Source of the DNA: an uncultured Bacteroidota bacterium
Lineage (GTDB): Bacteria > Bacteroidota > Bacteroidia > Bacteroidales > VadinHA17
Reading direction: 5' to 3'
Length of the DNA: 64,000 nt
NCBI GenBank assembly: GCA_963772715.1
Contig: CAVYYM010000033.1
Coordinates: 220,549 to 284,548, forward strand
In this document: positions 1 through 64,000 of the stretch, in pieces
How the letters are laid out: each line of letters starts with the position of its first letter
How positions within the stretch are numbered: the first letter of the stretch is position 1
Position numbers and translations under genes: made by a program
The notes under the pieces: generated by a model
The model's database searches: none
Seen by the model: the letters and a program-made list of their open reading frames with translations, nothing else
What the model was told of the DNA's origin: nothing

Positions 1-358
1 ACCTGATCTTTTGCCTGAATTCAGCTTTAGTGCTGAAGGTCTTTATCCTGAATCCGAATGCTTCATCATACTTCTCTTCAGGTACTGTTACTTCAAAAGC
101 TTTTCCATCGAAGGAAAAGGCGGAAACGGTATCGAAACCGAATGTTGTGGGAATCGGTCCTCCTGCCGGTACATCCATGGAATATATATGTGAGCCCTCC
201 TCGATGGTTGCTATAAATACCAGATCATAAACCCCTTCTCCCTTTTTCTCATATAAAAATTCCCAGGTAACAGGATCGTACACCTGAGCCACAAGGGAAA
301 TTGAGAGCGAGAGTGAGAGCGAGATAAGTGCAAACAGTTTGGTTAACAGCCTTTTCAT
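1..358 (-). CDS. DsbD-family thiol:disulfide interchange protein, N-terminal part only (gene runs off the window start)
   Basis: Absent from the ORF track because there is no stop in the window. Manual translation from the ATG at 358 gives MKRLLTKLFALISLSLSLSISLVAQVYDPVTWEFLYEKKGEGVYDLVFIATIEEGSHIYSMDVPAGGPIPTTFGF..., a signal peptide followed by a DsbD N-domain-like sequence. Confidence 0.55.
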   Translation of the reverse strand, partial: MKRLLTKLFALISLSLSLSISLVAQVYDPVTWEFLYEKKGEGVYDLVFIATIEEGSHIYSMDVPAGGPIPTTFGFDTVSAFSFDGKAFEVTVPEEKYDEAFGFRIKTFSTKAEFRQKIR

Positions 359-443
359 ACGGATAACAGGATATTAATTCTATGCAAAAGTAATAAAACG
401 GATAACAATAATGGACAGGAAAAGTTTCACGCCGGATCTGAGT

Positions 444-2003
444 CTAGGTCAGGTCTATCTCATTTTCATCCCTGTCGTAGAAATGATATTCGAGCATATG
501 ATAGGAGGTCACTGGCTGTACCTTAAGGCTGATCTTGTATTTCAGGTCCCATTTTCTGTAGATCGGGAATAAACCTTTCTTCAGCCAGGCAGCTACGAAA
601 GGATGGACATTAAGTATCAGTCTTTTTGTTTTTATCTTATCGACGATAAATGCGAGCTGGCTTTGGAGCTCATCGGTGAACAGGATCGTTGGTTTTATTT
701 CTCCAGTCCCCTGGCAGGAAGGACATTTTTCGTCGGTTACAATGTTCATTTCCGGCCTTACTCTCTGACGGGTAATCTGCATCAGGCCGAATTTCGTGAG
801 CGGCAGGATATTGTGCTTGGTCCTGTCGTTTGCCATCACCTCCTTCATCTTGTCGAACAAGGATTGCTTGTTTTCAGATGTCTGCATGTCGATGAAATCG
901 ATCACGATTATTCCGCCCATATCCCTGAGTCTCAGCTGACGGGCTATTTCAGTTGCCGCTTCCATGTTCACCTCCAGGGCATTCAGTTCCTGGTCGTTGC
1001 CTTTTCGGGAGCGGTTGCCGCTGTTCACATCGATCACATGAAGTGCTTCTGTATGGTCAATAATAAGGTATGCTCCATGCTTGAACGAGACAGTCTTGCC
1101 GAAGAGGGCTTTTATCTGCTTATTGATGTCAAAGTGGTCAAATATCGGGATAGTTCCCTTGTAGATCTTGACGATCTTTGACTTCTCAGGTGCTATCTCC
1201 TTGATATACTTGCGTATATCATCAGCCAGAGAGGGGTCGTTAGTGTAAATGCTGTTGAAAGTGACATTCAGCATATCCCTCAGGATGGTCGACGTCCTGT
1301 TCATCTCTCCAATAAACAGGCGCGGCGACTTTATTTCCTTTTTAACCGAAGTAAAAGCTGATTCCCATTTCCTGACCAGTTCCCTGAGTTCTGCATCGAG
1401 CACGGCCACTTTTTTACCTTCTGCGGCAGTTCTCACAATAACTCCATAGTTCCTGGGCTTGATGCTTTGGAGGAGAGTTTTCAGACGGTTCTTCTCATCG
1501 GAATTCTCAATCTTTGAAGAGATCGAGACTTTGTCAGAGTGAGGGATAAGAACAAGGTTTCTGCCTGCAAGCGAAATTTCGGAGGCCAGCCTGGGACCCT
1601 TTGTCGAAATAGGCTCCTTGGTTATCTGAACGATCACGGTTTGTCCCTGGGTAAGAACGTCGGTTATCTTGCCATCCTTGTCAATATCGGGTTCCGGCTT
1701 GAATTTATGGACAGGAACAACTTTCCCCTGCTTCTGCAGAGCTGAAATATAGTATTTGTGCTGTGTTCTGAATTGTGCGCCGAGGTCCAGGTAATGAAGG
1801 AACGCATCCCTCTCGTAACCTACGTTGACGAATGCGGCATTCAGTCCGGGCATGATCTTTTTCACCTTTCCCAGGTAAATATCGCCGACTGAAAACCTGA
1901 TATTGCGTTTTTCCTTGTTTAACTCAATTAACTGCTTGTCTTCCAACAACGCTAAAGAGACCTCGGAATCACTTGCATCAATGATGAGATCCTTATTTAC
2001 CAC
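444..2003 (-). CDS. rng: Ribonuclease G/E family (Rne/Rng)
   Basis: 519-aa ORF. It has an S1-like N-terminus (GDIYLGKVKKIMPGLNAAFVNVG) and an RNase E/G catalytic core (HTEALHVIDVNSG, GGIIVIDFIDM). Confidence 0.9.
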   Translation of the reverse strand: MVNKDLIIDASDSEVSLALLEDKQLIELNKEKRNIRFSVGDIYLGKVKKIMPGLNAAFVNVGYERDAFLHYLDLGAQFRTQHKYYISALQKQGKVVPVHKFKPEPDIDKDGKITDVLTQGQTVIVQITKEPISTKGPRLASEISLAGRNLVLIPHSDKVSISSKIENSDEKNRLKTLLQSIKPRNYGVIVRTAAEGKKVAVLDAELRELVRKWESAFTSVKKEIKSPRLFIGEMNRTSTILRDMLNVTFNSIYTNDPSLADDIRKYIKEIAPEKSKIVKIYKGTIPIFDHFDINKQIKALFGKTVSFKHGAYLIIDHTEALHVIDVNSGNRSRKGNDQELNALEVNMEAATEIARQLRLRDMGGIIVIDFIDMQTSENKQSLFDKMKEVMANDRTKHNILPLTKFGLMQITRQRVRPEMNIVTDEKCPSCQGTGEIKPTILFTDELQSQLAFIVDKIKTKRLILNVHPFVAAWLKKGLFPIYRKWDLKYKISLKVQPVTSYHMLEYHFYDRDENEIDLT

Positions 2004-2058
2004 TGACTATATTAATCTGAGTTAATATATTGTATTTTTAACGACACCTATATACAAT

Positions 2059-2088
2059 AAACCTAAAGATCAAGGGACCTTTAGGTTT
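2059..2088 (-). terminator. Candidate hairpin between the bS22-like/hup genes and rng
   Basis: Perfect 10-bp inverted repeat AAACCTAAAG/CTTTAGGTTT with a 10-nt loop, followed on the minus strand by an A/U-rich tract. Confidence 0.35.
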
Positions 2089-2119
2089 ATCTGTTCAATC
2101 ATAGACCACTCAATGATCT

Positions 2120-2209
2120 CTACTTCTTCTTATGTCTGTTCTTCCGCAAACGCTTTTTGCGTTTGTGAGTGGCCATCTTATGTCTTTTTCTTTTTTTACC
2201 GCTTGGCAT
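2120..2209 (-). CDS. 29-aa highly basic micro-protein, bS22-like (AURKAIP1/COX24-type) ribosomal protein candidate
   Basis: Below the ORF-track cutoff. Manual translation gives MPSGKKRKRHKMATHKRKKRLRKNRHKKK*. The ATG is the complement of 2207-2209 and the stop is the complement of 2120-2122. The KRxKMxxHKRKKxLRxxR pattern resembles mycobacterial bS22. Confidence 0.55.
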   Translation of the reverse strand: MPSGKKRKRHKMATHKRKKRLRKNRHKKK

Positions 2210-2215
2210 AGAGGA

Positions 2216-2503
2216 CTATTTCTTAACGTGTGATTTAACTTTCGTAATGAATGATTTTGCCGGCTTGAAAGCTGGGATATTGTGAGCAGGAATAATAATG
2301 GTAGTGTTCTTGGAAATATTCCTTGCAGTTTTCTTGGCTCTTTTCTTTACGATGAAGCTTCCGAAACCCCTTAGATAAACATTATTACCCGTTACCATCG
2401 AATGCTTTATAGTTTCCATCAGGGCTTCTACAGTTTTCTGAACTGTTACCTTCTCAATACCAGTGTTTTTGGCAATTTCATTAACAATGTCTGCTTTTGT
2501 CAT
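2216..2503 (-). CDS. hup: HU/IHF-family DNA-binding protein
   Basis: 95-aa ORF with the HU signature GFGSFIVKKRAKKTARN...IPAHNIPAFKPAK. Confidence 0.9.
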   Translation of the reverse strand: MTKADIVNEIAKNTGIEKVTVQKTVEALMETIKHSMVTGNNVYLRGFGSFIVKKRAKKTARNISKNTTIIIPAHNIPAFKPAKSFITKVKSHVKK

Positions 2504-2560
2504 TTTACATGGAGTTTAAAATTCAACAAATTATTTTGAGTATTCTTTTTTTCAACCCTG

Positions 2561-2568
2561 CAAATATA
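2561..2568 (-). promoter_or_regulatory. Candidate Bacteroidota -7 box (TAnnTTTG) upstream of hup
   Basis: The minus strand reads TATATTTG about 55 nt upstream of the hup ATG. This is a motif match only. Confidence 0.3.
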
Positions 2569-2840
2569 AAAATATTATTTGTTTAAATTGAAACACTTAA
2601 GTAATAATTTTTTTAAAAAGGTTTTATTATTGCCTAAAATACAATGAAATAGACAACCCATACGTCAGTTTTATCCCGCCTGTCACCATTGTAAGCCTCA
2701 TATCCATGAGATATGCGAATAAACTGTAAACTAGCGAAATATCGCAAATTTTGGCTTTTAACAGGATCCCCGTTGTAAAGAGCCTTTTTTTTCTTAACTT
2801 TACACTCCTGTGTTGAATAAACCAATTATTACATAACTAC

Positions 2841-3356
2841 ATGTCAATCAATAAAGTCATACTTGTCGGCAACGTCGGAAAAGATCCGGTTGTAAGGTAT
2901 TTTGACAAGGGTGTTGCCAAAGCGACATTTCCTCTTGCCACCAGTGAAACCTATACGAATCAGCAGGGAGAGACAATAACCTCAACCGAATGGCACAATA
3001 TCGTATTGTGGCGCTCACTGGCTGAAGTTGCGGAAAAAACCGTCAAAAAGGGCTCTCAGCTTTATATCGTCGGCAAGATAAAAACCAGATCATACGTCGA
3101 CAAGGATGGCAACAACAAGTATATAACAGAAATACTGGCTGACACAATGCTTGTCCTTGAAAAGAAGCAGGGTCAAAATTACGTTCCGGATGCCGGGAAG
3201 AACCAGGTTCAGGAAAAAGGAGGAGCGTCCGAAGTCAATGAACCGGGAGCTGCCTATCCTCCGAAAAGCAGTGCGAATGAATCTGATTCAGGACAAGGAG
3301 GTCCATTCAATGACACTCCCGGAACTGGGCAGAGTGAAGATGACCTTCCATTCTAA
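2841..3356 (+). CDS. ssb: Single-stranded DNA-binding protein
   Basis: 171-aa ORF with an OB-fold N-terminus (NKVILVGNVGKDP...TEWHNIVLW), a Gly/Pro/Gln-rich linker and an acidic DDLPF tail. Confidence 0.93.
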   Translation: MSINKVILVGNVGKDPVVRYFDKGVAKATFPLATSETYTNQQGETITSTEWHNIVLWRSLAEVAEKTVKKGSQLYIVGKIKTRSYVDKDGNNKYITEILADTMLVLEKKQGQNYVPDAGKNQVQEKGGASEVNEPGAAYPPKSSANESDSGQGGPFNDTPGTGQSEDDLPF

Positions 3357-3379
3357 GAGTTTAAATTAAATCGATCCCA

Positions 3380-4726
3380 TTGGAAACGGGTTTTGCATTT
3401 CCATATTTGACATTTTTCTCAGGAGTTGTCGTTCATACCCCCGATATTTATGTTATTGCCGGATTTGTAGTGCTGGCAGGCCTCCTGGTCGTTTCTGCAC
3501 TTATGTCGGCTTCCGAAGTGGCTTACTTCTCTTTAAGACCAGAAGATCTGGAAAAATTCAGGGTCGACAAATCAAAAAGAGCCCAGAGTGTATTGAAACT
3601 TTACGAGATGCCTGAGAAGCTGCTGAGCACAATACTTGTAGGAAACAATACTGTAAATGTCACCATCGTCCTGCTGTCGGCATTTATCAGCGCCAGGATG
3701 TTCAACTTCAGTGATGCCCCGGTACTGGGATTCATTGTGCAGGCTGTGATAATTACCTTCCTCCTTCTTTTTTTCGGTGAGATAATGCCTAAAGTCTATG
3801 CTTCGAGGAACAACGTTTCTTTAGCGCTCTTCATGGCACCCATCTTTCTTGTTCTTGTTAAGCTTTTCCGTCCCCTGACATCACTGCTTATACTCTCCTC
3901 ATCATTTGTAAAAAAGAAAGCAGGATTATACCGATCGGATATAAGCATGGACGATCTTTCTGATGCACTCGAGCTTGCCTCATCAGATGACCTGGATGAG
4001 GATGAAAAGATCCTTAAAGGGATTGTTAATTTTGGCAATCTGAATGTGAGCGCCATCATGTGCCCAAGAATTGATGTAACTGCTATTGACATAAGCGATA
4101 ATTTCAGCCAGGTGATGCTGGTAATTATTAATTCCGGATTTTCCAGGATACCAGTATATTCCGATTCATTCGACAACGTAAAGGGTCTCCTTTACGCCAA
4201 AGATGTCCTTCCGTTCAGCAATAATCCGGGAAGTTTCAAATGGCAATCACTCTTAAGGCCTCCGTATTTCGTGCCTGAAACCAAGAAGATAAACGATCTT
4301 TTGAAGGAGTTCCAGGTAAAGAAGATCCATATGGCAATCGTCATCGATGAATACGGAGGAACTTCAGGTATAATTACTCTTGAAGACATACTGGAGGAGA
4401 TAGTCGGTGAAATAACCGACGAAAGCGATGATGAACTTCCGATGTACAGGAAAGTAGATGAGAACATATATATTTTTGAAGGCAAGACCCTTCTGAATGA
4501 TTTCATTAAGGTCTTCGAGCTTGAAGATGATCCGTTCGATTATGTCAGGGGTGAATCAGAAACCCTGGCAGGACTGATCCTGGAGCTTACTGGTGAGATA
4601 CCCCCGAAGGACAAGACAATTAAATACCGGAACTTCACCTTCATGATAGAGTCGGCCGACAGGAGGAGAATCAAGGAGATAAGGGTAGAAATAAATAAAG
4701 ACGATGCCAAACCTGAAAGTGAATAG
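3380..4726 (+). CDS. gldE: Gliding-motility-associated GldE (DUF21 + CBS pair + CorC/HlyC C-terminal domain)
   Basis: 448-aa ORF with N-terminal TM helices, a CBS region and a CorC_HlyC-like C-terminus. The ssb-gldE-gldD order matches the arrangement known in Flavobacterium. Confidence 0.8.
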   Translation: METGFAFPYLTFFSGVVVHTPDIYVIAGFVVLAGLLVVSALMSASEVAYFSLRPEDLEKFRVDKSKRAQSVLKLYEMPEKLLSTILVGNNTVNVTIVLLSAFISARMFNFSDAPVLGFIVQAVIITFLLLFFGEIMPKVYASRNNVSLALFMAPIFLVLVKLFRPLTSLLILSSSFVKKKAGLYRSDISMDDLSDALELASSDDLDEDEKILKGIVNFGNLNVSAIMCPRIDVTAIDISDNFSQVMLVIINSGFSRIPVYSDSFDNVKGLLYAKDVLPFSNNPGSFKWQSLLRPPYFVPETKKINDLLKEFQVKKIHMAIVIDEYGGTSGIITLEDILEEIVGEITDESDDELPMYRKVDENIYIFEGKTLLNDFIKVFELEDDPFDYVRGESETLAGLILELTGEIPPKDKTIKYRNFTFMIESADRRRIKEIRVEINKDDAKPESE

Positions 4727-5309
4727 CTTCTTATACCTGCTGATCTTCACGGTTATATCGGGCAGTTGCCGCGAAGTGTCAGTTCCAAGGCCAAAGGGCT
4801 ATTTCCGGATCGACCTTCCGCAGCATGAATATATCGCCTTCAACAACGATTTCAGGCAGGCAGCTGATCTTCCTTTGTCTTTCGAATATCCATCGTATGG
4901 GAAAATATCCTTCGAACCTGATGCATATGCCGAACCCGGTTGGTTCAACATCGATTTTCAATCATACAAGGCGAAGATTTACCTTACTTACAAAAACATC
5001 AATAATGACCTTGAAAGCCTGATGGAACAGACCTACAGGATGAATGTCAAGAATCATATAACAAAAGCTGATGCGATCAATGAGCAGATGATCATTGATC
5101 CTGAACGCAGGATCTTTGGAATACTCTATGATCTGAAGGGAAGCACCGCCACGGCTGTTCAGTTTTTCGTAACAGACAGCACAACACATTTTTTCAGGGG
5201 ATCATTATATTTCTTTGCAGAGCCGAATCCGGATTCCCTGGCACCCGTAAATGAATTCTTCAGGGAGGATATAATTCATATCATAGAGACCCTGAAGTGG
5301 AAGGATTAA
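4704..5309 (+). CDS. gldD: Gliding-motility lipoprotein GldD
   Basis: 201-aa ORF with a lipoprotein-like leader (LIFTVISGSC) and a PRPKGYFRIDLP motif. It lies immediately downstream of gldE with a 23-nt overlap. Confidence 0.75.
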   Translation: MPNLKVNSFLYLLIFTVISGSCREVSVPRPKGYFRIDLPQHEYIAFNNDFRQAADLPLSFEYPSYGKISFEPDAYAEPGWFNIDFQSYKAKIYLTYKNINNDLESLMEQTYRMNVKNHITKADAINEQMIIDPERRIFGILYDLKGSTATAVQFFVTDSTTHFFRGSLYFFAEPNPDSLAPVNEFFREDIIHIIETLKWKD

Positions 5310-5326
5310 TAACTCAATTCCTGTAA

Positions 5327-6016
5327 ATGGGTTGTATTACAAAACATTATCTTAACAAGGACACCGTCCTGGGAGTATGGAAAATAGAAGAGGAAATCGA
5401 TACCCTTCTTGAACTCGCAGTGCTGGATAATGATGACAGGAAGAGATTCAAGGGATTTGCCAGCACTTCCCGGAAGCTGGAGTTCCTGAGCGTCAGGGCT
5501 CTTCTTGCTGAACTATTGGGAAAGGATGCCAGAATAGTATATAACAAGAATAACAAACCCTTTCTGAGAGATGGTTCGAGATTTATCTCCATAACACACT
5601 CACATAAGCTGACTGCAATTATTACAAGCGTGAACGAAAAGGTAGGTATCGATCTGGAATACATGAGTTCAAATATTAATGCTTTCGCCTTTAAATTTCT
5701 GAACAGAAAGGAGAAAGTGACGAAGAACAGCGATACGCGAAAATATCATCTGTATATTCACTGGTGTGCGAAGGAATCTCTTTACAAGATATGCGACAAG
5801 GAAGGGATAAACTTCAGGAAAGACATAACCATTGAACCGTTTGAATTGAAGGAATCAGGAGAGATAAAAGGATCTGTGAAAACGAAAAAGATAAACGAAT
5901 CATTCGACCTCTTCTATTCCAGATATGACAATTATGCAATTGTTTGGACAAAAAAGAATTATGGGAACAAAGAAATTTCCGGGAAAGAAGAGCGTAGCGT
6001 TGCTGCTCGATCCTGA
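5327..6016 (+). CDS. 4'-phosphopantetheinyl transferase superfamily protein
   Basis: 229-aa ORF with motifs FLSVRALLAELLG, KPFL, SITHS and GIDLE...W(C)AKESLYK. Confidence 0.75.
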   Translation: MGCITKHYLNKDTVLGVWKIEEEIDTLLELAVLDNDDRKRFKGFASTSRKLEFLSVRALLAELLGKDARIVYNKNNKPFLRDGSRFISITHSHKLTAIITSVNEKVGIDLEYMSSNINAFAFKFLNRKEKVTKNSDTRKYHLYIHWCAKESLYKICDKEGINFRKDITIEPFELKESGEIKGSVKTKKINESFDLFYSRYDNYAIVWTKKNYGNKEISGKEERSVAARS

Positions 6017-6686
6017 CAAAACCGGAGGAAGCTCCCTGAACAGGATCATCAATACTGCGGTAAAATGCAAGGCCGATTATATAATGGCCGGTGGCAGCTT
6101 AACCTTCAGCAGTATCGATACACTCATTGATTCTGTAAGGGAGCTTTGCTCCATACCAGTTGTCCTTTTCCCGGGTAACCTTCTTCAGCTGAGTCATAAA
6201 GCTGATTTCATCCTTCTTCTTTCTCTCATATCGGGAAGAAATCCCGAGCTTCTGATCGGGAATCATGTAATTGCTGCCCCTTACCTGAGGGATGTAAGAC
6301 AAAAACTGATCTCTACCGGCTATATCCTTATCAGCTGCGGCACAAGAACTTCAGTTGAATATATAAGTCAGACAGAAGCCATTCCTTCAAATAAGCCTGA
6401 GATTGTCGTTGCCACGGCCATGGCAGGTGAGATGCTGGGACTCAGCATGATCTATCTTGAAGCAGGAAGCGGCGCCTCCAGCCATATCCCTTTAAGCATT
6501 CTGAACGCTGTAAGGAAGAACATTTCAGTGCCTCTTGCCGTGGGCGGGGGAATAAGGAACAGAAAGGAGGTTGAGGCTATCTTCAATGCCGGAGCCGATC
6601 TTATTATTCTGGGCAACGGATGTGAGAGCAATCCGGAACTTCTCAGGGATGCCTGCATTGCAAGAGATAAATTCCGGTTAAAATAA
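5925..6686 (+). CDS. Geranylgeranylglyceryl/heptaprenylglyceryl phosphate synthase family (PcrB/GGGPS)
   Basis: 253-aa ORF with LLDPDK, GGS, FPGN, ISGRNPELLIG, EAGSGA and VGGGIR motifs. The start is uncertain (Met at 5925, 5934 or 5961), and every option overlaps the preceding gene. Confidence 0.8.
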   Translation: MTIMQLFGQKRIMGTKKFPGKKSVALLLDPDKTGGSSLNRIINTAVKCKADYIMAGGSLTFSSIDTLIDSVRELCSIPVVLFPGNLLQLSHKADFILLLSLISGRNPELLIGNHVIAAPYLRDVRQKLISTGYILISCGTRTSVEYISQTEAIPSNKPEIVVATAMAGEMLGLSMIYLEAGSGASSHIPLSILNAVRKNISVPLAVGGGIRNRKEVEAIFNAGADLIILGNGCESNPELLRDACIARDKFRLK

Positions 6687-6724
6687 CTTTAGTCTCCTTT
6701 TTGAGCGAGGAGGTATTTAATACT

Positions 6725-8392
6725 TTACCTGAATAATTCAAACATAGGTTCTCCGGTGCATGCATTTGGATAAGGTACTTTGCAGAGAGAAGAGAGCGTG
6801 GCAGCTATATCGGCCATATTTACTTTCCTTGTTACCGCAGCCCTGCTGACACTCCATCCATACCAGATCAGAGGCACATGCGAGTCGCATTCGTAGGGAG
6901 AATTATGATTGGTAACATAATCGTCTTCCTTCTCCACCCATCCCGGATTAAGAGTCACAATTACATCACCTGATCTCTGCGGGCTGAAATTATTGATGAT
7001 CCTTTTAAGGTTCCCGTTGCCGAAGTCATTGGCTTCAAAAGCATAATACGGGTATGCCGAGGCAACGCCTGAGAATTGTATAAGAAACCTTGCGACCTTC
7101 TTCTGAATATCCTCGAGAGGAATTTTGGCATCCTCAATAAGTGTCCTGTTAAGATACACCTGCTTTTCAGAATACCCCTTTACCCAGTCTCCATCACCGT
7201 AGACAGCCTTCAGATAGCTTTTCAGGAGAGAAAGAGCCTGATCCTGCCTGAAATAGCCGGAAGGAACTTTCATTTTTTCCAGTATCGCCGGCACCTCTGA
7301 TATACCATGCGCGGAAGCAAAATAGATAAGGACATTCTTCTTTCCGATATTGTCGTTCAGGTACTTCAGAAGATCTTCGATATTCTTGTCGAGCCTCATT
7401 ATCGCATCGGCCATTTCGTAGGATGAAGGACCGAATCTGTGACCAATGTAATCAGTTGAAGTGTAACATACTGCCAGGAAATCAGTAATATCATCCTTTC
7501 CAAGACCTTCCATTTCAATGACCTTTTTTGCAAAGTCTGTCGTAAAAGTATTTCCGAAAGGAGTCTCCCTGAGGATCGAAAAATCACGATTCTTTCCGTT
7601 TTTGTCTTTCGTGCTGAGCTTCCTCAGGTCATAGGGGAAATAATTCTGTCCGTTGAAACCAGCTTCATGTCCACTGGAATCCGGGACACAGTCATTATAA
7701 TCCTGCTCCGGCCGTGACAGGTTCCATGGATTATTCAGGTATGTCTCGGAGTATTTGGTTGCATTGAAATCGTTTATCCATGAGGGAAGGGAATTCATAT
7801 AATATGTGCTCGAAATCCAGGTCCCGGAAATGTCATCATACCAGAATGAGCCGTTGGCAGCATGTCCGCCTGAAAGAATCGCAGAGCTCTCCTTCATTCC
7901 GACTGCAAACACCTTCGACCTCCCGCCTGAGGAGACTTTGAGCTCATCAGTGAAAGTCGATGCCTGTAGATTCACGGGTGAATGAAGCCCTGCCTCGATG
8001 CTTCCTCCCACCGGATCGACACTAATGTCCTTGGTGCAATACACTTCCTCATTTTTAAGTGGAACATACCACATATCAGAAGTGATCCCGTGAATAGAAG
8101 GTTCTGCACCCGTCGCGATGGTTGCATGTCCGGGAGCAGATTGTGTTAGCATATACTGATATGAAGCGTTCTGAAAAAAAGTTCCCTCGTTCAGGAGCTT
8201 CCTTATGCCGTTTTCGCCAAATCTGTTCCTGAATCTTTCGATCTGGTCATACCTGAGCTGCTCGACAATAATGCCCACAACAAGAACAGGCTTTTCCGGA
8301 GGGATATAGGCTCCCTGCCCCATAGCCATATTGCAAATAAAAATTGCTGAAAAAATCGCTGCTGTCCTTTTCAAAATCTTTTCCCTCATCAT
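6725..8392 (-). CDS. Alkaline-phosphatase-superfamily protein (type I phosphodiesterase/nucleotide pyrophosphatase-like), secreted
   Basis: The ORF spans 6725..8440. The likely start is MMREKILKRTAAIFSAIFICNMAMGQ at 8392, which gives a signal peptide. It has AlkP-core motifs (TQSAPGHATIATG, YTSTDYIGHRFGP, SAHG). Confidence 0.75.
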   Translation of the reverse strand: MMREKILKRTAAIFSAIFICNMAMGQGAYIPPEKPVLVVGIIVEQLRYDQIERFRNRFGENGIRKLLNEGTFFQNASYQYMLTQSAPGHATIATGAEPSIHGITSDMWYVPLKNEEVYCTKDISVDPVGGSIEAGLHSPVNLQASTFTDELKVSSGGRSKVFAVGMKESSAILSGGHAANGSFWYDDISGTWISSTYYMNSLPSWINDFNATKYSETYLNNPWNLSRPEQDYNDCVPDSSGHEAGFNGQNYFPYDLRKLSTKDKNGKNRDFSILRETPFGNTFTTDFAKKVIEMEGLGKDDITDFLAVCYTSTDYIGHRFGPSSYEMADAIMRLDKNIEDLLKYLNDNIGKKNVLIYFASAHGISEVPAILEKMKVPSGYFRQDQALSLLKSYLKAVYGDGDWVKGYSEKQVYLNRTLIEDAKIPLEDIQKKVARFLIQFSGVASAYPYYAFEANDFGNGNLKRIINNFSPQRSGDVIVTLNPGWVEKEDDYVTNHNSPYECDSHVPLIWYGWSVSRAAVTRKVNMADIAATLSSLCKVPYPNACTGEPMFELFR

Positions 8393-8500
8393 AGAATTAT
8401 TGACATTCGCGCCACTCCGGGAATGGCATAAATAAAACAAGTTTCAAAAGTAGTTTTTTTAAGGAGACCCGCAATAGCATGTTCAAGGCAGACAAAAGAT

Positions 8501-10215
8501 TTATCTCCGGTGGACTACCACAAAAGATGCCTTGTCTGTAACTTTTGTCTCTGTATTCCGTATAATAATAGTATATACTCCTCCCGGAAGATCCTGAATG
8601 TTCAGATAAAGCGGTATATCCTCAAAAGTGTGCACTTCATAATTACCCGTATTCATCGTGACATTTATCCCCAGGGTATTGATAATATTTAATTCGACTA
8701 TTCCGATCTGCCGCTCAGGCAGCACAACCTTAATGAACTCATTGGCCGGATTGGGGTAAATAAAAAGTCCGGCAGTAGTCACTGTATCGACCGGATTGAA
8801 CAGGGGAGTCATTTTAACATCAACCCAAGTCACCTGCTCCTGTTCGACGATGACAGTAACCGTCTTGTTCAGATAACCGTCAGCGGTGAATTTAAGAGTC
8901 CATGAACCCGGGGCAATAAGCCTTGTAAAAACACCGGTGATCGTATCGGAATATACATGGGAACTGTCTGCATCATGCCCCTCGATAAATATCTTTGCAG
9001 GAACTGCCTCATCAGTATTAATATCGGTCACAGTTCCATGAATGCCATAAAGGGCATTTTCAAGGTAACCTAAAAGAGAACGCCAATTGTACTCCCATAA
9101 CAAGTTGAGGTTCGCCGAAGGGGTTTGCTTCGTATCGTCGAGTTCGATGGTAACCTCCCTTCCCTGTAACTCCCAGGTGGCATAATCCTGCCTTCCGCCA
9201 AAAATATAATACCAGTCCCAGCCATTGGTTACCCCATTCTCCAGGAAGGTCATATAACCTGCTATTGAGTGAATATGGACGGTATCGGCATATTTCCTGC
9301 TGATATAATAAAACCAGTCCTCATCCGGATGCCGCCTTTCCCACCTGTCCCACGGATAATTCACCACCTCCGCTCCGCCATGAAAATTAGCTGAAAGAAC
9401 AAAATGGTGAGCTCTCATGAACCTGATCATATCGGTTGTCTCTACCTGCTCAGGAAGGTCCCTTCCATTGGGATCGGGAAAATTCCTGTTAAGATTAATA
9501 TTATTAGCGTTATTGCGTACTGGTGAAGATATTGTATTGCCGTTAATATATGTTCCGTCAGGATTAGCGAGCGGATTAATCCATATCTCAAGATTGTCAA
9601 CCAGGTTACTAACTCGCTGATCCGTAGCATAATTCTTCAGAAGATATTCCGCAAACCTCATCATCAGAACAAATCCTCCGGTCTCATCACCATGAATAGT
9701 TGAAGAATAAAATACCTCCGGTTTATCCTGGTCCTGATTTGGATTGTCTGATATCTTAAGAGCCAGAACAGTTTTCCATTTACTGAAAACCCTATTGTAT
9801 CAAGCTTGCATAGTGAAGGGTATAACGAAACAAAAGACCTCATTATAGAGTCATACTGAGTAAACGTCGGATAGCTTGCCCACCCCTTAGCCTCGGCCAT
9901 GGTTGAAGCTGAAACAAGGTTCTTGGGATCAGGTTCGGGAATTATCGAATAATCATAATTTCTGGAAATAAACCACTCAACGTTCAGGGATGAGAGCCCA
10001 ACTTCAGCATATTTGCCCCTGACCGAATTTATCGACACGTTCCTTGAGAGTTCCAGAAAAGAACTCTTGTCAGGAAGGGGAATCGAAACCGCTGCCTGCC
10101 CGTACCGTCCGATCATCATCTTAAGAAGGTTATCCCTGGCTGCATCCTGGGCAGTGGATTTCATTGCCAGGACCTGCAGAAGGATCAATATGATGATAAG
10201 CCGCTTATTCATCAA
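8501..10215 (-). pseudogene. M14 zinc carboxypeptidase with T9SS type A C-terminal sorting domain, interrupted by a 1-nt frameshift
   Basis: ORFs 9664..10215 and 8501..9664 join only through a frame change. The sequence ...GFSVNGK then continues in the -1 frame as TVLALKISDNPNQDQDKPEVFYSSTIHGDETGG. The shift sits in an A4 run (plus-strand T4 at 9772-9775). The total length is 1715 nt, which is not a multiple of 3. The C-terminus YPNPANEFIKV...GVYTIIIRN is a Por-secretion tail. Confidence 0.8.
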
Positions 10216-11309
10216 ACGTTGAAACGTATATTCAGTATATCACCGTCTCCGACGATATAGTTCTTACCTTCAATATAGAATTTGCCGGCCTCCTTGCATG
10301 CATGTTCTGACCCAAGTGAAATAAAATCATTATATTTCATCACCTCTGCCCTGATGAAGCCTCTTTCGAGATCGCTGTGGATCACTCCTGCTGCCTGAGG
10401 AGCAGTCATCCCCTTCTTGATTGTCCATGCTCTTATCTCCTTCGGCCCGACGGTGAAGAATGTCTGAAGATCGAGAAGCTTATATGCCGCCCTTACAAGC
10501 TTGTCAACTCCTGGTTCATCGAGACCTGCGTCCTTTAAGAACGCCAGGCGGTCGTCAATATTTTCCAGGTCAGCTATTTCAGCTTCAATGGCACCTGCAA
10601 TAACCAGGATCTCCGCATTTCTGCCTTTAAGGAACTCCTTCAGCCTCTCGACATGCTTATTTCCGCTGACAGCCGATTTCTCATCGACATTGCAGACATA
10701 CATCACCGGTTTCATCGTAAGGAGGAAGAGGTCGTCAATATATTTTCTCTCATCATCTTTTATTTCAAGAGTCCGGGCATTGTTAAAGCCCTCAAAATGT
10801 TCACGGTAACGGCCGATAACCTCGAGCCCGTGCATGGCGTCCTTGTCGCCTGTCTTTGAAGCTCTCTGAAGACGCTCAATCTTTTTCTCAACAGATTCAA
10901 GGTCCCTGACCTGCAACTCAAGATCTATTGTCTCGAGGTCTCTCACAGGATCCACTGATCCGTCTATGTGAGGAAGGGCTTCGTTGTCGAAGCACCTGAG
11001 AACATGAATAAGAGCATCAGTATTACGGATATCCCCAAGGAATTTATTGCCAACACCCTCGCCTTTGTTTGAACCTTTTGCAAGTCCGGGAATATCGACA
11101 ATTTCGACAGTCGTATGTACGATCTTCTCCGTAACCTGATGTTTCTCAAGCTCATATAATCGCTTATCAGGGACTTTAACCACACCAATATTTGATTTCG
11201 TTGCACTGAATGCAAATGCATTAGTTTCACCTTTCGTGTTTGAAATACAGTTGAATATTGTGGTCTTGCCCACATTGGTTATGCCTATTATACCACATTG
11301 AAGAGCCAT
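10212..11309 (-). CDS. ychF: Redox-regulated ATPase YchF (Obg-family)
   Basis: 365-aa ORF with a GIIGITNVGKTTIFN P-loop and a TGS-like C-terminus (IHSDLERGFIRAEV). Confidence 0.93.
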   Translation of the reverse strand: MALQCGIIGITNVGKTTIFNCISNTKGETNAFAFSATKSNIGVVKVPDKRLYELEKHQVTEKIVHTTVEIVDIPGLAKGSNKGEGVGNKFLGDIRNTDALIHVLRCFDNEALPHIDGSVDPVRDLETIDLELQVRDLESVEKKIERLQRASKTGDKDAMHGLEVIGRYREHFEGFNNARTLEIKDDERKYIDDLFLLTMKPVMYVCNVDEKSAVSGNKHVERLKEFLKGRNAEILVIAGAIEAEIADLENIDDRLAFLKDAGLDEPGVDKLVRAAYKLLDLQTFFTVGPKEIRAWTIKKGMTAPQAAGVIHSDLERGFIRAEVMKYNDFISLGSEHACKEAGKFYIEGKNYIVGDGDILNIRFNV

Positions 11310-11399
11310 CAGATATCTTATTAAATTCAGAAAGCAAATTTACGATTTACTTTAAACCTTTTGCATTATCTTTCATCAAAGGATTAAAGACCTATTTCC

Positions 11400-11945
11400 T
11401 TGGGAATTACAGATCAGGACAGAGATATAGTTCAGCTTCTGAAGACGGATGTCAACAGAGGTTTCAGGGTTCTTGTGGAGAGCTACAGCAACAGGCTCTA
11501 CTGGCATATCCGCCGCCTGGTCATACTTCATGAAGATGCCGATGATGCACTGCAGAATACTTTTATCAATGCCTGGAGGAACATCGGAGAGTTCAGGAAT
11601 GAGAGCGCCCTGTATACCTGGCTTTATGCAATAGCAACCAATGAAGCCCTTGCCCTGATCAACAAGAGAAAGAGAAATGCAGCCGTTTCAATTGATGATA
11701 TTAAAAGCTACCTGTCAAATTCAGCCGAGGGAAGCACATGGTTCGATGGTGATGAAATACAGGTGAAGCTTCAGAATGCCATACTGAAACTGCCTGAGAA
11801 ACAGCGTATTGTTTTCAACCTCAGGTATTACGATGAAATGCCTTACGAGGAGATGAGCAAAGTTCTGAAAACCTCGGAGGGGGCACTAAAAGCATCGTAT
11901 CATCATGCCGTAAAAAAAATTGAACAAATGCTGGGATTGAGTTAA
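11400..11945 (+). CDS. ECF (sigma-70 family group IV) RNA polymerase sigma factor
   Basis: 181-aa ORF with region 2 (DADDALQNTFINAWRNIGEFRNESALYTWLYAIATNEAL) and region 4 (LPEKQRIVFNLRYYDEMPYEEMSKVL). It has a non-ATG start in the ORF track. Confidence 0.85.
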   Translation: MGITDQDRDIVQLLKTDVNRGFRVLVESYSNRLYWHIRRLVILHEDADDALQNTFINAWRNIGEFRNESALYTWLYAIATNEALALINKRKRNAAVSIDDIKSYLSNSAEGSTWFDGDEIQVKLQNAILKLPEKQRIVFNLRYYDEMPYEEMSKVLKTSEGALKASYHHAVKKIEQMLGLS

Positions 11946-11979
11946 ACCTTTTTGAAATTTTATAATCTAATTACAAGCG

Positions 11980-12402
11980 ATGAAAGACTTAAAAGAGATA
12001 ACGGGCGGGAATCCATTCAAGGTGCCTGAAAATTACTTCGAGGAGGTGAACAGGAAGATCATCTCTGCCACAGCCGGAGAGGAGACACAGGCCAGGCCTG
12101 CTGGTATTTACCGCAGAATGAAGCCTTTTCTTGCAATCGCAGCTTCTGTTGCTGTATTGATCCTTCTTAGCTATACGGCCCTGAAGATATTCCTCCCTGC
12201 AGATGAAAAAGGAGTGATGCCTGAAATAAGCCTCCGGGAATTTTCTGAAATCTATCTTGACGATTTGGACATTCTGACACTCGAGGAGAATACTGATCCA
12301 CTGGCATTTTCTGATAAAGTGCCTGATGTAAGCAATTCTGAAATTATTGAATACCTGATACTTGAAAATGTCAACCTTGACGAGATTTATGAAATCCTTT
12401 AA
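11980..12402 (+). CDS. Putative single-pass membrane anti-sigma factor (family unassigned)
   Basis: 140-aa ORF immediately downstream of the ECF sigma gene, with one central TM helix (FLAIAASVAVLILLSYTALKIFL). The call rests on position and topology only. Confidence 0.45.
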   Translation: MKDLKEITGGNPFKVPENYFEEVNRKIISATAGEETQARPAGIYRRMKPFLAIAASVAVLILLSYTALKIFLPADEKGVMPEISLREFSEIYLDDLDILTLEENTDPLAFSDKVPDVSNSEIIEYLILENVNLDEIYEIL

Positions 12403-12412
12403 CTATAGAGTT

Positions 12413-12874
12413 ATGAAAAGAGGAGCATTTGTGATATTGGCACTGACGATATTATCAGTGCAGGCAGTATCTGCCCAAAATCCCAACCGGGAAAGGCTTG
12501 ATGCCTATAAAATTGCCTTTTTCACCCAGAAATTGAATCTTAATCCGTCAGAGGCTGAAAAATTCTGGCCTTTATATAACGATTTCCAGGAGAGGAAGGT
12601 AAAAATACAGCAGGAAAGAGTCCTGCTTAACCGGAAATTCAACCAGGAAACAGCTACACTGAGCGATAAGGAAATGATAACCATGGGGGACAAAATGGTT
12701 GAACTTGAGGTCCTTGAGGCTGAACTTGCCATGAACTTCCATCAGCATATCAAAGCGGTGCTTCCTCCTGTCAAAGTCCTTAGGTTTTACCAGGCCGAAA
12801 ACCAGTACAAGCTACAGCTGCTGAAAGAATTACAGGAAAGACGACAGGACATGCTAGCTCCCGGTCAGAGGTAA
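12413..12874 (+). CDS. Periplasmic Spy/CpxP-like helical protein (third gene of the ECF triad)
   Basis: The ORF spans 12362..12874. The likely start is [22 protein letters not shown] at 12413, which gives a signal peptide. The body is helical and charged ([24 protein letters not shown]). Confidence 0.55.
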
Positions 12875-14227
12875 GACTTTGACAAGCTCTTCAAGCTTTA
12901 TTTTTTTCTGTTCGCCGGTAGACATGGTTTTTAAAGTAACCTCCCCTGCTTTTATCTCCTCATCCCCGGCAATAATGATGTAAGGTATTTTAAGTGAATC
13001 GGCATATGACAATTGCTTCTTCAGCTTCACCGTATCGGGATATAGCTCGGTTTTAATCCCATTCTTCCTGAGCAGATCAAGGATCCTTAAAGCATATTGA
13101 AGTTCCGCATCGCCAAAATTCAGCACAAGGACCTCTGTCAGTGATCCGGACATCTTTGCAAAGAGCCCGAGCTGCGCCATAACATCATATATCCTGTCAG
13201 CGCCGAATGAAACGCCTACACCTGATACTCCGGACAGACCAAATATCCCGGTAAGATCGTCATATCGTCCGCCGCCACAGATGCTGCCAATTGCCACACC
13301 GGATGCCTTAACCTCTATGATGGCACCTGTATAATAGTTAAGACCCCGGGCAAGAGTCAGGTCAAGCTCCACTTTTGGCGCCATGTCCGCCTTTTCAATA
13401 TATGAAAAGAGGGTCTTGAGCTCAGAAACCCCCTTCATTCCTGCTTCCGACTGAGTAAACAGCTCTTCAAGCTTTTGCAGCTTCGTGTTTGTATCGCCCT
13501 TCAGATTGATGATCGGTTGAAGTTTCATGATGGCATCTGTGGAGACGCCCTTGTCCTTAAGTTCCTCATTCACTGCCTGGATGCCAGCTTTTTCAAGCTT
13601 GTCGATCGCTACGGTAATGTCTGTAATCCTCGCGCTTTCTCCAATATAGCCGGCAATACCTGCAAGTATCTTCCGGTTATTTATCTTGATGGCGATATCA
13701 ATTTTCAGCAATCCGAAAATATCATCGATGATCTTTAAAAGCTCATACTCATTGAGCAGCGAATCGCTTCCGATCACATCGACGTCGCATTGGAAAAACT
13801 CGCGGTATCTTCCTTTTTGAGGTCTGTCGGCACGCCATACAGGCTGGATCTGATATCTTTTGAAGGGGAATACTATCTCATCACGATGCTGAACGACGAA
13901 GCGTGCAAAGGGAACTGTAAGATCATAGCGCAACCCTTTTTCACAGATCAGCGATGAAAGCTTCTGAATCTCCATGTTCTTAAGATCGGCCCCATCCACA
14001 TCAGCAAGAAAATCCCCGGAATTGAGTATCCTGAAAATAAGTTTGTCACCTTCCTCTCCATATTTGCCCAGAAGGGTGGAGAGGTTTTCCATAGCAGGTG
14101 TCTCAATTGGCTGATAACCATATAATTTGAAAACCTTTCTGACAGTTTCAAAAATATACTCGCGCTTTCTTATCTCCTCAGGAGAGAAGTCGCGGGTTCC
14201 CTTTGGTATGGAAGGCTTGTTTGCCAT
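12854..14227 (-). CDS. hisS: Histidine--tRNA ligase
   Basis: The ORF spans 12854..14251. The likely start is [14 protein letters not shown] at 14227. It has class II aaRS motifs and a HisRS anticodon-binding C-terminus. Confidence 0.93.
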
Positions 14228-14271
14228 TTCTGTAATATAGGTAAATGGCAAAAATAAGAAAGAATTATTAA

Positions 14272-14376
14272 AAGTCTTGCAAGTCTTGCAGGTCTTGCAG
14301 GTCTTGAAGGTCTTGAAGGTCTTGCAGTTTTGCAGGACTTGGCAGGACTTGCAGGACTTGCACGACTGGCAGGACT
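14272..14376. repeat. Tandem-unit hairpin, locus A (9-nt units GTCTTGCAG / TGCAGGACT)
   Basis: The left arm has about 6 tandem copies of (A/G)GTCTTG(C/A)A. A TTTT loop follows, then a right arm of about 5 copies of (T/G)GCA(G/C)GACT. The arms are complementary with one U-G position per unit on the plus-strand RNA. The element starts 3 nt from the ppk2 stop. Confidence 0.85.
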
Positions 14377-14378
14377 AA

Positions 14379-15242
14379 TCAGTATTTCTCAGGAACAAAT
14401 GTCTGATCGGTCATCGGGGGCCTTACATAGGCTACATCATGTTTCAAGGGGGGCAGCTTGAAGGGTTTGGGGGTCAGGTCTTTATACGGGATCAGTGTCA
14501 GGAGGTGGTTGATCGTATTGAGCCTGGCTCTCTTCTTGTCGTCGGCGCGGACAACGTACCATGGTGATTGTTTGGTATCGGTATAGGAAAACATCTTGTC
14601 TTTGGCCATTGAATATTCCACCCATTTATCGCGCGATTCAACATCCATAGGGCTTATCTTCCATCGCTTTGTCGGATCCTGGATCCTGTCCTGAAACCTC
14701 TTTTCCTGCTCATGGTCGCTCACTGAGAACCAGTATTTGATAAGGATAATTCCTGATCTGATCAGCATTTTTTCGAATTCGGGACAAGATCTGAGGAACT
14801 CCTCATATTCTTCGTTTGTACAATAACCCATTACCTTTTCCACCCCAGCCCTGTTGTACCAGCTCCTGTCGAAAAGGACTATCTCCCCGCCGGCAGGGAG
14901 CTGTGTCACATAACGCTGAAAATACCATTGCGATTTTTCCTTTTCGGTGGGAGTACCAAGAGCGACTATCCTGCAGATCCTTGGATTAAACAGCCTGCAA
15001 TTGTTTTATAACCCCTCCTTTGCCAGCTGCGTCCCTTCCTTCAAAGATCACAACAACTTTGAGCTTATTTGCCTTTACCCACTCCTGAAGCTTCACAAGC
15101 TCTATCTCCATTTTCAGAAGGCTTTTTTCAAAATCACAGAACCAAGCTTTTCCTTCTGTTCCTGTTTTACATCATGATAAAGATCTTCCTTATCAAATTT
15201 CCTGACAGCAGCTTTCTTTTTCTTCTTATCGTGTGATCCCAT
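14379..15242 (-). pseudogene. ppk2: Polyphosphate kinase 2 (PPK2) with two opposite frameshifts
   Basis: ORF 14379..14909 encodes only the C-terminal two thirds (LPAGGEIVLFDRSWYNRAGVE...). Upstream, the Walker A segment EIELVKLQEWVKANKLKVVVIFEGRDAAGKGGVIKQL lies in a second frame, and MGSHDKKKKKAAVRKFDKEDLY... lies in the original frame. ATG at 15242 to the stop is 864 nt, so the net shift is zero. Confidence 0.8.
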
Positions 15243-15271
15243 GGCAAAAAGATTAGAATAAAGAAGAAAGA

Positions 15272-15305
15272 TAATAAAAAATCCTGAAAATCAAGATTTT
15301 CAGGA
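15272..15305 (-). terminator. Intrinsic terminator
   Basis: On the minus strand, a 10-bp perfect stem TCCTGAAAAT/ATTTTCAGGA with a CTTG loop is followed by TTTTTTATTA. Confidence 0.6.
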
Positions 15306-15307
15306 AT

Positions 15308-15400
15308 TAAAGTTTAAAGTGCCTAAAGTTTGGAGTACTAAAGTTAAAAGGATTAATTATGATTATAACTAACTCTAAGTACTTTAGGCACTCCAAACTA
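15308..15400. repeat. Tandem-unit hairpin, locus H (units around CTAAAGT / ACTTTAG)
   Basis: AGTGCCTAAAGT (15318-15329) pairs perfectly with ACTTTAGGCACT (15381-15392). Flanking units (AGTTTAA.., TTGGAGT, ACTAAAGTT versus AACTCTAAGT, CCAAACT) extend an imperfect long stem. Confidence 0.6.
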
Positions 15401-15482
15401 TTGTATAAAGGGTATTGCCAGCGGATATTTGAATTTCTCTCCTTTTGGAGCTTTTATGCTTGCAATGATTATACATATGATT

Positions 15483-15740
15483 TTAAGTGTTACCAGGAAC
15501 ATCAATAATCGGGATGCCAACAATGATGAACAGAAGAGGAATAGTAAGCACGATATAAAGCAGGATCGAAAGCTGAAAGTTCATTGAAGCTTTGCCGTTG
15601 TCATCGACCCATGCAGATTCGTCTTTTCGGGAGAACCAGCAGATCAGAGGACCTATTATACCTCCGAAGGGAAAAAAGAACATGCAAAGCCTGAAAGATG
15701 ACAGAGCATAGCCCAGTTCCTTTCCGATTCTGATAATACT
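15483..15740 (-). pseudogene. DUF4870-like small membrane protein, frameshifted
   Basis: ORF 15483..15683 starts mid-domain (FFFPFGGIIGPLICWFSRKDESAWVDDNGKASMNFQLS). The expected upstream motif NWAMLCHLSGFA lies in another frame. The junction is at an A6/T6 run near 15673-15680. The 5' limit is approximate. Confidence 0.6.
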
Positions 15741-15806
15741 TTAATCTCTTCCTTTGCCTTAAGCTGTTGTTTATTAAAAAGACGGAATTATTTTGATCAA
15801 TGATGC

Positions 15807-16130
15807 ATTATTCAAATCTTGAAAGCCGTTTCAGGTCAGAAGGCAGAAGTCCGTTCGGATTGGATTTATCGATAGTAGTGAAGATTATAATAATACATAT
15901 TGGCATCATCGGTGCCTATAAACATTTTAAAGCAATATCCTTCATCCTTTTCTCTCCCCACAGGCCCAACCTTATGCAGAAAAACAGTGTCGGAGCTTTT
16001 GCTCTATTGCTTCCACAATTTCCTCTTCGGCACAATCTCCATCATTATATGAATATATAGCTTTTATCCTTGCAATAGTGCCGATATCAGGAGTAAGGTC
16101 CTCCTGCTTTAACAAGATTGTCTTATTCAT
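15807..16130 (-). pseudogene. Small conserved-looking hypothetical protein, two frame changes
   Basis: Manual translation gives MNKTILLKQEDLTPDIGTIARIKAIYSYNDGDCAEEEIVEAIEQK.., then DTVFLHKVGPVGREKDEGYCFKMFIGTDDANMYYYNLH.. in a second frame, then TIDKSNPNGLLPSDLKRLSRFE* back in the first. The ATG overlaps the upstream stop (TAATG). Confidence 0.45.
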
Positions 16131-16667
16131 TATTCAGGGATATTCTCATTATAGTATTTCAGATATTTCCTTCCGGTTTTTGAAGGGTCCTCTCCATTAT
16201 CAGGTTGCATGCTTCTGCATAAATTCAAGTATGGCTCCAAGCTTATAGCCATATTCAAGATCATCTTCGCCTGCATATGAAAGAGGTACGGCACAAATTT
16301 CCGGCATTCTCACACAGCTTATCAACATTCTTTCCCTGAAGAAGGTTTATGAAATTAAAAACCGAATTTGTCTTATCATTTTCAAAATTGGTCTCCGTAA
16401 GGACAATGAAATGAATAATGCCGGTTTCAGCCGCCTGACATTGAATTCCTTGGCATCAATGAATTCATACGGAGTCATCTTCCAGTATTGCTTCATGGCA
16501 TCCTTAATATATGCATTAAATGCGGAAAAAGGGTCATCTTCAAGAACAACACATGTTTTTGATCCACTGAACTGCTTTATTTCATCCTTGTTTGGGAAGG
16601 GTGCCTGCCCTGCAAACCGATACAGGAAGGAGGACGGAACCGTGATAGAAAATAATATTTTCATCAT
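16130..16667 (-). pseudogene. Hypothetical protein, at least two frame changes
   Basis: ORF 16347..16667 (MKILFSITVPSSFLYRF...EFNVRRLKPA) continues plausibly only in other frames (IVLTETNFENDKTNSVFNFINLLQGKNVDKL; PLSYAGEDDLEYGYKLGAILEFMQKHA; ...YLKYYNENIPE*). Confidence 0.45.
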
Positions 16668-16669
16668 TA

Positions 16670-17415
16670 TTATTGATTTACAGGTATATACAGTGGATTT
16701 TTTTCATTGAACTTCCGAATATAAACGAACATCAGATCTTTCCGGTCTTTCCTGGGAAGCCTGACATATTCCTCATAAAGCTCACTGTCTTTCATCAGCA
16801 GCAATTCGTGTTTTTCTGGTCGAATTCAAGGATTTTGCCGTTTTCAAAATCTATAAGATATTGTTTAATCTCATTCCTCGACATATTGTTACGTCCGTAG
16901 GGTGAATAATATGATCCATAGGGGAATAGTAATTGCCATAACCGTAAGGGTGAATAATAGTATGGATCATAATAGTCCTCCATATGGAGAATAATAACGG
17001 CTGTCATAAGTCGTTACATCAGCAACAAAATGACATATGCTTCCCACAAAGGTAATCCTGTTGAAATTTTTCTGAACCTGAATATAAATAACCCCATTCC
17101 TTGCATATCCCCGATATTGCTCACTTCTAATTTCCTGCCTTATCCCATACCGTCATAGTAATAGATCTTTTCAGATTCCAAAAGCTTCTTGAAGAATTCC
17201 TTGTCGTTATAGTCTGTGGATGTAAGAAGCTGTGCTTTCGGTATCGGGCTGTTCTGCTTCACCTGGTCGAAATTAACATAGATGCCATCCTTAAACCTGA
17301 AATCAGGAGTATACTTAACCATTCCTTCCTGGCCCTGCCCGTTCAACGTGAACAACAGATAGCAACTGAAGCATACAGTGGCAGTAAGAATAAATATCCT
17401 GAAAAATTTCCTCAT
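16670..17415 (-). pseudogene. Secreted hypothetical protein with Tyr-rich (YYSPYG) region, at least three frame changes
   Basis: ORF 17140..17415 carries a signal peptide. Continuations lie in other frames (IRSEQYRGYARNGVIYIQVQKNFNRITFVGSICHFVA) and in ORF 16795..17007. The C-terminus LLLMKDSELYEEYVRLPRKDRKDLMFVYIRKFNEKNPLYIPVNQ* is reached after a shift at an A5 run near 16800. Confidence 0.45.
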
Positions 17416-17518
17416 AACAATAGCGATTTACCTTTCCCGTTCAAATATCATACCGTTTGGGCAAAATTAACCATTTCCTTGAAAGGGTGTTAAATACGCG
17501 CTAATGATATATTTATTA

Positions 17519-17526
17519 TATATTTG
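17519..17526 (+). promoter_or_regulatory. Candidate -7 box (TATATTTG) upstream of the sensor kinase remnant
   Basis: Plus-strand match to TAnnTTTG in the AT-rich spacer. This is a motif match only. Confidence 0.25.
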
Positions 17527-17689
17527 CTTAATTTTACAAAATTCAAAAAAAACAGTATGGCCAAGGAAGCCGAGACAAGATAATAGTACAGATAATCAAA
17601 ACAGTACTGGCGAATCATATGAAAAGCACCGAAAGAAGATTCAAGATCTGTTCATACTTTGAGTCATTACAGGATAATCATTGCTCTAC

Positions 17690-18910
17690 TTATGCTTAAT
17701 GTTAATACTATAATCTTATTGCAGGAGTTATAATCATCATTGTCTGCATCCTGCATGGACGTACCTGATCAGGAAAGCCATCAGGACTTGATAAAGCGTA
17801 CAGGATTCATTAATGATGTATCATCCTCAATGAACAGAAAGATAATGTGATAACTGACTTTTCGCATAAGATCAGGGAACCTCTGAATAATCTCGTGATC
17901 ATTACCGATATGCTTATGGAGTCAGGCCTTCAGAAAAAGCAAAAGGAACTTCTGGAAACTTTTGTTGCCTCAACAAACAACATGGTTACATACTGTTAAT
18001 GAATTAACAATGCAATCGGCCGGTAATCTGAGCTATGAGACCAAGAAAACATATTAGGTTCAATCTTTTATCAACAATCCAGAACACAATAGAGCTTTAC
18101 AACCTTAAGGATAAGGCCAATATCGATTTTATTCTTAACAAAAAGGAATTCGGTGATTTTGAATGTTTTGGAGATCCAATAATTCTTAAACAGATATTCC
18201 TCGACATTTTCAACATAATTGAAACACAGAATACTCGGAAAGAACGACCAAAGTTACAATTAACCTGAAAAGGGAGAAAGAGACCGGAAACGAAAATCTT
18301 ATAGGATTCAGAATCCAGACTGACAAGAACATGGTACTGATAGATGAAAATGACTCTGAGCACAGTCTTGCTGCAAGACTTATTATCAACAGAAGGGCAC
18401 TTACAGCCAGGAATCAGGAACAGAATTACACCGTTCTGAATATAACTCTTCCGTTTGCAAAAGTGTCCATGAGACAAAACAAATATTGCCTCCCAGAAAA
18501 TTGAAGAGCTGATTCAGAAGGAAAAGGTTCATAAGGAGCTGAAAGACATTAAGATACTTCTGGTTGAAGATAACCTGATAAACCAGAAAATAACACTTCT
18601 CACCCTTAAACCGCTTGTAAGCAGTATTGATACTGCATCCAACGGAAAAGAGGCTCTCGATAAATTCGGCACTGCCAACTACGACCTGATACTGATGGAT
18701 ATCCAGATGCCTGTAATGAGCGGACTTATTGCAGCAGAAAAGATCAGAGCACTTGAGTCAAGTACCAATACCCATGTTCCGATAATTGCAATAACTGCAA
18801 ATGCAATGATCGGCGATAAGGAAAAATGCATCTCTGCAGGAATAGATGATTATATCAGCAAGCCATTCCAGCCATCAGCCCTGATTGAAAAGATCAAGAA
18901 ATTCATTTAG
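17690..18910 (+). pseudogene. Hybrid sensor histidine kinase / response-regulator receiver, fragmented by at least four frame changes
   Basis: The H-box FSHKIREPLNNL sits at about 17859. A degenerate HATPase region follows (ORF 18035..18268, then ...YTVLNITLPFAKV). An open REC-domain frame runs 18473..18910 ([16 protein letters not shown]...[14 protein letters not shown]...ITANAM...DDYISKPF) with no upstream ATG. The 5' limit is approximate. Confidence 0.7.
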
Positions 18911-19941
18911 TTCTCCTGAAAGAGGTTTGAATCCGATGACCATCATGTCATCGATCTGCTGATTGCCCGCCATCCATGTTTTTATATTTTCATCCAGAAT
19001 CGATTTCTGGTCATTGACCGGGAAACTGTGAATCCGTGTAAGCAGATACCTGAACCTCCTGTACATGAACTTCTTGTTTTCGGTGCCTCCAAACTGGTCA
19101 ACATAGCCATCGGAAAATATATAAAGAATATCATTGTCAAGCAGTCCAGCTCATGGGATGTGTATTCCATCCTTTCAGGATTCATGCCGATAATTATTTT
19201 GTCTCCCTTTAACTCGGTAAGGGTATTGTCGCGGATAAGGTAAAGCGGAAAAAAGGCTCCGGAATACTCAAGTTTTCTTTTCTTCCTGTCAATGACGCAG
19301 AGACCTATATCCATACCATCCCTGATAATTGTTCCCATATTCTTTTCCCTGCTGAATGTTTTTTCAAGAGCCCTGTTCATTACAGCCAGAATTGCTGAAG
19401 GCTTTTCAATATTATCTTCGAGTATTGCTTTTTCGATTATCTCCAGACCCACCATCGACATCAGGGCTCCGGGCACACCGTGTCCGGTGCAATCGGCGGC
19501 AACAACGAAAATCTTGCCTCCCTTTTCACCGATCCAGTAAAAATCGCCGCTGACAATATCCTTCGGCCTGAAAAAAATAAAGGAGTCACTGAAATGTTTT
19601 CTGAAAAACACCTCGGACGGCAAAAGGGCTTCCTGTATCCTCTGTGCATATATCAGACTGTCAGTCAGATTTTTGTCCCGCAGTTCAAGTTCATGCTTCT
19701 GCTTTTCAATCTGTTCAAGAGCCTGCTCCTTTTCCTTCAGCACCTGACGGGTTAAAAACAGACTCCGTGTCTGGGATATAATTGAAATGAGAAGAAAAGC
19801 CAGCGCAATGAAAAGAAGAATTCTCATTGAAAACTCAGGGAGATTCAACCATACGTTGTACAGTGAACCTGCAGGCGCAAAACAAAACACCGAACATGGC
19901 AGATAACCATATATCAGAAGAGTACTCATGCTATTCTGCAA
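18875..19941 (-). pseudogene. Membrane-anchored PP2C/SpoIIE-family serine phosphatase, one frameshift
   Basis: ORF 18982..19941 contains the SpoIIE core (SGDFYW...VAADCTGHGVPGALMS...). After ..YTSHELD the homologous continuation LLDNDILYIFSDGYVDQFGG..MYRRFRYLL.. lies in the frame of ORF 18875..19066. The total length is 1067 nt, not a multiple of 3. The junction is near 19140-19150. Confidence 0.75.
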
Positions 19942-19990
19942 AAATAGTTAAATTGAGCAGATCGGGCTTTCAGTTCACGGAATTTGACAA

Positions 19991-21811
19991 TCAGAAATTT
20001 ACATTTACTTCGTCAAAGCCGGGAAATGACAGATGTGAGTTCTTTATGGAAGGAGAAGGGATAAAAGGACCGAGTTCAAGAGATCCCCACTTTTTGTCGA
20101 TGGCATCGACAGTGTCTCGTGAGGAAACGACTACATTAGGCCATTTTCGCAAGAAACCGCCTTCGCGGAAAGCTTTGGCTGTGCCATCGATGAAAAGCAG
20201 GTTCTCAGAAAGCAGTTCTGTATCACGCAGGGGATCCGAATTGCCGAGAACCTGCCATGCAACCTGGTATAAATCATTAACATCCACGGTTTTATCAACA
20301 GCGAGTATCAGCCGGAGATCATCCTGAATGTGAATTGCCTCCAATTCCTTTTTTGCTTTTCTGACTGCCTGCCGATCTTCAGCCTGGTTCAGTCCCGTAA
20401 CAATCATTCTCCTTCCATCAGAAGGATGAGGCGGTATTGTCTCAGGCATCTCTTCATCAAGCTTCATAGTGGCATCAACACCCAGTTTGCCTCCGAGGGC
20501 AGGTATCTCGGAAGTATGGTCAAGCACATCGAGCGGACCTGACATAAAGAGCAGATCCTTATTGAATGCAGCATTCCTGAAAACATGATCCATAACCTGA
20601 CTGTAATTCCTGATATCGACATCACCGCTTACAACCACAAGATATTTGGTGAACATCATCTGTCCTGCTCCGAACAATGAGCTTATGACTTTCTTGCCCT
20701 GGCCAGGGTATGATTTCCTGATCTTTACTATTACCAGGTTATGGGCAACACCAGCTGCAGGCATGTGAAAGTCTTCTAATTCGGGCAGGATCGCCAGTCT
20801 TAGCGGTGCCAGAAAGATCTTTTCAGTCGCTTTGGCCAGCCAGGCATCCTCCATAGGCGGAATACCGACAATGGTTGCAGGGTAGACAGCTTTCCGGGAA
20901 TGAGTTATGCATGTCACATGAAATCGCGGATAGAAATCGGCCAGGGAATAAAAGCCCGTATGGTCGCCAAAGGGTCCTTCAAGCACGGGTTCTTCTGCAG
21001 GATCGACATACCCTTCAATGACTATATCTGCATCTGAAGGAACATAGAGGTCATTGGTAAGGCATTTTACCAGCTTTACCTTTTTCTTCCTGAGAAATCC
21101 CGCAAGAACATACTCGTCGATGTTTTCAGGCAATGGTGCAGTCGATGCGTATGTGTATACCGGATCTCCTCCCAGGGCTACGGAAACAGGCATTTTCCCA
21201 CCGGTTTTCTTCCATTCCCCGAAATGGACTGCACCTGTTTTATGTCGCTGCCAGTGCATCGCAGTGGTCTTATTATCAAGTATCTGCATCCTGTACATCC
21301 CGACATTTGTTTTACCTGTGACAGGATGCACTGTATGGACCATAGGAAGGGTGATGAAGCGGCCGCCGTCATGAGGCCAGCATTTGAGGACAGGAAGAAT
21401 AGAGAGGTCGGGCTCCCGGTGGATCACCTGCTGGCAGGCACCTTTGCCTTTACTGCGGACAGGAAGGTAACCTGAGATCTTTATCAATGAGGGCAGGGAA
21501 GATATTTTTTTCAGCAGATTGTCTTTTGAGTCAGTAAGAGCAGAGAATGTATCTGCAAGATCATTTGCTGCCTCCTCCAGGTCTTTCCTGCTTATGGCCA
21601 TTGCCATCCGTTCATCGGTACCGAAAGCATTAATGAGTAGTTGAAAGGACGTGCCGGTATTTTCGAAGAGCAGGGCTTTCCCTCCGGATTTGGATATGCG
21701 GTCGGTGACTTCGGTTATTTCCAGAACAGGATCGACGAATACACGGATCCGATGAAGCTCTGAATGCTTTTCCAGATCGTTGATGAAATCGGATAGGCCG
21801 TGATATGGCAT
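19991..21811 (-). CDS. UbiD-family decarboxylase (menaquinone-biosynthesis-decarboxylase-like long form)
   Basis: The ORF spans 19991..21889. The likely start is MPYHGLSDFINDLEKHSELHRIRVFVDPVLEITEV at 21811. UbiD core motifs run throughout (ALLFENTG, RMQILD, GGDP). Confidence 0.85.
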   Translation of the reverse strand: MPYHGLSDFINDLEKHSELHRIRVFVDPVLEITEVTDRISKSGGKALLFENTGTSFQLLINAFGTDERMAMAISRKDLEEAANDLADTFSALTDSKDNLLKKISSLPSLIKISGYLPVRSKGKGACQQVIHREPDLSILPVLKCWPHDGGRFITLPMVHTVHPVTGKTNVGMYRMQILDNKTTAMHWQRHKTGAVHFGEWKKTGGKMPVSVALGGDPVYTYASTAPLPENIDEYVLAGFLRKKKVKLVKCLTNDLYVPSDADIVIEGYVDPAEEPVLEGPFGDHTGFYSLADFYPRFHVTCITHSRKAVYPATIVGIPPMEDAWLAKATEKIFLAPLRLAILPELEDFHMPAAGVAHNLVIVKIRKSYPGQGKKVISSLFGAGQMMFTKYLVVVSGDVDIRNYSQVMDHVFRNAAFNKDLLFMSGPLDVLDHTSEIPALGGKLGVDATMKLDEEMPETIPPHPSDGRRMIVTGLNQAEDRQAVRKAKKELEAIHIQDDLRLILAVDKTVDVNDLYQVAWQVLGNSDPLRDTELLSENLLFIDGTAKAFREGGFLRKWPNVVVSSRDTVDAIDKKWGSLELGPFIPSPSIKNSHLSFPGFDEVNVNF

Positions 21812-21860
21812 AGAAAGATAAAAGACCAAAGATAAAAGATGGGGGTATATAAAACAATAA

Positions 21861-21888
21861 TGGGAACTATTCCGAGGAGTAGTTCCCA
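21861..21888 (-). terminator. Intrinsic terminator or attenuator hairpin about 50 nt upstream of the ubiD-family start
   Basis: On the minus strand, a 9-bp stem in TGGGAACTA-CTCCTCGGAA-TAGTTCCCA is followed by TTATTGTTTT. Confidence 0.55.
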
Positions 21889-22355
21889 TCCACCGTTTAC
21901 GACCGAAGCCGTTAACGGAGTCGGATTACTGTTATTCCGGCCGGCTGCATTACAGGTCTTACGATCTGGTTTTGCAACCCATGGCTTTCAGGTCCTGCTT
22001 GTTATGGCAGATCCTTACGGCTGTCCTTTTTTTCCAGCCTTTCGGCCGGACATTCCAGGACGAAGTGTCCTTCAGGCTCCGGTGACATTTCCCGGAGGAT
22101 TTGTTACCAGTTTCAGTTGACTTGGGGCCGAAGCCCTTCGTTTCCCTGAAGCCCTGTGACCCAGTCGTTGAAAGAACGTTTCCGGTTTTCTACGACCTGC
22201 TGAACATCCGGGATTGGTCTGGGACCAGGTTCCCTTTGCTCAGGTTTCGGCTCTCTTGATGCGCAGACCCGAGGGTCTGAATGATCCGGATTGTGTTTCA
22301 TTTAAGTAACCTTTTCCGGTTCCACATCGTTCAAGCAGCCTTTTATCGCTCACCC
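21861..22355 (-). ncRNA. Candidate structured RNA of unknown class (about 0.5 kb)
   Basis: It fills the 580-nt spacer between the eno stop and the ubiD start. It is visibly more GC-rich than its flanks. On the minus strand it has several short helices closed by UUCG, GAAA or CUCG loops (22264-22279, 22125-22136, 22058-22070, 22034-22049, 21900-21923) and a CUCCGG/CCGGAG helix. There is a 5' -7 box and a 3' terminator. ORFs in the region have non-protein-like composition. The class is unassigned. Confidence 0.35.
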
Positions 22356-22362
22356 GATAGAT

Positions 22363-22370
22363 CAAATATA
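22363..22370 (-). promoter_or_regulatory. Candidate -7 box (TATATTTG) upstream of the structured region
   Basis: The minus strand reads TATATTTG within an AT-rich tract about 100 nt downstream of the eno stop. This is a motif match only. Confidence 0.3.
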
Positions 22371-22469
22371 TATCAAGAATATCAAAAAACCATGTAAACG
22401 AAACCCATGTTGTAAACCCGATATAAACAGGAGTTATCAACAATTGTTAATAACGCCGGAAAGGGTCCA

Positions 22470-23753
<1,284 letters not shown>

Positions 23754-23786
23754 TTAGTTTTAATATTAAACAATTGTGCAATATAC

Positions 23787-23823
23787 AAAAAAAAGGGATA
23801 ATGATCATTATGACATATCCCTT
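23787..23823 (-). terminator. Intrinsic terminator after rplQ (end of the ribosomal supercluster)
   Basis: On the minus strand, an 8-bp stem AAGGGATA/TATCCCTT is followed by a T8 run. Confidence 0.6.
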
Positions 23824-23846
23824 TCAGCTTAAAATATTTATTCTGT

Positions 23847-24386
23847 CTACTTTTCCTCTTCCTTTGACTCTTTATCAGCGGGAGCTTCTTTTTTTGCAGA
23901 TGGTTCCTCAGTTTTTTCAGCAACTGTTACAGCAGTTTTTTCTGCACCTTCAGTCTTCTTCTTCGAAGGTGATCTTCTTCTACGCGTCGTTTTGGTTTTT
24001 GCACCTTCGCCTCCGCCCATCATGGCTTCGTTGTAATCGACCAGCTCCAGTATGCACATTTCGGCGTTATCACCGATCCTGTTTCCTGTTTTCAATATAC
24101 GGGTATAACCTCCGTGCCTTTCAGCAATCTTGGGTGAAATTTCCCTGAAAAGCTCAGCTACAGCCTTCTTGTCTTTAAGGAAGCTGAAAACCTCTCTCCT
24201 TGAGTGTGTTGAATCCTCCTTCGACTTTGTGATAATCGGTTCAACATAAGTCCTGAGAGCTTTTGCCTTCGCTGTAGTAGTGGTGATCCTTTTATGCATG
24301 ATAAGCGAGGCAGCCATATTTGAAAGCATCGACTTCCTGTGTGAACTCGTCCTTCCCAAATGATTTATAACTCTTGAATGTCGCAT
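23847..24386 (-). CDS. rplQ: 50S ribosomal protein L17 (with Lys/Glu-rich C-terminal extension)
   Basis: 179-aa [28 protein letters not shown]... is canonical L17. It is the last gene of the alpha operon. Confidence 0.95.
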
Positions 24387-24413
24387 TGCTATGTTTCCTT
24401 CCCAATTTTCAGA

Positions 24414-25406
24414 TTAATCTTTCTCTAACTTGTATTTGCTCACATCCATCCCGAACGAAAGATTCATTGATTCGAGAAGCTCGTCGAGCTCTGTAAGTGA
24501 TTTTTTTCCAAAGTTCCTGAACTTGAGAAGGTCGTTCTTGTTGAATTTAACAAGGTCGCCAAGTGTCTCAACCTCAGCGGCTTTGAGGCAGTTCAATGCT
24601 CTGACTGAAAGATCGAGATCGATCAGTTTTGTTTTGAGCAGTTGTCTCATATGCAGTACTTCTTCATCAAATTCCTCATTTGCCAGCTTATCGTCTGAAT
24701 CGAGGGTTATCTTTTCATCCGAGAAGAGCATGAAATGATATATCAGGATCTTGGCAGCTTCCTTGAGCGCTTCCTTGGGATGTATCGATCCGTCGGTTTC
24801 AATTTCAAAGAGAAGCTTCTCATAATCAGTCTTTTCCTCAACACGGTAGTTTTCGATGGAATACTTCACATTTCTTACCGGTGTGAAGATGGAATCGATT
24901 GCAATAAGGCCAAATTCAGCGTCGGCAGGTTCATTCTCCTCTGCCGGGACATATCCGCGTCCCTTGCTGATTGAAAGGTCAAGATGGAGCTTTACATCGG
25001 GCTCCATTCTGAAGAGGACAAGTTCGGGATTGAGAATCTCGAAGCTGCTCAACGAATTATTCAGATCTCCGGCCTTGAATACTTCCTTGTTGTGGATCTT
25101 GACGGTGACTTTTTCCTGATCGACGTCCTCGACGGTTCTTTTGAACCTTACCTGTTTCAGGTTAAGAATGATCTCGGTCACATCTTCAATGACACCTGTA
25201 ATGGTGGAGAACTCGTGGTCGATGCCATCGATCTTTATGGCGGTGATTGCAAATCCTTCGAGTGAAGAGAGGAGTATTCTTCTCAGTGCATTACCTACAG
25301 TAATACCATAGCCAGGTTCAAGTGGACGGAACTCGAATTTGCCGAGTTTGTCGTCCGCTTCCAGCATTATTACTTTGTCGGGCTTCTGGAATGATAATAT
25401 GGCCAT
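24414..25406 (-). CDS. rpoA: DNA-directed RNA polymerase subunit alpha
   Basis: 330-aa ORF with the N-terminal dimerisation domain and the C-terminal domain ([21 protein letters not shown]). Confidence 0.97.
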
Positions 25407-25424
25407 AGAATTTATCTTATATGA

Positions 25425-26033
25425 TTATTTTGAATACAATTCAACGATAAGCTGTTCCTTAATATCTTCAGGAATATCCGTACGTTCCGGCAGATTCATG
25501 AACTTGCCTGCCATCTGTGTGTCATCCCACTCAAGCCACGAAAGCTTGGATGATTTTCTTGTTGTCAGTGAATCGACGATTGTTTCGAGTGATTTTGACT
25601 TCTCGCGCACACCGATTATGTCGCCCGGCTTAAGCTGGAAAGAAGGGATATTCACCACTCCTCCGTTCACCGTAATATGACGGTGTGAAACCAGCTGGCG
25701 CGCTCCGGCTCTTGTGGGAGCAACTCCAAGGCGGTAAATTACATTATCGAGACGTGATTCAAGGAGCTGAAGAAGGACCTCACCCGTGACGCCTTTTGTC
25801 CTGGAGGCTTTTTCAAATGTATTCCTGAACTGACGTTCAAGGATGCCATAAGTATATTTTGCCTTCTGCTTTTCCCTCAGCTGAACTCCGTATTCAGAAG
25901 TCTTTTTTCTCTTCTTGTTGAGCCCGTGCTGGCCGGGAGGGAAATTTTTCCTTTCGAGGTGTTTGTCTGGTCCGAAGATAGGTTCTCCGAATTTTCTTGC
26001 GACTCTTGATTTTGGGCCGGTATATCTTGCCAT
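25425..26033 (-). CDS. rpsD: 30S ribosomal protein S4
   Basis: 202-aa [24 protein letters not shown]... is canonical S4. Confidence 0.97.
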
Positions 26034-26067
26034 TTTCTTTTAAAATATTTGAACTTACTTATTTATT

Positions 26068-26133
26068 TATTTCGGATTTCGAATTTCGGATTTCGAAATT
26101 AAATCCGCAATCCGAAATCCGCAATCCGCAATT
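26068..26133. repeat. Tandem-unit hairpin, locus B (7-nt units ATTTCGG/ATTTCGA versus AATCCGC/AATCCGA) inside the alpha operon
   Basis: It has four heptamers per arm. On the transcribed minus-strand RNA I pair about 25 positions by hand, with two G-A mismatches and one G-U. It lies between the rpsK stop (26137) and the rpsD start (26033). Confidence 0.85.
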
Positions 26134-26136
26134 ATA

Positions 26137-26526
26137 TTAAACTCTCCTTCTTCCAGGTGCACGGCAGCCGTTATGCGGCATCGGGGTGACATCAATGATC
26201 TCAGTAACCTCTATTCCGACATTAGAGATCGCCCTGATGGCCGATTCACGTCCTGAGCCCGGTCCTTTTACGAAGACCTTCACTTTTCTGAGCCCCAGGT
26301 CGTAAGCAACCTTTCCGCACTCTTCAGATGCCATCTGCGCGGCATATGGAGTATTCTTCTTTGAACCCTTGAATCCCATTTTTCCGGAGGAGGCCCATGA
26401 AATGACCTGTCCTGAATTGTTGGTCAGGGTTACAATTATATTATTGAATGATGAATGTACATGTGCCTGGCCCGTGGGTTCAACCTTTACAATCCTCTTT
26501 TTTAATGCTCCAGTCTTCTTTGCCAT
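26137..26526 (-). CDS. rpsK: 30S ribosomal protein S11
   Basis: 129-aa ORF with the canonical S11 core ([24 protein letters not shown]). Confidence 0.97.
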
Positions 26527-26533
26527 AGTTTAT

Positions 26534-26911
26534 TTATTTAGTAGCTTTCTTCTTGTTTGCAACAGTTTTCTTCCTGCCCTTGCGGGTTCTGGCATTGTTT
26601 TTCGTACTCTGTCCCCTGACCGGCAGACCGAGCCTGTGGCGTACACCGCGGTAGCAACCGATATCCATCAGACGCTTAATATTCAGCTGTGTTTCAGAAC
26701 GGAGCTCTCCTTCGAGCTTATATTTCTCATTAAGGATGCGGCGGATACTATTGATCTGTTCATCGGTCCACTCCTCAACCTTAGCTTGCCTGTCAACACC
26801 GGCTTCATCGAGCACTTTCTGTGCAATGCTTCTGCCCACCCCGTAAATGTAGGTAAGACCGACTTCACCTCTTTTATGTCTTGGTAAATCTACCCCAACA
26901 ATTCGTGCCAT
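26534..26911 (-). CDS. rpsM: 30S ribosomal protein S13
   Basis: 125-aa [29 protein letters not shown]. Confidence 0.97.
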
Positions 26912-26950
26912 ATTTTACTTTCTTAAATTGAGTTGCAAAAATAGTTAAAA

Positions 26951-27067
26951 TTATCCCTGTCTCTGTTTGAACTTGGGATTTTTCTTATTAATTACGTAAA
27001 TGCGCCCTTTCCTCCTGACTATCTTGCAGTCAGCGCTGCGCTTTTTTACAGATGCTCTTACTTTCAT
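26951..27067 (-). CDS. rpmJ: 50S ribosomal protein L36
   Basis: Below the ORF-track cutoff. Manual translation gives [38 protein letters not shown] (38 aa), located between infA and rpsM. Confidence 0.93.
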
Positions 27068-27080
27068 TATCTTAAAATTT

Positions 27081-27299
27081 CTATTTATACCTGAATGTTA
27101 TTCTTCCTTTTGTCAGATCGTATGGTGACATTTCCACTTTAACCTTATCGCCCGGCAGGATCTTTATATAGTGCATCCTCATCTTTCCTGAGATATGGGC
27201 GGTAATCACATGCCCGTTCTCGAGTTCAACCCTGAACATCGCATTCGAAAGGGCTTCAATGATAGTGCCGTCCTGCTCAATTGACGGTTGTTTTGCCAT
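27081..27299 (-). CDS. infA: Translation initiation factor IF-1
   Basis: 72-aa [33 protein letters not shown]. Confidence 0.97.
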
Positions 27300-27303
27300 A
27301 CAA

Positions 27304-28083
27304 TTACATTTTATTTAATACTTCCTCTATAAAATCAAATGTTGTCAATACGTCCGCTTTTCCCTTATTGACAGCTACAGCATATTCAAAATGTGCCGAG
27401 GGTTTTCCATCAGCAGTTTTTATTGTCCATCCATCGCTCATCTGAAGAGTTTCCTTATTACCCATGTTGATCATCGGTTCGATGCAGATAACCAGTCCCG
27501 TTTCCATTTTTGGTCCTGTGCCTTTCTTCCCGAAGTTCGGCACTTCAGGCGGCTCGTGCATTTTCTTTCCAATTCCATGACCAACAAGCTCCCTGACAAC
27601 CGAATATCCTCCGCTTTCAGCTTTTGACTGCACCGCATAAGAAACGTCACCAATCCTGTTTCCTGCAATTGCAGCCCTGACACCCTCTTCAAGCGATGCC
27701 CTTGTAAAATCCAGAAGACGTCTGACCTCCTCTTTTATTTCTCCGACAGCAAAAGTAAAAGCACTGTCTCCAACCCAGCCATTCAGAGTTGCTCCGCAGT
27801 CGACTGAAATAATATCTCCTTCCCTAAGCTCATAGCCTGAAGGGATACCGTGGACAATCTCATCATTGACAGATGTGCAAAGAGTGTTGGGGAAACCTCC
27901 ATATCCCTTGAATGCCGGAACCGCATTATGGTCCCTGATGAATTCTTCGGCAATTCTATCGAGATAAAGAGTTGTAACCCCGGGTTTTATGTGTCTGGCA
28001 ATTTCAGCAAGCGTCATCGACACCAGCATATTGCTTTCCTTTAACAACCCAACCTCTTCATCAGTCTTTAAATACAACATCAA
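27304..28083 (-). CDS. map: Type I methionine aminopeptidase
   Basis: 259-aa ORF with the metal-binding motif context (VHGIP, DCG, GHGIG, EPM). Confidence 0.95.
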
Positions 28084-28099
28084 AGAACGTTAATACTAT

Positions 28100-29437
28100 T
28101 TATATCGAGGTAGTTGCACCTGATCTGCCTTTCACGCGGCCCGATTTCATAAGCCCGTCGTAATGACGCATGAGCAGGTGGCTTTCGATCTGCTGCAGGG
28201 TGTCGAGAATGACTCCCACAAGGATCAAAAGCGATGTCCCTCCGTAAAACTGTGCAAACTGAGGCGATACTCCGGCTATTACCGCAATGGCAGGCAGCAC
28301 CGCTATTATTGCAAGGAAAATTGAACCAGGCAATGTAATCCTTGACATTATCATATCAAAGAATTCAACGGTTTTCCTTCCTGGTTTTATTCCCGGGATG
28401 AATCCCCCGTTCTTCTTCATGTCTTCAGCCATCTGAACGGGATTTATTGTAATTGCGGTATAGAAATATGTAAATGCAACTATCAGGATTGCTGTCACCA
28501 GGTTGTACCAGAAACCATATGTATTCGAGAAAGTGACAACGAATCCGGAGCTTTGGTCCCTGAAGCCTGCTATCAGCATGGGCACCATCATGATTGCCTG
28601 GGCAAAGATGATCGGCATTACACCGGCAGCGTTGACTTTCAGTGGAATATACTGACGAACTCCTCCGTACTGCTTGTTGCCAATAATACGCCTCGCATAC
28701 TGGACAGGCACCCGCCTGGTTCCCTGCACCAGCATTATCGTTCCGATAATAACCACAAACCAGATGAGAATCTCAGCAATAAGTGCAATCGGGCCGCCGG
28801 TACCGTTCATCCTGGTTCCCCATTCGAAGAGGAAATTCTGAGGCAGACGCGCCACAATGCCTATCATTATAATAAGTGATATACCGTTTCCGATACCTTT
28901 GTCCGTTATTTTTTCTCCCAGCCACATCACGAAGATCGTTCCTGCAGTCAGGATGATGGTCGACGATATCATGAAGAATCGCTGATATGAACCGCTGAGA
29001 ACAAATGCTCCTGCATCGAGAGTACGTGTAAGACTGATAAGATAGGTAGGAGCCTGAAGAATCAGGATGATCACAGTCAGATACCTGGTGTACTGGTTCA
29101 TCTTGCGTCTTCCGCTTTCGCCCTCCTTCTGAAGCTTCTGGAAATACGGGAAAACTATACCAAGAAGCTGGACCACGATCGATGCTGATATATAGGGCAT
29201 AATTCCCAGTGCGAATATTGAAGCCTGTGAGAATGCACCACCGGAGAACATATCAAAAAGTCCCATGATACCGCTGGAGGTATTGTTCTGAAGATTAGTA
29301 AGAAATTCAGGATTAATACCAGGGAGTGAGACATACTTGCCAAGACGGTACAGCGCAACAATTGCCAGAGTATATAACAACCTTGCGCGGAGGTCTTCTA
29401 TCTTGAAGATGTTCTTTAGTGTCTGAAAGAATCTCAT
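28100..29437 (-). CDS. secY: Preprotein translocase subunit SecY
   Basis: 445-aa ORF with a 10-TM profile and typical SecY motifs, in the spc-operon position. Confidence 0.96.
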   Translation of the reverse strand: MRFFQTLKNIFKIEDLRARLLYTLAIVALYRLGKYVSLPGINPEFLTNLQNNTSSGIMGLFDMFSGGAFSQASIFALGIMPYISASIVVQLLGIVFPYFQKLQKEGESGRRKMNQYTRYLTVIILILQAPTYLISLTRTLDAGAFVLSGSYQRFFMISSTIILTAGTIFVMWLGEKITDKGIGNGISLIIMIGIVARLPQNFLFEWGTRMNGTGGPIALIAEILIWFVVIIGTIMLVQGTRRVPVQYARRIIGNKQYGGVRQYIPLKVNAAGVMPIIFAQAIMMVPMLIAGFRDQSSGFVVTFSNTYGFWYNLVTAILIVAFTYFYTAITINPVQMAEDMKKNGGFIPGIKPGRKTVEFFDMIMSRITLPGSIFLAIIAVLPAIAVIAGVSPQFAQFYGGTSLLILVGVILDTLQQIESHLLMRHYDGLMKSGRVKGRSGATTSI

Positions 29438-29441
29438 GAGA

Positions 29442-29888
29442 CTACAGTTTTACGACGGTTCCGTTTTTTGCTTCAATGGCTGCCACAGCTGATTTGCTGA
29501 AAGCGTGTGCATGTACTTCCAGTTTTTTCTCAAGGGTACCCTTACCAAGGATCTTCACCTGTGCGTTTTTAGAAACCAGTCCTGCATTTATAAGTACTTC
29601 AATGTCGATCTTCTCAAGCTTGTTTTTTTCTGCAAGGTTCTGGAGCACACCAATGTTGATGCCCTTGTATTCCTTGCGGTTGATGTTTTTAAAACCGTAT
29701 TTCGGAACGCGTCGCTGAAGCGGCATCTGGCCACCTTCAAATCCGATCTTCTTGCTGTATCCTGACCTGGATTTAGCGCCTTTATGGCCCCTGGTGGAGG
29801 TACCGCCTTTTCCGGAACCTTGTCCGCGACCTAAACGCTTGCTCCTTTTAACAGAGCCTTTTGCAGGTTTTAAATTACTCAAATCCAT
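29442..29888 (-). CDS. rplO: 50S ribosomal protein L15
   Basis: 148-aa ORF, LSNLKPAKGSVKRSKRLGRGQGSGKGGTSTRGHKG. Confidence 0.96.
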   Translation of the reverse strand: MDLSNLKPAKGSVKRSKRLGRGQGSGKGGTSTRGHKGAKSRSGYSKKIGFEGGQMPLQRRVPKYGFKNINRKEYKGINIGVLQNLAEKNKLEKIDIEVLINAGLVSKNAQVKILGKGTLEKKLEVHAHAFSKSAVAAIEAKNGTVVKL

Positions 29889-29918
29889 TACTTTATATCT
29901 TAAAATATGGTTTATACC

Positions 29919-30098
29919 TTAAATATTTTCAACTTTTACCAGGTGGCTGATCTTATGCACCATTCCCAGGATCTGGGGTGTGGCCTCAAGCTCAACACTG
30001 TGGTTCAATTTATGGATGCCGAGGGCATCAAGGGTCCTCTTCTGTCTTTCAGGTTTCCCGTTCCTGCTTTTCACCTGGGTGATACGAATCTTTGCCAT
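29919..30098 (-). CDS. rpmD: 50S ribosomal protein L30
   Basis: Just below the ORF-track cutoff. Manual translation gives MAKIRITQVKSRNGKPERQKRTLDALGIHKLNHSVELEATPQILGMVHKISHLVKVENI* (59 aa). The plus-strand ORF 29907..30116 is its antisense shadow. Confidence 0.93.
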   Translation of the reverse strand: MAKIRITQVKSRNGKPERQKRTLDALGIHKLNHSVELEATPQILGMVHKISHLVKVENI

Positions 30099-30112
30099 AG
30101 TGATATGTATTG

Positions 30113-30628
30113 CTAACCATTAAATACTTTTTCCATCTTCACTCCCCTGTGCTCGGCTATCGAGTAGGGATCGCGCATTTCGAGCAGCGCTGCAAAAGTT
30201 GCCTTGACGAGGTTGTGAGGGTTCGATGAGCCCTTGGATTTTGCGAGCACATTCTTTACTCCCACACTCTCAAGGACGGCGCGCATGGCACCTCCAGCCT
30301 TAACTCCCGTACCGGGAGAAGCAGGCTTGATGAACACCTTGGCTCCGCCAAATTTAGCTACCTGTTCGTGAGGCACAGTTCCATTAATAACCGGCACCTT
30401 TATCAGGTTCTTCTTGGCATCTTCGATGCCTTTTGCTATCGCGGTTGTGACTTCACTGGCTTTACCAAGGCCATGGCCAACTATGCCGCTTTCATTTCCC
30501 ACGACAACGATCGCTGAGAAACTGAACGTACGTCCTCCTTTTGTTACCTTGGTAACTCTCTGAATACTAACAAGCCTGTCTTTCAGTTCCAGGTCGCTGG
30601 TTTTTACTTTTCTTATACCTTCTGCCAT
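30113..30628 (-). CDS. rpsE: 30S ribosomal protein S5
   Basis: 171-aa [25 protein letters not shown]. Confidence 0.97.
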
Positions 30629-30634
30629 AATTCA

Positions 30635-30997
30635 CTAAAATTTTAATCCGCCTTCGCGGGCTGCATCAGCCAATGATTTTACCCTGCCATGATATTTATA
30701 TCCGCTTCTGTCGAATACCACCGATTCAATACCCTTTTCCTTGCATTTCACTGCCAGGAGCTTTCCGACAAGCCTGGCCTGTTCGGTTTTCTTGATACCT
30801 GCCGACTTGTCAGCCACTTCTTTCTCCTTCGATGAAACTGCCAGAAGGGTTACCTTATTCAGGTCGTCGACAACCTGCACATATATCTGTTTATTGCTTC
30901 GGTATACTGCCAGTCTTGGTATTTCGACAGTACCGCTTATCTTTTTCCGGATCCTCATTTTGATCCTCGTCCTTCTTTCCAACTTCGTTAAGGCCAT
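30635..30997 (-). CDS. rplR: 50S ribosomal protein L18
   Basis: 120-aa ORF with canonical L18, in the spc-operon position. Confidence 0.96.
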
Positions 30998-31029
30998 TTC
31001 TTTAGACTTTTTCCTGATTAATACACACC

Positions 31030-31584
31030 TTAAACACTAGCCGACTTACCAGCTTTTCTTCTGAGCTGTTCGCCGACAAACTTAATACCTTTGCCTTTAT
31101 AGGGTTCCGGCGGACGGAGAGATCTGATCTTTGCTGCTACATGGCCGATAAGCTGCTTATCGATGCTGGTAAGAGTAATTACCGGATTGCTCCTTCTTTC
31201 GGTTTTTGTTTCGATCTTCACTTCCTGCGGAAGCTGCATGATGATATCATGTGAATATCCAAGGCTCATTTCAAGCATCTGACCTTTGGCTTCTGCACGA
31301 TAACCTACGCCGACGAGTTCAAGCTCCTTCTTATATCCCTGCGAAACACCGGTTACCATGTTGGCAAGCAGGGCACGGTAAAGACCATGAAGGGATTTAT
31401 GGCTCTTCGATTCGGTAGGCCTGGTTAAAATGATCTGGTTGTCAACAACTTCGATCTTCAGGTCCTTATCAACATCCTGGGTCAGTTCCCCCAGCGGTCC
31501 TTTCACGCTAACCACATTGTTGTCACTTACGTTTACAGTGACTCCTTTGGGCAGGTTTACAGGTAATTTTCCAATTCGTGACAT
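31030..31584 (-). CDS. rplF: 50S ribosomal protein L6
   Basis: The ORF spans 31030..31614. The likely start is [15 protein letters not shown] at 31584. Confidence 0.96.
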
Positions 31585-31598
31585 TAGTTTTCCTCCTA

Positions 31599-31997
31599 TT
31601 AGTAAACGTAACACAACACTTCACCACCTATCTTCTCTTTCTTTGCCTCCTTGTCGGTCATCAGTCCCCTGGAAGTAGAGATGATTGCGATTCCAAGTCC
31701 GTTAAGTACTTTTGGCATCTCATCAGCTCCCGCATAGTGCCTGAGTCCGGGGCGGCTTATACGCTGCAGTTCCTTGATGGCAGGCTTCTTGCTTTTCATA
31801 TTATATTTGAGAGCGATCTTTAGCACTCCCTGAGGATATTTGCCTTCAACAACCTTATAACTGAGGATATAACCTTTTTCAAAAAGTATTCTTGCAATCT
31901 CCTTCTTAAGACCGGAAGCCGGCACCTCCACAACCTTATGACCGGCAAGGATCGAATTCCTTATTCTGGTCAGTAAATCTGCGATTGGATCAGTCAT
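31599..31997 (-). CDS. rpsH: 30S ribosomal protein S8
   Basis: 132-aa [18 protein letters not shown]. Confidence 0.97.
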
Positions 31998-32036
31998 CTT
32001 ATATTCCTATTATTAGTTTATATTCCTTTTCCTTGA

Positions 32037-32306
32037 TTACCAGCTGGCTTTCTTCACACCCGGGATAAGTCCGAATGATGCCATTTCCCTGAATGTTATC
32101 CTGCTGACGCCGAACTGCCTCATGTATCCTCTTGAACGGCCTGTCAGCTTGCAGCGGTTACGCTGCCTGTTCGGATTCGAGTTCCTCGGGAGGCGGCTCA
32201 ATGCCACATAATTGCCCTCAGCTTTGAGCTGTGCTCTTCTCCCGGCATATTTCTTTGCCAGTTTTTCGCGTTTCACTTCGCGGGCGACCATGGATATCTT
32301 AGCCAT
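32037..32306 (-). CDS. rpsN: 30S ribosomal protein S14 (long, non-zinc form)
   Basis: 89-aa ORF ending in the canonical S14 C-terminus (...PGVKKASW). Confidence 0.96.
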
Positions 32307-32310
32307 ATGA

Positions 32311-32862
32311 TTAGTTTTTAGATGTTTTAAATGGTAATCCGAAATTCTTCAAAAGGGAGAGTGCTTCCTCATCTGTTTTGCCAGAGGTAACAAATGTGAT
32401 CTGAAGTCCCATTATCTTTGAAACCTTATCGAGGTCGATTTCCGGGAAAATTATCTGTTCGGTAATTCCCAGCGTATAATTTCCACGGCCGTCGAGCTTG
32501 GCACTGATTCCCTTGAAGTCGCGGATACGCGGCAGTGCCACAGATATCAGCCTTTCAAGGAATTCATACATTTTGTCTTTCCTGAGCGTGACCATAATAC
32601 CGATCGGCATATTCTTTCTCAGCTTGAAGTTCGAAATATCCTTTGACGAATAGGTAAGAACAGCCTTCTGTCCTGCTATGTCGGATAATTCCTTAACTCC
32701 CGACTCAAGCAGCTTCTTGTCGGCAATTGCCTGTCCGACTCCCTGATTCAGGACAATCTTTTCCAGTTTCGGGACCTGCATTACGGTTTTATAACCGAAT
32801 TCCTTCATCAATGCAGGGACGATCTCGTCACTATACTTTGTTTTCAGTGCAGGTATATACAT
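32311..32862 (-). CDS. rplE: 50S ribosomal protein L5
   Basis: 183-aa ORF with canonical L5. Confidence 0.96.
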
Positions 32863-33185
32863 TACTTGATCTCCTCTCCTGATTTTTTTGAATAACGTAC
32901 CAGTTTATTTTTCTCATTGAGCTTTTTGCCAACACGTGTAGGTTTTCCTGATGTAGGATCCATAAGCATCAGATTCGACAAATGTATCGGAGCCTCCTTC
33001 TTCACAATGCCTCCCTGGGGAGCTTTCGAATTAGGCTTTGTATGCTTCGACACCATGTTTACTCCCTCTACGAGAGCCCTGTCCTTCTTTCTGTCTACTT
33101 CCAGAACACGTCCTTTCTGACCTTTTGACTCACCGGTTATCACCATAACCGTATCACCTTTCTTTATATGTAATTTCTTTTGCAT
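32862..33185 (-). CDS. rplX: 50S ribosomal protein L24
   Basis: 107-aa ORF with a KOW motif ([22 protein letters not shown]). Confidence 0.96.
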
Positions 33186-33204
33186 CGTCGCGTCTTTATA
33201 AATA

Positions 33205-33570
33205 TTACAATACTTCAGGTGCCAGTGAAACGATCTTCATATACTTGTCACGCAGTTCCCTGGCCACCGGGCCGAAAATACGGGTTCCGCGCACTTCGTT
33301 CTGGTCGTTGAGAAGGACAACTGCATTGTCGTCGAACCTTATATAGGACCCATCCGAGCGGCGAATCTCCTTTGTTGTCCTGACGACCACGGCCCTGCTC
33401 ACGGTGCCTTTCTTGGCTTCACCAGAGGGAAGCGCTGATTTCACGCTCACGACTATCTTATCGCCAACAGTGGCATATCTTTTCTTGCTGCCGCCGAGTA
33501 CCCTTATGCATAATACCTCCTTGGCGCCTGAGTTGTCGGCTACTGTTAGCCTTGTTTCCTGCTGTATCAT
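33205..33570 (-). CDS. rplN: 50S ribosomal protein L14
   Basis: 121-aa [30 protein letters not shown]. Confidence 0.97.
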
Positions 33571-33572
33571 GA

Positions 33573-33827
33573 TTACTTAGCTCTTTCGATTATTTCTACC
33601 AATCTCCAGGTTTTGTTCTTGCTCAGAGGCCTGGTCTCCGAAATGCGTACCGTATCGCCGATATTGCATGTATTCTCTTCATCGTGTGCCATCAACTTCT
33701 TTGTCTTGTTGATGAATTTGCCGTAGATAGGATGCTTGACCTTTCTTTTCACGGCAACGACGATTGATTTGTCCATTTTATTGCTGATGACAACACCAAT
33801 ACGATCTTTTCTTAAATTCCTTTCCAT
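33573..33827 (-). CDS. rpsQ: 30S ribosomal protein S17
   Basis: 84-aa ORF with canonical S17. Confidence 0.96.
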
Positions 33828-33839
33828 CGCTGATTCGGC

Positions 33840-34043
33840 TTATTTAGATTTCTGTTTTGATTCCCTTTCACGCAATTCGGTAAGCAGGCGTGCAATCGTA
33901 AGCTTTGCCTGCTTCAGCTTCTGAGGATTATCGAGCGGAGTAATTGCATGGTTCATCTTCATACGAACTAGCATGGTCTTCTCAGTATCTATCCTTTCAA
34001 GAAGATCGGACATGCTTAATTCCCTAATTTCTGATATTTTCAT
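33840..34043 (-). CDS. rpmC: 50S ribosomal protein L29
   Basis: 67-aa ORF with canonical L29, in the expected position. Confidence 0.95.
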   Translation of the reverse strand: MKISEIRELSMSDLLERIDTEKTMLVRMKMNHAITPLDNPQKLKQAKLTIARLLTELRERESKQKSK

Positions 34044-34057
34044 CGCTGTAATGTTTT

Positions 34058-34477
34058 TTACTCAATGTAATCGCGGCGTACCACGAATTTTGTGGTTATC
34101 GGCAGTTTCTGTGCACCAAGGCGGAGAGCTTCCTTTGCAACAGCATAGGGAACACCTTCTGCTTCGAGCAGTATCCTGCCCGGTGTTACGGGAACAACAA
34201 ATCCTTCAGGCGCACCTTTTCCCTTACCCATACGAACCTCAGCAGGCTTCTTTGTTATAGGCTTGTCAGGGAACACCCTTATCCAAAGCTGTCCTTCACG
34301 TTTCATATGACGTGTAACAGCCTGACGGGCTGCCTCTATCTGCCTCCCTGTGATCCAGCTCTGCTCCAGAGCCTTGATTCCAAATGAACCGAATGCCAGC
34401 TGGTTGCCCCTCTGTGCATTGCCTTTCATTTTTCCCTTCTGGGCTCTCCTGTATTTGGACCTTTTTGGTTGTAACAT
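34058..34477 (-). CDS. rplP: 50S ribosomal protein L16
   Basis: 139-aa [22 protein letters not shown]. Confidence 0.97.
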
Positions 34478-34508
34478 TGTGTTATATCTTAATAGATTAT
34501 ATAATCAA

Positions 34509-35216
34509 TTATTTTGTTCTTTCCTTTCCCTTCCTCTTAAGGCTTTTGTTCTTGGCATTCCTTGCTCCGATATTGGGACTGAGGTCTCTCTTTCCATAAA
34601 CTTCACCATTGCAAATCCATACCTTAATTCCGATCAGACCTACTTTCGTGTGTGCTTCCGCAAGCGCGTAGTCTATATCTGCGCGGAATGTATGAAGAGG
34701 TATACGGCCTTCCTTGTATGTTTCCGTTCTTGCCATTTCTGCGCCGCCGAGACGGCCTGAGATCAGGACTTTGATCCCTTCTGCTCCCATTCTCATTGTC
34801 GATGCGATGGCCATTTTTATGGCGCGGCGGTATGATATCTTGCCTTCGACCTGCCTGGCTATGTTGTTTCCGACGATGTTGGCATCGAGTTCGGGACGTT
34901 TCACCTCGAATATATTTATCTGAACTTCTTTTTTGGTAATCTTCTTCAGTTCCTCCTTGAGCTTGTCGACTTCCTGTCCGCCTTTTCCGATAATAATACC
35001 GGGACGTGCGGTATTGACGGTTACGGTAATAAGCTTAAGCGTTCTCTCGATAACTATTTTCGAGATACTTGCCTTGGCCAGCCTGGCATTCAGGTATTCC
35101 CTGATCTTTGTATCCTCAACCAGCTTGCCGGAAAAATCTTTTCCGCCGTACCAGTTTGAATCCCAGCCTTTTATTATACCTAATCGGTTACCTATCGGAT
35201 TTACTTTTTGTCCCAT
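34509..35216 (-). CDS. rpsC: 30S ribosomal protein S3
   Basis: 235-aa [26 protein letters not shown]. Confidence 0.97.
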
Positions 35217-35221
35217 CTGTA

Positions 35222-35644
35222 TTATTTTGTTGTATTTTCAACTTCTTCTTTTTTCATACTGTCGAGCACAAGGGTTACATGGTTTGATCTTTTTCTCAAC
35301 CTGTAAGCTCTTCCCTGGGGAGCTGTCTGCAGTCTTTTCATCGTACGTCCGCTATCAACATGAACCGTCTTCACATAGAGGTTGCTTTCTTCAACCCTTA
35401 CACCTTCATTTTTAGCCTGCCAGTTTGCAATTGCAGAAAGGAGAAGCTTCTCCAGCCTGCGTGATGCTTCCTGTGAACTGTATTTGAGGATATCAAGTGC
35501 CTTGTTGACATCCTTTCCGCTGATAAGACCGGTAACAAGCCTCATTTTCCTCGGTGAGGTCGGGCAGTTTCTGAGAACGGCCTGGTATCTTGCTTTTGAG
35601 GCCTCTTTTCTCGCTTCAGCTGTATTTCTTTTTCTTGCACCCAT
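35222..35644 (-). CDS. rplV: 50S ribosomal protein L22
   Basis: 140-aa ORF with canonical L22. Confidence 0.96.
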
Positions 35645-35675
35645 TGCTGTAATTTTTTTTCAGTGTTTACATTTA

Positions 35676-35939
35676 TTATTTATTGCCAGAGTGACCCCTG
35701 AAAGTACGGGTAGGCGCAAATTCTCCGAGCTTGTGGCCTACCATGTTCTCTGTAATGTAAACAGGAATGAATTTGTTTCCGTTATGAACTGCTATAGTAT
35801 GTCCGACAAAGTCAGGTGAAATAACTGATCTTCTTGACCATGTCTTGACCACTGATTTTTTTCCGCTCGTATTCATCTCAAGAACTCTCTTCTCAAGCTT
35901 AAAATCAATAAAAGGGCCTTTTTTAATGGATCTGCTCAT
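35676..35939 (-). CDS. rpsS: 30S ribosomal protein S19
   Basis: 87-aa [18 protein letters not shown]. Confidence 0.97.
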
Positions 35940-35949
35940 AGTATATCAG

Positions 35950-36774
35950 TTATTTTTTCCTTCTTTCTATAATATGTTTTGCGGAATATTTCTTCTTGTC
36001 TCTTGTCTTGAAGCCTTTGGCCGGGATACCCCTGCGTGAACGAGGATGTCCGCCTGAAGCTCTTCCTTCGCCTCCGCCCATGGGGTGGTCGACCGGGTTC
36101 ATGACAACGCCCCTGACTCTGGGACGGCGACCCTGCCAGCGTGATCGTCCGGCCTTGCCTGATCTCTCAAGGTTGTGGTCGGCATTGGAAACTGTACCGA
36201 TTGTTGCACGGCATTCGACCAGTACCAGTCTTGTCTCACCCGAAGGAAGCTTGATGGTTGCATATTTACCTTCGCGGGCAGAGAGCTGGCCATAGGTTCC
36301 TGCACTGCGTGCAAGAGCTCCGCCTTTACCCGGCTTCAGCTCTATATTGTGAACGATGGTACCGAGCGGAATGTCGCTCAGGAACATAGTATTTCCAATT
36401 TCCGGAGTGGCACTCTTGCCTGAGAGGATCTTTTGTCCGACCTGAAGTCCTGACGGAGCGACAATATATCTCTTTTCGCCATCCTCATAAACAACAAGTG
36501 CGATCCTCGATGATCTGTTCGGATCGTACTCTATTGATTTAACTGTAGCATGCATGCCATCTTTCTCCCTGAGGAAATCGATAACCCTGTACATCTTTTT
36601 GTGACCGCCGCCGATGTACCTCATTGTCCTTTTGCCGTTAACGTTCCTTCCTCCGGATTTTCTGTGCGGTCGGAGGAGGGATTTCTCCGGCGTAGCGCTT
36701 GTGATATTGTCAAAAGCACTAGCGATCTTGTGTCTCTGACCTGGTGTAACAGGTTTGATCTTTCTGACTGCCAT
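35950..36774 (-). CDS. rplB: 50S ribosomal protein L2
   Basis: 274-aa ORF with canonical L2 ([14 protein letters not shown]). Confidence 0.97.
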
Positions 36775-36782
36775 ACTGGTTC

Positions 36783-37073
36783 TTAAATATTGCTATAGAA
36801 ATCAATTTTATTCCCTTCTGCAAGGGTTATAACAGCTTTCTTAAGAGCTGCTGTTTTTCCAACGAGAAGGCCCGATTTGGTATTACGGGATTTTACTTTC
36901 CCGCCATAACGCATCGTGTTCACCGAATCGACTGTAACACCGTACAGTTCCTCAACGGCTTTTTTAATCTGTAACTTGTTTGCGCTTTTGGCAACGAGAA
37001 AACCATAGCGATTGAATTTATCACCCTGGCTTGTCATCTTTTCCGTTACAATCGGTTTAAGCAAAATATTCAT
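36783..37073 (-). CDS. rplW: 50S ribosomal protein L23
   Basis: 96-aa ORF with canonical L23. Confidence 0.96.
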
Positions 37074-37086
37074 TACTCAAATTTTT

Positions 37087-37716
37087 CTAGTTTTCAAATG
37101 TTGCCTGCAAAACGTCAACTGCGCTCTCCACAAGCACCAGAGTCGAAGCTCTCATTATCTCATAAGTACTTAACTCACTGGCTATTATAACTTCAACCCC
37201 TTGCGTATTTCGGGCTGACAAATATATATTTTTATTTTGTTCTGGTAAAACAATAAGCGATTTTTTATCTGTTATATTCAGATTCGCTCCCATTTTGACC
37301 ATTTCCTTTGTTTTTGGAGCTTCAAAAGAGAAGTCTTCAAGAACTATGATATTATTTGACGAAGCCTTGTAGGAGAGAGCTGATTTTCTTGCCAGCTCCT
37401 TCACCTTTTTATTCAGTTTGAAGCCATAGTATCTCGGTTTTGGTCCAAATACGCGTCCACCCCCCCTGAACAGAGGGTTCTTAAGGCTGCCTGCACGTGC
37501 CGTACCGGTACCTTTCTGCCTCTTGATCTTCCTGGTGCTGGCTGTTATTTCTCCACGCTCCTTGGACTTGTGAGTCCCCTGACGCTGATTTGCAAGGAAC
37601 TGTTTGGTATCCAGGTAAATGGCATGGTCGTTAGGCTCAATACCGAAAATGGAATCGTTAAGCTTAACTTTCCTTCCGGTTTCCTTACCATCAATATTGA
37701 CAACTGCTAATTCCAT
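37087..37716 (-). CDS. rplD: 50S ribosomal protein L4
   Basis: 209-aa ORF with canonical L4. Confidence 0.96.
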
Positions 37717-38336
37717 TATTTTGTAATTATTACGTAACCACCTTTTGGACCGGGAACTGATCCTTTAACTATAAGTATATTGCTTTCAGCCATAAGCTTC
37801 ATGACCTTCATGCTTATCGACATCACCATGTCGCCACCCATGCGGCCTGCCATTCTCATTCCAGGCAGCACCCTTGAAGGGAATGATGAAGCACCGAGTG
37901 AGCCCGGAGCCCTGCCCCTGTTATGCTGGCCATGGGTTTGTCCTCCAACACCGCTGAAGTTATGACGTCTTACCACACCCTGAAATCCTTTGCCTTTCGA
38001 CCATCCCCTGACATCGACCCAGTTGTCGGGTCTGAAGAGTTCTGCTGTCAGCACTTCGCCCTCTTTAACCTGTCCCTCTCCAAATCCCGTGAATTCAATA
38101 ACCTTTCTTTTCGGAGCGGTGCTGACTTTCTTGAAATGACCTATTTCAGCTTTTGTAGAGTGTTTTTCCTTTTTATCGTCGAATCCCAGCTGCACTGCAA
38201 AGTAGCCATCCTTATCAACAGTCTTTATCTGTGTTACAACACACGGACCAGCCTGAAGAACCGTACACGCGACATTCTTTCCTTCCTCATCGAAGAGGGA
38301 AGTCATCCCGACCTTTTTTCCTATTAATCCCTGCAT
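37716..38336 (-). CDS. rplC: 50S ribosomal protein L3
   Basis: 206-aa [22 protein letters not shown]. Confidence 0.97.
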
Positions 38337-38357
38337 CTCTTTAAATCTTTACTGGTT

Positions 38358-38663
38358 TCACACTTTAATTTCAACTTCAACTCCGCTGGGAAGCTCAAGC
38401 TTCATAAGGGCGTCGATCGTTTTGGGCGTCGAGCTGTAAATATCGAGCAGTCTCTTGTATGAAGAGAGCTGAAACTGTTCCCTCGCCTTCTTGTTCACAA
38501 AGGGCGATCTCAGGACAGTATAGATCTTTTTGTGGGTGGGAAGAGGTATCGGACCGCTTACCACAGCTCCGGTAGATTTTACCGTCTTCACGATCTTCTC
38601 GGCAGACTTATCCACCAGATTATGATCGTAGGATTTCAATTTGATACGAATTTTCTGACTCAT
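38358..38663 (-). CDS. rpsJ: 30S ribosomal protein S10
   Basis: 101-aa [21 protein letters not shown]. Confidence 0.97.
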
Positions 38664-38665
38664 CT

Positions 38666-40768
38666 TTAAAGAATTTTTCCTTTTGTAATTTCGACAATTC
38701 TGTTAGCTATTTCTGCAGGCACCTCTTCGTAGTGCGAAAACTCCATTGTTGAAGTTGCCCTACCGGAGGTAAGGGTACGGAGTACAGTAACATAGCCGAA
38801 TTTTTCTGCCAGCGGTACCTTAGCCTTGATTACCCTTGAACCTGCTTTCGATTCCATACCTTCCACTTTGCCTCTACGCCTGTTGAAATCGCTGATCACA
38901 TCACCCACGTATTCTTCGGGAGTAACCACTTCCGTCGACATTATGGGTTCAAGCAAAACAGGATTGCATTTCCCGACAAACCTTCTGAATGCCTGCTTTG
39001 CAGCAATCTCAAACGAGAGAGCATCGGAGTCAACCGGATGGTACGAACCGTCCTTGAGAACTACTTTTAAACTATCAAGAGGGAAGCCTGCAATGGGTCC
39101 GTTCGACATTGCTTCACGGAAACCCTTTTCCACTGAAGGAATGTATTCCTTCGGAATATTGCCTCCCCTGATCTCATTAACAAACTGAAGGCCTCTGATA
39201 TCATCATCCGTCGGAGAAAGCTCGACAGTGATATCTGCGAACTTACCTCTGCCTCCTGTCTGCTTCTTGAATACTTCGCGGAACTCGGCTGATGATGTAA
39301 TGGCCTCTTTATAAGCAACCTGGGGCGCACCCTGGTTACATTCAACGTTAAACTCCCTTTTTAACCGGTCAATAAGTACCTCCAGGTGGAGCTCACCCAT
39401 TCCGCTGATAATTGTCTGTCCGCTGTCGGGATCGGTCTTAACCTGGAATGTCGGATCTTCCTCGGACAGCTTGTGAAGCCCCATCGAAAGCTTGTCGACA
39501 TCGGCCTGTGTTTTAGGTTCTACAGCCACTCCTATTACAGGTTCAGGGAAATCCATTGATTCGAGCAATATAGGCTTGTGTATCGCACAAAGCGTATCAC
39601 CAGTCTTAAGGTCCTTGAATCCTATGCCTGCGCCTATATCGCCTGCTGAAATGCTCTCTTCAGGATTCTGCTTATTGGCATGCATCTGGAAAAGGCGGTT
39701 TATCCTCTCCCTTTTCCCGGTGCGCACATTAAGAACGGTATCTCCGGCATGGAGCGTCCCTGAATAGATCCGAAGGAAAACCAGGCGTCCCACAAACGGA
39801 TCTGTTGCTATTTTGAAAGCGAGAGCCGCCAATGGTGCTTCATCGTCGGGCTCACGTGTAATTTCCTCATCATTTTTCGGATCTTTTCCGGTAATTGCGC
39901 CTTTGTCCACCGGTGAGGGGAGGAAGGCGGTAACTGCGTCGAGAAGGTTCTGAATACCTTTATTCTTGAATGCTGCACCGCATATGACAGGGACAGCATG
40001 GCCAGAGATCGTCACTTTCCTCAGTGCTATAAGTATCTCTTCCTGTGTTATTGATTCGTGATCTTCGACATATCTCCCGAGAAGGGTATCATCAACTTCT
40101 GCAACAGCTTCAATCAGCTTGCCGCGCCATTCTTCAGCCTCATCCAGGAGATCCGCAGGTATGTCGGTAATTTCGAACCTTGCACCCAGAGCCTCATCAT
40201 CATTGTAGATTATGGCTTTCATCTGTATAAGGTCGACCATGCCAAGAAAGTTTTCCTCAGCACCGATCGGAATCTGAACAGGCACCGGATTTGATCCGAG
40301 CTTCTCCCTTATCTCATGCACCACGCTGAAAAAATCTGCTCCTGCGCGGTCCATCTTATTTACGAAAGCGATCCTCGGAACTACGTATTTATTGGCCTGT
40401 CTCCATACCGTTTCTGACTGTGGCTCGACACCGCCGACAGCACAGAAGACAGCCACTGCGCCATCGAGAACCCTGAGTGATCTCTCAACCTCGACCGTAA
40501 AGTCGACATGACCAGGAGTGTCGATGATATTTATCTTGTACTCCTCACCATTATATTTCCAGTATGTTGTTGTAGCGGCTGAGGTAATGGTAATACCTCT
40601 CTCCTGCTCCTGAACCATCCAGTCCATCTGGGCATTGCCGTCATGCACTTCTCCCATGCGATGGGTACGACCGGTATAGAACAGAATGCGTTCTGTAGTA
40701 GTGGTCTTGCCGGCATCGATGTGGGCCATGATCCCGATGTTCCTGGTATATTTCAGATTTTTATCCAT
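38666..40768 (-). CDS. fusA: Elongation factor G (canonical)
   Basis: 700-aa ORF with intact G motifs [17 protein letters not shown] and NKMD, in the str-operon position. Confidence 0.97.
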
Positions 40769-40794
40769 TTATCTGCCGCAGGGCTGAATATCAA

Positions 40795-41271
40795 TTAAAA
40801 GCGGAAATGGGCGAAAGCCTTGTTGGCTTCGGCCATCCGGTGAGTATCTTCCTTTTTCTTATATGCACCGCCTTCAAGCTTGTATGCTGCCATGATCTCG
40901 GCTGAAAGACGATCTGCCATTGAATGGCCGGTACGCTTGCGGGCAAAGGAGATCATGTTCTTCATGCTGATGCTTACCTTGCGGTCGGTACGTATTTCCA
41001 TAGGTACCTGAAAGGTTGCACCGCCGACGCGTCTGGCTTTAACTTCAACCTGAGGCGTTACATTTTCAAGAGCCTGCTTGAATATTTCGAGAGGCGTCTT
41101 ACCTTCATTCTTGAATTTATCGGCAACGATATCGAGTGAATCATAAACAATCTGGTAAGCAATCGATTTCTTACCGTTGTACATAAGATTATTGACAAAC
41201 CTTGTTACATAAGGATCCTTGTATTTTGGATCCGGTAACAGAATCCTCTTCTTTGGTTTTGATTTTCTCAT
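40795..41271 (-). CDS. rpsG: 30S ribosomal protein S7
   Basis: 158-aa ORF with canonical S7. Confidence 0.97.
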
Positions 41272-41289
41272 TATCTTATTTCTTTAATG

Positions 41290-41664
41290 TTACTTCTTCG
41301 GCCTTTTTGCGCCATATTTTGATCTTCTCTGGGTACGGCCGTCAACGCCGGATGTATCGAGGGCACCACGAACGAGGTGATAACGGACACCCGGAAGGTC
41401 TTTCACCCTGCCACCCCTGATGAGTACTATGGAGTGTTCCTGGAGGTTATGGCCTTCTCCCGGAATGTAGGCGTTTACTTCTTTCTGGTTTGTAAGCCTT
41501 ACCCTGGCAACTTTCCTCATTGCTGAATTTGGTTTCTTCGGTGTGGTGGTGTAAACGCGCACGCAAACACCCCTTCTCTGAGGACATGAATCGAGGGCCG
41601 GAGCTTTACTTTTATCTACCAGTTTCTTCCTGCCTTTTCTTACTAACTGCTGAATTGTCGGCAT
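41290..41664 (-). CDS. rpsL: 30S ribosomal protein S12
   Basis: 124-aa [27 protein letters not shown]. Confidence 0.97.
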
Positions 41665-41709
41665 ATTTCCAATTATTAAGTATTAAATTTTACTTCAAAA
41701 AATGGTTTG

Positions 41710-41717
41710 CAAAGGTA
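41710..41717 (-). promoter_or_regulatory. Candidate -7 box (TACCTTTG) for the rpsL-led operon
   Basis: Minus-strand match to TAnnTTTG about 46 nt upstream of the rpsL ATG. This is a motif match only. Confidence 0.35.
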
Positions 41718-42086
41718 TTAATTAAATTTCTAAATCCGTAATCAGGTTCAATATTTTTCTTAAACACAACTACACGCACATTTACCACAGGCCTGAAATG
41801 CCAATAATCAGGCCTTACAGCATGTTTTGAAACTATGTCTATTCTAACTTAGGTGTAAGTTATGAACAGGTGACTTCCCGACCTTCCCCAGTGAAAAACG
41901 TTTTGTAAACTTACCTTCGAAAGAAAAACCGGTACTCCTGTGTTTCAAAAAACTGGTGCAAAGAAAATAAATATTTTGCAATTCTATTCTCTTTCTTAAA
42001 CTGTTTTTACAAAAAACTATTATTTTTGCCACCTCCGAACAGGGAGTCAATATAAATAAAACACAATAATATAATAACATACAATT

Positions 42087-44242
42087 ATGAAGACTACCAG
42101 ACTGACCAGATAAAGAATATCGTCCTCCTTGGCAACTCAGGCTCCGGAAAAACAATTCTGGCAGAAGCGATGCTCTTTAACGGCGGCGTTATAGAGCGAA
42201 GAGGAACCATAGAAGGCAAAAACACAGTCTCTGACTATCGCCCGATCGAACATGAAAACGGAAACTCGATATACTCCGTTGTCATGTACACTGAATACCA
42301 GAACAAGAAAATAAATATTCTCGACACACCTGGCCTGGATGATTTCAGCGGAGGGGTCGTTTCATCGCTCTATGCAGCCGATTCAGCCCTGATGCTTATC
42401 AATGCCCAGAACGGTGTTGAGGTTGGAACCGAGATCCATTTCAGGCATGCAGAGAAAGTTCACAAACCGATGATTATCGCAATCAACAGCCTTGATCATG
42501 AAAAAGCAAATTTCGACAAGGCAATCGAGATGATGAAGGAAAGACTGAGCAATAATGTAATTCTTGTTCAGTATCCCGTGAACGAAGGAATTGGATTCAA
42601 TTCGATTATTGATGTCCTTAAGATGAAAATGCTTCGTTACGGGAAAGAAGGAGGCAAAGCAGAGGTCGTTGAAATTCCTGCCGACCAGAAAGAGAGGGCA
42701 GAAGAACTTCATAATGCACTTGTCGAAAAGGCAGCTGAAAGTGATGAAGCGCTGATGGAAGTGTTCTTTGCCAATAATACACTCAGCGAGAGTGAGATCA
42801 GGAAAGGGATTGCACAAGGTATCCTGGCACGAGGCATGTTCCCGGTATTTTGTATTTCAGCAAAACAAAATACAGGCATCGACTGTATTATGGATTTCAT
42901 CATCAGCGAGGCACCTTCGATTTCCGACATGCCTGTACCGAAGAACAGCAAAGGCAACGAGGTTAAACCAAATCCTGCAGGTCCGGCATCGGTTTATGTC
43001 TTCAAGTCTGCAATCGAGGAACATATCGGAGAGATAAATTATTTCAGGGTATACTCTGGCAAGATCACTGAAAACCTGGATGTGATCAACTCCAATAACA
43101 GTACAAAGGAAAGATTGTCACAGCTTTATGTCTGTGCCGGAAAGAACAGGATAAGGGTTCCTGAACTTAATGTCGGAGATATCGGAGCCTTCGTAAAGCT
43201 GAAAAACACCAAGATGGATCATACTTTAAATGCTCCCGGCAACGACTGGAGATACGAAGGAGTGAAATTTCCCGCACCCAAGTACAGAACAGCCATCAAG
43301 GCTCAGAGCGAGAGCGATGATGAGAAACTTGGCGAAGCTCTCAACAAAATACACCTCGAGGATCCTACCATTATTATAGAGTACTCCAAGGAACTGAAGC
43401 AGATCATCGTCCACGGTCAGGGTGAATATCACCTGAACATAATGAAATGGCATCTCGATAATATTTATAAGATACCGACAAATTATAATTCTCCCAAGAT
43501 ACCATACCGTGAAACAATCACCAAGGCTGCACAGGCTGATTACCGACATAAAAAGCAGTCAGGGGGGGCGGGCCAGTTTGGTGAAGTACACATGATAGTC
43601 GAACCATATGTTGAAGGGATACCTGAGATGACCACGATGAAGATCGGTGGAAAGGATATGAAGATTTCCGTAAGGGGCAAGGATGAAATAGATCTCGACT
43701 GGGGCGGCAAGCTTATCTATTGCAACTGTATCGTTGGCGGATCGATAGATGCACGCTTCATGCCCGCAATTCTCAAAGGTATAATGGAGAAAATGGAGGT
43801 TGGACCTCTCACAGGCTCTTATGCCCGCGATATCAGAGTATATGTTTACGACGGCAAGATGCACCCTGTCGATTCAAATGAAATTTCTTTCAGGCTGGCA
43901 GGCAGGAATGCATTCAGCCAGGCTTTCAAGAACGCTAACCCGAAGATCCTCGAACCGGTTTATGATGTGGAAATAATGGTTCCTTCTGACCGTATGGGGG
44001 ATGTGATAAGCGACCTTCAGGGACGCCGAGGGATGGTACTCGGAATGTCCAGCGAAAAGAGATTTGAAGTTATCAAGGCAAGAGTTCCACTTGCCGAAAT
44101 GAATAAATATTCGACAGCTCTAAGCTCGGTAACCGGCGGACGTGCAATGTACACGATGAAATTCTCAGAGTATTCACAGGTTCCTGGTGATGTTCAGGAG
44201 ACAGTGATTAAAGCTTATACAGAAGAGGAAGAAGAAGAATAA
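42087..44242 (+). CDS. EF-G paralog (EF-G2-type) lacking the catalytic His; start-proximal frame problem
   Basis: ORF 42170..44242 (690 aa) has the EF-G domain order. Its switch II reads DTPGLDDF (Leu codon at 42335-42337) where canonical EF-G has DTPGHVDF, and NSLD replaces NKxD. The open frame extends upstream through the P-loop (KNIVLLGNSGSGKT) with no in-frame ATG. The nearby ATG at 42087 is out of frame by one base (2156 nt total). Confidence 0.85.
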
Positions 44243-44325
44243 AAAAATCTGTAGCGGCGTTGCATGCAAAATGGCGCTGGTGCATGCGCCAAGGCGGTGT
44301 TGCATGCAACGCCGCTACAGATTTT
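44243..44325. repeat. Tandem-unit hairpin, locus G (three about 20-nt units each containing GCATGC); probable bidirectional terminator
   Basis: The outer 24-bp inverted repeat is perfect: AAAATCTGTAGCGGCGTTGCATGC / GCATGCAACGCCGCTACAGATTTT. An inner unit reads GGCGCTGGTGCATGCGCC. T-runs follow on both strands. It lies between convergent genes. Confidence 0.85.
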
Positions 44326-44617
44326 ACACCGTCTTTATCACATCCCACACGAATGCCCTGATGCCTACCTCCTCATTTATGGCATCTATCTTTTTTACTG
44401 CATCAAGCACCGAATCAACAAGATTATCCCCGACGATAGCAAGGACGCTTTTATTTATTTCCGGCCATGCATGGGTACCAAGATGCGGCACACCAGTATT
44501 CGTGCCCCTTCCCTGTACGTTTTCCCACAATGAATAACCTTTTATTCCAAGCTTGTCGAGCATGAATTCGACCTTTTCGGTATTGGCCTGATTATATATT
44601 ATCATTATTGCTTTCAT
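44324..44617 (-). CDS. Small PII-like-fold protein co-oriented with the RND pump (family assignment tentative)
   Basis: 97-aa ORF directly downstream of the RND permease gene. It has an alternating beta-alpha pattern (MKAIMIIYNQANTEKVEFMLDKLGIKGYSLWENVQGRG...). I know this kind of small transporter-associated protein next to RND pumps in Bacteroidota only from recollection. Confidence 0.5.
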   Translation of the reverse strand: MKAIMIIYNQANTEKVEFMLDKLGIKGYSLWENVQGRGTNTGVPHLGTHAWPEINKSVLAIVGDNLVDSVLDAVKKIDAINEEVGIRAFVWDVIKTV

Positions 44618-44642
44618 AGTCCTTCATTTATTTCTTCTTTCA

Positions 44643-47600
44643 TTATGAAACCCCGTTTTTTTCATTCAGGAAATCCATTTCCTTATAATCGGCCAGATGC
44701 TTGTTACGCTCTCCGCGCTTTGCAAACATCGCATAGACGACAGGCACCAATACCAATGTCACCAGAGTCGAGAAGATCAATCCTCCGATAACTGCAATCC
44801 CCATTGGGCTCCACAGTTCCGACCCTGAGCCCTTGCTCATGGCCAGAGGAAGCATACCAAGGATAGTAGTGGCGGAAGTCATTATAACCGGTCTTAATCT
44901 CGACCTGCCTGACATGGCGATTGCCTCATAAAGCTCATTCCCTCTTTCCCTCATAAGGTTGATGAAATCGACAAGCACAATTGCGTTCTTTACTACAATA
45001 CCGATAAGCATCACTGCCCCGATCCCTGAAATGACACTGAGGGTTGTATGTGTCAGGAAGAGGGCTATAGCTACTCCCGAGAATGCAAATGGGATTGAGA
45101 ACATTATGATAAATGGCATTTTGAGCGACTCGAACTGGGAAGCCATCACAAGGTAAACAAGTATAAGGCTTATGAACATCAGGAAGGCAATATCCATGAA
45201 CGATTCCATCTGTTCCTCTATTGCTCCGGAGATCTGAACCATGGTACCTGCAGGTATTGCTGTTTCATTTATTGCTTTCTGTATTTCGTCCTGGAGTTCA
45301 GTAAGAGACCTCTTGTAAGGTGTGAAAGAGACTGTAACTATCCTTTCCCTTCGTTTTCTTTCAATGGTCGGAGGTGACCAGTATTCTTTTATCTCTGCTA
45401 TTTCGCCAAGTCTTATAATCTGTCCCATCTGGTTTGTTATGCCGATATTCTCTATGTCGGTAAGATTGCTTCTGGCTGATTCCTTGAATCTGACTATCAC
45501 ATCAAATTCGTCGCCCGACTGGCGCAGACGGGTGGCAGTCAACCCTGCTACCCTGTTCTTTATCGCTGATGATACCATCAAGGTATTCAAACCACTGGTT
45601 ATCATTTTGTTCTGGTCGAGAATGATCTGAAGCTCAGGCTTCGATTTGTCGCGGCTGATAGTCACATCCTTAGCCCCCTGGATTTTCTTAATCTTTGCTG
45701 ACAGTTCATCTGCCACAATATTTGTTTCGGCAATGTTATATCCATAGACTTCGACATCGACGGTACTTCCGCCGAAGCTGCCCATGCTTTCAGAAGTGCT
45801 TACGGTATAATCAACAATTTCCGGTATCTTTGTAAGATCCGTTCTTATCTCCTCTGCGAGGGTATTTACATCTTTGGTACGTTCCTCAATCGGCACAAGC
45901 CGCATGGAATAGGTTATCACATGAGTACCGTTCGTTCCGAACATAGCTGCAAAATTTGACTCATCGTCGACACCGGTTGATGATTCAGCAATGTCAACTT
46001 CCGGATACTTTTGCTTTATCAGCTCGTCGATCTTATCAGTTGTCTTGGTAGTCTCATCCACCCTGGTACCTGTCTGAAGCTCAATGGTAGCTGTAATTCT
46101 TGACTGGTCAGCCTGCGGGAAAAATTCGGTATCGATGACGGTGAAAAGCGCCATTGATCCTGCAAAGATAACAATGGCTAATAAGGTAACTATTCTTTTA
46201 TGGTGCAGAGCCCAGCGAAGGGTTTTCTCGTAAAATCTGTCAAACCAGTCAAGCCCTTTCCTTATGCTTCCGTCGTAAGAATACCATGGTGCGTCTTTCT
46301 TTATCGGGTACCATTTGAGCATAAGGGCGCTCATAGTCGGAGTCAGAGTTATGGCTGCGAATACCGAAGTAATAATGGTTATCGATACCAGCATTCCAAG
46401 CTGCTTGAAGAGCACGCCTGTGAGTCCTGACACGAATGTGAGCGGGAAGAATACGGCAACTACTGTTAATGTTGTAACAATAACTGCCAGCCATACTTCA
46501 TTGGTAGCATAAATTGCCGCTTCCCTGGGCCGGCTTCCCCTTTCAACATGCTTTGTAATATTCTCGAGAACCACGATCGCATCATCCACTACCATCCCGA
46601 TCGCTATGGACAGGGAAGTAAGCGAGATGATGTTGATCGACTCTCCTGTAATAAACAGATATATAAACGCAACTACCAGGGAAATAGGAATGGTAACTAT
46701 TATTATCACGGTTGCCCTCCAGCGCCCAAGGAAGAACAGGACAACCAGTATAACGAATATCGCAGCATACATAAGCGTCTCCGTAAGGTTGCTTATCGAA
46801 TCCTTGATGAATGTCGCACTGTCGAACAGCTTCTGGATCTTGACATCGGCAGGAAGGTCCTTCTCAAGTTCCTTGAGAGTTTTTTCGATTTCCTTAGTCA
46901 CCTTCACGGTGTTTCCGCCCGACTGTTTCATAATATACATGGTCATACCAGGTATGCCATTGATCCTCGTATCGAGTTTTGTTTCACGGATCGTGTCGCG
47001 AACCTCTGCCACATCCCTGAGATAAACATTATTGCCATTAAAGCTGCTTACTACAATGTTTTTCATGACATCACTCTCGGGGAACTCGCCCTGTATTCTC
47101 AAAGGATAATCGGTCTGTCCCATTTCGACAAATCCAGCCGGCATATTAAGGTTTTCAGCACGCAGAACATTTCCGATCTGTTCAATGGTAAGGTTATAAG
47201 CCTCCATTTTTCTGGGATCGACATCAATATAAACCTTACGGCCGGGAACACCGGCAAGATTTACGGATCCCACACCCTCTATCCTGTTGAGCGGATTAAC
47301 GATTTTTTCATCAAGTATCTTTTCAAGACCCCTGTAACTCTCATTTGCGGTAATCGCAAAGAAGATGATAGGCATCATGCTTGTATTGAACTTCATGATT
47401 GTCGGTTTTTCACTGTCTTCAGGCAGGTAATTCTCGATAAAGCTCAGGTTGCTCCGGATATCGTTTGAGGCTTCATCGAGATTTGTGCCATACTCGAAAT
47501 TCATGAAGATAACTGACGAGCCGTCGCTCGACGTAGAAGTCATTTCCTTGAGGTTGCTCACAGAGTTAAGCGTATTCTCAATCGGTCTTGTAATGTTTGT

Positions 47601-47781
47601 CTCAATATCAGAGGCACTTGCACCGGGGTATGTCGTAACCACTCCAATAAACGGAAGCTCCATCTCCGGATAAAGGTCAATGGGCAGCTGCGTGAGAGAA
47701 TAAATACCCATAACGATCAGAGCCACAAAGATGAGGATTGTCGTTACCGGTCTTTTTAACGGAAGAACTATATATGCTCAT
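44643..47781 (-). CDS. RND (HAE1/AcrB-family) efflux permease; start-proximal frame problem
   Basis: ORF 44643..47726 (1027 aa) has the 12-TM AcrB architecture. It lacks the conserved N-terminal K(R)PV segment, which is present upstream in the same frame (VLPLKRPVTTILIFVALIVMG) without a start codon. The ATG at 47781 (MSIY..) is one base out of frame (3139 nt total). Confidence 0.85.
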
Positions 47782-47805
47782 TGTAAATATTTTATTAAGT
47801 CTGAC

Positions 47806-48864
47806 TTAGTTGGAAATTTCGATCTTGTCGGCATTGAGGAGCCTTGACTGACCTTCCGAAACAAGCCTGTCTCCCTCTTTCAGGTTATCTGATATGATCT
47901 CAACACGGTCATCAAATCTTTTCCCGATCACTACCTCTATGCGTTTTGCAATTCCCTGCTCCTCGACGAAAACGTAACGTATATTGGTTCCTTCCTGCAG
48001 AAGCACTGTGCTTGCCGGAATAACGAATGTTTCAACTTCCCCCAGGTCCATGGAGACTCTGACGAACATTCCGGGTTTCAGAAGCTCTTTGCTGTTCGGT
48101 ACTTCAATTTCAGCAACAAATGAACGTGTTGCAGGATTGATGGTTGGCGCAATGCGGAAGATTGTCCCGGTGAATTTCTCATTTGAATAGACATCAGCAG
48201 TGATTTCTGCTTTCATTCCTTTTTTAATCAGGGGATAATATTGTTCCGAAATACCGACATTCACTTTCAATGGATTTATCTGCATAACTGTTACGACTGC
48301 AGCTCTGCCGCTGGTCGTTGTCGGTGAACCCGAATAGAGTTCTCCGTCTTCAAAATATTTTCCGGTAACAATTCCATTGAACGGAGCCTTCAATAAAGTA
48401 TTCGCTTCCATGAATTCGACATTTGTTCTGGTAACCTCATATTGTGTCTTCATCTGGTCATATTGCTGCTGCCTGGTGCTCCCCTGCCTGAGAAGGGTGT
48501 CAAGCCTGGAGAGATCTTTTTCGAGGCTGGCAAGCTGTACTTTCTGAGCATAGAGCTGGGTACGGTCCATCAGGAAAAGTTGTTCCCCTTTGCTGACCCT
48601 GTCGCCTACTTCAACATAAATTTTATCTATCCTTCCGGGTGTCGACGGGGCCATGTTGACCTCCTCGAAAGGAAGGATGGTGGCGGTATAGTCAATGGAC
48701 CTTGCGATTTTGGTCCTGGCAATAGGAGTAACCTTGACAGGAATGGCTGCTTTTTCGGTTGCGGCTGCAGCATCCTGTGAAGCTCCAGGTTTGTTTTTCG
48801 ATGAACATGACGTAACGATCAATCCGATGATCAGTATTGCAGGAATTGTTTTTGCGTATTTCAT
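47806..48864 (-). CDS. RND efflux periplasmic adaptor (membrane fusion protein)
   Basis: 352-aa ORF with a lipoprotein-like leader (IVTSCSS) and an HlyD/AcrA-type barrel-sandwich and coiled-coil pattern. Confidence 0.88.
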   Translation of the reverse strand: MKYAKTIPAILIIGLIVTSCSSKNKPGASQDAAAATEKAAIPVKVTPIARTKIARSIDYTATILPFEEVNMAPSTPGRIDKIYVEVGDRVSKGEQLFLMDRTQLYAQKVQLASLEKDLSRLDTLLRQGSTRQQQYDQMKTQYEVTRTNVEFMEANTLLKAPFNGIVTGKYFEDGELYSGSPTTTSGRAAVVTVMQINPLKVNVGISEQYYPLIKKGMKAEITADVYSNEKFTGTIFRIAPTINPATRSFVAEIEVPNSKELLKPGMFVRVSMDLGEVETFVIPASTVLLQEGTNIRYVFVEEQGIAKRIEVVIGKRFDDRVEIISDNLKEGDRLVSEGQSRLLNADKIEISN

Positions 48865-48894
48865 TATCTTGGATGTTAAATATTTTTGACTTAA

Positions 48895-50253
48895 TTACAT
48901 ATTATTTAATAGTTTATCGAGTGAGAGCTTTGTCTGCAGCAGGTTCATCAATGCAGAAATGTAATTATTCTCTGCCTGGAGATAAAGCGAGTTGGCCTGT
49001 GTCAGGTCGAGACTGGAGGCCATCCCCTGCTTAAACTTGTTTTCGGTGCTTGTGTAGACTCTTTTTGCCACATCAATATTTTGCTTCTGACTGTTATACT
49101 GAAGATTTGCATTTATGAGGTTGTACTTTAGCTGTTTTTCCTGAAGCATAAGCTGGTCAGATACAAGTTCACTGTTATTCTGTGCTTTCATCAGGGTCAC
49201 TTTGGCTTTCTTTATCGATGTATATCTTTCGCCACTGGCCAGGATCGGTATTGATATCTGGGCGCCGAGCATCGATGTGGGAAAATACTGCTGATGGAAT
49301 AATTCGTTGCCCATGCCATCCTTTGAATAGGTATAATAACCTGCCAGAGAGGGCAAAACTGACGCCTTTTTTGATTTCAGGTTTAGTGAACTGAGTCTGA
49401 CCTGGCTCTCGACAAGCCTGAAATCTATGTTGTTCCTCTTATCAAATTCCTGTGCAAACAGAGCCTCTACATTAATTGTCTCCGTAATTACATTTAATGT
49501 TTCCGACAATGAAATGCCTGTTTCCGGTTTTACACCGAGAAGCAGCCTGAGCAGGTTATAATTCAGCTCAATTGCACGTTCCATCGTACTTTTTGTATTG
49601 TTCATCATCGTCACATTCGACACCATCTGGTCCACATCGGTTGCCTCAGCCATCCCTACGGAATACATAGCCTTCGTCGACTTCATAAGTTCATTGAGGA
49701 TAGTCAGGTTTTCATTTATTATCCGCAGCGATTCGTCAGAGATAAGTATCAGGTGGTAAGCACTTGCCACGGATTCCTTGATATCGATCTCCGTTTTCCG
49801 AAGGTTCATTTCCGACATCTTATTGACCAGTTTGGCTGACTGGATACCTACATAAAGAGGTCCGCTGAAAAGAATCAGATTGGCCTGGAATCCGATACTG
49901 GTATTGAACTGCTGACCAAATTGTATTGGATAATACCTGCCGGTTGTGTCGCCAAAGAAAGCTCCGGGCATAAGCACGGTTCTGAGCTGAAGATTATCCA
50001 CAAGACTTCCCGTTGCAGCAACCTGTGGCAGTGCAGCAGATGTAATCTCCCAAATCGCAAGCTTCGAGGATTCAATATCATATTTGGCCGATTTTATGCT
50101 TTTATTGTATGCCAGAGCATAATCCTGAGCCTCCTTCAGCGATAGCTTAAGATTTCCGCTGCTTTCCTGGGCACTGATACCTGCCACAGGCAGGACTAAA
50201 ACAGCAATTGCTGTCAATAACCTGTTTTTCATGGTATTTGTCTTATTATTCAT
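48895..50253 (-). CDS. TolC-family outer-membrane efflux protein
   Basis: 452-aa ORF with a signal peptide and two TolC repeats with typical heptad helices. Confidence 0.88.
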   Translation of the reverse strand: MNNKTNTMKNRLLTAIAVLVLPVAGISAQESSGNLKLSLKEAQDYALAYNKSIKSAKYDIESSKLAIWEITSAALPQVAATGSLVDNLQLRTVLMPGAFFGDTTGRYYPIQFGQQFNTSIGFQANLILFSGPLYVGIQSAKLVNKMSEMNLRKTEIDIKESVASAYHLILISDESLRIINENLTILNELMKSTKAMYSVGMAEATDVDQMVSNVTMMNNTKSTMERAIELNYNLLRLLLGVKPETGISLSETLNVITETINVEALFAQEFDKRNNIDFRLVESQVRLSSLNLKSKKASVLPSLAGYYTYSKDGMGNELFHQQYFPTSMLGAQISIPILASGERYTSIKKAKVTLMKAQNNSELVSDQLMLQEKQLKYNLINANLQYNSQKQNIDVAKRVYTSTENKFKQGMASSLDLTQANSLYLQAENNYISALMNLLQTKLSLDKLLNNM

Positions 50254-50280
50254 GCTGTCAATATTGTATTCCTGATTTGT

Positions 50281-50886
50281 TTACTTCTTCTTTTCGTAAT
50301 GATCAATAAGGTCAAGACCTTTTTGAGTGCATAATCCCCTCAGGTAATTCAAATAAACATTCCTTACGACTTCCTTGCTCCCGAAAGCATCCGGAGGGAA
50401 TATCTCCTTGTCGTTTGACATCTTTAACACTTCAAGCATGCACTTGTTTATGATCTTCACATCAAGGTCTTTTCTGAAAACTCCCTCTTCTATCCCTTTA
50501 TTGATCATTATTTCATTATTCTTTATATAAGGAAGCTGGTCGAGATTTTCGAGCTTTTCCGCAATATCCTGGTGAAACCTTCTGATATCCATCTGAAAGG
50601 CAGGACTCATATTCTTGAAATGTTCCATCATCATGTTCATCATTTTGAATATTGCTTCAATAACATTTTCAGACTCCCTCATGGTTTTCTCCATTACCTC
50701 GCGCTGCCTGACTGTCATCCACTTCAGAACTCCTTCCAGAAGCTCATCCTTGTCCTTGAATACTTCATATATGGTTCTTTTCGATATCCCCATCTGGGCT
50801 GCAAGCAAATCCATAGTGACGGACTTTATTCCGTATGTTCTGAACAAGTATGAAGCTTCTTCAATAATTCTCTGCCTGTATTCCAT
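50281..50886 (-). CDS. TetR/AcrR-family transcriptional regulator
   Basis: 201-aa ORF with an N-terminal HTH (FRTYGIKSVTMDLLAAQMGISKRTIYEVFKDKDELL). It is the first gene of the efflux operon. Confidence 0.9.
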   Translation of the reverse strand: MEYRQRIIEEASYLFRTYGIKSVTMDLLAAQMGISKRTIYEVFKDKDELLEGVLKWMTVRQREVMEKTMRESENVIEAIFKMMNMMMEHFKNMSPAFQMDIRRFHQDIAEKLENLDQLPYIKNNEIMINKGIEEGVFRKDLDVKIINKCMLEVLKMSNDKEIFPPDAFGSKEVVRNVYLNYLRGLCTQKGLDLIDHYEKKK

Positions 50887-50994
50887 GATAAATATTAAAA
50901 CGCTGCAAAAATGAGAAAACTTTTTTAGTTTACAAAGTTTTCATAGATAAATTGCTATTGCAATTCTGTAAAAAAGCGAAATTTACCGGTGAGT

Positions 50995-51090
50995 AACGGC
51001 ACAAAGGCACAGAGGCGCAGGGGCTCAAAGGCTAAATCGCTGCTGTGCCGTTGAGCCGTTGAGCCGTTGAGCCATTGAACCTTTATACCT
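50995..51090. repeat. Tandem-unit hairpin, locus D (8-nt units nCAnnGGC versus TGAGCCGT)
   Basis: The left arm is AACGGCAC AAAGGCAC AGAGGCGC AGGGGCTC AAAGGC. The right arm is TGTGCCGT TGAGCCGT TGAGCCGT TGAGCCAT TGAACCTT TATACCTT. The conserved GGC/GCC and CA/TG cores pair. It lies between the divergent tetR and phzF-like starts. Confidence 0.8.
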
Positions 51091-51098
51091 TTATATAT

Positions 51099-51899
51099 AT
51101 GTCAACACCAAAAGCAATTTACCAGGTCGATGCATTCACTACCGAACCTTTCAAAGGCAATCCTGCGGGTGTATGTATTTTAGAGAGTGACATGCCGGAA
51201 GTGTGGATGCAGAATGTGGCAATGGAAATGAATCTCTCGGAAACGGCATTCGTCGTACCTGAAAAGAACAATTTCAGGATCAGATTCTTTAGTCCTGAAG
51301 CAGAGATACCACTTTGCGGACATGCCACCCTTTCATCCTCGCATATTCTATATGAAACAGGTATTGTTCGCCGGGAAGAGGAAATAACATTTCTCTCAAA
51401 AGCGGGTGAACTTGTCATCAGGTCGGAAGGTACCTGGGTAACAATGAACTTCCCTGCCTATGGATTGAATCAGGTCGAAATTCCTGACACACTTAAGAAG
51501 ATCATCGGGGTCAGGCCGGATGAACTCCATAAGACAGCACACGGATGGACATTCGTGCTTTTAAGGAACGAGAGCGAAGTGAGAGGATTGAAACCAGATT
51601 TTAAGATGATGAAGGATTCCGGCTTCGGTGATATGATAGTGACAGCACCATCGGATGATAGTAACTATGATTTTTGTGTCCGCTGTTTTGCCCCGGCACT
51701 CGGCATTGATGAAGATCCTGTTACAGGTTCTGCCCACTGTGCCCTGGTCCCCTTTTGGCATGGCAAAACCGGACGTTCCGTATTTATATCCCACCAGGTT
51801 TCAAAAAGAGGCGGAGTACTCAAGGTGGCTCTGAAGGGTGACCGTGTTGAAATTTCCGGCCAGGCAAAAACAATTATCAAGGGTCAATTGTTTGTTTGA
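51099..51899 (+). CDS. PhzF-family isomerase-like protein
   Basis: The ORF spans 51075..51899. The likely start is MSTPKAIYQVDAFT at 51099. It has PhzF motifs (FKGNPAGV, NLSETAFV, LCGHATL, DPVTGSAHC). Confidence 0.88.
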   Translation: MSTPKAIYQVDAFTTEPFKGNPAGVCILESDMPEVWMQNVAMEMNLSETAFVVPEKNNFRIRFFSPEAEIPLCGHATLSSSHILYETGIVRREEEITFLSKAGELVIRSEGTWVTMNFPAYGLNQVEIPDTLKKIIGVRPDELHKTAHGWTFVLLRNESEVRGLKPDFKMMKDSGFGDMIVTAPSDDSNYDFCVRCFAPALGIDEDPVTGSAHCALVPFWHGKTGRSVFISHQVSKRGGVLKVALKGDRVEISGQAKTIIKGQLFV

Positions 51900-51900
51900 A

Positions 51901-51998
51901 AAAGGCTCAATGCCTCAGCGGTGCAATGGCGCAAAGGTTTTTGGAAAAATTTATTATCTTGCCATTGTGCCTTTATGCCCTTGCGCCGTTGTGCCATT
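51901..51998. repeat. Tandem-unit hairpin, locus E (8-nt units, same class as locus D)
   Basis: The left arm is AAAGGCTC AATGCCTC AGCGGTGC AATGGCGC AAAGG. An AT-rich loop follows. The right arm is TGCCATTG TGCCTTTA TGCCCTTG CGCCGTTG TGCCATTA. It starts 2 nt after the phzF-like stop. Confidence 0.75.
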
Positions 51999-52031
51999 AA
52001 AATATTGATTACTAACCAAACAACAATACAA

Positions 52032-52448
52032 ATGAACATTCATCTCTCATTTCATGAACTGAACTGGCTTGCAATTATAGTTGCAGCATTAAGTGCTTTT
52101 GGCCTTGGAGGACTATGGTACTCACCAGTCCTTTTTGTGAAGATATGGATGAAGGAAACCGGAATTACTGAAGAGTCGGCAAAGGATGCCAACATGGTCA
52201 AAATCTTCAGCCTTTCATTTCTGCTTGCGATGCTGGCAGCCATCCTTCTTGGATTGTTTCTCGGGGAAGATTCAGGCGGCGGAGTCGGAGCGTTGTCAGG
52301 GTTCCTGATCGGACTGGGAACCATTTTCACTTTCCTTGGCATCACATACCTTTTCGAAAGAAGAACGCTTGCACACTTCCTTGTCAATGCATCCTATGGT
52401 GTTGCAGCCCTTACGCTGATGGGATTCATTATAGGGGTGTGGCAGTAG
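52032..52448 (+). CDS. DUF1761-like small membrane protein
   Basis: The ORF spans 51921..52448. The likely start is MNIHLSFHELNWLAIIVAALSAFGLGGLWYSP at 52032. It has four predicted TM segments. Confidence 0.65.
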   Translation: MNIHLSFHELNWLAIIVAALSAFGLGGLWYSPVLFVKIWMKETGITEESAKDANMVKIFSLSFLLAMLAAILLGLFLGEDSGGGVGALSGFLIGLGTIFTFLGITYLFERRTLAHFLVNASYGVAALTLMGFIIGVWQ

Positions 52449-52454
52449 CGCGAA

Positions 52455-52543
52455 GCGCTATCATGCGATCATGCTATCGTGCAATCGTGCTATCCTTGAC
52501 ATTTTTTGATTGCATATGCGATTGCAAGATTGCATGATCATCA
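52455..52543. repeat. Tandem-unit hairpin, locus F (8-nt units ATCnTGCn versus GATTGCAn)
   Basis: The left arm is GCGCTATC ATGCGATC ATGCTATC GTGCAATC GTGCTATC. The right arm is GATTGCAT ATGCGATT GCAAGATT GCATGATC. It lies between convergent genes and abuts both stops. Confidence 0.8.
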
Positions 52544-53771
52544 CCTATAGAGATAAACGAATCCCCTGTACTCTTTTGAGTCATACTTGACATCATCCCA
52601 GCCATAGGCGCGGATTATGTAGAAGTATACTCCTGGTTGTGCTTCGGTCGAGGAGTTATTTACCTTTCCGTCCCAGCCATCCCAGCTCATCAGACGCTCG
52701 CCATCCCCGGAAAATGCGTAAACTTTCAATCCCGACTGGCTGAAAACCTCCATACTCACGAAACGGAGCGATTTGGATTCGATCCTGAACTTGTCGTTAT
52801 AACCGTCTTCATCAGGAGTGAAGACATTCGGTATATTCAGGGAGGAGGGGACCACTTTTATTGTTTCGGACCTGACCGAGTCGATGCAGTGGAGATCGCT
52901 CTCGATTGTCAGAAGTACGGTATATTCACCGGGCTTGTAATAAATATGTGGCGGCGGATTCTGAAGATGAGAGATTGTATCATCGCCAAAATCCCATAAA
53001 TAGATATCTCCTCTGACCGATTCATCCGTGAAGCTCACCTCAAGAGGAGCCTCACCCTCATTCGGATCAACTGAGAAATCGGCATTTACGTGTATCGATT
53101 CATAAAAGAAGGAAGACTCGCTATTGCATCCAAGGGAGCTGACTTCAAGCTTATATGTCACATCCTCGAGGGGTGGTGTGTAGGTGACGGGATTGATTTC
53201 GACATCCGGATAGGGTATTACCGATGCCGGATCAGATGACCAGAGAAATGTAATCACGTTTTTCTGCGTTACGGCAGCAGCAGTTACCGGATCTTTATAT
53301 ATAAAGTTAGCCGTCGTCGCTTCGGCTCGTCCCGCCAGTGCAACCCTGTTGCACAACTGTTGTTGAAGGCTTGCTTCTGCAATTGGAGGCGTATCAAAAA
53401 AGATCCATCCTGTAAATGTCTTTACAGTAATGCCTGAACTGTCAATCTTAACTCTGTACCCACCCCAGTCAAGGTTATTTATTGTAGAAACAGTTACTCC
53501 AATATGCGTGACAATGAATGTGCTGAAGCTTCCGGTTCCGTCATTCCATTTATACCAGGAATAATCGTAAGTTCCCGTTCCCCATGGCCTTTGTGCAGTC
53601 AGGGTTCCTTTTTCAGTCCCCAACAGCATTGCAGTAAAAGAAGATCGGATCCTTAACCGCAGGTGAGGAAGGATAAGAGGTATATTTGATCGATTTCGCG
53701 CCCGGGGCAGAAAGCTGCGCCACGACCGATACCGGCAAAAGAAAGACAATTATTGAAAACCAAAAACGCAC
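52541..53771 (-). pseudogene. PKD-domain surface protein with T9SS type B C-terminal sorting domain, one frameshift near the N-terminus
   Basis: ORF 52541..53749 ends with the CHU_C/type B CTD (PNVFTPDEDGYNDKF...GVYFYII...GFVYLYR). The signal peptide (MRFWFSIIVFLLPVSVVAQ from a GTG at 53771) and ...DPIFFYCNAVG lie in another frame. The junction is at a G4/C4 run (53618-53621). Confidence 0.7.
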
Positions 53772-53855
53772 AGGCAGTCTGAAATTTCTTAATTAACGGT
53801 TCCCACCGGACAATTTGTATAATCCGGTGCAAGTTTAATAAAATCTGAAGATTTT

Positions 53856-54179
53856 TCAGTCCGTATGGAAGACTTCTTCCATATCGGCCCACCATTCACC
53901 CTTTGCTCTTGTTGTAACCGGATCCTGCATAGGTTCCATAACAGCCCACCACTCCTGAGTTTTCGGATCTGCTGCCATTTTTGCCATATCGGCAGCAAAA
54001 TCATTGCCGGTATATTCAAAATATGCAAACAGCCTGTAGTCTTTATGAAAGATCGTATAGTTCCTGATATTGCATTTTTTTATCATATCAAGGACTTCCG
54101 GCCATACTTCAGAATGGTATTTTTTATACCGTTCAAAATGTTCCGGTCTTACTCCAATTATCTGTCCGTATCTTTTCAT
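53856..54179 (-). CDS. rhaM: L-rhamnose mutarotase family protein
   Basis: 107-aa ORF, MKRYGQIIGVRPEHFERYKKYHSEVWPEVL...NYTIF...EWWA..., which is RhaM/DUF718-like. Confidence 0.75.
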   Translation of the reverse strand: MKRYGQIIGVRPEHFERYKKYHSEVWPEVLDMIKKCNIRNYTIFHKDYRLFAYFEYTGNDFAADMAKMAADPKTQEWWAVMEPMQDPVTTRAKGEWWADMEEVFHTD

Positions 54180-54353
54180 GTTTATATAATTATTTCATAA
54201 TGATAAAAGTATATAAAATTAAAGGTTGTACAATATCGATCTATCCGGGCAATCTGTTAATAAATATTGCTCATAATTCTTCAACTACCCGCTTCCCTGA
54301 GATTGTATTTGTTATTTTTGCCTTCCCGGAACGCTGTAATTCCGAAAACAAGA

Positions 54354-56627
54354 ATGACCCATAACTATCTCAACGATCTGAATGATGCTCAGAGGGAGGC
54401 AGTGATCAATACTGAAGGACCTTCTCTTGTCATTGCCGGAGCAGGTGCCGGGAAGACACGCGTTCTCACCTATCGCATCGCCCACCTTCTTCAGAACGGA
54501 GTGAAGGCCGGGAAAATACTAGCGCTCACCTTCACCAACAAGGCGGCAGGTGAAATGAAGGAAAGGATCGCCAGGATAGCCGGACCAGAGATTGCCAGAT
54601 ACTTGTGGATGGGAACTTTTCACTCGATATTTGCAAAGATCCTCAGGATTGAGGGCGACAGGCTGGGATACAAATCAAATTACACGATCTATGATGCCGT
54701 CGATGCGAAAAGTCTCGTACGAACTATCATAAAAGAGCTCAATCTCGACGATAATATCTATAAACCGGGAGCGATCTCCGCCAGGATATCAATGGTCAAG
54801 AACAACCTCATCACAGCCAGCATTTACGCAGCTGATGCGTCGTTGCAGGATTATGACAAGGCAAGCAGGATGCCCCTCCTTTCCGATATATACAAAATAT
54901 ACGCCTCGAGGTGTTTCAGAGCCAATGCCATGGATTTCGACGACCTGCTGATGAACACAAATATATTATTCAGGGATTTCCCGGATGTGCTTGCCTCATA
55001 CCAGGAGCGGTTCAGTTATATCCTGGTTGATGAATATCAGGATACGAACTATGCCCAGTACCTGATTGTCAAAAAGCTTGCTGCAGTCCATCATAATCTA
55101 TGTGTGGTCGGCGATGATGCCCAGAGCATCTATTCCTTCCGGGGAGCGAGGATCGAGAATATACTTGAATTCAAAAACGACTACCCTGATTATAAACTCT
55201 TTAAGCTTGAGCAGAATTATCGCTCCACCCAGACAATAGTGAATGCCGCAAACAAGATAATTTCAAATAACGAGGGGCAGATACATAAAACCGTCTTTTC
55301 GAAAAACGAGCCTGGTGAAAAGATAATGATCATGCAGGCGATCACCGACACCGAGGAAGGATTCCTGATCGCCTCTGACATTTTCGACAGGAGGTATTCG
55401 AATCAGCTCAAATGGTCGGATTTCGCCATACTCTACAGGACCAACGCCCAGAGCCGCATCTTCGAGGAGACGCTGCGAAGAAAGAACATACCTTACAAGA
55501 TTTACGGAGGGCTCTCATTCTATGAGCGCAAGGAGATCAAGGATATACTTGCATATTTCAGGCTAATAATAAACCGGGACGATGAGGAAGCCCTGAAAAG
55601 GTCGATCAACTATCCCAAAAGGGGTATCGGTGACACTACTGTCGAAAAGATTTTCGAACTGGCTGCAGATCAAAATATTACTGCATGGAATATCCTTTAT
55701 GAAGCAAATAAGTATCCCCAGCATTTCAACGGAGGTACTGTTAAAAAATTAACAGTATATGCAGATCTCATCAATGCTCTTTCGACAGATGCAGATAAAA
55801 CTGATGCATATAACAAGGCAAAGGAGATAGCTGCCGGATCAGGAATTATGAAAGAGCTTCGGGATGGCAAGCTTCCTGAGGAGATCAGCCGCTATGAGAA
55901 CATGGAAGAGCTCCTCAATGCCATAAAGATTTTTACTGAAGCCGCTGAAACAAACGGAGAACCTTCAACACTTGGCGCATACCTGACCAATGTCGCACTT
56001 CTGACAGATCAGGATAACGAAAAGGAGGAGGACAGGGAGAAAGTCACGCTAATGACAATGCACTCAGCTAAAGGACTGGAATTCAGTCATGTATATATTG
56101 TGGGAATGGAAGATACACTTTTCCCCTCTCCCATGTCGTCAGGCAGTTCGAAGGAGCTCGAGGAGGAGAGACGGCTCTTCTACGTAGCCGTTACCCGTGC
56201 AAAGAAGCAGGCTACCCTCAGCTATGCACTGAACAGATATAAATGGGGTAACCTTGAAAGGAGCAATCCGAGCAGATTCCTTCGCGAGCTCGATATGAAA
56301 TATGTCGATTACCCTCAGACTGGCGGCAAACCATTCCAGGCAAGAAAGGGCAGCGATGACAAGCCTTCTTCTTTCAGAGAGGAACAAGCAGCGTTTAAAC
56401 CTTCATCAAGGCTTAAGAAATTATCAAAACCTTCTGGTCAGCCTGCCACGACATTTAATGGCATCGATCCTTCAGAGTTCGCTGAAGGTGATTCCGTGCA
56501 GCACGAAAGATTCGGGAGCGGTAAAATAGTCTCCATCGAAGGGGTACCTCCCAATCAGACAGCTACAGTCGATTTCGGTAAAGAAGGAAAGAAGAAGCTA
56601 TTGCTGAGATTTGCAAAGCTGATCTAA
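54354..56627 (+). CDS. UvrD/PcrA/Rep-family ATP-dependent DNA helicase
   Basis: The ORF spans 54267..56627. The likely start is MTHNYLNDLNDAQREAV at 54354. It has SF1 helicase motifs (AGAGAGKTRVLT, DEYQDTN, SIYSFRGA, TMHSAKGLEF). Confidence 0.93.
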   Translation: MTHNYLNDLNDAQREAVINTEGPSLVIAGAGAGKTRVLTYRIAHLLQNGVKAGKILALTFTNKAAGEMKERIARIAGPEIARYLWMGTFHSIFAKILRIEGDRLGYKSNYTIYDAVDAKSLVRTIIKELNLDDNIYKPGAISARISMVKNNLITASIYAADASLQDYDKASRMPLLSDIYKIYASRCFRANAMDFDDLLMNTNILFRDFPDVLASYQERFSYILVDEYQDTNYAQYLIVKKLAAVHHNLCVVGDDAQSIYSFRGARIENILEFKNDYPDYKLFKLEQNYRSTQTIVNAANKIISNNEGQIHKTVFSKNEPGEKIMIMQAITDTEEGFLIASDIFDRRYSNQLKWSDFAILYRTNAQSRIFEETLRRKNIPYKIYGGLSFYERKEIKDILAYFRLIINRDDEEALKRSINYPKRGIGDTTVEKIFELAADQNITAWNILYEANKYPQHFNGGTVKKLTVYADLINALSTDADKTDAYNKAKEIAAGSGIMKELRDGKLPEEISRYENMEELLNAIKIFTEAAETNGEPSTLGAYLTNVALLTDQDNEKEEDREKVTLMTMHSAKGLEFSHVYIVGMEDTLFPSPMSSGSSKELEEERRLFYVAVTRAKKQATLSYALNRYKWGNLERSNPSRFLRELDMKYVDYPQTGGKPFQARKGSDDKPSSFREEQAAFKPSSRLKKLSKPSGQPATTFNGIDPSEFAEGDSVQHERFGSGKIVSIEGVPPNQTATVDFGKEGKKKLLLRFAKLI

Positions 56628-56659
56628 ATGCAATAGCGCTTTAGAGGCAATGGAATGCC

Positions 56660-57646
56660 TTATTTCTGTTCCCCTGCCTGGTTGAAATTCATCTGCCGCA
56701 ATGGGAATCCTGCCGGGCTCATCGTATGATTGAAACCTGTATTGATCTCTTTGGTTTCTGATTTCATCGCCAGTTTGCCCTTTTCATCATATGATTCCAT
56801 CGCCAGCGTCGCAGCATCCCGGAGCTCAGGATTGTCAAAATAGGGAGATATCCCTGCTTTTGAGAAAGTTCTCTTGTCGGCTTTCAGCTTCAGATCTTTG
56901 GTCAGCCATACTTTATTGTACTCTTTTTTACCGGTTTCCTTTACCAGGTACTCGTCGCATTTATAACCTGCGATCACCCTGCTGTTCCCTGTCCTGGTTA
57001 CCGTAGGTTTAGGAGTCTCCGCCTCAGAGGCTGTTTCATCGGGCACATCGCTGATGATCCCTATTTTTGTTCCTCCCATTTCGCTAAGCATAAGAAATGA
57101 TTTGTTTGTGCCATCATAAATGAATGACGAAGACATAGCAATCTGGTCTCCATCATCAGTGGTTCCTGCAATTTTTGATTCTACTCCTGCATCGGGAGAC
57201 GAATCGCTGAAATAAATATAATAATCCATTTTCACAACGTCCTTGCCATCGTACATCTCAGCCTGCATGTAAATCCTGTTGTTGAATGAATAGGATTCGC
57301 TGTATTTTGACGTAACCGGGCCTCCTCCCAACATGGCGCCGAGGTTGAAACCACCGCCACCCTGGTCTGTTCCTTCCTTATTACCCTCCTGTTTGGCAGA
57401 TTCACCTTCCTTTTGATTTTCAGCATTGCTCTTTTCAATATCCTCCTCTATTTTAACTGCAGCCTTATTGACTTCTTCCTCTGCTTTCTTTTCTATTTGC
57501 CTGTCAGCTTCTTTGTCTGCTGCATTTACACCTGCATCTACGGCTTTGTTGACCTTGCTTCTCAAATACCCTCCTACCTGTCCGCTGGTAAATGATGTAA
57601 CAGCAAAAATCAGGATCACAGACAGAATAATTGATTTAGTTCTCAT
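56660..57646 (-). CDS. Secreted hypothetical protein (DUF4412-like C-terminal domain, Glu/Lys-rich N-terminal region)
   Basis: 328-aa ORF with a signal peptide and a low-complexity EK-rich segment, followed by a beta-rich domain (GYKCDEYLVKE...). The family call is tentative. Confidence 0.6.
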   Translation of the reverse strand: MRTKSIILSVILIFAVTSFTSGQVGGYLRSKVNKAVDAGVNAADKEADRQIEKKAEEEVNKAAVKIEEDIEKSNAENQKEGESAKQEGNKEGTDQGGGGFNLGAMLGGGPVTSKYSESYSFNNRIYMQAEMYDGKDVVKMDYYIYFSDSSPDAGVESKIAGTTDDGDQIAMSSSFIYDGTNKSFLMLSEMGGTKIGIISDVPDETASEAETPKPTVTRTGNSRVIAGYKCDEYLVKETGKKEYNKVWLTKDLKLKADKRTFSKAGISPYFDNPELRDAATLAMESYDEKGKLAMKSETKEINTGFNHTMSPAGFPLRQMNFNQAGEQK

Positions 57647-57694
57647 TTTTGAAGTTTTAGGGAATAAAAAGTAAAGTTACAAATTTTCAAAATA

Positions 57695-57729
57695 CAAAAA
57701 AACCTGCCGGAACCAAAGTTCGCGGCAGG
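57695..57729 (-). terminator. Intrinsic terminator after the 57770..58531 gene
   Basis: On the minus strand, a CCTGCCG/CGGCAGG stem is followed by a T7-8 run. Confidence 0.6.
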
Positions 57730-57769
57730 CTGAAAACTGATTAAGGAAGTAAGTGGATGCTAAAATTAT

Positions 57770-58531
57770 CTATACAGCTACTGCTTCGGGTTCTGCAGGT
57801 TTTTCTTTCTCGATAAGAACCGACTGGTACAGTGAGGCGAATGAGCTTTTTACCCAGATGTCTGCAGCTAATACCCCGACAAACATAAGGATGAATCCAA
57901 ATATATAGATGAAGAACGAAACAAATCCCATAAGGAATATTGTCCATCCATGGCCCCTCGTAAGCTTCCAGCTCAATTCAACCGATTCAATAGGATCAAG
58001 TTTCTTATCCATAACAATATATGGCACGAAAGCCAGACGGCATGCTATGATTATACCAGGAACAATCAGCGCAAAAAGACCTATGGCGACAAGGGCAAAA
58101 ACCAGCAGGTTGGCGAGTATGATATTCAGGTAGTTGGTCCAGAAACCCTTTATGAGCCATTCAAAATCGGGTTTGATTTTCCTTACAGATTCCACGAAGA
58201 TCATCTTGGCGCCATATTTTATTACCGGCAATGCCAGGAATGTATAGGCGAGAGCCAATATACCGATAAAAATCGCCAGAGCTCCCAGCGAGGCGATACC
58301 GAATATCTGGCCCCAGTCTCCATTCCAGTGATCAAAGTTGAAATTCCCGAAATCATGTTTGTCAAAATTGAAATTAAGGCCCCCCATCGGACCAGTAAGA
58401 GCCGCGAGTACTATAACCACCAGCAATAATCTCAGGAAGTTGTTAAACATTACATTCCACCCGGTCCCAAAACTGTCGCCAAAGGTTGGGAACAGTTTAT
58501 ATTCTCTGATTTTTTCCATCGTTGCATTCAT
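57770..58531 (-). CDS. Multi-pass integral membrane protein (DUF975-like, tentative)
   Basis: 253-aa ORF with 5-6 hydrophobic helices. I recognise no catalytic motif. Confidence 0.65.
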   Translation of the reverse strand: MNATMEKIREYKLFPTFGDSFGTGWNVMFNNFLRLLLVVIVLAALTGPMGGLNFNFDKHDFGNFNFDHWNGDWGQIFGIASLGALAIFIGILALAYTFLALPVIKYGAKMIFVESVRKIKPDFEWLIKGFWTNYLNIILANLLVFALVAIGLFALIVPGIIIACRLAFVPYIVMDKKLDPIESVELSWKLTRGHGWTIFLMGFVSFFIYIFGFILMFVGVLAADIWVKSSFASLYQSVLIEKEKPAEPEAVAV

Positions 58532-58651
58532 GACATTTAATTTTGGTTAATATTTCAAAGCAAATGTAAACCCCATTTTGAAGACAGGCTTCATACTATA
58601 GTATTGAATTTTAAATTTCCTACTTAAGTATGGTGGCAATACTTTAGTAGG

Positions 58652-58721
58652 AATTTCGAATTTCGAATTGCGGATTGCGGATTGTAAAAAAATCCGCAAT
58701 CCGCAATCCGCAATCCGAAAT
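58652..58721. repeat. Tandem-unit hairpin, locus C (same CGGATTG/AATCCGC heptamer family as locus B)
   Basis: The sequence is AATTTCG AATTTCG AATTGCGG ATTGCGG ATTG, then a TAAAAA loop, then AATCCGC AATCCGC AATCCGC AATCCGA AAT. The central arms pair perfectly. It lies between two divergently oriented gene starts. Confidence 0.85.
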
Positions 58722-58744
58722 AAACTGAATACCTTTATGTCATA

Positions 58745-59674
58745 ATGCTCAGGATCCTCTTCTATCTGGTTTTTATTTTAACCGTGGCTCTTACGTCTGC
58801 AGGTATCATTCTTGCATCACGGCTCCGAAACAACAATAGATCGGAAATATTCTCCCCTCTTCTCTATTACCAGGTCTTCATATTTACCTTTGGATTCTAC
58901 GGGATATGGGGTCAAGTGCTCATAAAGGCATTCCTGGCTGCCTACATTTCCCCCGGGCTTTTTACCCGCTTTTCCAATATGGCACTATTGATGGGGCTTC
59001 CATTCCTGGTATTTGCATGGCTGATGCTGATACAGTTCGCATCAGGTATCTCAGGCAGAAAGACAGGCGGATGGGCTGTTTTCTCATTCCTTTTCGGAAA
59101 TTTCTCCATACTCTTCATCCTGGGTTATTTTATCGCGAGCAAGAATATAACCGAACCCGCCAGGCTCGTCAAGAACTATTATATCCTGATGAGTGTGATC
59201 TGGTCGCTGATTGCTTCATACCTTATCCATTTGCCAATAAAAGGTAAGGAGACGGTTCATGAGTATGACAGAAAAATAACATGCACCCATGATTTCCATC
59301 ATCAGTATGTCTCAATGTATACCGCTGGTGTTTTATACTTCGGAATCGTGGCTGGCATTGATCTTCATCTTTGTCTTTTTCCTTGGAAACACATTTCTTC
59401 CTGTATATTTCAGCTATGGGACACTACGCCCATTTCTGCAACAGAACCTGCAAGAGACCTGTCATTTGAGCAATTCTGCAGAAAATTCGAAGTATCGCCG
59501 CGTGAGACCGATATTGTTCGGGAAATATGTAATGGACTAAGCAATAAGGAAATATCTGAAAAACTATTCATCAGCCTGCAGACTGTAAAAGACCATACTC
59601 ACCGGATTTATATCAAGACCAATGTAAGAAGCAGGGTGCAGCTGATCAATTTAGTAAAAGGAAACTCGAAATGA
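58745..59674 (+). CDS. Multi-TM N-terminal domain fused to a LuxR-type HTH (possible hidden frame excursion 59285-59460)
   Basis: 309-aa open frame with five clear N-terminal TM helices and a C-terminal LuxR HTH (SPRETDIVREICNGLSNKEISEKLFISLQTVKDHTHRIYIKTNVRSRVQL). The overlapping +1 ORF 59289..59540 encodes two more TM-like helices. Confidence 0.7.
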   Translation: MLRILFYLVFILTVALTSAGIILASRLRNNNRSEIFSPLLYYQVFIFTFGFYGIWGQVLIKAFLAAYISPGLFTRFSNMALLMGLPFLVFAWLMLIQFASGISGRKTGGWAVFSFLFGNFSILFILGYFIASKNITEPARLVKNYYILMSVIWSLIASYLIHLPIKGKETVHEYDRKITCTHDFHHQYVSMYTAGVLYFGIVAGIDLHLCLFPWKHISSCIFQLWDTTPISATEPARDLSFEQFCRKFEVSPRETDIVREICNGLSNKEISEKLFISLQTVKDHTHRIYIKTNVRSRVQLINLVKGNSK

Positions 59675-59677
59675 ATG

Positions 59678-59704
59678 GTCGTGCAATCATGCAATCTGCA
59701 ATTC
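59678..59704. repeat. One-armed tandem-unit array, locus I (GTCGTGCA ATCATGCA ATCTGCA; same class as the locus F left arm)
   Basis: It lies directly after the LuxR-type gene stop. I found no complementary arm within the next 60 nt. Confidence 0.5.
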
Positions 59705-59734
59705 CGGTTTCTTTTACTTTACCCGTCGCTAAAT

Positions 59735-60344
59735 TTACAGAAACACCAATACTCGGCCTCCTTCAAATTCCAGTTCAAAATGATCTCCATTTGCTTCATT
59801 AAGTGTCGCTTCCCACCAGTTTTTCAGCTTTCTTTTGATGAGAGGATAACGCAATCCTGAAGAGGTGATCTCCGTTTCAGGATTGATAGAAAAGATTGAA
59901 ACCTGCTGTCCGGGAAATGTTTCAATCTTGCAGCTCTTATGGAACGGAAGGAAGATCCCGGTGTCAGTGACCATTTTAACATTCACAATTTCGGAATATT
60001 CTGCAAGCAATGAAATATTTCCTATAGTATGATCCTCTCTTTTTCCTGTTGCTCCCAAGTATTATGATATCATTATAACCTGATGCATGACACCATTCAA
60101 CTGCCTTGGTAAGGTCATTTGTCTCCTGATTATCATCAATATAGATACGGTCTGAAAATCTGTTTCGTAATTCATCGCTCAGAGAATCCATATCACCAAC
60201 AATTGCATCAGGTATCTTGCCTGAATTTATCAGGCTTTCAGCACTTCCGTCGCAGCATACAATCAAATCAGCACTTTCAAGATATCCAAGAGGCATTTCA
60301 TGAACGGGAAAAGCTCCGTCGGCAACAATAACTGCGTTTGACAT
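59735..60344 (-). pseudogene. thiN: Thiamine pyrophosphokinase, one frameshift
   Basis: ORFs 59976..60344 (..DLIVCCDGSAE...VGDMDS...DDNQETNDLTKA...DIIILG) and 59735..60058 (GATGKREDHTIGNISLL...) overlap in different frames. The junction is at a G3 run near 60052-60056. The total length is 610 nt, not a multiple of 3. Confidence 0.8.
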
Positions 60345-60350
60345 TGAATT

Positions 60351-60993
60351 TTATTTATTCACGTTTAATGATTTCTTCCATTCTATCAGCCCCACGAACG
60401 ACATAGCACAATATACAATATATAGTATTACTGTCGGATACAGATCCCTGGTAAAAAAGAGCGCCGCGGCAGCTAATATTGACAACAATCCACAGAAACC
60501 AGTGTTCATAGATCTTCCGGGCCAGCATCCATGTTGCTATAACCGAAAGGGAGGTTATAAACGAATCCCACGCGGGCACCGGCGAATCAGTAAGTCTGTC
60601 AAGTATAATCCACATCAGGAAAAACAATAGCAGGAATACCACAGTAAGAATTATTCCTGTATTACCAGTTTAAGTCTGGTTACTTTTAGCTTTTCTTTGC
60701 TCAAATGCACCTGTCGCCGTCCTCGATAGCTATTCAGCTGAGCCTGCGCCTCGCCTATCGCCTTTGATCCACCAATACCATCCCAAAATACTGATAACCA
60801 GATAATATCCCTGAAGGCTCATATCTGCATAAAGCTTACCTGTGAAGAATATCCATATATAAACCGCAGATGTTATAATCCCCACCGGCCACAGCCAGAT
60901 ATTCTGTCTGATTTCCAGTATCACATACAGTATTCCGGTGACTGCTCCGAAAAGTTCAATATAATTATTTGATATCCAGTCAGATATAATCAT
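60351..60993 (-). pseudogene. pnuC: PnuC-family (PnuT-like) vitamin transporter, at least three frame changes
   Basis: ORFs 60730..60993 and 60355..60642 are PnuC-like (WPVGIITSAVYIWIFF; SLSVIATWMLARKIYEHWFLWIVVN). In-frame stops lie between them. The conserved C-terminus LAAAALFFTRDLYPTVILYIVYCAMSFVGLIEWKK lies in another frame and ends at 60351. Confidence 0.75.
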
Positions 60994-61002
60994 GTTTTAA
61001 TA

Positions 61003-63453
61003 TTAAAACATAATTCCGGCCCTGAATATGACATTCGTGCCTGCTTGCGGGAAATAGTACGACCAGCTCTTTTCAATACCAGCTTCGTACCAATTGCCGC
61101 CATAAGCATTGCTCTCATATTCCGTATTAAAAATATTATTTACAAAAACCTGGAATTCAACACCTTTTCAGTTTTCTTATCACCGGTTCAAAGGAGATTC
61201 TCAGATTATTCACAAAGTATGGATCGAGCATTCTTTCCGCGGCTCATAGTGTTGTCGAAGTATTGCTTCCCTACATATTTGCTGATAAGGTGTATCCCGA
61301 AGTTTTTCAGGATTTTGAAATTCAGGTCGCTGGTTCCGGTAATGGAGGGAGAATAAGCTATATCGACAGTTCCGAGGTTTTTACTCTTATACGCACTTTC
61401 CCAGGTTAATGTATCATAATCAGTATAATACATGGTGAAATCGTTGATCTTATTTCTGCTCAGGGTAAGGCTTAAATCCCAGTCGAGGAAACTGAATGGT
61501 TTCAATCCTGCACTCAGCTCGATACCGGCACTATAACTCTTCCAACATTAGTCATTATAGAATACCCAGTGCTGCTGAGCTCCCCTGTTGGAACCAGCTG
61601 ATCATGATAATACATCAGATAACTATTCATAGCAAGAGAAAAGTTCTCAGCTTTCAAGCTGTATCCCAGCTCGGTATCAAACAGTCTCTCCTGTCTGGGT
61701 GTTGCATCCGGATCACCTGTGGCCTCTTTGAAATCGGCTCTTGTGGGCTCCCTCCCGGCGACTGAAAACGACAGCCAGCCAATCTGTCCGGGCGATATCT
61801 CCCAGAAAAGTCCGGCCTTTGGATTGAAAAAGCTGAAACTATGCTCCTGTGCCAGGTCTTTCTGCAGATCATCTATCTTATCATCATCCTTGCCTTCCAT
61901 TTTATAAAATATGTACCGGTATTGCAGGTCTCCATAAACAGATAGATCATCAGTCATCGAATAAGTTGCCTTGGCGTAGACGCTTGCTTCGCTCTTTGTT
62001 CCAGTATTGAAGTACCATTGGTAATCTTTCTCAAGGATTGAATATTTCATCCAGATGATCTCCCCGAAGTGATCGCCTGCGTAATAATTTGCTCCTCCGC
62101 CGAAAGCAGCCTCGACCTTGTTCTTCGCATATTTAAGGGAGTATACAAGTCCGTAGAAATCGTTCGATATCCATTTTCTTGTTATCAGATCGGTCGATGA
62201 AATAACTGTGTCACCTATATTTATTTCATTAACGGGAAGGTAGTCTGAGATATCCCTCGTCTTCCTTGAACTCTTCATAATAACCTTTGCCTTTTGTATA
62301 ATGCAGGGCAGTGCTGAGGTTAAGATTATCACTGATATTCAGGCTGTAGATCAGCTGAAAGTGATCCTGCCGGTAGTTGTCGCTCTCATTATCATAATAA
62401 CGTGTCACTCCATTCTCATCCGTATATTCTCCTGCCGGATTATATCTCCTGTCAACCGTAAGCATTTCCTCCGGCACTCCCCACCACCCTATGCCTGTAT
62501 GTTCTTCCCCCAGAATAATATTGGCTTTTATCCTCGACCGGCCCGCTCTCATGAAACCGGAAATGTATGATGACCTGTGATCGGAACCAGTTCTTTTGAT
62601 GTATCCATCACTATTCAGCTGCGAAAGCCTGAGCTGAAGAGCGAACCTGTCCTGCAAGAAGACCCGTTCCTGCAGCCAAAGTGTTCTTAATGGTACTGAA
62701 TGATCCTGCCGATGAATTTAATTGTGCAAAAGGCTCATTTTCAGGACTTTTAGTTTGTATGCTGACTGTTGCCTCCAAAAGCTCCGGCACCATTTGATGA
62801 AGTTCCGACACCTCTCTGGACCTGGATATTGTCAACTGATGAAGCCAGGTCAGGCAGATCGACCCAGAAGACCTGCTGTGACTCAGAATCATTGAGTGGT
62901 ATCCCGTCAATTGTCACGTTGATCCTGCTGGCGTCGGTGCCACGTATGCGAAGGCTGGTATATCCTATTCCGTTGCCGGCTTCTGAGGTTTCAACCAGTG
63001 AAGGAGTCATTGCGAGCAGGAAAGGGTATATCCTGACCTGTGTTGTTCTTTCTGATGAGCTCTTCATCAATTGTTGAATATGCAAGGGGAGCGCGGTCTC
63101 CTGCCCGTATTGCATTGACAATCACCTCTCCTGCATTATACAGTAAGGGAACAAGCTGAATATTGAGAACCGCTTTTCCCCTGACATAAACCTCTTTCCT
63201 GATGGTTTCGTAACCCAGAAAAGAAATATCGTATTGCATAATAACCATCCTTAAGCCCTGCAAGTGTGTAAAATCCGTTTTCATCACTCAGGACACCAAG
63301 CTGAGTTCCCGTAATGGAGACTCCTGCACCCGGAACCGGATTGCCTTCATGGTCGGTGATTCTGCCTGTAATGACAGAACCATTTACCTGAAAGGCCAGA
63401 ATATCAGGAAATAAAATAAATACAAGTATTAATGCAAAAATTATCCGTCTCAT
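61003..63453 (-). pseudogene. TonB-dependent receptor (CarboxypepD_reg + plug + barrel), at least eight frame changes
   Basis: Seven track ORFs plus a tail tile the gene across all three frames. They cover the N-terminus MRRIIFALILVF..NGSVITGRITD, the plug IRGTDASRINVTIDGIPLNDSESQQVFWVDLPD..VQRGVGTSSNGAGAFGG, barrel segments, and the C-terminus ..NIFNTEYESNAYGGNWYEAG..NVIFRAGIMF* ending at 61003. Confidence 0.8.
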
Positions 63454-63504
63454 TCCATGTCAGCAAAAACATTAGTCCGATGAGGTGGATAAACAGCTGA
63501 TTTA

Positions 63505-63595
63505 CAGGATACTCTTCGTTCCCTCCGCCGGCATTATCCGGATCAGGTTTTAAGGGTATGATCTCAGCCTGTAATATTAAGGCACCCCATTTTCA
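63505..63595 (-). promoter_or_regulatory. TPP (THI-box) riboswitch
   Basis: The minus strand reads GGGGUGCCUUAAUAUUACAGGCUGAGAUCAUACCCUUAAAACCUGAUCCGGAUAAUGCCGGCGGAGGGAACG. It matches the TPP aptamer consensus closely (GGGGUGC..GCUGAGA..ACCC..ACCUGAUCyGGAUAAUGCCrGCG.AGGGA). It ends about 55 nt upstream of the receptor ATG. Confidence 0.92.
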
Positions 63596-63666
63596 GAAAG
63601 CACAAAGTTAAAAACCTTTTCCCTGTATTGCAATTTTTTTTAAATTAGCATGGAAAAAACTGATCT

Positions 63667-64000
63667 ATGAAAGAGCTTCTGACCAAGCTGAATTACAAAG
63701 GACAGCTAAGAATTGCGGTTATCAACGCTGAACAGTCATTCTATAAGGCTGTAGCAAAAGAGCTTAAAGGCATTATAACCGACGATGACATCGACCAGCG
63801 CTGTCCATATGAGTTCATGATAGTGTTTGTAAAATCGATTGCCGAAGTTGACCTGCTTGCTCCTGTTGCGCTGCATAACCTTACCGCTGATGGAGTATTG
63901 TGGTTCTGTTACCCGAAGAAAAGCTCTAAAAAATACTCTTCCAGCCTGGAGCGCGACAAGGGATGGAAAGCGCTTAATGAAGCAGGTTTTCACGGGATAA
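63667..64000 (+). CDS. Hypothetical protein, 5' part only (runs off the window end)
   Basis: Absent from the ORF track because there is no stop in the window. Manual translation gives MKELLTKLNYKGQLRIAVINAEQSFYKAVAKELKGIITDDDIDQRCPYEFMIVFVKSIAEVDLLAPVALHNLTADGVLWFCYPKKSSKKYSSSLERDKGWKALNEAGFHGI... with no stop. The minus-strand ORF 63736..63993 is its shadow. Confidence 0.5.
   Translation, partial: MKELLTKLNYKGQLRIAVINAEQSFYKAVAKELKGIITDDDIDQRCPYEFMIVFVKSIAEVDLLAPVALHNLTADGVLWFCYPKKSSKKYSSSLERDKGWKALNEAGFHGI

Follow-up and report, generated by a model that had tools for sequence, protein, structure and literature searches.

Among intergenic repeats, arrays very similar to those described here are the GGGAATC/GGGANTN heptamer arrays of Xanthomonas campestris and X. 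axonopodis (Rehm et al. 2015, PMC4692102). They number 186 per genome, including 70-75 convergent pairs, are 89-93% intergenic at an average of 28 nt from the upstream ORF, are hypervariable between species and are mostly transcribed, with no function found (PMC4692102). Long simple-sequence repeats (LSSRs) of 5-11-nt units (Mrazek et al. 2007) and the STRR heptamers of cyanobacteria are given a polymerase slippage origin and a sporadic phylogenetic distribution, as summarised in two later papers (PMC4679880, PMC4692102). A further heptamer, TAACTGA, occurs in Beggiatoaceae, Cyanobacteria and some Bacteroidetes, with 169 direct sets against one indirect set (MacGregor 2015, PMC4679880).

We analysed a 64-kb stretch of DNA (the window) from an uncultured Bacteroidia genome, which constitutes our data on that genome. 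Two inverted runs of 7-9-base units, able to form long imperfect hairpins, fill each of several gene spacers in it, and these paired inverted arrays are real, fast-changing features of the spacers. The initial annotation recognised no named element class in them; the convergent degenerate heptamer arrays of Xanthomonas are such a precedent. In both cases head-to-tail degenerate short units with fixed conserved and variable positions are dispersed between genes; two nearby convergent arrays (the 70-75 cases per genome in Xanthomonas) can form a stem-loop or cruciform; and the arrays adjoin the end of the upstream ORF and vary in length and sequence between close species. The window thus holds the opposite-strand paired arrays, intergenic and near the upstream ORF, by which the Xanthomonas type is defined (PMC4692102). 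In contrast to the single G-rich, G-quadruplex-capable unit of Xanthomonas, with its preference for four units, there are here at least four non-G-rich classes of 7, 8 and 9 nt, and GGYNYARN, AATYCGN, GCNATCRT and GWCNTGCAN all lack the required runs of three G. Moreover, almost all arrays here are paired, and two of the nine loci initially listed lie in divergent spacers, which are under-represented in Xanthomonas. With the LSSRs and STRR heptamers our arrays share tandem short units, prominent heptamers and intergenic position; as far as the summaries of those repeats go (PMC4679880, PMC4692102), they describe one-armed direct arrays, and inverted pairing and a constraint on pairing positions lie outside their definition. 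TAACTGA arrays are similarly short heptamer arrays in spacers, often just before start codons, as are a TATCTTT array before UbiD in the window and arrays in the related contig L005, but they are almost always direct, have a single unit sequence and form no hairpins.

Array loci in the window

The initial annotation had assigned nine loci to one architecture. Seven of these are real, whereas 15308-15400, with its weak periodicity, and 44243-44325, to all appearances a bidirectional terminator, fall outside the group. Six of the seven are two-armed (14272, 26068, 50995, 51901, 52455 and 58652), and the seventh, at 59678, indeed has no partner arm. A tandem-repeat finder (TRF) run on the window recovered period-7, -8 or -9 arrays at all seven (14274-14373, 9 nt, 11 copies; 26069-26132, 7 nt; 50998-51078, 8 nt; 51960-51999, 8 nt; 52457-52538, 8 nt; 58651-58721, 7 nt; 59682-59702, 8 nt), and a periodicity scan found 14 array clusters in the window, whereas 50 Markov resamples averaged 2.9 and never exceeded 8. 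By both methods, therefore, these are head-to-tail 5-11-nt units longer than chance, as in LSSRs. Seven of the eight clusters with periods of 7-9 lie inside the non-coding ~14% of the window; one such cluster scored 0.37 coding because the crude gene map took TTG 51075, and not ATG 51099, for the start. The loci are all intergenic, as had been proposed, and start or finish 2-6 nt from stop codons, and an inverted-repeat check confirmed the arm pairs. RNA folds of the loci reach z-scores of -3.2 to -9.9 against dinucleotide shuffles, and DNA folds -1.7 to -8.7; the array hairpins measure 25-45 bp and are interrupted by periodic mismatches, and the loops of the window hairpins span ~6-21 nt.

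The 9-mer array at 14272-14376 lies between the stop codon of a PPK2 pseudogene (14379) and the promoter and ATG (~14228) of hisS, with a -7 box (TATTTTTG) between hairpin and ATG. Its 5' arm comprises six copies of GTCTTGCAR (14274-14327) and its 3' arm 4.5 copies of the GACTTGCAG type (14338-14376). Each unit consists of the quasi-palindrome CTTGCAAG and one further base, changing from T to A at position 2 between the arms; TRF reads the whole as a single 11-copy array of 86% identity, and it folds at -64.9 kcal/mol on the plus and -37.2 on the minus strand. Upstream of the start of the same pseudogene, 15308-15400 belongs to the set only marginally: it is an imperfect hairpin of 19 bp whose TAAAGT motifs are spaced 8/16 nt apart, and its period-16 structure is weak (75% matches in TRF). 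A separate canonical terminator-like hairpin is present at 15281-15308.

Two loci consist of 7-mers. The array at 26068-26133, with GCGGATT and YCGAAAT arms on the mRNA strand, lies in the alpha operon, past the rpsK stop (26137) and ahead of the rpsD ATG (26033), and that at 58652-58721 (ATTTCGA/ATTGCGG, then four copies of AATCCGC) separates divergent genes with ATGs at 58531 and 58745, a TACCTTTA box following it at -15 of a LuxR-type gene. Two others share the 8-mer class GGYNYARN. The first, at 50995-51095 between the divergent TetR (ATG 50886) and PhzF (ATG 51099) genes, has five GGYNYARN units in the 5' arm and three GTTGAGCC units decaying into ATTGAACC and TTTATACC in the 3' arm, the outer 3' units overlapping the probable PhzF promoter (TACCTTTA at -13). 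The second, at 51901-51998, follows the PhzF stop (51899) and precedes the DUF1761 ATG (52023); no promoter box was found downstream of it, and it therefore probably lies inside an operon. Another 8-mer array (GCNATCRT / GATTGCAN) at 52455-52543 fills the spacer of the convergent DUF1761 and CHU_C genes. The one-armed array at 59678-59704 on the plus strand, with 2.8 copies of the GCAATCAT type, begins 3 nt past the LuxR-type stop codon, and its fold is not above that of shuffles. We also found a one-armed heptamer array, absent from the initial annotation, at 21814-21840 on the minus strand: its TATCTTT/GGTCTTT units stand directly upstream of the UbiD ATG and contain a TAnnTTTG box, with orthologous arrays in the relatives L235 and L239. 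Finally, 44243-44325 is a near-perfect palindrome with 41-nt arms, flanked on each side by A/T runs; it separates two convergent genes (EF-G-like and P-II), has three GCATGC motifs, is not built of 7-10-nt units and looks like a bidirectional intrinsic terminator.

Other known features were compared with these loci. CRISPR arrays have 25-50-nt repeats and unique spacers, whereas the units here are 7-9 nt and contiguous; invertible promoters have inverted repeats around a promoter-bearing segment of ~100-300 bp, far longer than the loops here. At gathering score, Rfam 15 has no match at the hairpins and finds only a TPP riboswitch in the window; its matches at 26.1 kb fall below threshold and correspond to generic hairpins of miRNA type.

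Unit classes, pairing and turnover

Units of 7, 8 or 9 nt, arranged head to tail, make up each arm. In the consensus of 84 units, GGYNYARN, positions 1, 2 and 6 are 94-98% invariant, transitions outnumber transversions by 67 to 10 at positions 3, 5 and 7, and the nearly free positions 4 and 8 are the unpaired positions of the stem; the same rule is visible by eye in AATYCGN, GCNATCRT and GWCNTGCAN. With pairing positions nearly invariant or varying by transitions only, the arms can therefore pair in any register, unit with any unit. Shuffling the unit order within arms left the fold no worse in 10 of 12 hairpins. When six array hairpins were folded as DNA, the minimum-energy structure took up 19% of the ensemble at 52455 and 0.3-5% at the other five. 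The arms of the 9-mer class differ systematically at a single position only, where pairing demands T in one and A in the other; this is seen in the window, in L218/L221 and also in L257, an unrelated contig. Judged from the sequences, arm complementarity exceeds what homogenisation would give.

This one window contains a minimum of four or five unrelated unit classes, whose periods are 7, 8 and 9 nt, and arm order is constant within each class. Of the three classes proposed to recur at separate loci, two stand by scan, GGCNCANN matching 14 times at 51.0 and 51.9 kb where 0.75 are expected, and AATCCGN 10 times at 26.1 and 58.7 kb where 0.05 are expected. In the formal scan all 5 matches of GCNATCNT (0.47 expected) are at 52.5 kb; the 59.7-kb array (GCAATCAT GCAATCT GCAATTCC) has too few clean units for the GCNATCNT pattern and carries the 52.5-kb unit by eye only.

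Orthologous spacers of relatives differ both in presence or absence of arrays and in unit number, with flanks conserved where presence/absence and class change. In the 5' arm at 26068, L001-L003 have three units against four in the window, with identical S11; the hairpin is absent in L235, L236 and L239, where the rpsK-rpsD spacers are 36-46 nt long, and S4 is 92-93% identical in the relatives lacking it. By this comparison the rpsK-rpsD hairpin is a lineage-specific insertion. At 50995 the 5' arms of the window and L227 are identical, whereas the 3' arm is homogenised to three GTTGAGCC units in the window and three GTTGTGCC units in L227; in L217 and L220 the 5' arm is built of 7-nt units and faces a 3' arm of 8-nt units, and the arms of this PhzF locus are remodelled among 95-97% relatives. 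The 51901 hairpin is present in L217, L219 and L220/221, represented by the 5' arm alone in L218 and absent in L004, L222 and L224. The DUF1761/CHU_C spacer holds the 9-mer of 14272 in L218, L221 and L222, GGYNYARN in L004 and CCAGTNAA in L005. Close relatives thus show the variation in copy number and units that slippage gives LSSRs.

Unit sequences and architecture also recur farther afield. In viral contigs there are 62 stretches of four AATCCGN units against 3 for one scrambled control, making them ~20 times commoner, and GTCTTGCAA/GACTTGCAA recurs in the unrelated 53%-GC contig L257, both of which hint at sequence-specific causes. The same architecture is found in GC-rich phage-like contigs (L082).

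Origin and possible effects of the arrays

The initial annotation preferred dispersal or a shared generating mechanism to independent local slippage. The latter alone is indeed insufficient, because non-homologous loci, and other genomes too, carry the same unit classes; slippage is nevertheless clearly operating, with unit-number differences among strains and one arm homogenised to different variants. Element dispersal is not demonstrated either, because copies share the unit alone, and no common ends, loops or target-site duplications were seen among the window loci or at the filled and empty sites of relatives. The chance is, in our judgement, about even that the loci are quasi-palindromic minisatellites, that is, LSSRs in convergent pairs shaped by slippage together with a complementarity constraint. 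Heptanucleotide LSSRs have been ascribed to polymerase slippage (Mrazek 2007, as cited in PMC4679880), and template-switch mutation has been described at quasipalindromes (PMC7202029). Slippage-type events change arm copy number and unit variants quickly, each arm independently; the structures are tolerated only between genes, coming and going among relatives; and the hairpins have no fixed register. Selection on how single-stranded DNA or RNA folds, intrastrand template switching, or both may keep the arms complementary. Periodic mismatches may prevent the structures from becoming long perfect palindromes, which are unstable. The few recurring classes could reflect ectopic hairpin-to-hairpin copying or repeated emergence from favoured cores such as CTTGCAAG, TTCGAA and GCAA. 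Against this reading, slippage leaves both the shared classes and the constant arm order unexplained, the 60-nt rpsK-rpsD hairpin arose without a visible seed, and the AATCCGN and L257 recurrences hint at sequence specificity.

Unit classes common to non-homologous spacers and different genomes, together with constant arm order, presence/absence of loci and the rpsK-rpsD insertion, would suit non-autonomous REP/REPIN- or MITE-like hairpins copied by a transposase elsewhere in the genome, for example of Y1/RAYT type, with slippage secondary. A 7-mer 5'-arm allele common to L217 (97% PhzF identity) and L220 (80%), against the gene tree, also points this way. Like REP/BIME, the array hairpins are extragenic imperfect palindromes, located downstream of genes and inside operons, and would plausibly have the same effects, such as mRNA 3' protection, partial termination and recombination hot spots. 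REPs, however, have units of 20-40 nt that follow a family consensus and carry a GTAG or CGTC tag; they depend on a RAYT gene, and their near-identical copies number in the hundreds. In the present loci the tag is absent and only the 7-9-nt unit is shared, ends and loops differing, which excludes a REP/BIME family consensus; likewise, no clean boundaries or target-site duplications of a MITE appear at filled and empty sites. As initially noted, no RAYT-like gene, nor any other transposase, was found among the 49 window ORFs. A distant relative, L232, does encode a Y1_Tnp, adjoining an IS481, the only one seen; L232 is a different genome (72-78% nucleotide identity) with no such arrays in 20 kb. 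These points, and the occurrence of the architecture in phage-like contigs, make mobile hairpins unlikely.

Slightly less probable is a primary role as transcription terminators or attenuators. As with Rho-independent terminators, stem-loops begin 2-6 nt past stop codons, three loci lie between convergent genes, and the DUF1761/CHU_C spacer carries some hairpin in all relatives compared. Yet the combination of a G+C-rich stem and T-run exists only at 44243-44325, the sole locus with the T-runs on both strands that had been reported for it; elsewhere there is at most a weak T-run after any stem, and a consensus scan does not call them, whereas canonical short T-run terminators coexist in the window (~2054-2090, 23790-23830, 57700-57735). 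The array hairpins differ in their length, periodic mismatches and general lack of a U-tract, two of them lie inside operons (that at 51901 probably so) without a promoter box downstream, and orthologous spacers of relatives do without them. The hairpins at 50995 and 58652 precede TACCTTTA boxes at -13/-15 of the ATGs of the rightward genes and are thus probably upstream of the promoters of divergent genes. These boxes, and the lack of the rpsK-rpsD hairpin in relatives, agree with the earlier view that termination cannot explain the two divergent loci and that in the alpha operon.

We consider it improbable that the arrays are binding sites for a DNA- or RNA-binding protein, comparable to cooperatively bound heptad operators or a protein sponge, with the inverted layout reflecting the geometry of the bound protein. 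Conserved and degenerate positions are fixed and identical on both arms, one-armed arrays stand directly upstream of start codons (UbiD; two sites in L005) like TAACTGA arrays (PMC4679880), and AATCCGN exceeds its scrambled control, with several arrays per phage-like contig. Such sites, however, would hardly fall into so many unrelated classes in one window, change class at the same spacer or be remodelled within 95-97% relatives; moreover, the viral set shows no clear orientation bias relative to ORFs, and there is no candidate protein. An artefact of a repeat-prone, frameshift-rich assembly, suggested by several fragmented genes in the window and possible indel errors, has a negligible chance, being essentially refuted by the same structures in the same spacers of independently assembled metagenome contigs (L001-L003, L217-L221, L227, L004).

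If, then, the loci are paired minisatellites under a complementarity constraint, their effects on the host would be REP-like side effects at most. G-U pairs give no consistent sense-strand advantage, for which reason an RNA-level role is unproven. In divergent spacers, upstream of promoters, the arrays would probably do nothing specific; once transcribed, past stop codons and in operons, they may act as REP-like 3' structural barriers modulating mRNA decay or read-through.

Arrays of short inverted units in the spacers of the window

The array feature of the window is real and statistically solid. The initial annotation had described nine intergenic hairpins with arms built of degenerate 7-10 nt tandem units, and TRF recovers arrays of period 7, 8 or 9 at seven of these nine loci, with an inverted-repeat finder joining the arrays into inverted arms. 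The other two were rejected as array hairpins: 15308-15400 is instead a 19-bp hairpin with weak period-16 structure, and 44243-44325 is a near-perfect palindrome that does have the annotated T-runs on both strands and reads as a bidirectional terminator. When folded as RNA, the two-armed loci, named here by their start coordinates, give z of -3.2 to -9.9 relative to dinucleotide shuffles, and the one-armed locus at 59678 gives no fold signal in this comparison. Our own periodicity scan detected 14 array clusters in the window, against a mean of 2.9 and a maximum of 8 in resampled sequence. All but one of the eight clusters of period 7-9 fall within the non-coding 14% of the window, in agreement with the intergenic placement first proposed. 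Pattern scans of the window returned 14 matches to GGCNCANN, the pattern of the GGYNYARN 8-mer class, at two separate loci (50995 and 51901; 0.75 expected), 10 matches to AATCCGN, likewise at two separate loci (26068 and 58652; 0.05 expected), and five matches to GCNATCNT, the pattern of the GCNATCRT 8-mer class, at 52.5 kb only (0.47 expected). Three unit classes had been thought to recur at separate loci; two do so by pattern counts, but the 52.5/59.7-kb pair is recognizable by eye only, the 59.7-kb array being too short and imperfect for the GCNATCNT pattern.

Co-directional genes flank the hairpins at 14272 (PPK2 pseudogene stop and hisS), 26068 (rpsK and rpsD, within an operon) and 51901 (PhzF and DUF1761). 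Those at 50995 (TetR and PhzF) and 58652 (a gene of unknown type and a LuxR-type gene) lie between divergent genes, and convergent genes border 52455 (DUF1761 and CHU_C) and the one-armed 59678 (a LuxR-type gene and thiamin pyrophosphokinase). The start or end of a hairpin lies 2-6 nt from a stop codon, confirming the earlier remark that loci begin close to stop codons. With the exception of 44243, the stems are followed by at most a weak T-run, and a consensus terminator scan calls none of them; canonical short terminators with T-runs are found elsewhere in the window. The majority of the loci are other than canonical terminators. At PhzF and the LuxR-type gene, TACCTTTA occurs at -13/-15 from the ATG and resembles the Bacteroidetes -7 box, TAnnTTTG, so that both genes probably have no leader or almost none. 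In that case, the 50995 and 58652 hairpins lie upstream of or overlap the promoters, outside the mRNAs concerned, and the argument that a terminator role cannot explain these divergent loci holds. A reading of the arrays as stacked -33 (TTG) promoter elements fits the GGYNYARN array upstream of PhzF, but was dropped because the AATCCGC class has TTG in the opposite arm.

The window belongs to an uncultured Bacteroidia genome, as judged from its T9SS/CHU_C and GldD genes and from its closest public relatives, a MAG from Lac Pavin sediment and Bacteroidales UBA1800. Several of its genes are broken, with pieces in different frames at 14379-15243, 15800-18910 and 59735-63453. These include PPK2, thiamin pyrophosphokinase, an NMN transporter and a TonB-dependent receptor, as well as three genes whose homologues in the comparison locus L236 encode products of 448, 240 and 284 aa. 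Long genes elsewhere, such as AcrB (1027 aa) and UvrD (786 aa), are whole. The broken genes are either clustered pseudogenes or local assembly errors. A gathering-threshold Rfam scan of the whole window returned only a TPP riboswitch (63506-63599, - strand; 57.8 bits versus a gathering score of 54.3), which sits upstream of the fragmented TonB-dependent receptor/NMN-transporter/thiamin pyrophosphokinase cluster. Rfam E-value scans of the 26.1 kb and 21.8-22.5 kb regions yielded nothing meaningful.

Constraint within units and turnover among relatives

An alignment of 84 units of the 8-mer class, drawn from both arms of nine loci in seven genomes, gives the consensus G G Y N Y A R N. Positions 1, 2 and 6 are 94-98% invariant, positions 3, 5 and 7 vary by 67 transitions versus 10 transversions, and positions 4 and 8 are nearly free. 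In the predicted stems, of the form '(((.(((.', the unpaired slots are the free positions of the unit. By eye, the same rule is apparent in the AATYCGN, GCNATCRT and GWCNTGCAN classes, the last being the 9-mer of the 14272 locus. Constraint falls on the positions that pair, and the unpaired ones are free to vary. Because the pairing core is common to all units, the arms can pair in any register; in DNA folds the MFE structure accounts for 0.3-5% of the ensemble in five of six array hairpins, and for 19% at 52455. Permuting the order of units within arms left the fold no worse in 10 of 12 hairpins, and such permutation is powerless as a test of selection for pairing since pairing is independent of register. 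We also set aside a sense-strand G-U advantage as evidence for a role as RNA, since comparison across orthologues gives inconsistent results and no consistent folding advantage of the sense strand. The 9-mer unit is itself a quasi-palindrome (CTTGCAAG plus one base), as a result of which TRF reads 14274-14373 as a single 11-copy array. The halves of this locus differ systematically at one site only, with T in one and A in the other, as pairing of the arms requires, and the large strand asymmetry of the locus arises because both arms are one direct array of the quasi-palindromic unit.

Comparison of orthologous spacers, as had been proposed, uncovered variation in both presence and unit number. 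At rpsK-rpsD, three comparison loci with identical S11 (L001-L003) retain the hairpin, with three units versus four in one arm. In relatives with S4 92-93% identical the spacer is 36-46 nt long and the hairpin is absent, pointing to a lineage-specific gain within the alpha operon; this short spacer also rules out an S4 leader. The PhzF locus was compared across eleven metagenome relatives (61-97% protein identity) along with L004 and L005. Here, the TetR-PhzF hairpin is hypervariable between strongly conserved flanks, namely the probable TetR operator palindrome, AAATTTACCGGTGAAT and ACCTTTATACCTTTATATATATG. Between the window and L227 the 5' arm does not differ, but the 3' arm has been homogenized to GTTGAGCC x3 in the former and to GTTGTGCC x3 in the latter; L217 and L220 have 7-nt units opposite 8-nt units; the loops of L004 and L220 contain foreign insertions; in L219 and L224 the hairpin is G/C-rich and unrelated, and in L226 it is missing. 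Five relatives have the PhzF-DUF1761 hairpin and three lack it. The DUF1761/CHU_C spacer of the relatives always holds a hairpin of some kind, with the unit class differing between genomes: GCNATCRT in the window, GGYNYARN in L004, CCAGTNAA in L005 and, in L218, L221 and L222, the 9-mer also seen at 14272. The arms, each independently, change by gain, loss and homogenization of units, and the loci occur in spacers only, where they turn over between conserved flanks. In L218 (4802-4895) most of DUF1761 is gone and only the 5' arm of the PhzF-DUF1761 hairpin is left, joined at a TTGCA microhomology to the last ~12 codons of DUF1761. This fusion indicates a deletion, and suggests that arrays serve as deletion end points.

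An allele of the TetR-PhzF 5' arm built of 7-nt units (GGCTCAGGGCRCAGAGCRCAGGGCA) is common to L217 (97% PhzF identity) and L220 (80%), and an allele of 8-nt units to the window and its 95%, 86% and 82% PhzF relatives; this distribution disagrees with the gene tree, and could stem from recombination, old polymorphism or convergence. The probable TetR operator is the palindrome GAAAACTTTTTTAGTTTACAAAGTTTTC, located upstream of TetR at about 50915-50945; relatives keep it down to about 69% PhzF identity, and L226 and L005 have it in slightly altered form. Distinct from the arrays is a REP-like element of ~60 nt, composed of two nested hairpins (GCTGGCGCG...GGCAC...GCGCCAGC), which is found in four copies upstream of PhzF in L222/L223 (3605-3876) and once in the array-hairpin loop of L004 (9875-9935), and is absent from the window. 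In L232, a relative with 72-78% nucleotide identity to the window, 19097-20288 holds an IS481-type transposase gene and, after it, a Y1_Tnp gene (IS200/IS605 or RAYT-type) that is cut off by the end of the locus.

Another one-armed array, of TATCTTT/GGTCTTT heptamers, sits just 5' of the UbiD start codon (window 21814-21840, - strand). It has the same position in L235 (15216-15266) and L239 (7991-8037), is absent from L236, and its unit TATCTTTG is a perfect TAnnTTTG promoter box. Between the enolase stop (22470) and the UbiD ATG (near 21811) lies a non-coding block of ~500 nt (21851-22358, - strand) that is conserved far more strongly than the sequence around it in L235, L236 and L239. Several UUCG-type loops lie within it, a TAnnTTTG box is found just upstream (22370-22363), and it ends in a hairpin with a T-run (about 21890-21851). 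It has no match in Rfam even at E<=1, and RNAalifold, on only four sequences, predicts 148 pairs, 10 with compensatory changes, making it a candidate large structured RNA.

Distribution and precedents of paired arrays

Across 379 kb of Bacteroidia DNA, the unit classes of the window are restricted to the window itself, its relatives at the PhzF locus and L001-L003. From this set, syntenic 20-kb loci of more distant species (HU-based; 70-80% nucleotide identity) have only the one-armed TATCTTT array before UbiD, and a general scan of them added two weak unrelated arrays in L228. Among viral contigs, AATCCGN x4 is found in 62 stretches versus 3 for one scrambled control, mostly in contigs of 60-70% GC, several of which have multiple arrays. 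In contrast, GGCNCANN x3.4 is no more frequent than its scrambled control (73 versus 77 stretches), so the 8-mer class cannot be regarded as special. AATCCGN arrays show no clear bias with respect to ORF starts (22 versus 16), on ORF calls that are unreliable at 60-70% GC. By a strict criterion, 0/65, 0/69 and 3/63 of the viral-contig arrays have an inverted partner; it is therefore the two-armed layout that is unusual. This layout is not unique to Bacteroidia: in L082 (70% GC; 1700-4160), three consecutive spacers, all separating co-directional genes, are filled by two-armed arrays of three different classes (GCGGATT, ATTTSCA and CCGCAGATT), and L257 (53% GC) has GTCTTGCAA x4 followed by GACTTGCAA x9, with the unit and the T/A switch of the 14272 locus. 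L082 and L124, phage-like IMG/VR contigs of 66-70% GC, are dense in 7-9-nt arrays of numerous classes; L124 carries about 15 within 13 kb, seven of them AATCCGC-type. A BLAST query with the 58.7-kb hairpin gave no match among phage or plasmid records, probably through the low-complexity filter.

The initial annotation recognized no named element class, and we likewise found none in the literature for hairpins of inverted tandem arrays, but the paired layout itself is known in Xanthomonas. That report (Rehm et al. 2015, PMC4692102) describes 183-186 arrays of the heptamer GGGANTN per genome, with positions 1-4 and 6 conserved, which are 89-93% intergenic and lie on average 28 nt from the upstream ORF. 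They include 70-75 convergent pairs per genome that are potential stem-loops or cruciforms, vary extensively in length and sequence between two close species, and are mostly transcribed, with no function found. One-armed TAACTGA arrays are reported upstream of start codons, some in Bacteroidetes (MacGregor 2015, PMC4679880), heptanucleotide LSSRs are said to dominate in some genomes and are attributed to polymerase slippage (Mrazek, as summarized in PMC4679880), and in E. coli quasipalindromes are established sites of template-switch mutation (PMC7202029). The arrays of the window are best filed as paired short-unit arrays of the Xanthomonas type, the layout of paired convergent arrays being essentially one in both. 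However, they differ in comprising several non-G-rich classes of 7-9 nt, in belonging to a Bacteroidia host and in their clear structural constraint; conservation of the pairing positions, together with free unpaired ones and pairing in any register, is not described for the Xanthomonas repeats in the text of PMC4692102 that was consulted.

Maintenance, origin and significance

Complementarity between the arms may be kept through selection on the fold, through template switching, or through both. Perfect long palindromes are unstable (SbcCD), and periodic mismatches could spare the array hairpins this instability. Transcribed copies would behave like REP elements, and copies upstream of promoters are probably neutral.

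It is doubtful that the paired arrays constitute a distinct, widespread and unnamed extragenic class of register-free hairpins of inverted minisatellites, with constrained cores, spread from one spacer to another through some unknown process, such as template switching among hairpins or the action of an unrecognized enzyme, and common to distant lineages. This reading is compatible with the presence of AATCCGC and GTCTTGCAA/GACTTGCAA units in both a Bacteroidia genome and phage-like contigs of 53-70% GC, and with the three successive two-armed classes of L082. An origin from mobile elements or by copy-paste is similarly unlikely; it would accord with the reappearance of a few unit classes in spacers and genomes that are unrelated, the constant arm order within a class and the emergence of the rpsK-rpsD hairpin without a visible seed. 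No transposase or Y1 domain turned up among 49 ORFs scanned in the window, consistent with the previously noted lack of a RAYT-like gene. That the arrays are protein-binding sites is more improbable still, since the classes are numerous and rapidly exchanged.

As paired short-unit arrays of the Xanthomonas type, these loci mark fast structural change, as seen in the DUF1761 deletion junction within a hairpin arm of L218 and the loop insertions of two relatives, and they remodel DNA beside promoters and operon junctions, including rpsK-rpsD. Short-read assemblies are likely to break at them, and for uncultured Bacteroidia they would be usable as VNTR-like strain markers. Their pattern of constraint offers a concrete handle on the question of whether such hairpins are selected structures or mutational by-products.

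Follow-up and report, generated by a model that had tools for sequence, protein, structure and literature searches.

A large structured noncoding RNA in the eno/ubiD spacer of an uncultured Bacteroidales bacterium, probably the product of a stand-alone gene without an Rfam family

Bacterial noncoding RNAs (ncRNAs) longer than about 400 nt and dense in covariation are rare, and to our knowledge those with a known function are all ribozymes or the cores of ribonucleoproteins (RNPs): rRNA, RNase P, group I and group II introns, and tmRNA. The orphans OLE, ROOL, GOLLD and raiA are few, and each has opened new biology. ROOL and GOLLD typically occur in prophages or near tRNA genes. They are large ornate RNAs that form RNA-only multimers, such assemblies of orphan large RNAs having been seen by cryo-EM, and as protein-free structured RNAs they are a precedent for RNA-only assembly (PMC12286853).

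The RNA considered here is encoded between eno and a UbiD-family decarboxylase gene (ubiD) in a 64,000-nucleotide stretch of DNA from an uncultured Bacteroidales bacterium (the window, meaning the whole stretch that was analyzed), and appears to represent a new RNA class. Like OLE RNA (RF01071), it is a large (~600 nt in OLE), ornate bacterial ncRNA with many covarying helices and long invariant stretches, its core biochemistry is unknown, it is confined to one phylogenetic group of largely anoxic habitats, and it is presumed to be an independent stable transcript, stability being an inference in the new case. The two share no sequence or structure match, however, and OLE belongs to Firmicutes and usually adjoins its partner gene oapA, whereas the new RNA belongs to Bacteroidales, lacks a conserved partner gene and has a dedicated upstream palindrome. 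With ROOL and GOLLD it has in common its size class, a multi-domain fold and an unknown function; unlike them it is chromosomal and syntenic, absent from viral, phage and plasmid collections, and without an Rfam match. Type A RNase P RNA (RF00010) offers another parallel, in its terminal 5'-3' helix, in the conserved nucleotides of its junctions and internal loops, and in peripheral helices that are gained or lost by lineage. Yet no RNase P model (RF00010 and RF00011 included) matches at E ≤ 10, the conserved regions that form P4 are missing, and the 5' block GAGCGAUAAAAG and 3' block AAUAACAGUA of the new RNA are arranged differently: by eye, the RNase P sequences GAGGAAAGUCC and ACAGAA...GGCUUA were not seen in that arrangement. 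The occurrence of tandem paralogues and the patchy distribution also argue against an essential universal enzyme such as RNase P. Finally, 6S and Bacteroidales-1 RNAs (RF00013, RF01685, RF01693) are likewise stand-alone, with their own promoter and terminator, near the Bacteroidetes ribosomal-protein operon, but the new RNA is about 2.5 times larger, has no Rfam match, and is built as a branched five-way junction and not as a rod with a central bubble.

The gene lies on the minus strand at 21851-22357 and would yield an RNA of about 505 nt. Its 5' end is inferred from a promoter box and the start of helix P1, which would put the transcription start near 22356-22358, and its 3' end from the U-tract of a terminator; no expression data are available, so that the ends of the RNA, its stability and any action in trans are all inferences. 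That the spacer holds an unassigned structured RNA on this strand was the core of the original prediction, and is upheld by the fold, by covariation and by the lack of an Rfam match. The minus strand of 21855-22375 folds at -193 kcal/mol (z = -6.0 relative to shuffled sequences, compared with -4.4 for the plus strand), and the GC content is indeed raised, at 0.53 in 21900-22300 against 0.37-0.45 in the flanks. The spacer, put forward as by far the largest non-coding stretch next to core genes, is not the longest ORF-free stretch in the window; it is the one with the highest GC content among those of at least 540 nt. Its length also needs correction, from 580 to 658 nt, because the ubiD start is the ATG at 21809-21811 and not the first ATG of its ORF (21889). 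Gene calls currently show the RNA as an empty spacer or as spurious small ORFs. The features of the gene, from promoter to terminator, are as follows.

22363..22370, minus strand: -7 promoter box TATATTTG (consensus TAnnTTTG), called from its sequence and its spacing in homologues
22352..22357, minus strand: 5' strand of P1 (UCGGGU), pairing with 21921-21926 (AUCCGA) and closing the whole fold
22341..22351, minus strand: purine-rich 5' strand of an internal loop, GAGCGAUAAAA, opposite 21927-21938 (GGAAUAACAGUA)
22337..22340, minus strand: 5' strand of P2 (GGCU), pairing with 21939-21942 (GGCC) and closing the five-way junction
22250..22336, minus strand: Domain 1, helices 3-7, with a CUUA-loop hairpin (22295-22310) and a CAGACC-CUCG-GGUCUG hairpin (22264-22279)
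22062..22248, minus strand: Domain 2, helices 8-14, closed by GAAA/CUUC (22245-22248 with 22062-22065), comprising a hairpin (22200-22243), the hairpin with the GUUCUUU strand (22162-22197) and a variable sub-domain (22067-22160)
22023..22061, minus strand: Domain 3, helices 15-16, GUCC/GGAC around a CCGGCC-GAAA-GGCUGG hairpin
21984..22021, minus strand: Domain 4, helices 17-18, with GC/GC, A-rich internal loops, GGAUCUGC/GCAGGACC and a conserved UAA.A loop
21943..21979, minus strand: Domain 5, helix 19, GGUUGC/GCAGCC with a variable tip, supported by covariation
21891..21920, minus strand: 3' hairpin outside the closing helix, CUCCGU..ACGG-CUUC-..UCGU..ACGGUG
21851..21890, minus strand: terminator hairpin GAUGGGAACUACUC-CUCG-GAAUAGUUCCCAUU followed by AUUGUUUU, called from sequence and conservation

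Homologues were recovered at 130 loci, with 47-99% identity: 120 in metagenomes, six in metagenome-assembled genomes (MAGs) and four reached through a neighboring gene, nspC. By nhmmer, the RNA is present at all 120 metagenome loci drawn from one pattern scan and at six of 80 MAG eno loci, each time downstream of eno and on the same strand; the four loci fetched independently through nspC also carry it. Most homologues were gathered with a 20-nt pattern from the 5' block, so the sample is skewed toward that block, and more distant relatives may be hidden. At least two unrelated gene neighborhoods are represented. In one group the RNA follows rpoA-rplQ-eno on the same strand, with ubiD and a SpoIIE-like gene among its neighbors, at a distance from eno that ranges from 61 to 1104 nt; eno itself is missing from three loci. 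In the other, found in Prolixibacteraceae, it follows nspC and fucosidase (GH29) genes and faces a convergent gene, the genes downstream being either convergent (argS, ABC-F) or variable. No gene for a partner protein is conserved beside it in any of these settings. The RNA is single-copy and syntenic, though patchily distributed; some genomes carry two tandem paralogues, and natural variants span about 270 to 700 nt. It is chromosomal, and not mobile or viral: blastn against plasmids and phages gave no match to it, a search of viral contigs with a pattern from the 3' block gave none, and the 65 matches there to the 15-mer GGTGAGCGATAAAAG are put down to chance, since by nhmmer none carries the family.

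An alignment of 80 of these sequences, made by MAFFT on sequence alone, supports 22 helices and 118 pairs, the structure having been derived from the same alignment by RNAalifold. Standard pairs fill 93.6% of cells, compared with 27-44% when the partners are slid; double-sided changes occur at 85 of the 118 pairs (811 cells, against 167-226 in the slid controls); and the covariation score is 0.318, against 0.053-0.089, the observed values being reached in none of 500 shuffles. Because structure and alignment are not independent, the agreement is somewhat inflated, above all the percentage of paired cells; conservation and compensatory change are both strong, and go beyond the controls. Several helices picked out by eye in the original prediction have this support, namely CAGACC/GGUCUG (22264-22279), GGGC-UUCG-GCCC (22125-22136), CCGGCC-GAAA-GGCUGG (22034-22049) and the hairpin at 21891-21920. 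Three others, the GGAC-ACUUC-GUCC hairpin, the CUCCGG/CCGGAG helix and the GAUCUG/CAGAUC pairing, do not correspond to the pairs that are conserved. Their bases belong instead to the long-range helices 8, 11 and 15 and to two local elements, a UCC-UCCG-GGA hairpin (with a UUCG loop in most relatives) and helix 18.

In the resulting architecture, P1 links the 5' end to a segment about 70 nt ahead of the terminator, and is followed by the purine-rich internal loop, P2, and a five-way junction with five domains; the 3' and terminator hairpins complete the RNA. P1 covaries, with UA/UG/CG and AU/GC exchanges, and in a locus found without the search pattern (L267) it has become UCAGAC/GUCUGA. The GAGCGAUAAAA block is invariant in the alignment, part of this being forced by the search pattern; among the four nspC-fetched loci the 5' block is exact in three, and the fourth, in which an altered 5' block goes with a compensating P1, retains GCGAUAAAAG. 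The AGUA opposite GAG in this loop may resemble a loop-E or bulged-G module. The second pair of P2 is AU in 39 sequences, GC in 25 and GU in 15. In Domain 1, double-sided changes are found at 5/5 pairs of helix 4, 7/7 of helix 5 and 5/6 of helix 7, and the CUUA loop (C55 U56 U57 A58) never varies. A role for this loop as a T-box-like specifier was considered and set aside: no T-box family matches, and the RNA does not lie upstream of an aminoacyl-tRNA synthetase gene. In Domain 2 the variable sub-domain is missing in L007-type variants and larger in Prolixibacteraceae, and the whole domain is absent from a variant of about 270 nt (L085); the conserved GUUCUUU is the 3' strand of an inner helix, the 5' partner differing by lineage. 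Domain 3 has double changes at 4/4 pairs of helix 15 and 5/5 of helix 16, with the top mutual-information scores, and the long helix of Domain 4 at 7/7; helices 21 and 22 of the 3' hairpin have them at 5/6 and 4/4 pairs.

The gene also appears to be a transcription unit in its own right. The promoter box proposed at 22363-22370 is there. TAnnTTTG is the established consensus of the -7 element for the Bacteroidetes primary sigma factor, and in 102 of 107 unique homologous loci it precedes the conserved GGUGAGCG block at a spacing of 8-9 nt. This amounts to a putative promoter of its own at conserved spacing, its activity being inferred; a TTG within the 16-nt region upstream of the box, found in 91 of the 102 loci, is too loose to be taken as evidence for a -33 element. 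The proposed stem and U-tract at the other end were likewise found, as a hairpin AUGGGAACUA...UAGUUCCCAU followed by a U-tract, with an extent of 21851-21890. Its 13 pairs are 98.8% paired. Family-wide, the GGGAAC/GUUCCC core of the stem hardly changes, and at the base of the stem there is covariation, with CG in place of AU in L136 and L085. The terminator is kept in all full-length homologues. A consensus terminator scan missed it on the minus strand, probably because of a C/A mismatch near the loop of the stem, so that the call rests on sequence and conservation.

Could this be a very divergent member of a large RNA family that is already known, such as RNase P RNA, tmRNA, 6S/Bacteroidales-1, OLE, ROOL, GOLLD, HEARO/omega RNA or the remnant of a group I or II intron? 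The closing 5'/3' helix, the conserved junction nucleotides and the variable peripheral helices bear a general resemblance to RNase P RNA and other large RNAs. The searches with cmscan and the 4227 models of Rfam 15, at the gathering threshold and at E ≤ 10, found no family match for the RNA in the window or for its divergent homologues: at the gathering threshold, the whole window gave only a TPP riboswitch (63506-63599) and 20 divergent loci gave nothing, and at E ≤ 10 the region 21750-22520 gave only chance matches to mir-384, Y RNA and sar, with no family recurring at the position of the RNA in 14 homologous loci. These weak matches (mir-384, Y RNA, sar, mir-33, mir-2001) are single, non-recurring chance hairpins. 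Nor did the OLE, ROOL, GOLLD, HEARO or raiA covariance models match at E ≤ 10, and ARAGORN found no tmRNA or tRNA gene in 21000-23000. The neighbor criterion for OLE (oapA), ROOL and GOLLD (prophage or tRNA) and HEARO (IscB) is not met, oapA having been outside the search; no transposase, IscB/TnpB, reverse transcriptase or split host gene adjoins the RNA, which is moreover single-copy, syntenic and absent from the viral, phage and plasmid collections. Membership in a known family is thus largely refuted, and we regard it as very unlikely. No description of such an ncRNA in Bacteroidetes or Prolixibacteraceae was found in the literature; the coverage was incomplete, and an earlier description is not excluded. 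The suggestion that the structure is incidental to a protein-coding gene, either decayed or specifying a small protein, is scarcely tenable. ORFs of 52-93 codons do overlap the region on both strands, but none of the three has a Pfam match, 18 of 80 homologues have CTG or TCG where the 62-codon ORF has its ATG, and compensatory changes at 85 base pairs are not a product of coding constraint. Of the 351 indels that distinguish close relatives, 330 have lengths not divisible by three and only 21 stay in frame, from which the region is judged to be non-coding; there is no sign, in Pfam or in the indel frames, of a decayed coding gene.

The neighboring genes suggest two further explanations. The original prediction had left open whether the RNA stands alone or is an unusually long leader or attenuator of ubiD, and in the latter case it would act in cis, as a riboswitch or attenuator that works by way of the 21851-21890 terminator. 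It is true that in the window and some 85 related loci a ubiD of the same strand follows it after 28-350 nt, that it ends in a terminator, and that GUUCUU could in principle pair with the GGGAAC of that terminator (with two G-U pairs). The constant UbiD-family neighbor that a leader would imply is not found, however: in Prolixibacteraceae and other lineages the RNA occurs without ubiD, in places with convergent genes downstream. In 48 of 62 relatives, a TAnnTTTG box of ubiD's own follows the terminator and precedes the start codon by 18-29 nt (21827-21834 in the window). No riboswitch family matches, and the terminator has no overlapping antiterminator: the hairpin just before it (21891-21920) stands apart and covaries on its own. 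The GUUCUU:GGGAAC pairing was itself set aside, as the putative antiterminator strand is about 300 nt from the terminator and, in each lineage that has it, forms part of a separate hairpin, while L085 lacks the strand and retains the terminator. On gene context and the promoter of ubiD, the leader reading is rejected, and little credence remains for it; the stand-alone reading is the one supported. The other explanation, that the RNA is a processed 3' UTR of eno or the tail of a ribosomal-protein (rpoA-rplQ-eno) transcript, draws on its position downstream of these genes on the same strand in the first group. It is extremely unlikely given the constant spacing of the promoter box (102 of 107 loci), an upstream array of sites conserved in all contexts, the varying distance to eno (61 to 1104 nt), the three loci without eno, and a second group in which the RNA follows unrelated genes. 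We therefore consider it likely, short of certain, that this is a stand-alone gene for a highly structured ncRNA of about 505 nt whose family is not in Rfam.

The upstream array has two components.

22433..22454, no strand assigned: 22-bp palindrome GTTATYAACAATTGTTRATAAC, consensus GTTATYAACAA-TTGTTRATAAC, about -92 to -71 from the inferred start
22409..22429, minus strand: two half-site-like direct repeats, TGTTTATATC (22420-22429) and GGTTTACAAC (22409-22418)

The palindrome, which had not been noticed in the original prediction, occurs once in the window (none expected). Of 111 unique upstream regions, 97 have it at a constant distance, in all gene contexts and with even the most divergent RNA variants. 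In 2.05 Mb examined, all 116 copies with up to three mismatches precede a family member. Its mirrored positions never compensate, and positions 6 and 17 vary independently; to judge from this pattern of substitution, it varies like a protein-binding DNA site and not like an RNA helix. It may thus be the site of a dimeric DNA-binding protein: conservation of sequence and not of pairing, dyad symmetry and a fixed position relative to the promoter are all as in an operator. An RNA hairpin, acting as eno terminator or processing site, was rejected: joint changes at mirrored positions do not occur, and C/A combinations are frequent. The direct repeats follow the right half of the palindrome at spacings of about 13 and 11 nt, have high information content at TGTT.A.A and GGT..A (100 unique upstream regions), and are inferred to be protein sites as well. 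No candidate regulator is conserved near the RNA, and a literature search for the motif found nothing. The palindrome may also resemble two imperfect DnaA boxes placed head to head (TTATNAACA compared with TTATNCACA). A DnaA-box-like 9-mer is enriched in the window (12 copies, 3.1 expected), and the enrichment remains unexplained, as the copies lie mostly within genes on one strand.

How might such a gene work? The most likely reading, which is an inference, is that a DNA-binding factor, so far unidentified, recognizes the palindrome array and so controls transcription, and that the RNA is released as a stable molecule that would act in trans, and not on ubiD or eno. Its size, its many covarying helices and its invariant junction and loop nucleotides (the CUUA loop, GUUCUUU, AAUAACAGUA, GGGAAC/GUUCCC) suggest an RNP scaffold, a catalytic RNA or a self-assembling RNA. 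A protein-binding scaffold is the likeliest of the three, held tentatively and well short of an even chance; with no partner protein gene conserved beside the RNA, it has no direct support. A role as an antisense regulator is unlikely. A bolder idea, which we think improbable without dismissing it, is that the RNA is the founding member of a functional class of its own. It would then be a large ribozyme, or would assemble into a multimeric machine made of RNA alone or of RNA and protein; it would be confined to anaerobic Bacteroidales, and a dedicated DNA-binding regulator acting at the palindrome array would turn it on. More speculative still is a feedback decoy, in which the invariant AAUAAC/GAUAA loop of the RNA would mimic an operator half-site (TRATAAC) and titrate the same regulator.

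The family is abundant in Bacteroidales of sediments, wetlands and digesters, and the alignment could seed a covariance model for its annotation in genomes and MAGs. As a new orphan among large bacterial RNAs, it comes with natural size variants (about 270 to 700 nt) that mark out its minimal core. The highly specific, operator-like upstream array is unusual among such RNAs, and offers an experimental handle: knowing which factor binds there should show under what condition the RNA is expressed, and hence what its role is.

The structured RNA between eno and the UbiD-family gene (about 505 nt, minus strand, window positions 21851-22357) lies in the following gene neighborhood:

24414-25406, minus strand, rpoA
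23847-24386, minus strand, rplQ
22470-23747, minus strand, eno
21809-21811, minus strand, real start codon (ATG) of the UbiD-family gene
18982-19941, minus strand, SpoIIE-like phosphatase gene

The mechanically called UbiD-family ORF (19991-21889, minus strand) extends 78 nt too far upstream of this ATG: homologues start MPYHG, and an ORF starting at 21889 would traverse the hairpin that terminates the RNA. At this locus the ubiD start could be mis-called by automatic annotation. With the ATG at 21809-21811, the spacer is therefore 658 nt, not the 580 nt of the original prediction. Singled out at first as by far the largest non-coding stretch next to core genes, it is not the window's longest stretch without long open frames. 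Others of 600-1240 nt lacking an open frame of at least 120 codons (15006-16248, 2007-2816, 17494-18096 and 60351-60972), at 33-42% GC, are all AT-rich and without an Rfam match. The spacer is the most GC-rich of the window's long-ORF-free stretches of at least 540 nt, and the GC-richness noticed at the outset is real, with 53% G+C at 21900-22300 vs 37-45% on both flanks; the same segment is A-rich on the minus strand.

The RNA matches no family in Rfam 15, as anticipated. A cmscan search of the whole window with all 4227 families at gathering thresholds found none at this locus, the sole match being a TPP riboswitch (RF00059, 63506-63599, minus strand, 57.8 bits vs a gathering score of 54.3), and permissive filters with E <= 10 added only three chance hairpin matches in the spacer. 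No gathering-level matches were found in 20 divergent homologous loci, and no Rfam family recurs at the RNA position among 14 loci (E <= 10). ARAGORN found no tRNA or tmRNA, in agreement with the earlier exclusion of tmRNA by eye. There was no blastn match in phage and plasmid collections and no family member in two scans of viral contigs; absence from mobile elements can be regarded as demonstrated. A literature search, incomplete in coverage, found no description of the family, and an earlier one elsewhere remains possible. No available test links the family to a catalogued RNA, and it is filed here as a new class, with the caveats that an earlier description may not have been reached and that its function is unknown.

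Homologues were collected by several routes. An eno-based scan (one genome per species) gave 80 loci, six of which contain the spacer sequence by nhmmer; all six are from uncultured Bacteroidales or "Rikenellaceae" MAGs, and in each the RNA follows eno in the same orientation. Metagenome contigs were scanned with GGTGAGCGATAAAAGNCNGC, from the invariant 5' block of this first alignment, yielding at least 120 matching loci; all 120 listed carry a homologue of the RNA (100-550 bits). With duplicates removed, 95 full-length sequences remained, whose identity to the window RNA is 47-99%. The search pattern itself makes the 5' block look invariant in the metagenome set, a bias checked with loci fetched via a neighboring gene, nspC, independently of the RNA sequence. 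Four such loci carry the RNA, three with the exact 5' block; the fourth, from a Draconibacterium sp. MAG, has UCAGACAAGCGAUAAAAG, matched by GUCUGA in the 3' strand of P1, the closing helix. In that MAG (L267:11171-11700) the terminator stem lacks its 3' half and is followed by about 2 kb without called genes, which could reflect misassembly or disruption of this copy.

Structure on the minus strand, as predicted, is supported by both folding energy and covariation. The minus strand of 21855-22375 folds at -193 kcal/mol, beating dinucleotide-preserving shuffles by six standard deviations (plus strand, z = -4.4). An alignment of 80 sequences, every pair less than 93% identical, gave an RNAalifold consensus of 118 pairs, counted as 24 helices and merged into 22. 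Compared with slid controls, in which the same pairs are counted with partners shifted, 93.6% of cells form standard pairs (27-44% in controls), 85 of the 118 pairs change on both sides (48-56), 811 cells change on both sides (167-226), and the covariation score is 0.318 (0.053-0.089); none of 500 column shuffles attains any of the observed measures. Deriving the structure from the same alignment favors the fold somewhat, chiefly in the percentage of paired cells, but independent pair types remain far above controls despite this bias, and helix pairs also top the APC-corrected mutual-information list. A coding gene, decayed or otherwise, is all but ruled out: none of the region's three ORFs matches Pfam; of 351 indels in relatives sharing at least 70% identity with the window RNA, 330 are out of frame; and the 62-codon ORF lacks a conserved start codon.

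The consensus fold is organized as follows (minus strand; RNA index p is window coordinate 22361 - p):

22352-22357 with 21921-21926, P1, closing the molecule and followed by a conserved purine-rich internal loop (GAGCGAUAAAA opposite GGAAUAACAGUA)
22337-22340 with 21939-21942, P2, leading into a five-way junction
22250-22336, domain 1, a hairpin with an invariant CUUA loop and a CAGACC/GGUCUG hairpin
22062-22248, domain 2, the largest, a GUUCUUU hairpin and a variable sub-domain
22023-22061, domain 3
21984-22021, domain 4
21943-21979, domain 5
21891-21920, 3' hairpin, outside P1, covarying
21851-21890, terminator hairpin and U-tract, outside P1

The hairpin-plus-U-tract terminator is where it had been predicted; its stem core GGGAAC/GUUCCC is nearly invariant family-wide and its stem base covaries. 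Three helices proposed at the outset (GGAC-ACUUC-GUCC, CUCCGG/CCGGAG and GAUCUG/CAGAUC) are not conserved pairings, covariation placing their bases in helices 8, 11, 15, 14 and 18. In domain 2, GUUCUUU (the 3' strand) is nearly invariant and its pairing partner varies by lineage; the variable sub-domain is missing from variants of about 420 nt (L007 type) and enlarged in Prolixibacteraceae. Lengths of natural variants run from about 270 nt (locus L085) to about 700 nt (L136, L086). The smallest (L085:10997-11299) has no domains 2 and 3 but retains P1, P2 and the internal loop between them, domains 1, 4 and 5, the 3' hairpin and the terminator. An imperfect promoter box (TACTTTTA) makes it a possible decaying copy.

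Stand-alone ncRNA and ubiD leader had both been considered possible, and only the former is supported. A promoter box, TATATTTG, occupies 22363-22370 as predicted, and of 107 unique loci 102 have TAnnTTTG 8-9 nt before the conserved 5' block, so that P1 begins essentially at the inferred transcription start. The order rpoA-rplQ-eno-RNA-ubiD-SpoIIE-like is found in about 85 loci (eno is absent from three), which is what a leader would call for, but about 24 loci have other neighbors. Their hosts, by nspC look-ups, are Prolixibacteraceae (Draconibacterium, Mariniphaga and Maribellus relatives), in the order carboxynorspermidine dehydrogenase, nspC, sometimes a hypothetical gene, GH29 fucosidase, RNA, and then a convergent gene, argS or ABC-F. 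UbiD also has its own TAnnTTTG box (21827-21834 in the window), 18-29 nt before the ATG in 48 of 62 relatives. The RNA is a gene of its own rather than a leader of ubiD. One lineage has a tandem pair of divergent members, each with its own upstream elements (L097:250-1230 and L136:60-800: in order, a variant of about 690 nt, a GC-rich hairpin, palindrome and promoter, and a 561-nt variant).

Several loci differ in their flanks. From terminator to ubiD ATG (21811-21850) the window consists of reiterated TCTTTTATC / TCTTTGG units, as upstream of ubiD in L092, L166 and L104; copy number varies among relatives, and several copies create TAnnTTTG boxes. One MAG has 1.1 kb between eno and the RNA gene (L003:5276-6378), vs 61-360 nt in most other loci. 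An intron inserted between eno and the RNA gene is suggested by a near-threshold match to group II intron domain 5/6 upstream of the RNA (L159:1135-1225, minus strand, same contig type as L152; 38.6 vs 40 bits, E = 1.6e-4), in a contig where the 1.2 kb upstream shows no eno.

Further upstream, beyond the region originally described, is a new array of sites:

22433-22454, palindrome GTTATTAACAATTGTTGATAAC, 16 nt after the eno stop codon
22420-22429, half-site-like repeat TGTT.A.A, spaced about 13 nt from the right half of the palindrome
22409-22418, half-site-like repeat GGTT.A.AAC, about 11 nt further

In 97 of 111 unique upstream regions, covering every gene context and the most divergent RNA variants, the 22-bp palindrome (GTTATYAACAA/TTGTTRATAAC) keeps a constant distance from the RNA. 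All 116 copies with up to three mismatches in 2.05 Mb of collected sequence precede a family member, and the window has one copy where none is expected. Could it be an RNA helix instead? This is ruled out by one-sided departures from symmetry and by independent change at positions 6 and 17 (T/G 36, T/A 29, C/A 17, C/G 5). It varies as a protein-recognized DNA site does; a dedicated DNA-binding regulator acting at the array is inferred, and no binding protein has been identified. The palindrome bears some resemblance to head-to-head imperfect DnaA boxes. The half-site 9-mer TTATNAACA occurs 12 times in the window (3.1 +/- 1.8 expected), ten on the plus strand (e.g., 16319, 18068, 18383, 20292, 31466, 38212), and the sites placed (20292, 23539) fall inside genes; TTATNCACA is not enriched. 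Codon bias or a strand-skewed oligomer may account for this excess.

As inferred, a palindrome-binding factor would control synthesis of the RNA, which would be stable and act in trans. A role as a protein-binding scaffold is favored because there are many covarying helices and invariant junction and loop nucleotides, and gain or loss of peripheral domains is tolerated; it is held only tentatively, as less likely than not. Next in line is a catalytic or self-assembling RNA, with some other role making up the remainder. The combination of covarying helices, invariant nucleotides and variable periphery is typical of RNP scaffolds and ribozymes, not of antisense regulators. What the comparisons do establish is an autonomous transcription unit, with a conserved complex fold and an operator-like array, independent of its neighbors; its closest analogues, OLE, ROOL/GOLLD and RNase P RNA, are alike in kind rather than by descent.

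Follow-up and report, generated by a model that had tools for sequence, protein, structure and literature searches.

Dispersed tandem heptamers between bacterial genes have been described in detail for Xanthomonas, with the unit GGGAATC, and for Nostoc, with GGGGA(C/T)T (Rehm et al, 2015; PMC4692102). These intergenic repeats lie mainly between aligned open reading frames, nearer to the stop codon of the upstream frame, and are rare between divergent ones. They prefer four units, which the authors link to the formation of G-quadruplexes (PMC4692102). Each Xanthomonas genome has 70-75 cases in which two arrays converge as an inverted pair capable of folding into a stem-loop (PMC4692102). The number of units varies among close relatives, and the function of the repeats is unknown (PMC4692102). 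Another heptamer, TAACTGA, forms direct repeats in Beggiatoaceae, Cyanobacteria and some Bacteroidetes (MacGregor, 2015; PMC4679880). It occurs in intergenic spacers, including those of ribosomal operons and the one upstream of the S4 gene, and is missing from close relatives with the same gene order. The arrays stand just upstream of start codons, are direct with one inverted case, and were proposed to be single-stranded binding sites rather than stems (PMC4679880). According to Mrazek (2007), as cited in both of these papers (PMC4679880, PMC4692102), heptamers are the commonest long simple-sequence repeats of prokaryotes and are ascribed to polymerase slippage.

Two other kinds of element invite comparison. 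The REP, BIME and REPIN sequences of Enterobacteria and Pseudomonas are short imperfect palindromes, dispersed, extragenic and strain-variable. They often lie within operons or behind gene ends, where as transcribed, stable stem-loops they are able to protect upstream mRNA. REPs carry a conserved GTAG or CGTC tag (PMC3733652) and are tied to a RAYT/TnpA_REP gene (PMC8266576). In Bacteroidales, the S4-Bacteroidia leader (Rfam RF03139) is located immediately ahead of rpsD, in the spacer that separates this gene from rpsK. Its conserved motif of 34 positions (…GCGGCUGC…) is present in Parabacteroides and Duncaniella, among many others. The hairpin considered here stands in that same spacer.

We analysed a 64-kb stretch of DNA (the window) from a member of the Bacteroidales. 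Its minus strand carries the alpha-operon genes rpsM, rpsK, rpsD, rpoA and rplQ, as identified from the list of open reading frames and by Pfam; the relevant features are collected in Table 1. The original prediction described a 103-nt spacer in which four ATTTCGG/ATTTCGA units face four AATCCGC/AATCCGA units. This is confirmed by the sequence itself, by TRF and by an inverted-repeat finder. Read on the plus strand, positions 26069-26132 consist of ATTTCGG, ATTTCGA, ATTTCGG and ATTTCGA, the five bridging bases AATTA, and then AATCCGC, AATCCGA, AATCCGC, AATCCGC and a final AAT. TRF reports arrays of period 7 at 26069-26097 and 26102-26132, the latter (the 5' arm) with 4.4 copies, and the inverted-repeat finder reports 32-nt arms with 81% complementarity.

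Table 1. Coordinates of the two hairpin loci and of the genes beside them
Feature	Position	Strand	Description	Basis
rpsK (ribosomal protein S11)	26137..26526	-		ORF list; Pfam PF00411, 7.8e-44
rpsK stop codon	26137-26139	-	4 nt upstream of the repeat array	
rpsD (ribosomal protein S4)	25425..26033	-		ORF list; Pfam PF00163 and PF01479
rpsK-rpsD spacer	26034-26136		103 nt	
Hairpin 5' arm, transcribed strand	26101..26132	-	UUGCGGA, UUGCGGA, UUUCGGA, UUGCGGA (plus-strand AATCCGC/AATCCGA)	sequence; TRF; inverted repeat
Hairpin 3' arm, transcribed strand	26069..26100	-	units UUCGAAA, UCCGAAA (plus-strand ATTTCGG/ATTTCGA)	
AU-rich rpsD leader, 3' of hairpin	26034..26068	-	unpaired in the fold	fold; alignment with relatives
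Second copy, whole	58653-58721		31-nt arms, 90% complementarity; period 7	inverted-repeat finder; TRF
Second copy, left arm	58653..58683		ATTTCGA twice, then ATTGCGG twice	
Second copy, loop	58684..58690		7 nt	
Second copy, right arm	58691..58721		AATCCGC three times, then AATCCGA	
ORF beside second copy	57770..58531	-	start about 120 nt from the second copy	Pfam: no match
ORF beside second copy	58745..59674	+	C-terminal LuxR/GerE helix-turn-helix domain; start 23 nt after the second copy	

The transcribed (minus) strand of the rpsK-rpsD hairpin folds at -30.6 kcal/mol (z = -4.6) and the plus strand at -24.0 kcal/mol (z = -3.3), in agreement with the suggestion that the transcribed strand folds better. 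About 25 pairs with two G-A mismatches and one G-U had been expected. The two mismatches are present as G.A 1x1 loops, whereas the minimum-free-energy stem (26073-26128) has 23 bp and two G.U pairs. Its 5' foot lies 8 nt past the rpsK stop codon and its 3' foot 39 nt short of the rpsD start. The hairpin accounts for 64 of the 103 nt (62%), which falls short of the claim that it fills the spacer almost entirely. A terminator scan flagged neither hairpin in the window, and a T-run was found on neither strand; the sense-strand tail behind the rpsK-rpsD stem is AAAUAAAUAAAU, so that a stem is present and a U-run absent. A scan for sigma-70-like promoters found none near either copy, promoters of the Bacteroidota type lying outside the scope of the tool. 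Rfam assigned the hairpin to no family, and at a permissive threshold returned just microRNA-precursor look-alikes far below their gathering scores.

The original prediction had also noted that the same heptamer builds a hairpin at 58.7 kb, and this second copy was readily verified. It lies between divergent reading frames in a context that has nothing to do with translation, and folds at -41.4 kcal/mol on the plus strand and -45.1 kcal/mol on the minus strand. The pattern AATCCGMAATCCGM, searched as two consecutive units with at most one mismatch, has 10 matches in the window, all confined to the two hairpin loci; 0.16 are expected by chance, and 10 were reached in none of 100 shuffles. A looser search for GGATT-NN-GGATT revealed no array in the window beyond the two hairpins, giving a density of two copies per 64 kb. 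Exact look-ups of the S4 protein and of the 253-aa reading frame beside the second copy returned no record. The 58.7-kb copy sits in a divergent promoter region. A general abundance of short tandem repeats in this genome was considered separately and rejected: the window has 10 period-7 duplications against 3.7 in shuffles, and 4 of the 10 come from the two hairpins.

We then compared the spacer with those of relatives. A protein-guided scan with S4, taking one genome per species, yielded 80 loci, all from Bacteroidota and mostly from Bacteroidales, the best being an uncultured Bacteroidales with 93% S4 identity; the rpsK-rpsD spacer was extracted from 78 of them. The ten closest relatives (L004-L013, 80-93% S4 identity) have spacers of 35-45 nt with folds of 0 to -4.8 kcal/mol, and none of the ten carries the heptamer array or the hairpin. 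Conservation of the hairpin among relatives is thus not observed; short, unstructured spacers are what the original prediction itself had named as evidence against a conserved function. Indeed, no heptamer array was found anywhere in the 1.37 Mb of the 80 loci. In alignments with the nearest relatives, the hairpin appears as extra sequence of the window directly behind the rpsK stop, while the flanks otherwise align. The relatives' short spacer corresponds to the 5' part alone of the AU-rich leader, and a further ~17 nt ahead of the rpsD start are missing from the relatives as well. Since the nearest spacers are short and unstructured and the alignment shows additional sequence in the window, the hairpin is an insertion: the comparison shows an insertion or expansion, 4 nt behind the rpsK stop, in the recent ancestry of this lineage.

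A long, structured rpsK-rpsD spacer does exist in about 30 more distant Bacteroidales, Parabacteroides, Muribaculaceae and Tannerellaceae among them; it holds a different, conserved motif, which is RF03139 according to Rfam. The window has no match to RF03139 at the gathering score (34.7 bits), and between 25950 and 26250 neither RF03139 nor any other ribosomal leader matched even at E<=10, whereas two positive controls from the relatives did match (L024, 41.8 bits; L049, 39.9 bits). RF03139 is conserved among genomes; the window hairpin is not, and the nearest relatives have neither structure.

At a much shorter evolutionary distance the element is present and variable. Three metagenome contigs from independent samples (L001-L003) encode an S11 protein identical to that of the window. 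In these contigs, 2-3 positions out of the 390 nt of rpsK are different from the window, as are 5 positions out of 405 nt of rpsD, which amounts to a flank divergence of 0.5-1.2%. Their hairpin has three GCGGATT units where the window has four, a clean 7-nt indel, and about seven substitutions in the other arm. Loss or gain of one heptamer together with several substitutions between near-identical strains makes the hairpin hypervariable: its rate of change is about 10 times that of the flanking sequence, and part of this change consists of gains or losses of whole units. At the rpsK-rpsD site the element is thus fixed within the species-level lineage, yet fast-changing. The sense strand has the more stable fold of the two strands in both alleles (-30.6 versus -24.0 in the window, -21.4 versus -12.6 in the other allele). 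This advantage stems from C/U variation opposite G, which could reflect either tolerance at the RNA level or cytosine deamination of the coding strand.

Outside the window the heptamer is widespread. In IMG/VR, 67 stretches contain three GCGGATT-type units in a row, 54 of them as an exact triple, as against 1, 12 and 1 stretches for permuted control heptamers of the same composition. The published units GGGAATC (Xanthomonas) and GGGGATT (Nostoc) gave 3 and 24 stretches, respectively. These viral matches are mostly one-sided arrays, about a tenth having an inverted partner. In metagenomes, the palindrome (GCGGATT)n…(AATCCGM)n occurs in at least 120 stretches on contigs of 37-72% GC, the search pattern having required two perfect units in palindromic arrangement, so that this sample is selected for palindromes. 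One carrier contig (L269) has Acido-Lenti-1 RNAs and one AT-rich carrier encodes a SusC-like receptor. Together with the Bacteroidales window, they suggest carriers from several phyla, including the Bacteroidales lineage and, probably, Acidobacteriota. Rfam recognised no family covering the hairpins on 11 of these loci. A full-text search of the literature for the 14-mers and heptamers returned no relevant paper, and blastn of a family hairpin against plasmids and phages returned no match, which may be due to the low-complexity filter. At the level of sequence, these searches show that the rpsK-rpsD hairpin is one copy of a dispersed, widespread family of heptamer-array palindromes with a GGATT core. 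Three GC-rich contigs (L163, L174 and L235) have near-identical arms and related 16-nt loops at different loci, which looks more like the spread of a master copy than like slippage at each locus independently. As for the window copy, its arms have the variant pattern C-A-C-C, which we had considered as a sign of shared descent with the GC-rich copies; it proved to be one of several similarly frequent patterns.

To place the copies relative to genes we used a purpose-written, heuristic gene caller based on codon bias, which reproduced the known genes of the window; 18 of 20 flanking proteins gave full-length Pfam matches. The heptamer arrays contain a stop codon in none of the six frames but do contain TTG, and therefore had to be masked before gene calling. 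Without masking, 33 hairpins seemed to lie inside genes, an artefact that disappeared once the arrays were masked. The set comprised 85 hairpins, 83 from metagenome loci plus the two window copies. Of the 65 that could be classified, 52 lie between co-directional, 8 between divergent and 5 between convergent genes; the 20 others are at contig edges. Co-directional hairpins begin a median of 6 nt past the upstream stop, and within 8 nt of it in 37 of 51 cases; they end a median of 21 nt ahead of the next start, downstream starts being approximate. The distance on the stop side was the shorter one in 41 and the longer one in 9 co-directional cases (p = 3e-6). By our reading of the context table, this bias persists in 11 of the 15 cases with a downstream distance above 60 nt. 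Anchoring to the stop codon in such long spacers is more than a sparing of the ribosome-binding region. The flanking pairs include queA-tgt, recA-alaS, a cysteine-desulfurase-like gene with mnmA, rplU-rpmA, ispA-dxs and tssK-dotU. The position between rpsK and rpsD is typical of the heptamer-palindrome family.

The family is also regular in its architecture, which is that of two convergent arrays of about four units each, (ATTKCGG)4 - short loop - (CCGMAAT)4. Viral arrays number 33, 40, 44 and 4 for two, three, four and five units, and all arms in the window have four. The G-rich arm comes first in 6 versus 0 viral loci that were unselected for order, as well as in both window copies; an IMG/VR search on the opposite arm order gave few matches (1 versus 0). 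The median fold energy of the family is -37 kcal/mol. At six of the seven positions of the heptad, Watson-Crick pairs make up 90% or more. The exception is position 4, which has G or T opposite C or A, with about 25% G.A or T.C mismatches and an association between the two sides (odds ratio 3.9, p = 4e-4). In the family as a whole, the better fold belongs to the sense strand in 26 cases and to the antisense strand in 26 (p=0.84), a symmetry which indicates that the G.U asymmetry at rpsK-rpsD is no general signature of selection at the RNA level. We also tried G.A mismatches as a mark of the transcribed strand, and rejected them: a hand tally gave 21 versus 15, and the energy test was null.

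How does this element compare with the systems described above? It shares every tested feature of the Xanthomonas and Nostoc repeats except the G-tract: a period of 7, dispersed intergenic occurrence, a co-directional and stop-adjacent position, about four units, convergent pairs and variation in unit number. The Nostoc unit GGGGATT and GCGGATT are one base apart. However, the unit here is GCGGATT/TCGGATT, with just a GG tract and no G3-4 tract, so that the G-quadruplex rationale for the preference for four units does not apply. Furthermore, GCGGATT is found across contigs of 37-72% GC and on phage contigs, not in one genus, and the host here is a Bacteroidales. The element is best filed as a dispersed heptameric repeat of the GGGNATC type without a G-tract, with the Xanthomonas and Nostoc repeats as its closest described relatives. 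The TAACTGA repeats resemble it as heptamer arrays in ribosomal-operon spacers but differ in unit and in being direct arrays. Like REP elements, the hairpin is a short, imperfect palindrome that is dispersed, extragenic and variable among strains, but the sequence of a REP is peculiar to its species and contains no tandem heptamers. Inspection of the arrays, both those of the window and those of the family members listed, revealed no adjoining GTAG or CGTC tag. Phase-variable simple-sequence repeats likewise show unit-number polymorphism among near-identical strains, but they sit in the reading frame or the promoter spacing of genes for variable surface or host-interaction functions, whose expression is switched by the number of units. 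The 26-kb copy lies between the genes for S11 and S4, and copies elsewhere in the family lie between housekeeping genes. Unlike a MITE, the element consists of two arrays and a 2-7 nt loop, with no internal segment, and no target-site duplication was seen at the borders of the window copies.

Our preferred explanation, to which we assign a probability of about one half, draws on the analogy with REP elements: the hairpin would be an intercistronic stem-loop in the alpha-operon mRNA that acts passively and is not a sequence-specific S4 operator. From its site within the operon, and from the lack of a detectable promoter or terminator, we infer that it is co-transcribed with rpsM-rpsK-rpsD-rpoA-rplQ. 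In the mRNA it would fold into the stem of ~23 bp, and because this ends well ahead of the rpsD start the AU-rich initiation region of rpsD would be left free. Stems of this kind, in REP/BIME elements and at intercistronic RNase III sites, either protect upstream RNA from 3' exonucleases or are cleaved. Here, the stem might block 3'-to-5' exonucleases and protect the upstream segment, or else offer an RNase III-type target. Either way, the stability of the rpsM-rpsK segment would be uncoupled from that of rpsD-rpoA-rplQ, altering the ratio of upstream to downstream products. Liang, Rudd and Deutscher reportedly found in 2015 that a REP within 15 nt of stop codons interferes with termination; by the same analogy, a stem so near to the rpsK stop might interfere with the termination of translation. 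A generic effect of the hairpin on the operon mRNA is plausible, as the original prediction had supposed.

Several observations favour this REP-like reading: the insertion, the hypervariability, the dispersal, the co-directional context, the proximity to stop codons, the stable stems and the unpaired rpsD leader. Others weigh against it. The even split of the family between sense and antisense folding is as much to be expected of a neutral or DNA-level element as of one that acts in RNA, about a quarter of the heptads are mismatched at position 4, and no function has been demonstrated for the sister repeats of Xanthomonas and Nostoc (PMC4692102).

The most serious competitor is neutral or selfish passenger DNA, that is, a slippage-prone heptamer palindrome that spread at the DNA level, has no role in the alpha operon and is tolerated where it leaves the ribosome-binding region undisturbed. 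We consider this possible, though with odds clearly below even. It would sit comfortably with the absence of the element from the closest relatives, with its roughly tenfold faster evolution by whole units, with the lack of strand bias in folding and with the frequent mismatches at position 4; moreover, slippage is the origin ascribed to heptamers as the commonest long prokaryotic simple-sequence repeats (Mrazek, 2007, as cited in PMC4679880 and PMC4692102). Yet one and the same heptamer recurs in contigs that range from 37 to 72% GC, outnumbering its permuted versions 5- to 60-fold, array length drops sharply above four units, a single arm order prevails and anchoring to stop codons persists in long spacers. 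Slippage alone hardly accounts for the identity of the heptamer, the limit on units, the arm order and the anchoring.

The element could instead be a DNA-level site, at which the GGATT heptads are bound by a protein or the palindrome is extruded as a cruciform, or as a hairpin in single-stranded DNA. The partner might be a mobilising transposase or recombinase, or else gyrase or a nucleoid protein, as has been proposed for REP elements. The strand symmetry, the exclusive arm order in the viral loci and both window copies, and the arms and loops of the three GC-rich contigs, with their hint of copy-and-paste dispersal, would all suit such a site. Nevertheless, we think it unlikely: no associated gene was identified, the borders have by inspection neither a flanking tag of the GTAG/CGTC type nor a target duplication, and the binding of a protein to DNA does not obviously account for the anchoring to stop codons.

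Still less probable is an internal attenuator or terminator that lowers transcription of rpsD-rpoA-rplQ relative to rpsM-rpsK. The element does resemble an intrinsic terminator in that a stable stem containing G+C closely follows a stop codon, and hairpins without a U-tract are reported to terminate in some bacteria. However, it differs in having no U-tract, the terminator scan being silent at both copies, and in its place inside an essential operon, with rpoA and rpsD downstream and no promoter detected for them. Few members of the family (5 of 65) lie between convergent genes, and its hairpins often end within ~20 nt of the next start, which requires read-through. Finally, a lineage-specific S4 autoregulatory leader that has replaced the S4-Bacteroidia motif, the kind of link to S4 autoregulation drawn in the original prediction, is scarcely credible: although the location matches that of RF03139 in other Bacteroidales and the sense strand folds better in both alleles, no ribosomal leader matches even at the most permissive threshold, the closest relatives lack the element, in the window it has a copy away from ribosomal genes and in other organisms it lies between unrelated ones, its sequence changes fast and the family has no strand bias.

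For the alpha operon of this organism, it follows that the hairpin is no conserved ribosomal-operon regulator and that its annotation as an S4 leader is unwarranted. A wider reading, which we hold to be doubtful, is that the GGATT-core palindrome constitutes a REP-like class that crosses phyla, is maintained by a trans-acting partner and serves as general punctuation of polycistronic mRNAs. Its range would take in Bacteroidales, probably Acidobacteriota, many unidentified soil and sediment bacteria, and phage contigs. Its members would have the G-rich arm 5', about four units per arm and an anchor a few nucleotides from an operon-internal stop. The partner may be an enzyme that mobilises the element, or a protein that binds RNA or DNA and reads it in 7-nt registers, and the action may lie in segmental stability, in RNase III processing or in interference with termination at the adjacent stop. 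If such a class exists, the preference of bacterial heptamer repeats for four units would be unrelated to G-quadruplexes.

Reports of dispersed heptamer repeats go back to 2007, with a detailed account for Xanthomonas and Nostoc in 2015, and the repeats are still without an explanation. The GCGGATT family shares the preference for four units and the proximity to stop codons without having G-tracts, which removes the G-quadruplex as the explanation. One heptamer palindrome recurs behind the stop codons of housekeeping operons across base compositions and on phage contigs, and its limit of four units, single arm order and whole-unit indels are the regularities of interest. The family thus provides a broad and easily searched set in which to look for a co-occurring gene or an RNA-processing signature.

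The Rfam S4-Bacteroidia ribosomal protein leader (RF03139) occupies the rpsK-rpsD spacer of many Bacteroidales. Among the loci encoding S4 relatives, it was found at L024 9922-9960, at L049 9881-9918 and in approximately 30 others (L024-L083). In Muribaculaceae these spacers reach 250-496 nt (L041, L049, L059 and L068). The Marinilabilia locus (L073) carries a variant of the motif (…CTCTATAATCTTGCGGCTGTCA…) that falls below the Rfam gathering score.

Several phage contigs among the IMG/VR stretches carry (GCGGATT)4 arrays that, judged by eye, apparently lie within open reading frames. One example is L087 1581-1608 which, again by eye, reads MARLKAPLAEAVQSAIRNPQSAIENVERQIAELIA on the minus strand. 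GCGGATT arrays contain no stop codon in any of the six frames, and a change of one unit in an array inside an open reading frame would shift the frame. Near these arrays, on the same phage contigs (L084-L150), lie arrays of different heptamers, such as GGTAGCC, TTGCCGT, ATTGCAA, CACGCAA and ATTGAGG, and some of the contigs (L123, L126 and L131) hold four to six arrays in a stretch of ~10 kb.

We noted that the window itself contains a second class of short-unit array, in which the unit is an octamer; its three instances are listed in the table together with other features of the stretch. Additionally, positions 44244-44325 form a loopless palindrome whose 41-nt arms show 85% complementarity, with an A-run and a T-run on its flanks. 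This palindrome lies between convergent genes, starting 2 nt past the stop codon of the ORF at 42170-44242, and has the appearance of a long bidirectional terminator. Elsewhere, three short overlapping or abutting ORFs look like pieces of one or two genes, and their fragment-like character suggests frameshifts, pseudogenes or sequence errors.

Octamer arrays and other features of the window
Feature	Position	Strand	Units or source	Context
Octamer inverted pair	50998-51078		GGCACAAA-type units opposite GCCGTTGA x4	Divergent spacer, TetR-like ORF / PhzF-like ORF
One-sided octamer array	51960-51999		TGCCNTTG x5	First of two spacers following the TetR-like/PhzF-like one
Further octamer pair	52457-52539		GCTATCAT… / GATTGCAA	Second of these two spacers
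Three short ORFs	59735-60058, 59976-60344, 60355-60642 (span 59735-60642)	Minus	ORF list	
TPP riboswitch	63506-63599	Minus	Rfam RF00059, 57.8 bits	

Members of the heptamer hairpin family were also present in metagenome contigs. Contig L269 (68% GC) carries one such hairpin plus two Acido-Lenti-1 RNAs (RF01687; 7744-7789 and 8409-8454), which hint at an origin in Acidobacteriota. In contig L201, the rplU-rpmA spacer is filled by a hairpin (2756-2815) that starts 4 nt past the L21 stop codon and ends 5 nt short of the L27 ATG. Since its arms consist of four ATTGCGG units facing three AATCCCA units and one AATCCGA, pairing is limited to the GGATT/AATCC core. This arrangement suggests that the conserved part of the heptamer hairpin is the core rather than full complementarity of the arms.

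Follow-up and report, generated by a model that had tools for sequence, protein, structure and literature searches.

Does the thiamine operon of an uncultured Bacteroidales bacterium belong to a scavenging pathway that the organism has lost, or is the deposited sequence at fault? We examined this question in a window of 64,000 nucleotides (contig CAVYYM010000033.1), in which a TPP riboswitch heads three genes with disrupted reading frames. An earlier note on this DNA took the disruptions to mean that scavenging of exogenous thiamine had been lost while the regulatory RNA had not yet decayed. Read at face value, such a loss of vitamin B1 scavenging would lead to wrong auxotrophy and cross-feeding predictions for an uncultured Bacteroidales lineage.

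On the minus strand, the order is TPP riboswitch, TonB-dependent receptor, PnuC/PnuT-family transporter and thiamine diphosphokinase (Table 1); Rfam, Pfam and NCBIfam matches bear out this order, which had been proposed from the sequence. Fragments of the receptor match the Pfam models CarboxypepD_reg, Plug and TonB beta-barrel. Restored by frame-aware alignment to the 811-aa orthologue of a related locus, L002, the receptor displays 73.8% identity and no in-frame stops; NCBIfam returned generic TonB-dependent models only, with scores below their cut-offs. Both transporter fragments match PF04973, and the restored transporter, 81% identical to that of L002, matches TIGR01528 at 86.8 bits (cut-off 42.45) over profile positions 2-185 of 187. 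NCBIfam names it PnuC nicotinamide riboside transporter, and among solved structures PnuC 4qtn is nearest to it in sequence. The two kinase fragments match PF04263 and PF21275. The restored kinase is 73.8% identical to its L002 orthologue and matches the TIGR01378 equivalog at 148.6 bits (cut-off 76.4) over profile positions 2-205 of 206. For the receptor and the PnuC-family transporter, it is the riboswitch and kinase context that suggests thiamine as the substrate. Together the results show an ordinary Bacteroidales operon for thiamine uptake and salvage under the control of a TPP riboswitch. The TonB-dependent receptor would import thiamine through the outer membrane, a PnuT-type facilitator would carry it across the inner membrane, and thiamine diphosphokinase would convert thiamine to TPP. 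TPP would feed back on the leader RNA, probably via a conserved CUCAU element (63484-63480) that pairs with the start codon and masks it.

Table 1. Features of the window and positions of the frame breaks (+1, gain of one base; -1, loss of one base).
Feature	Position	Strand	Basis
TPP riboswitch aptamer (THI element)	63506-63599	-	Rfam RF00059
CCUCAU leader element, conserved, candidate expression platform	63480-63485	-	10-leader alignment
TonB-dependent outer-membrane receptor, OMthi-like, ~814 aa restored	61003-63453	-	Pfam on fragments
PnuC-family inner-membrane transporter, PnuT by context, ~213 aa restored	60351-60993	-	PF04973
Thiamine diphosphokinase, Tnr3/ThiN type, ~201 aa restored	59735-60344	-	PF04263 + PF21275
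Receptor breaks	+1 at ~63225, 63026, 62773, 62649, 62258, 61238, 61168; -1 at ~61542	-	L002 alignment
Transporter breaks	+1 at ~60759, -1 at ~60664, +1 at ~60477	-	L002 alignment
Kinase break	+1 at ~60059	-	L002 alignment
Second damaged patch, six neighbouring unrelated genes with 29 single-base frame breaks	14,988-19,142	both	frame-aware alignment
Second patch, PPK2: 3 breaks			
Second patch, MamF_MmsF-like gene: 2 breaks			
Second patch, two hypothetical genes: 6 and 5 breaks			
Second patch, SpoIIE phosphatase: 1 break			
Second patch, HisKA/response-regulator gene: 12 breaks		+	

The riboswitch, which looked canonical in the earlier note, is confirmed. Its match to RF00059 reaches 57.8 bits (gathering score 54.3) and covers the full model (positions 1-105); the scores of nine orthologous loci are 54.7-59.9 bits. 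Alignment of 10 orthologous leaders revealed an invariant aptamer core and 65 invariant columns, nearly all inside the aptamer. The CCCTTA-AACCTG joining region carries one extra base in the window, common to L002 and L010. The conserved CCUCAU element could form pairs with AUGAG at the start codon of the receptor (63453-63449). Across the 10 leaders, 85% of cells are paired; sliding the partner lowers this share to 23-53%. Two pairs of this helix show one compensatory change each, and the observed values were reached by 12 of 500 shuffles. Conservation and pairing make it likely that the element serves as expression platform by start-codon sequestration. An intrinsic terminator in this role was rejected, as the stretch from the aptamer to the ATG holds no terminator-like site. 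The intactness of the aptamer is uninformative on decay, because a 94-nt aptamer escapes ~70% of the time at the local break rate. The proposal of a regulatory RNA lingering after the loss of its genes is unsupported.

Most Bacteroidetes carry OMthi, pnuT and tnr3 as a single operon, and OMthi is the first gene behind 85 of 97 transport-associated TPP riboswitches (Costliow and Degnan 2017, PMC5613172; Costliow, Degnan and Vanderpool 2019, bioRxiv 10.1101/867226). The gene order behind the riboswitch is the same in the window. The locus had been likened to that of B. thetaiotaomicron; the likeness to a thiamine acquisition system is apt, but in B. thetaiotaomicron itself the genes are split, with OMthi apart from pnuT-tnr3 and two riboswitches, and the window has the single operon of most Bacteroidetes (PMC5613172). 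With translational control, those authors associate a distance under 20 nt; in the window, the end of the Rfam match lies 52 nt upstream of the receptor start codon, yet the leader holds a conserved anti-start-codon element. The operon architecture is already described for Bacteroidetes and the locus is one more ordinary example of it, with the difference that none of the three genes keeps its frame in the deposited sequence.

As deposited, none of the three genes is intact or translatable. We mapped the breaks by frameshift-aware protein-to-DNA alignment against the intact L002 orthologues. The alignment gives 8 breaks in the receptor, 3 in the transporter and 1 in the kinase (12 in total), in agreement with the frame changes counted previously (at least 8, at least 3 and 1), whose coordinates lie within ~45 nt. 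Each break fits one base, with 10 gains and 2 losses. Likewise, three more references (L003, L004 and L016) gave equal numbers and types of breaks at positions at most ~27 nt apart, most of them at most 12 nt. The break near 60759 lies in a poorly conserved linker, and its exact position is uncertain (60732-60759, depending on the reference). On either side of every operon break, the protein is colinear residue for residue with its intact orthologues; at 62773, for example, SSNGAGAFG followed by ATVSIQTKS is the L002 sequence but for one extra G. Two stops in the PnuC linker were considered as true nonsense and rejected, as the shifted frame EKLKVTRLKL matches EKLKVSHLKF of L002. The borders of the broken stretch equal those of the transcription unit within a resolution of ~300 nt. 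This match counts against an artefact, and operon decay would also predict it. Taken alone, the operon patch is compatible with consensus error or with real decay.

We compared the locus with its relatives. L002, L003, L004, L016 and others show an identical, intact operon layout, and in 31 of 37 species-representative loci one uninterrupted frame of 749-877 codons encodes the receptor. A first protein search had yielded fragments of <475 aa only; a receptor split across the whole clade was rejected in view of these 31 single-frame loci. The traced fragment hits on long contigs, P0019 in L001 and P0040 on a contig equal in length to that of L027, stem from long-read-style assemblies that have frame breaks of their own. 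In the searched collections, JGI data included, the nearest receptor relatives reach only 73-76% identity, and the protein search found no near-identical copy from the same species. Among the relatives, 7 of the 14 assemblies whose contig names are long-read-style have operon breaks, versus 1 of 24 short-read assemblies (Fisher P = 0.0017).

Damage in the window is not limited to the operon. A second patch contains 29 breaks (Table 1), and one isolated further break lies at ~9767. The second patch is syntenic with L039 and L040, in which all six genes are intact. It comprises 13 gains and 16 losses, has no in-frame stops, and its restored identity is 74-94%. The patch begins and ends inside genes (PPK2 and SpoIIE), and the flanking UbiD and HisRS genes are break-free. 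The window totals 42 breaks, 23 gains versus 19 losses, of which 6 losses could equally be two-base gains. The two patches hold 41 of the 42 in 11% of the window (binomial P ~1e-37); the breaks cluster far beyond chance. Hexamer statistics, trained on 31 kb of sequence, gave a frame plot of the window that was too noisy, and homology-based frame-aware alignments were used instead.

We then considered what kind of damage the breaks represent. No in-frame stop occurs in the 2,946 restored codons that span the 41 patch breaks. A random substitution produces a stop with a probability of 0.0405; if each indel were accompanied by 2-10 substitutions, 3-17 nonsense codons would be expected, and the probability of finding none would fall from 0.04 to 6e-8. 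Furthermore, the breaks display no preference for homopolymers: a run of at least 4 lies within 3 nt of 17% of the gains and 16% of the losses, against 16.5% of background positions, and the inserted bases are G (7), A (6), T (6) and C (4). Natural slippage indels, in comparison, are concentrated in homopolymer tracts (PMC10710837). The restored operon genes are 74-81% identical to L002, compared with 59-88% for the intact flanking genes. PPK2 has 3 breaks, yet is 93.7% identical to L039; the intact enolase and YchF reach 92%. Values of dN/dS are 0.016-0.13 for broken genes and 0.06-0.08 for intact neighbours at a saturated dS of 1.3-2.8. As dS is saturated against every relative, dN/dS is blind to a short recent neutral phase, and we dropped it as a discriminator.

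What the breaks are, where they lie and how they are distributed is shown, as is the intactness of the orthologues; from this we infer that the operon breaks are very probably local, uncorrected single-base consensus indel errors that arose in sequencing or assembly. The broken frames would probably reflect the deposited sequence rather than the organism. Consensus errors would leave indel-only damage regardless of gene, strand or operon borders, and the second patch has damage of exactly this kind. Gene-fragmenting indel errors are documented for long-read and low-coverage metagenome-assembled genomes (Sereika et al. 2022, PMC9262707; Kastor, PMC12007338). The window resembles these cases in its single-base gains and losses that split well-conserved genes, in the lack of nonsense or substitution-type damage and in the occurrence of breaks among relatives mainly in long-read-style assemblies. 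In contrast to such errors, those of the window are confined to two 3-4 kb patches rather than contig-wide and are without homopolymer bias, which suggests that something local is responsible, such as a depth dip, an unpolished bridge or collapsed strains. The errors would sit in a poorly covered or unpolished patch of 3-4 kb, with a second such patch at 15-19 kb, and may stem from a low-depth segment, a long-read-bridged segment or collapsed reads of co-existing strains. The claim that thiamine scavenging has been lost is unsupported: the breaks are single-base and ignore homopolymers, nonsense is absent, conservation is no lower than in intact neighbours and an unrelated six-gene stretch is hit as well.

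Unlike classical Nanopore consensus errors, which favour homopolymers, these breaks ignore them. This counts against an artefact, for which a low-depth, raw-read-like or PacBio-CLR-like error process must be assumed.

One form that the artefact may take, although we regard it as doubtful, is a mosaic of collapsed strains, in which the assembler or polisher fused reads of divergent alleles from two or more co-existing strains into a chimeric consensus with spurious indels. Both patches lie in variable accessory genes (receptor, sensor kinase and hypothetical genes) and conserved genes are clean, as a mosaic would have it. One related metagenome-derived genome carries two operon copies (L005 and L006), indicating that confusable paralogues or strain alleles exist in the clade. 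The highly conserved PPK2 nevertheless has its breaks, and the odd substitution patterns that merged alleles should produce are not visible at the present divergence.

Genuine recent pseudogenisation appears improbable. It would mean that exogenous thiamine became unneeded, that the operon drifted to 12 frameshifts and that the dispensable genes at 15-19 kb are decaying likewise. Several frame disruptions per gene in dispensable functions are indeed typical of the decaying pseudogenes of genome-reducing bacteria; both patches of the window hit genes of non-essential types, and its ribosomal, tRNA-synthetase and enolase genes are clean. The dispensable nature of all broken genes counts against an artefact, as real decay would also predict it. 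At the operon the breaks are confined to the three genes with intact genes on either side, and some Bacteroidetes are reported to have lost OMthi, pnuT or tnr3 (PMC5613172). The signature of the breaks is otherwise not that of decay. Forty-one of them are accompanied by no nonsense codon at all, every one fits a single base, and the larger frame-disrupting deletions and the homopolymer bias of decaying pseudogenes are missing. Bacterial pseudogenes have a known deletion bias, whereas here gains equal or exceed losses, both over the window and within the operon. Identity has not dropped, and dN/dS, read at saturated dS, shows no detectable relaxation. Moreover, the second patch takes in genes of either strand and has its ends inside PPK2 and SpoIIE, and the occurrence of breaks among relatives tracks assembly type.

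It is very improbable that the 41 clustered gains and losses are real products of a local, indel-only and homopolymer-independent mutational process that acted on two 3-4 kb islands too recently for substitutions to have followed; if it were so, such a process would have inactivated the thiamine scavenging operon together with a six-gene stretch. Real breaks bypassed by programmed ribosomal frameshifting, transcriptional slippage or RNA editing, with the proteins still made, would require perfectly preserved restored frames, as are found, but we give this next to no credence, as the 41 sites share no motif or slippery or homopolymeric sequence and need both +1 and -1 shifts, the receptor is single-framed in most related loci, and we know of no bacterial system with such a density of recoding sites.

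Consensus error, the reading we prefer, bears on use of the contig as well, since gene calls, pseudogene counts and metabolic reconstructions are untrustworthy at 15-19 kb and 59.7-63.3 kb, where the indel noise lies, until the reads are re-examined.

Our searches recovered the gene order that the earlier note had claimed: the TPP riboswitch, the sole family found in the window by Rfam search, is followed on one strand by domain matches to a receptor, a transporter and a kinase. With frames restored by alignment, the kinase passed the TIGR01378 equivalog and the transporter passed TIGR01528; it is their context that points to thiamine specificity of the transporter and receptor. OMthi-pnuT-tnr3 forms a single operon behind a TPP riboswitch in most Bacteroidetes and is split in B. 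thetaiotaomicron (PMC5613172), and 85 of 97 transport-associated TPP riboswitches in one survey precede OMthi (bioRxiv 10.1101/867226). The locus shares this architecture and is an ordinary member of an already described system.

Features of the operon, its flanks, the second patch and the closest related locus (L002); break counts are reading-frame breaks
Feature	Position	Strand	Breaks	Details
TPP riboswitch	63506-63599	minus		57.8 bits vs gathering score 54.3, full model covered
TonB-dependent receptor, fragments	downstream of riboswitch	minus	8	CarboxypepD_reg, Plug, beta-barrel; restored identity to L002 73.8%
PnuC-family transporter, two fragments	downstream of riboswitch	minus	3	PF04973; restored identity to L002 81.1%
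Thiamine diphosphokinase, two fragments	downstream of riboswitch	minus	1	PF04263 + PF21275; restored identity to L002 73.8%
LuxR-type gene	58745-59671			flanking, one frame
Membrane protein				flanking, one frame, 253 aa
Protein				flanking, one frame, 328 aa
Protein				flanking, one frame, 786 aa
Divergent gene	starts 63664			flanking, one frame
PPK2			3	second patch
MamF_MmsF-like gene			2	second patch
Hypothetical gene			6	second patch, 283 aa in L039
Hypothetical gene			5	second patch, 250 aa in L039
HisKA/response-regulator gene		opposite	12	second patch
SpoIIE phosphatase			1	second patch
L002 riboswitch	5664-5760 (L002)			intact
L002 receptor				intact, 811 aa
L002 PnuC-family protein				intact, 229 aa
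L002 kinase				intact, 215 aa

Scanning a single genome for each GTDB species turned up 37 related loci, which all come from uncultured Bacteroidales/Bacteroidota metagenome-assembled genomes (MAGs); 31 loci encode the receptor in one uninterrupted frame, 749-877 codons long. Among the 37, L002 (Bacteroidales MAG Prado086) is the most closely related. Its synteny with window 54.7-64 kb extends to both sides of the operon, and the flanking window genes are 59-88% identical to their L002 counterparts. No second assembly of the same species was found among the collections searched. Directly downstream of the operon and convergent with it (58745-59674, plus strand) lies a gene whose 309-aa product is a membrane protein carrying a LuxR/GerE helix-turn-helix at its C terminus; the gene is kept at the same position in L002 with 59% identity.

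We located the breaks by frameshift-aware alignment of L002 proteins to window DNA. The operon carries 10 one-base gains and 2 one-base losses, and on both sides of each the protein alignment runs on residue for residue; at 62773, SSNGAGAFG|ATVSIQTKS matches L002 exactly, one extra G aside. Three further references (L003, L004 and L016) left the number and types of breaks unchanged, with positions that differ by no more than ~27 nt, and mostly by no more than 12 nt. The counts and coordinates read by eye from the sequence thus hold.

The thiamine genes are not the only ones hit. Two loci syntenic with window 4.7-23.7 kb, L039 (a JGI metagenome) and L040 (an ENA assembly), revealed a second patch at 14,988-19,142, with 29 breaks (13 gains, 16 losses) in six adjacent unrelated genes, all intact in both loci. 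Flanking UbiD and HisRS are clean, and the restored genes of the patch hold no in-frame stops. The patch begins within PPK2 and stops within SpoIIE, and therefore respects no gene, strand or operon boundary. Outside both patches we found a single break, a one-base loss at ~9767 that splits a peptidase M14 / Por_Secre_tail gene (566 aa in L039) into minus-strand ORFs 9664-10215 and 8501-9664. Together, 41 of 42 breaks fall within 11% of the window (P ~1e-37); the damage belongs to two 3-4 kb sequence stretches, not to the thiamine genes.

The character of the breaks speaks against real decay. A random substitution in the restored codons creates a stop with a computed probability of 0.0405, so that 2-10 substitutions per indel predict 3-17 nonsense codons and a chance of zero of 0.04 down to 6e-8; the restored frames of both patches (2,946 codons, 41 breaks) contain none. 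Natural slippage indels cluster in homopolymer tracts (PMC10710837). The breaks show no such bias: 17% of gains and 16% of losses have a run of four or more bases no further than 3 nt away, vs 16.5% of background positions, and the inserted bases are evenly distributed. One base accounts for each break (6 of 19 losses are equally readable as two-base gains), gains and losses number 23 and 19 window-wide, and the aligned genes hold no larger frame-disrupting deletions. PPK2, with its 3 breaks, is 93.7% identical to its L039 orthologue; intact enolase and YchF are at 92%. Broken genes have dN/dS of 0.016-0.13 vs 0.06-0.08 for intact neighbours, a weak test because dS is saturated. The loss of thiamine scavenging proposed in the earlier note is therefore unsupported: stops and homopolymer bias are absent, events are of single bases, conservation is kept and unrelated genes are hit alike.

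Judged from these sequence patterns, the operon breaks are very probably indel errors of the consensus, local and left uncorrected. Nanopore consensus errors of the classical kind prefer homopolymers, which these breaks do not, and this leads us to infer an error process like that of raw reads or of low depth. The patches may stem from a drop in depth, a long-read bridge left unpolished or strain alleles that were collapsed; the last, a cause within the consensus-error explanation with no separate outcome, is rather unlikely. Real and very recent decay is improbable, and a bypass of the breaks by recoding or RNA editing has a negligible chance of being right. In practice the result serves mainly as a warning that two stretches of the contig are unreliable.

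Gene-fragmenting indel errors are known in long-read metagenome assemblies, above all in bins below ~40-fold coverage (PMC9262707; PMC12007338). We sorted the related loci by contig-name style, inferring the platform from the names: long-read-style (contig_N or tig; these are chiefly Microflora Danica MAGs, and one complete chromosome record is counted with them) or short-read-style (NODE_, k141_, scaffold). Operon breaks occur in 7 of 14 long-read-style and 1 of 24 short-read-style loci (Fisher P = 0.0017, platform judged by contig name). Six long-read-style loci (L001, L012, L026, L027, L032, L036) have one to several each; in L036 the receptor has three or more, and PnuC and the kinase one apiece. 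MAG MFD02416.bin.1.315 carries two whole riboswitch-receptor-PnuC-kinase operons on separate contigs, one with PnuC and kinase frame-broken (L005) and one intact (L006). In a word-indexed protein search, receptor matches were all fragments below 475 aa, even on 0.1-2 Mb contigs; most related genomes have intact genes of ~810 aa. Two long-contig fragments that we traced are products of frame breaks in long-read-style assemblies.

The riboswitch is indeed intact, as had been noted: its core is invariant in 10 orthologous leaders, and the aptamer's only length difference is common to the closest relative. With breaks as frequent as they are locally, an element of 94 nt would stay unhit ~70% of the time, and therefore an intact aptamer before broken genes carries no information. 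Between aptamer and ATG there is no terminator-like site. A conserved CCUCAU (63485-63480, minus) can pair with the start-codon AUGAG (63453-63449); across 10 relatives, 85% of cells are paired vs 23-53% with the partner slid. Two pairs have compensatory changes, the observed values also arose in 12 of 500 shuffles, and covariation support is modest. This pairing suggests that the riboswitch would act on translation by start-codon sequestration. Translational control has been measured for B. thetaiotaomicron transport riboswitches, with a distance to the start below 20 nt as a rule of thumb (bioRxiv 10.1101/867226), whereas the Rfam match in the window ends further away, 52 nt before the ATG.
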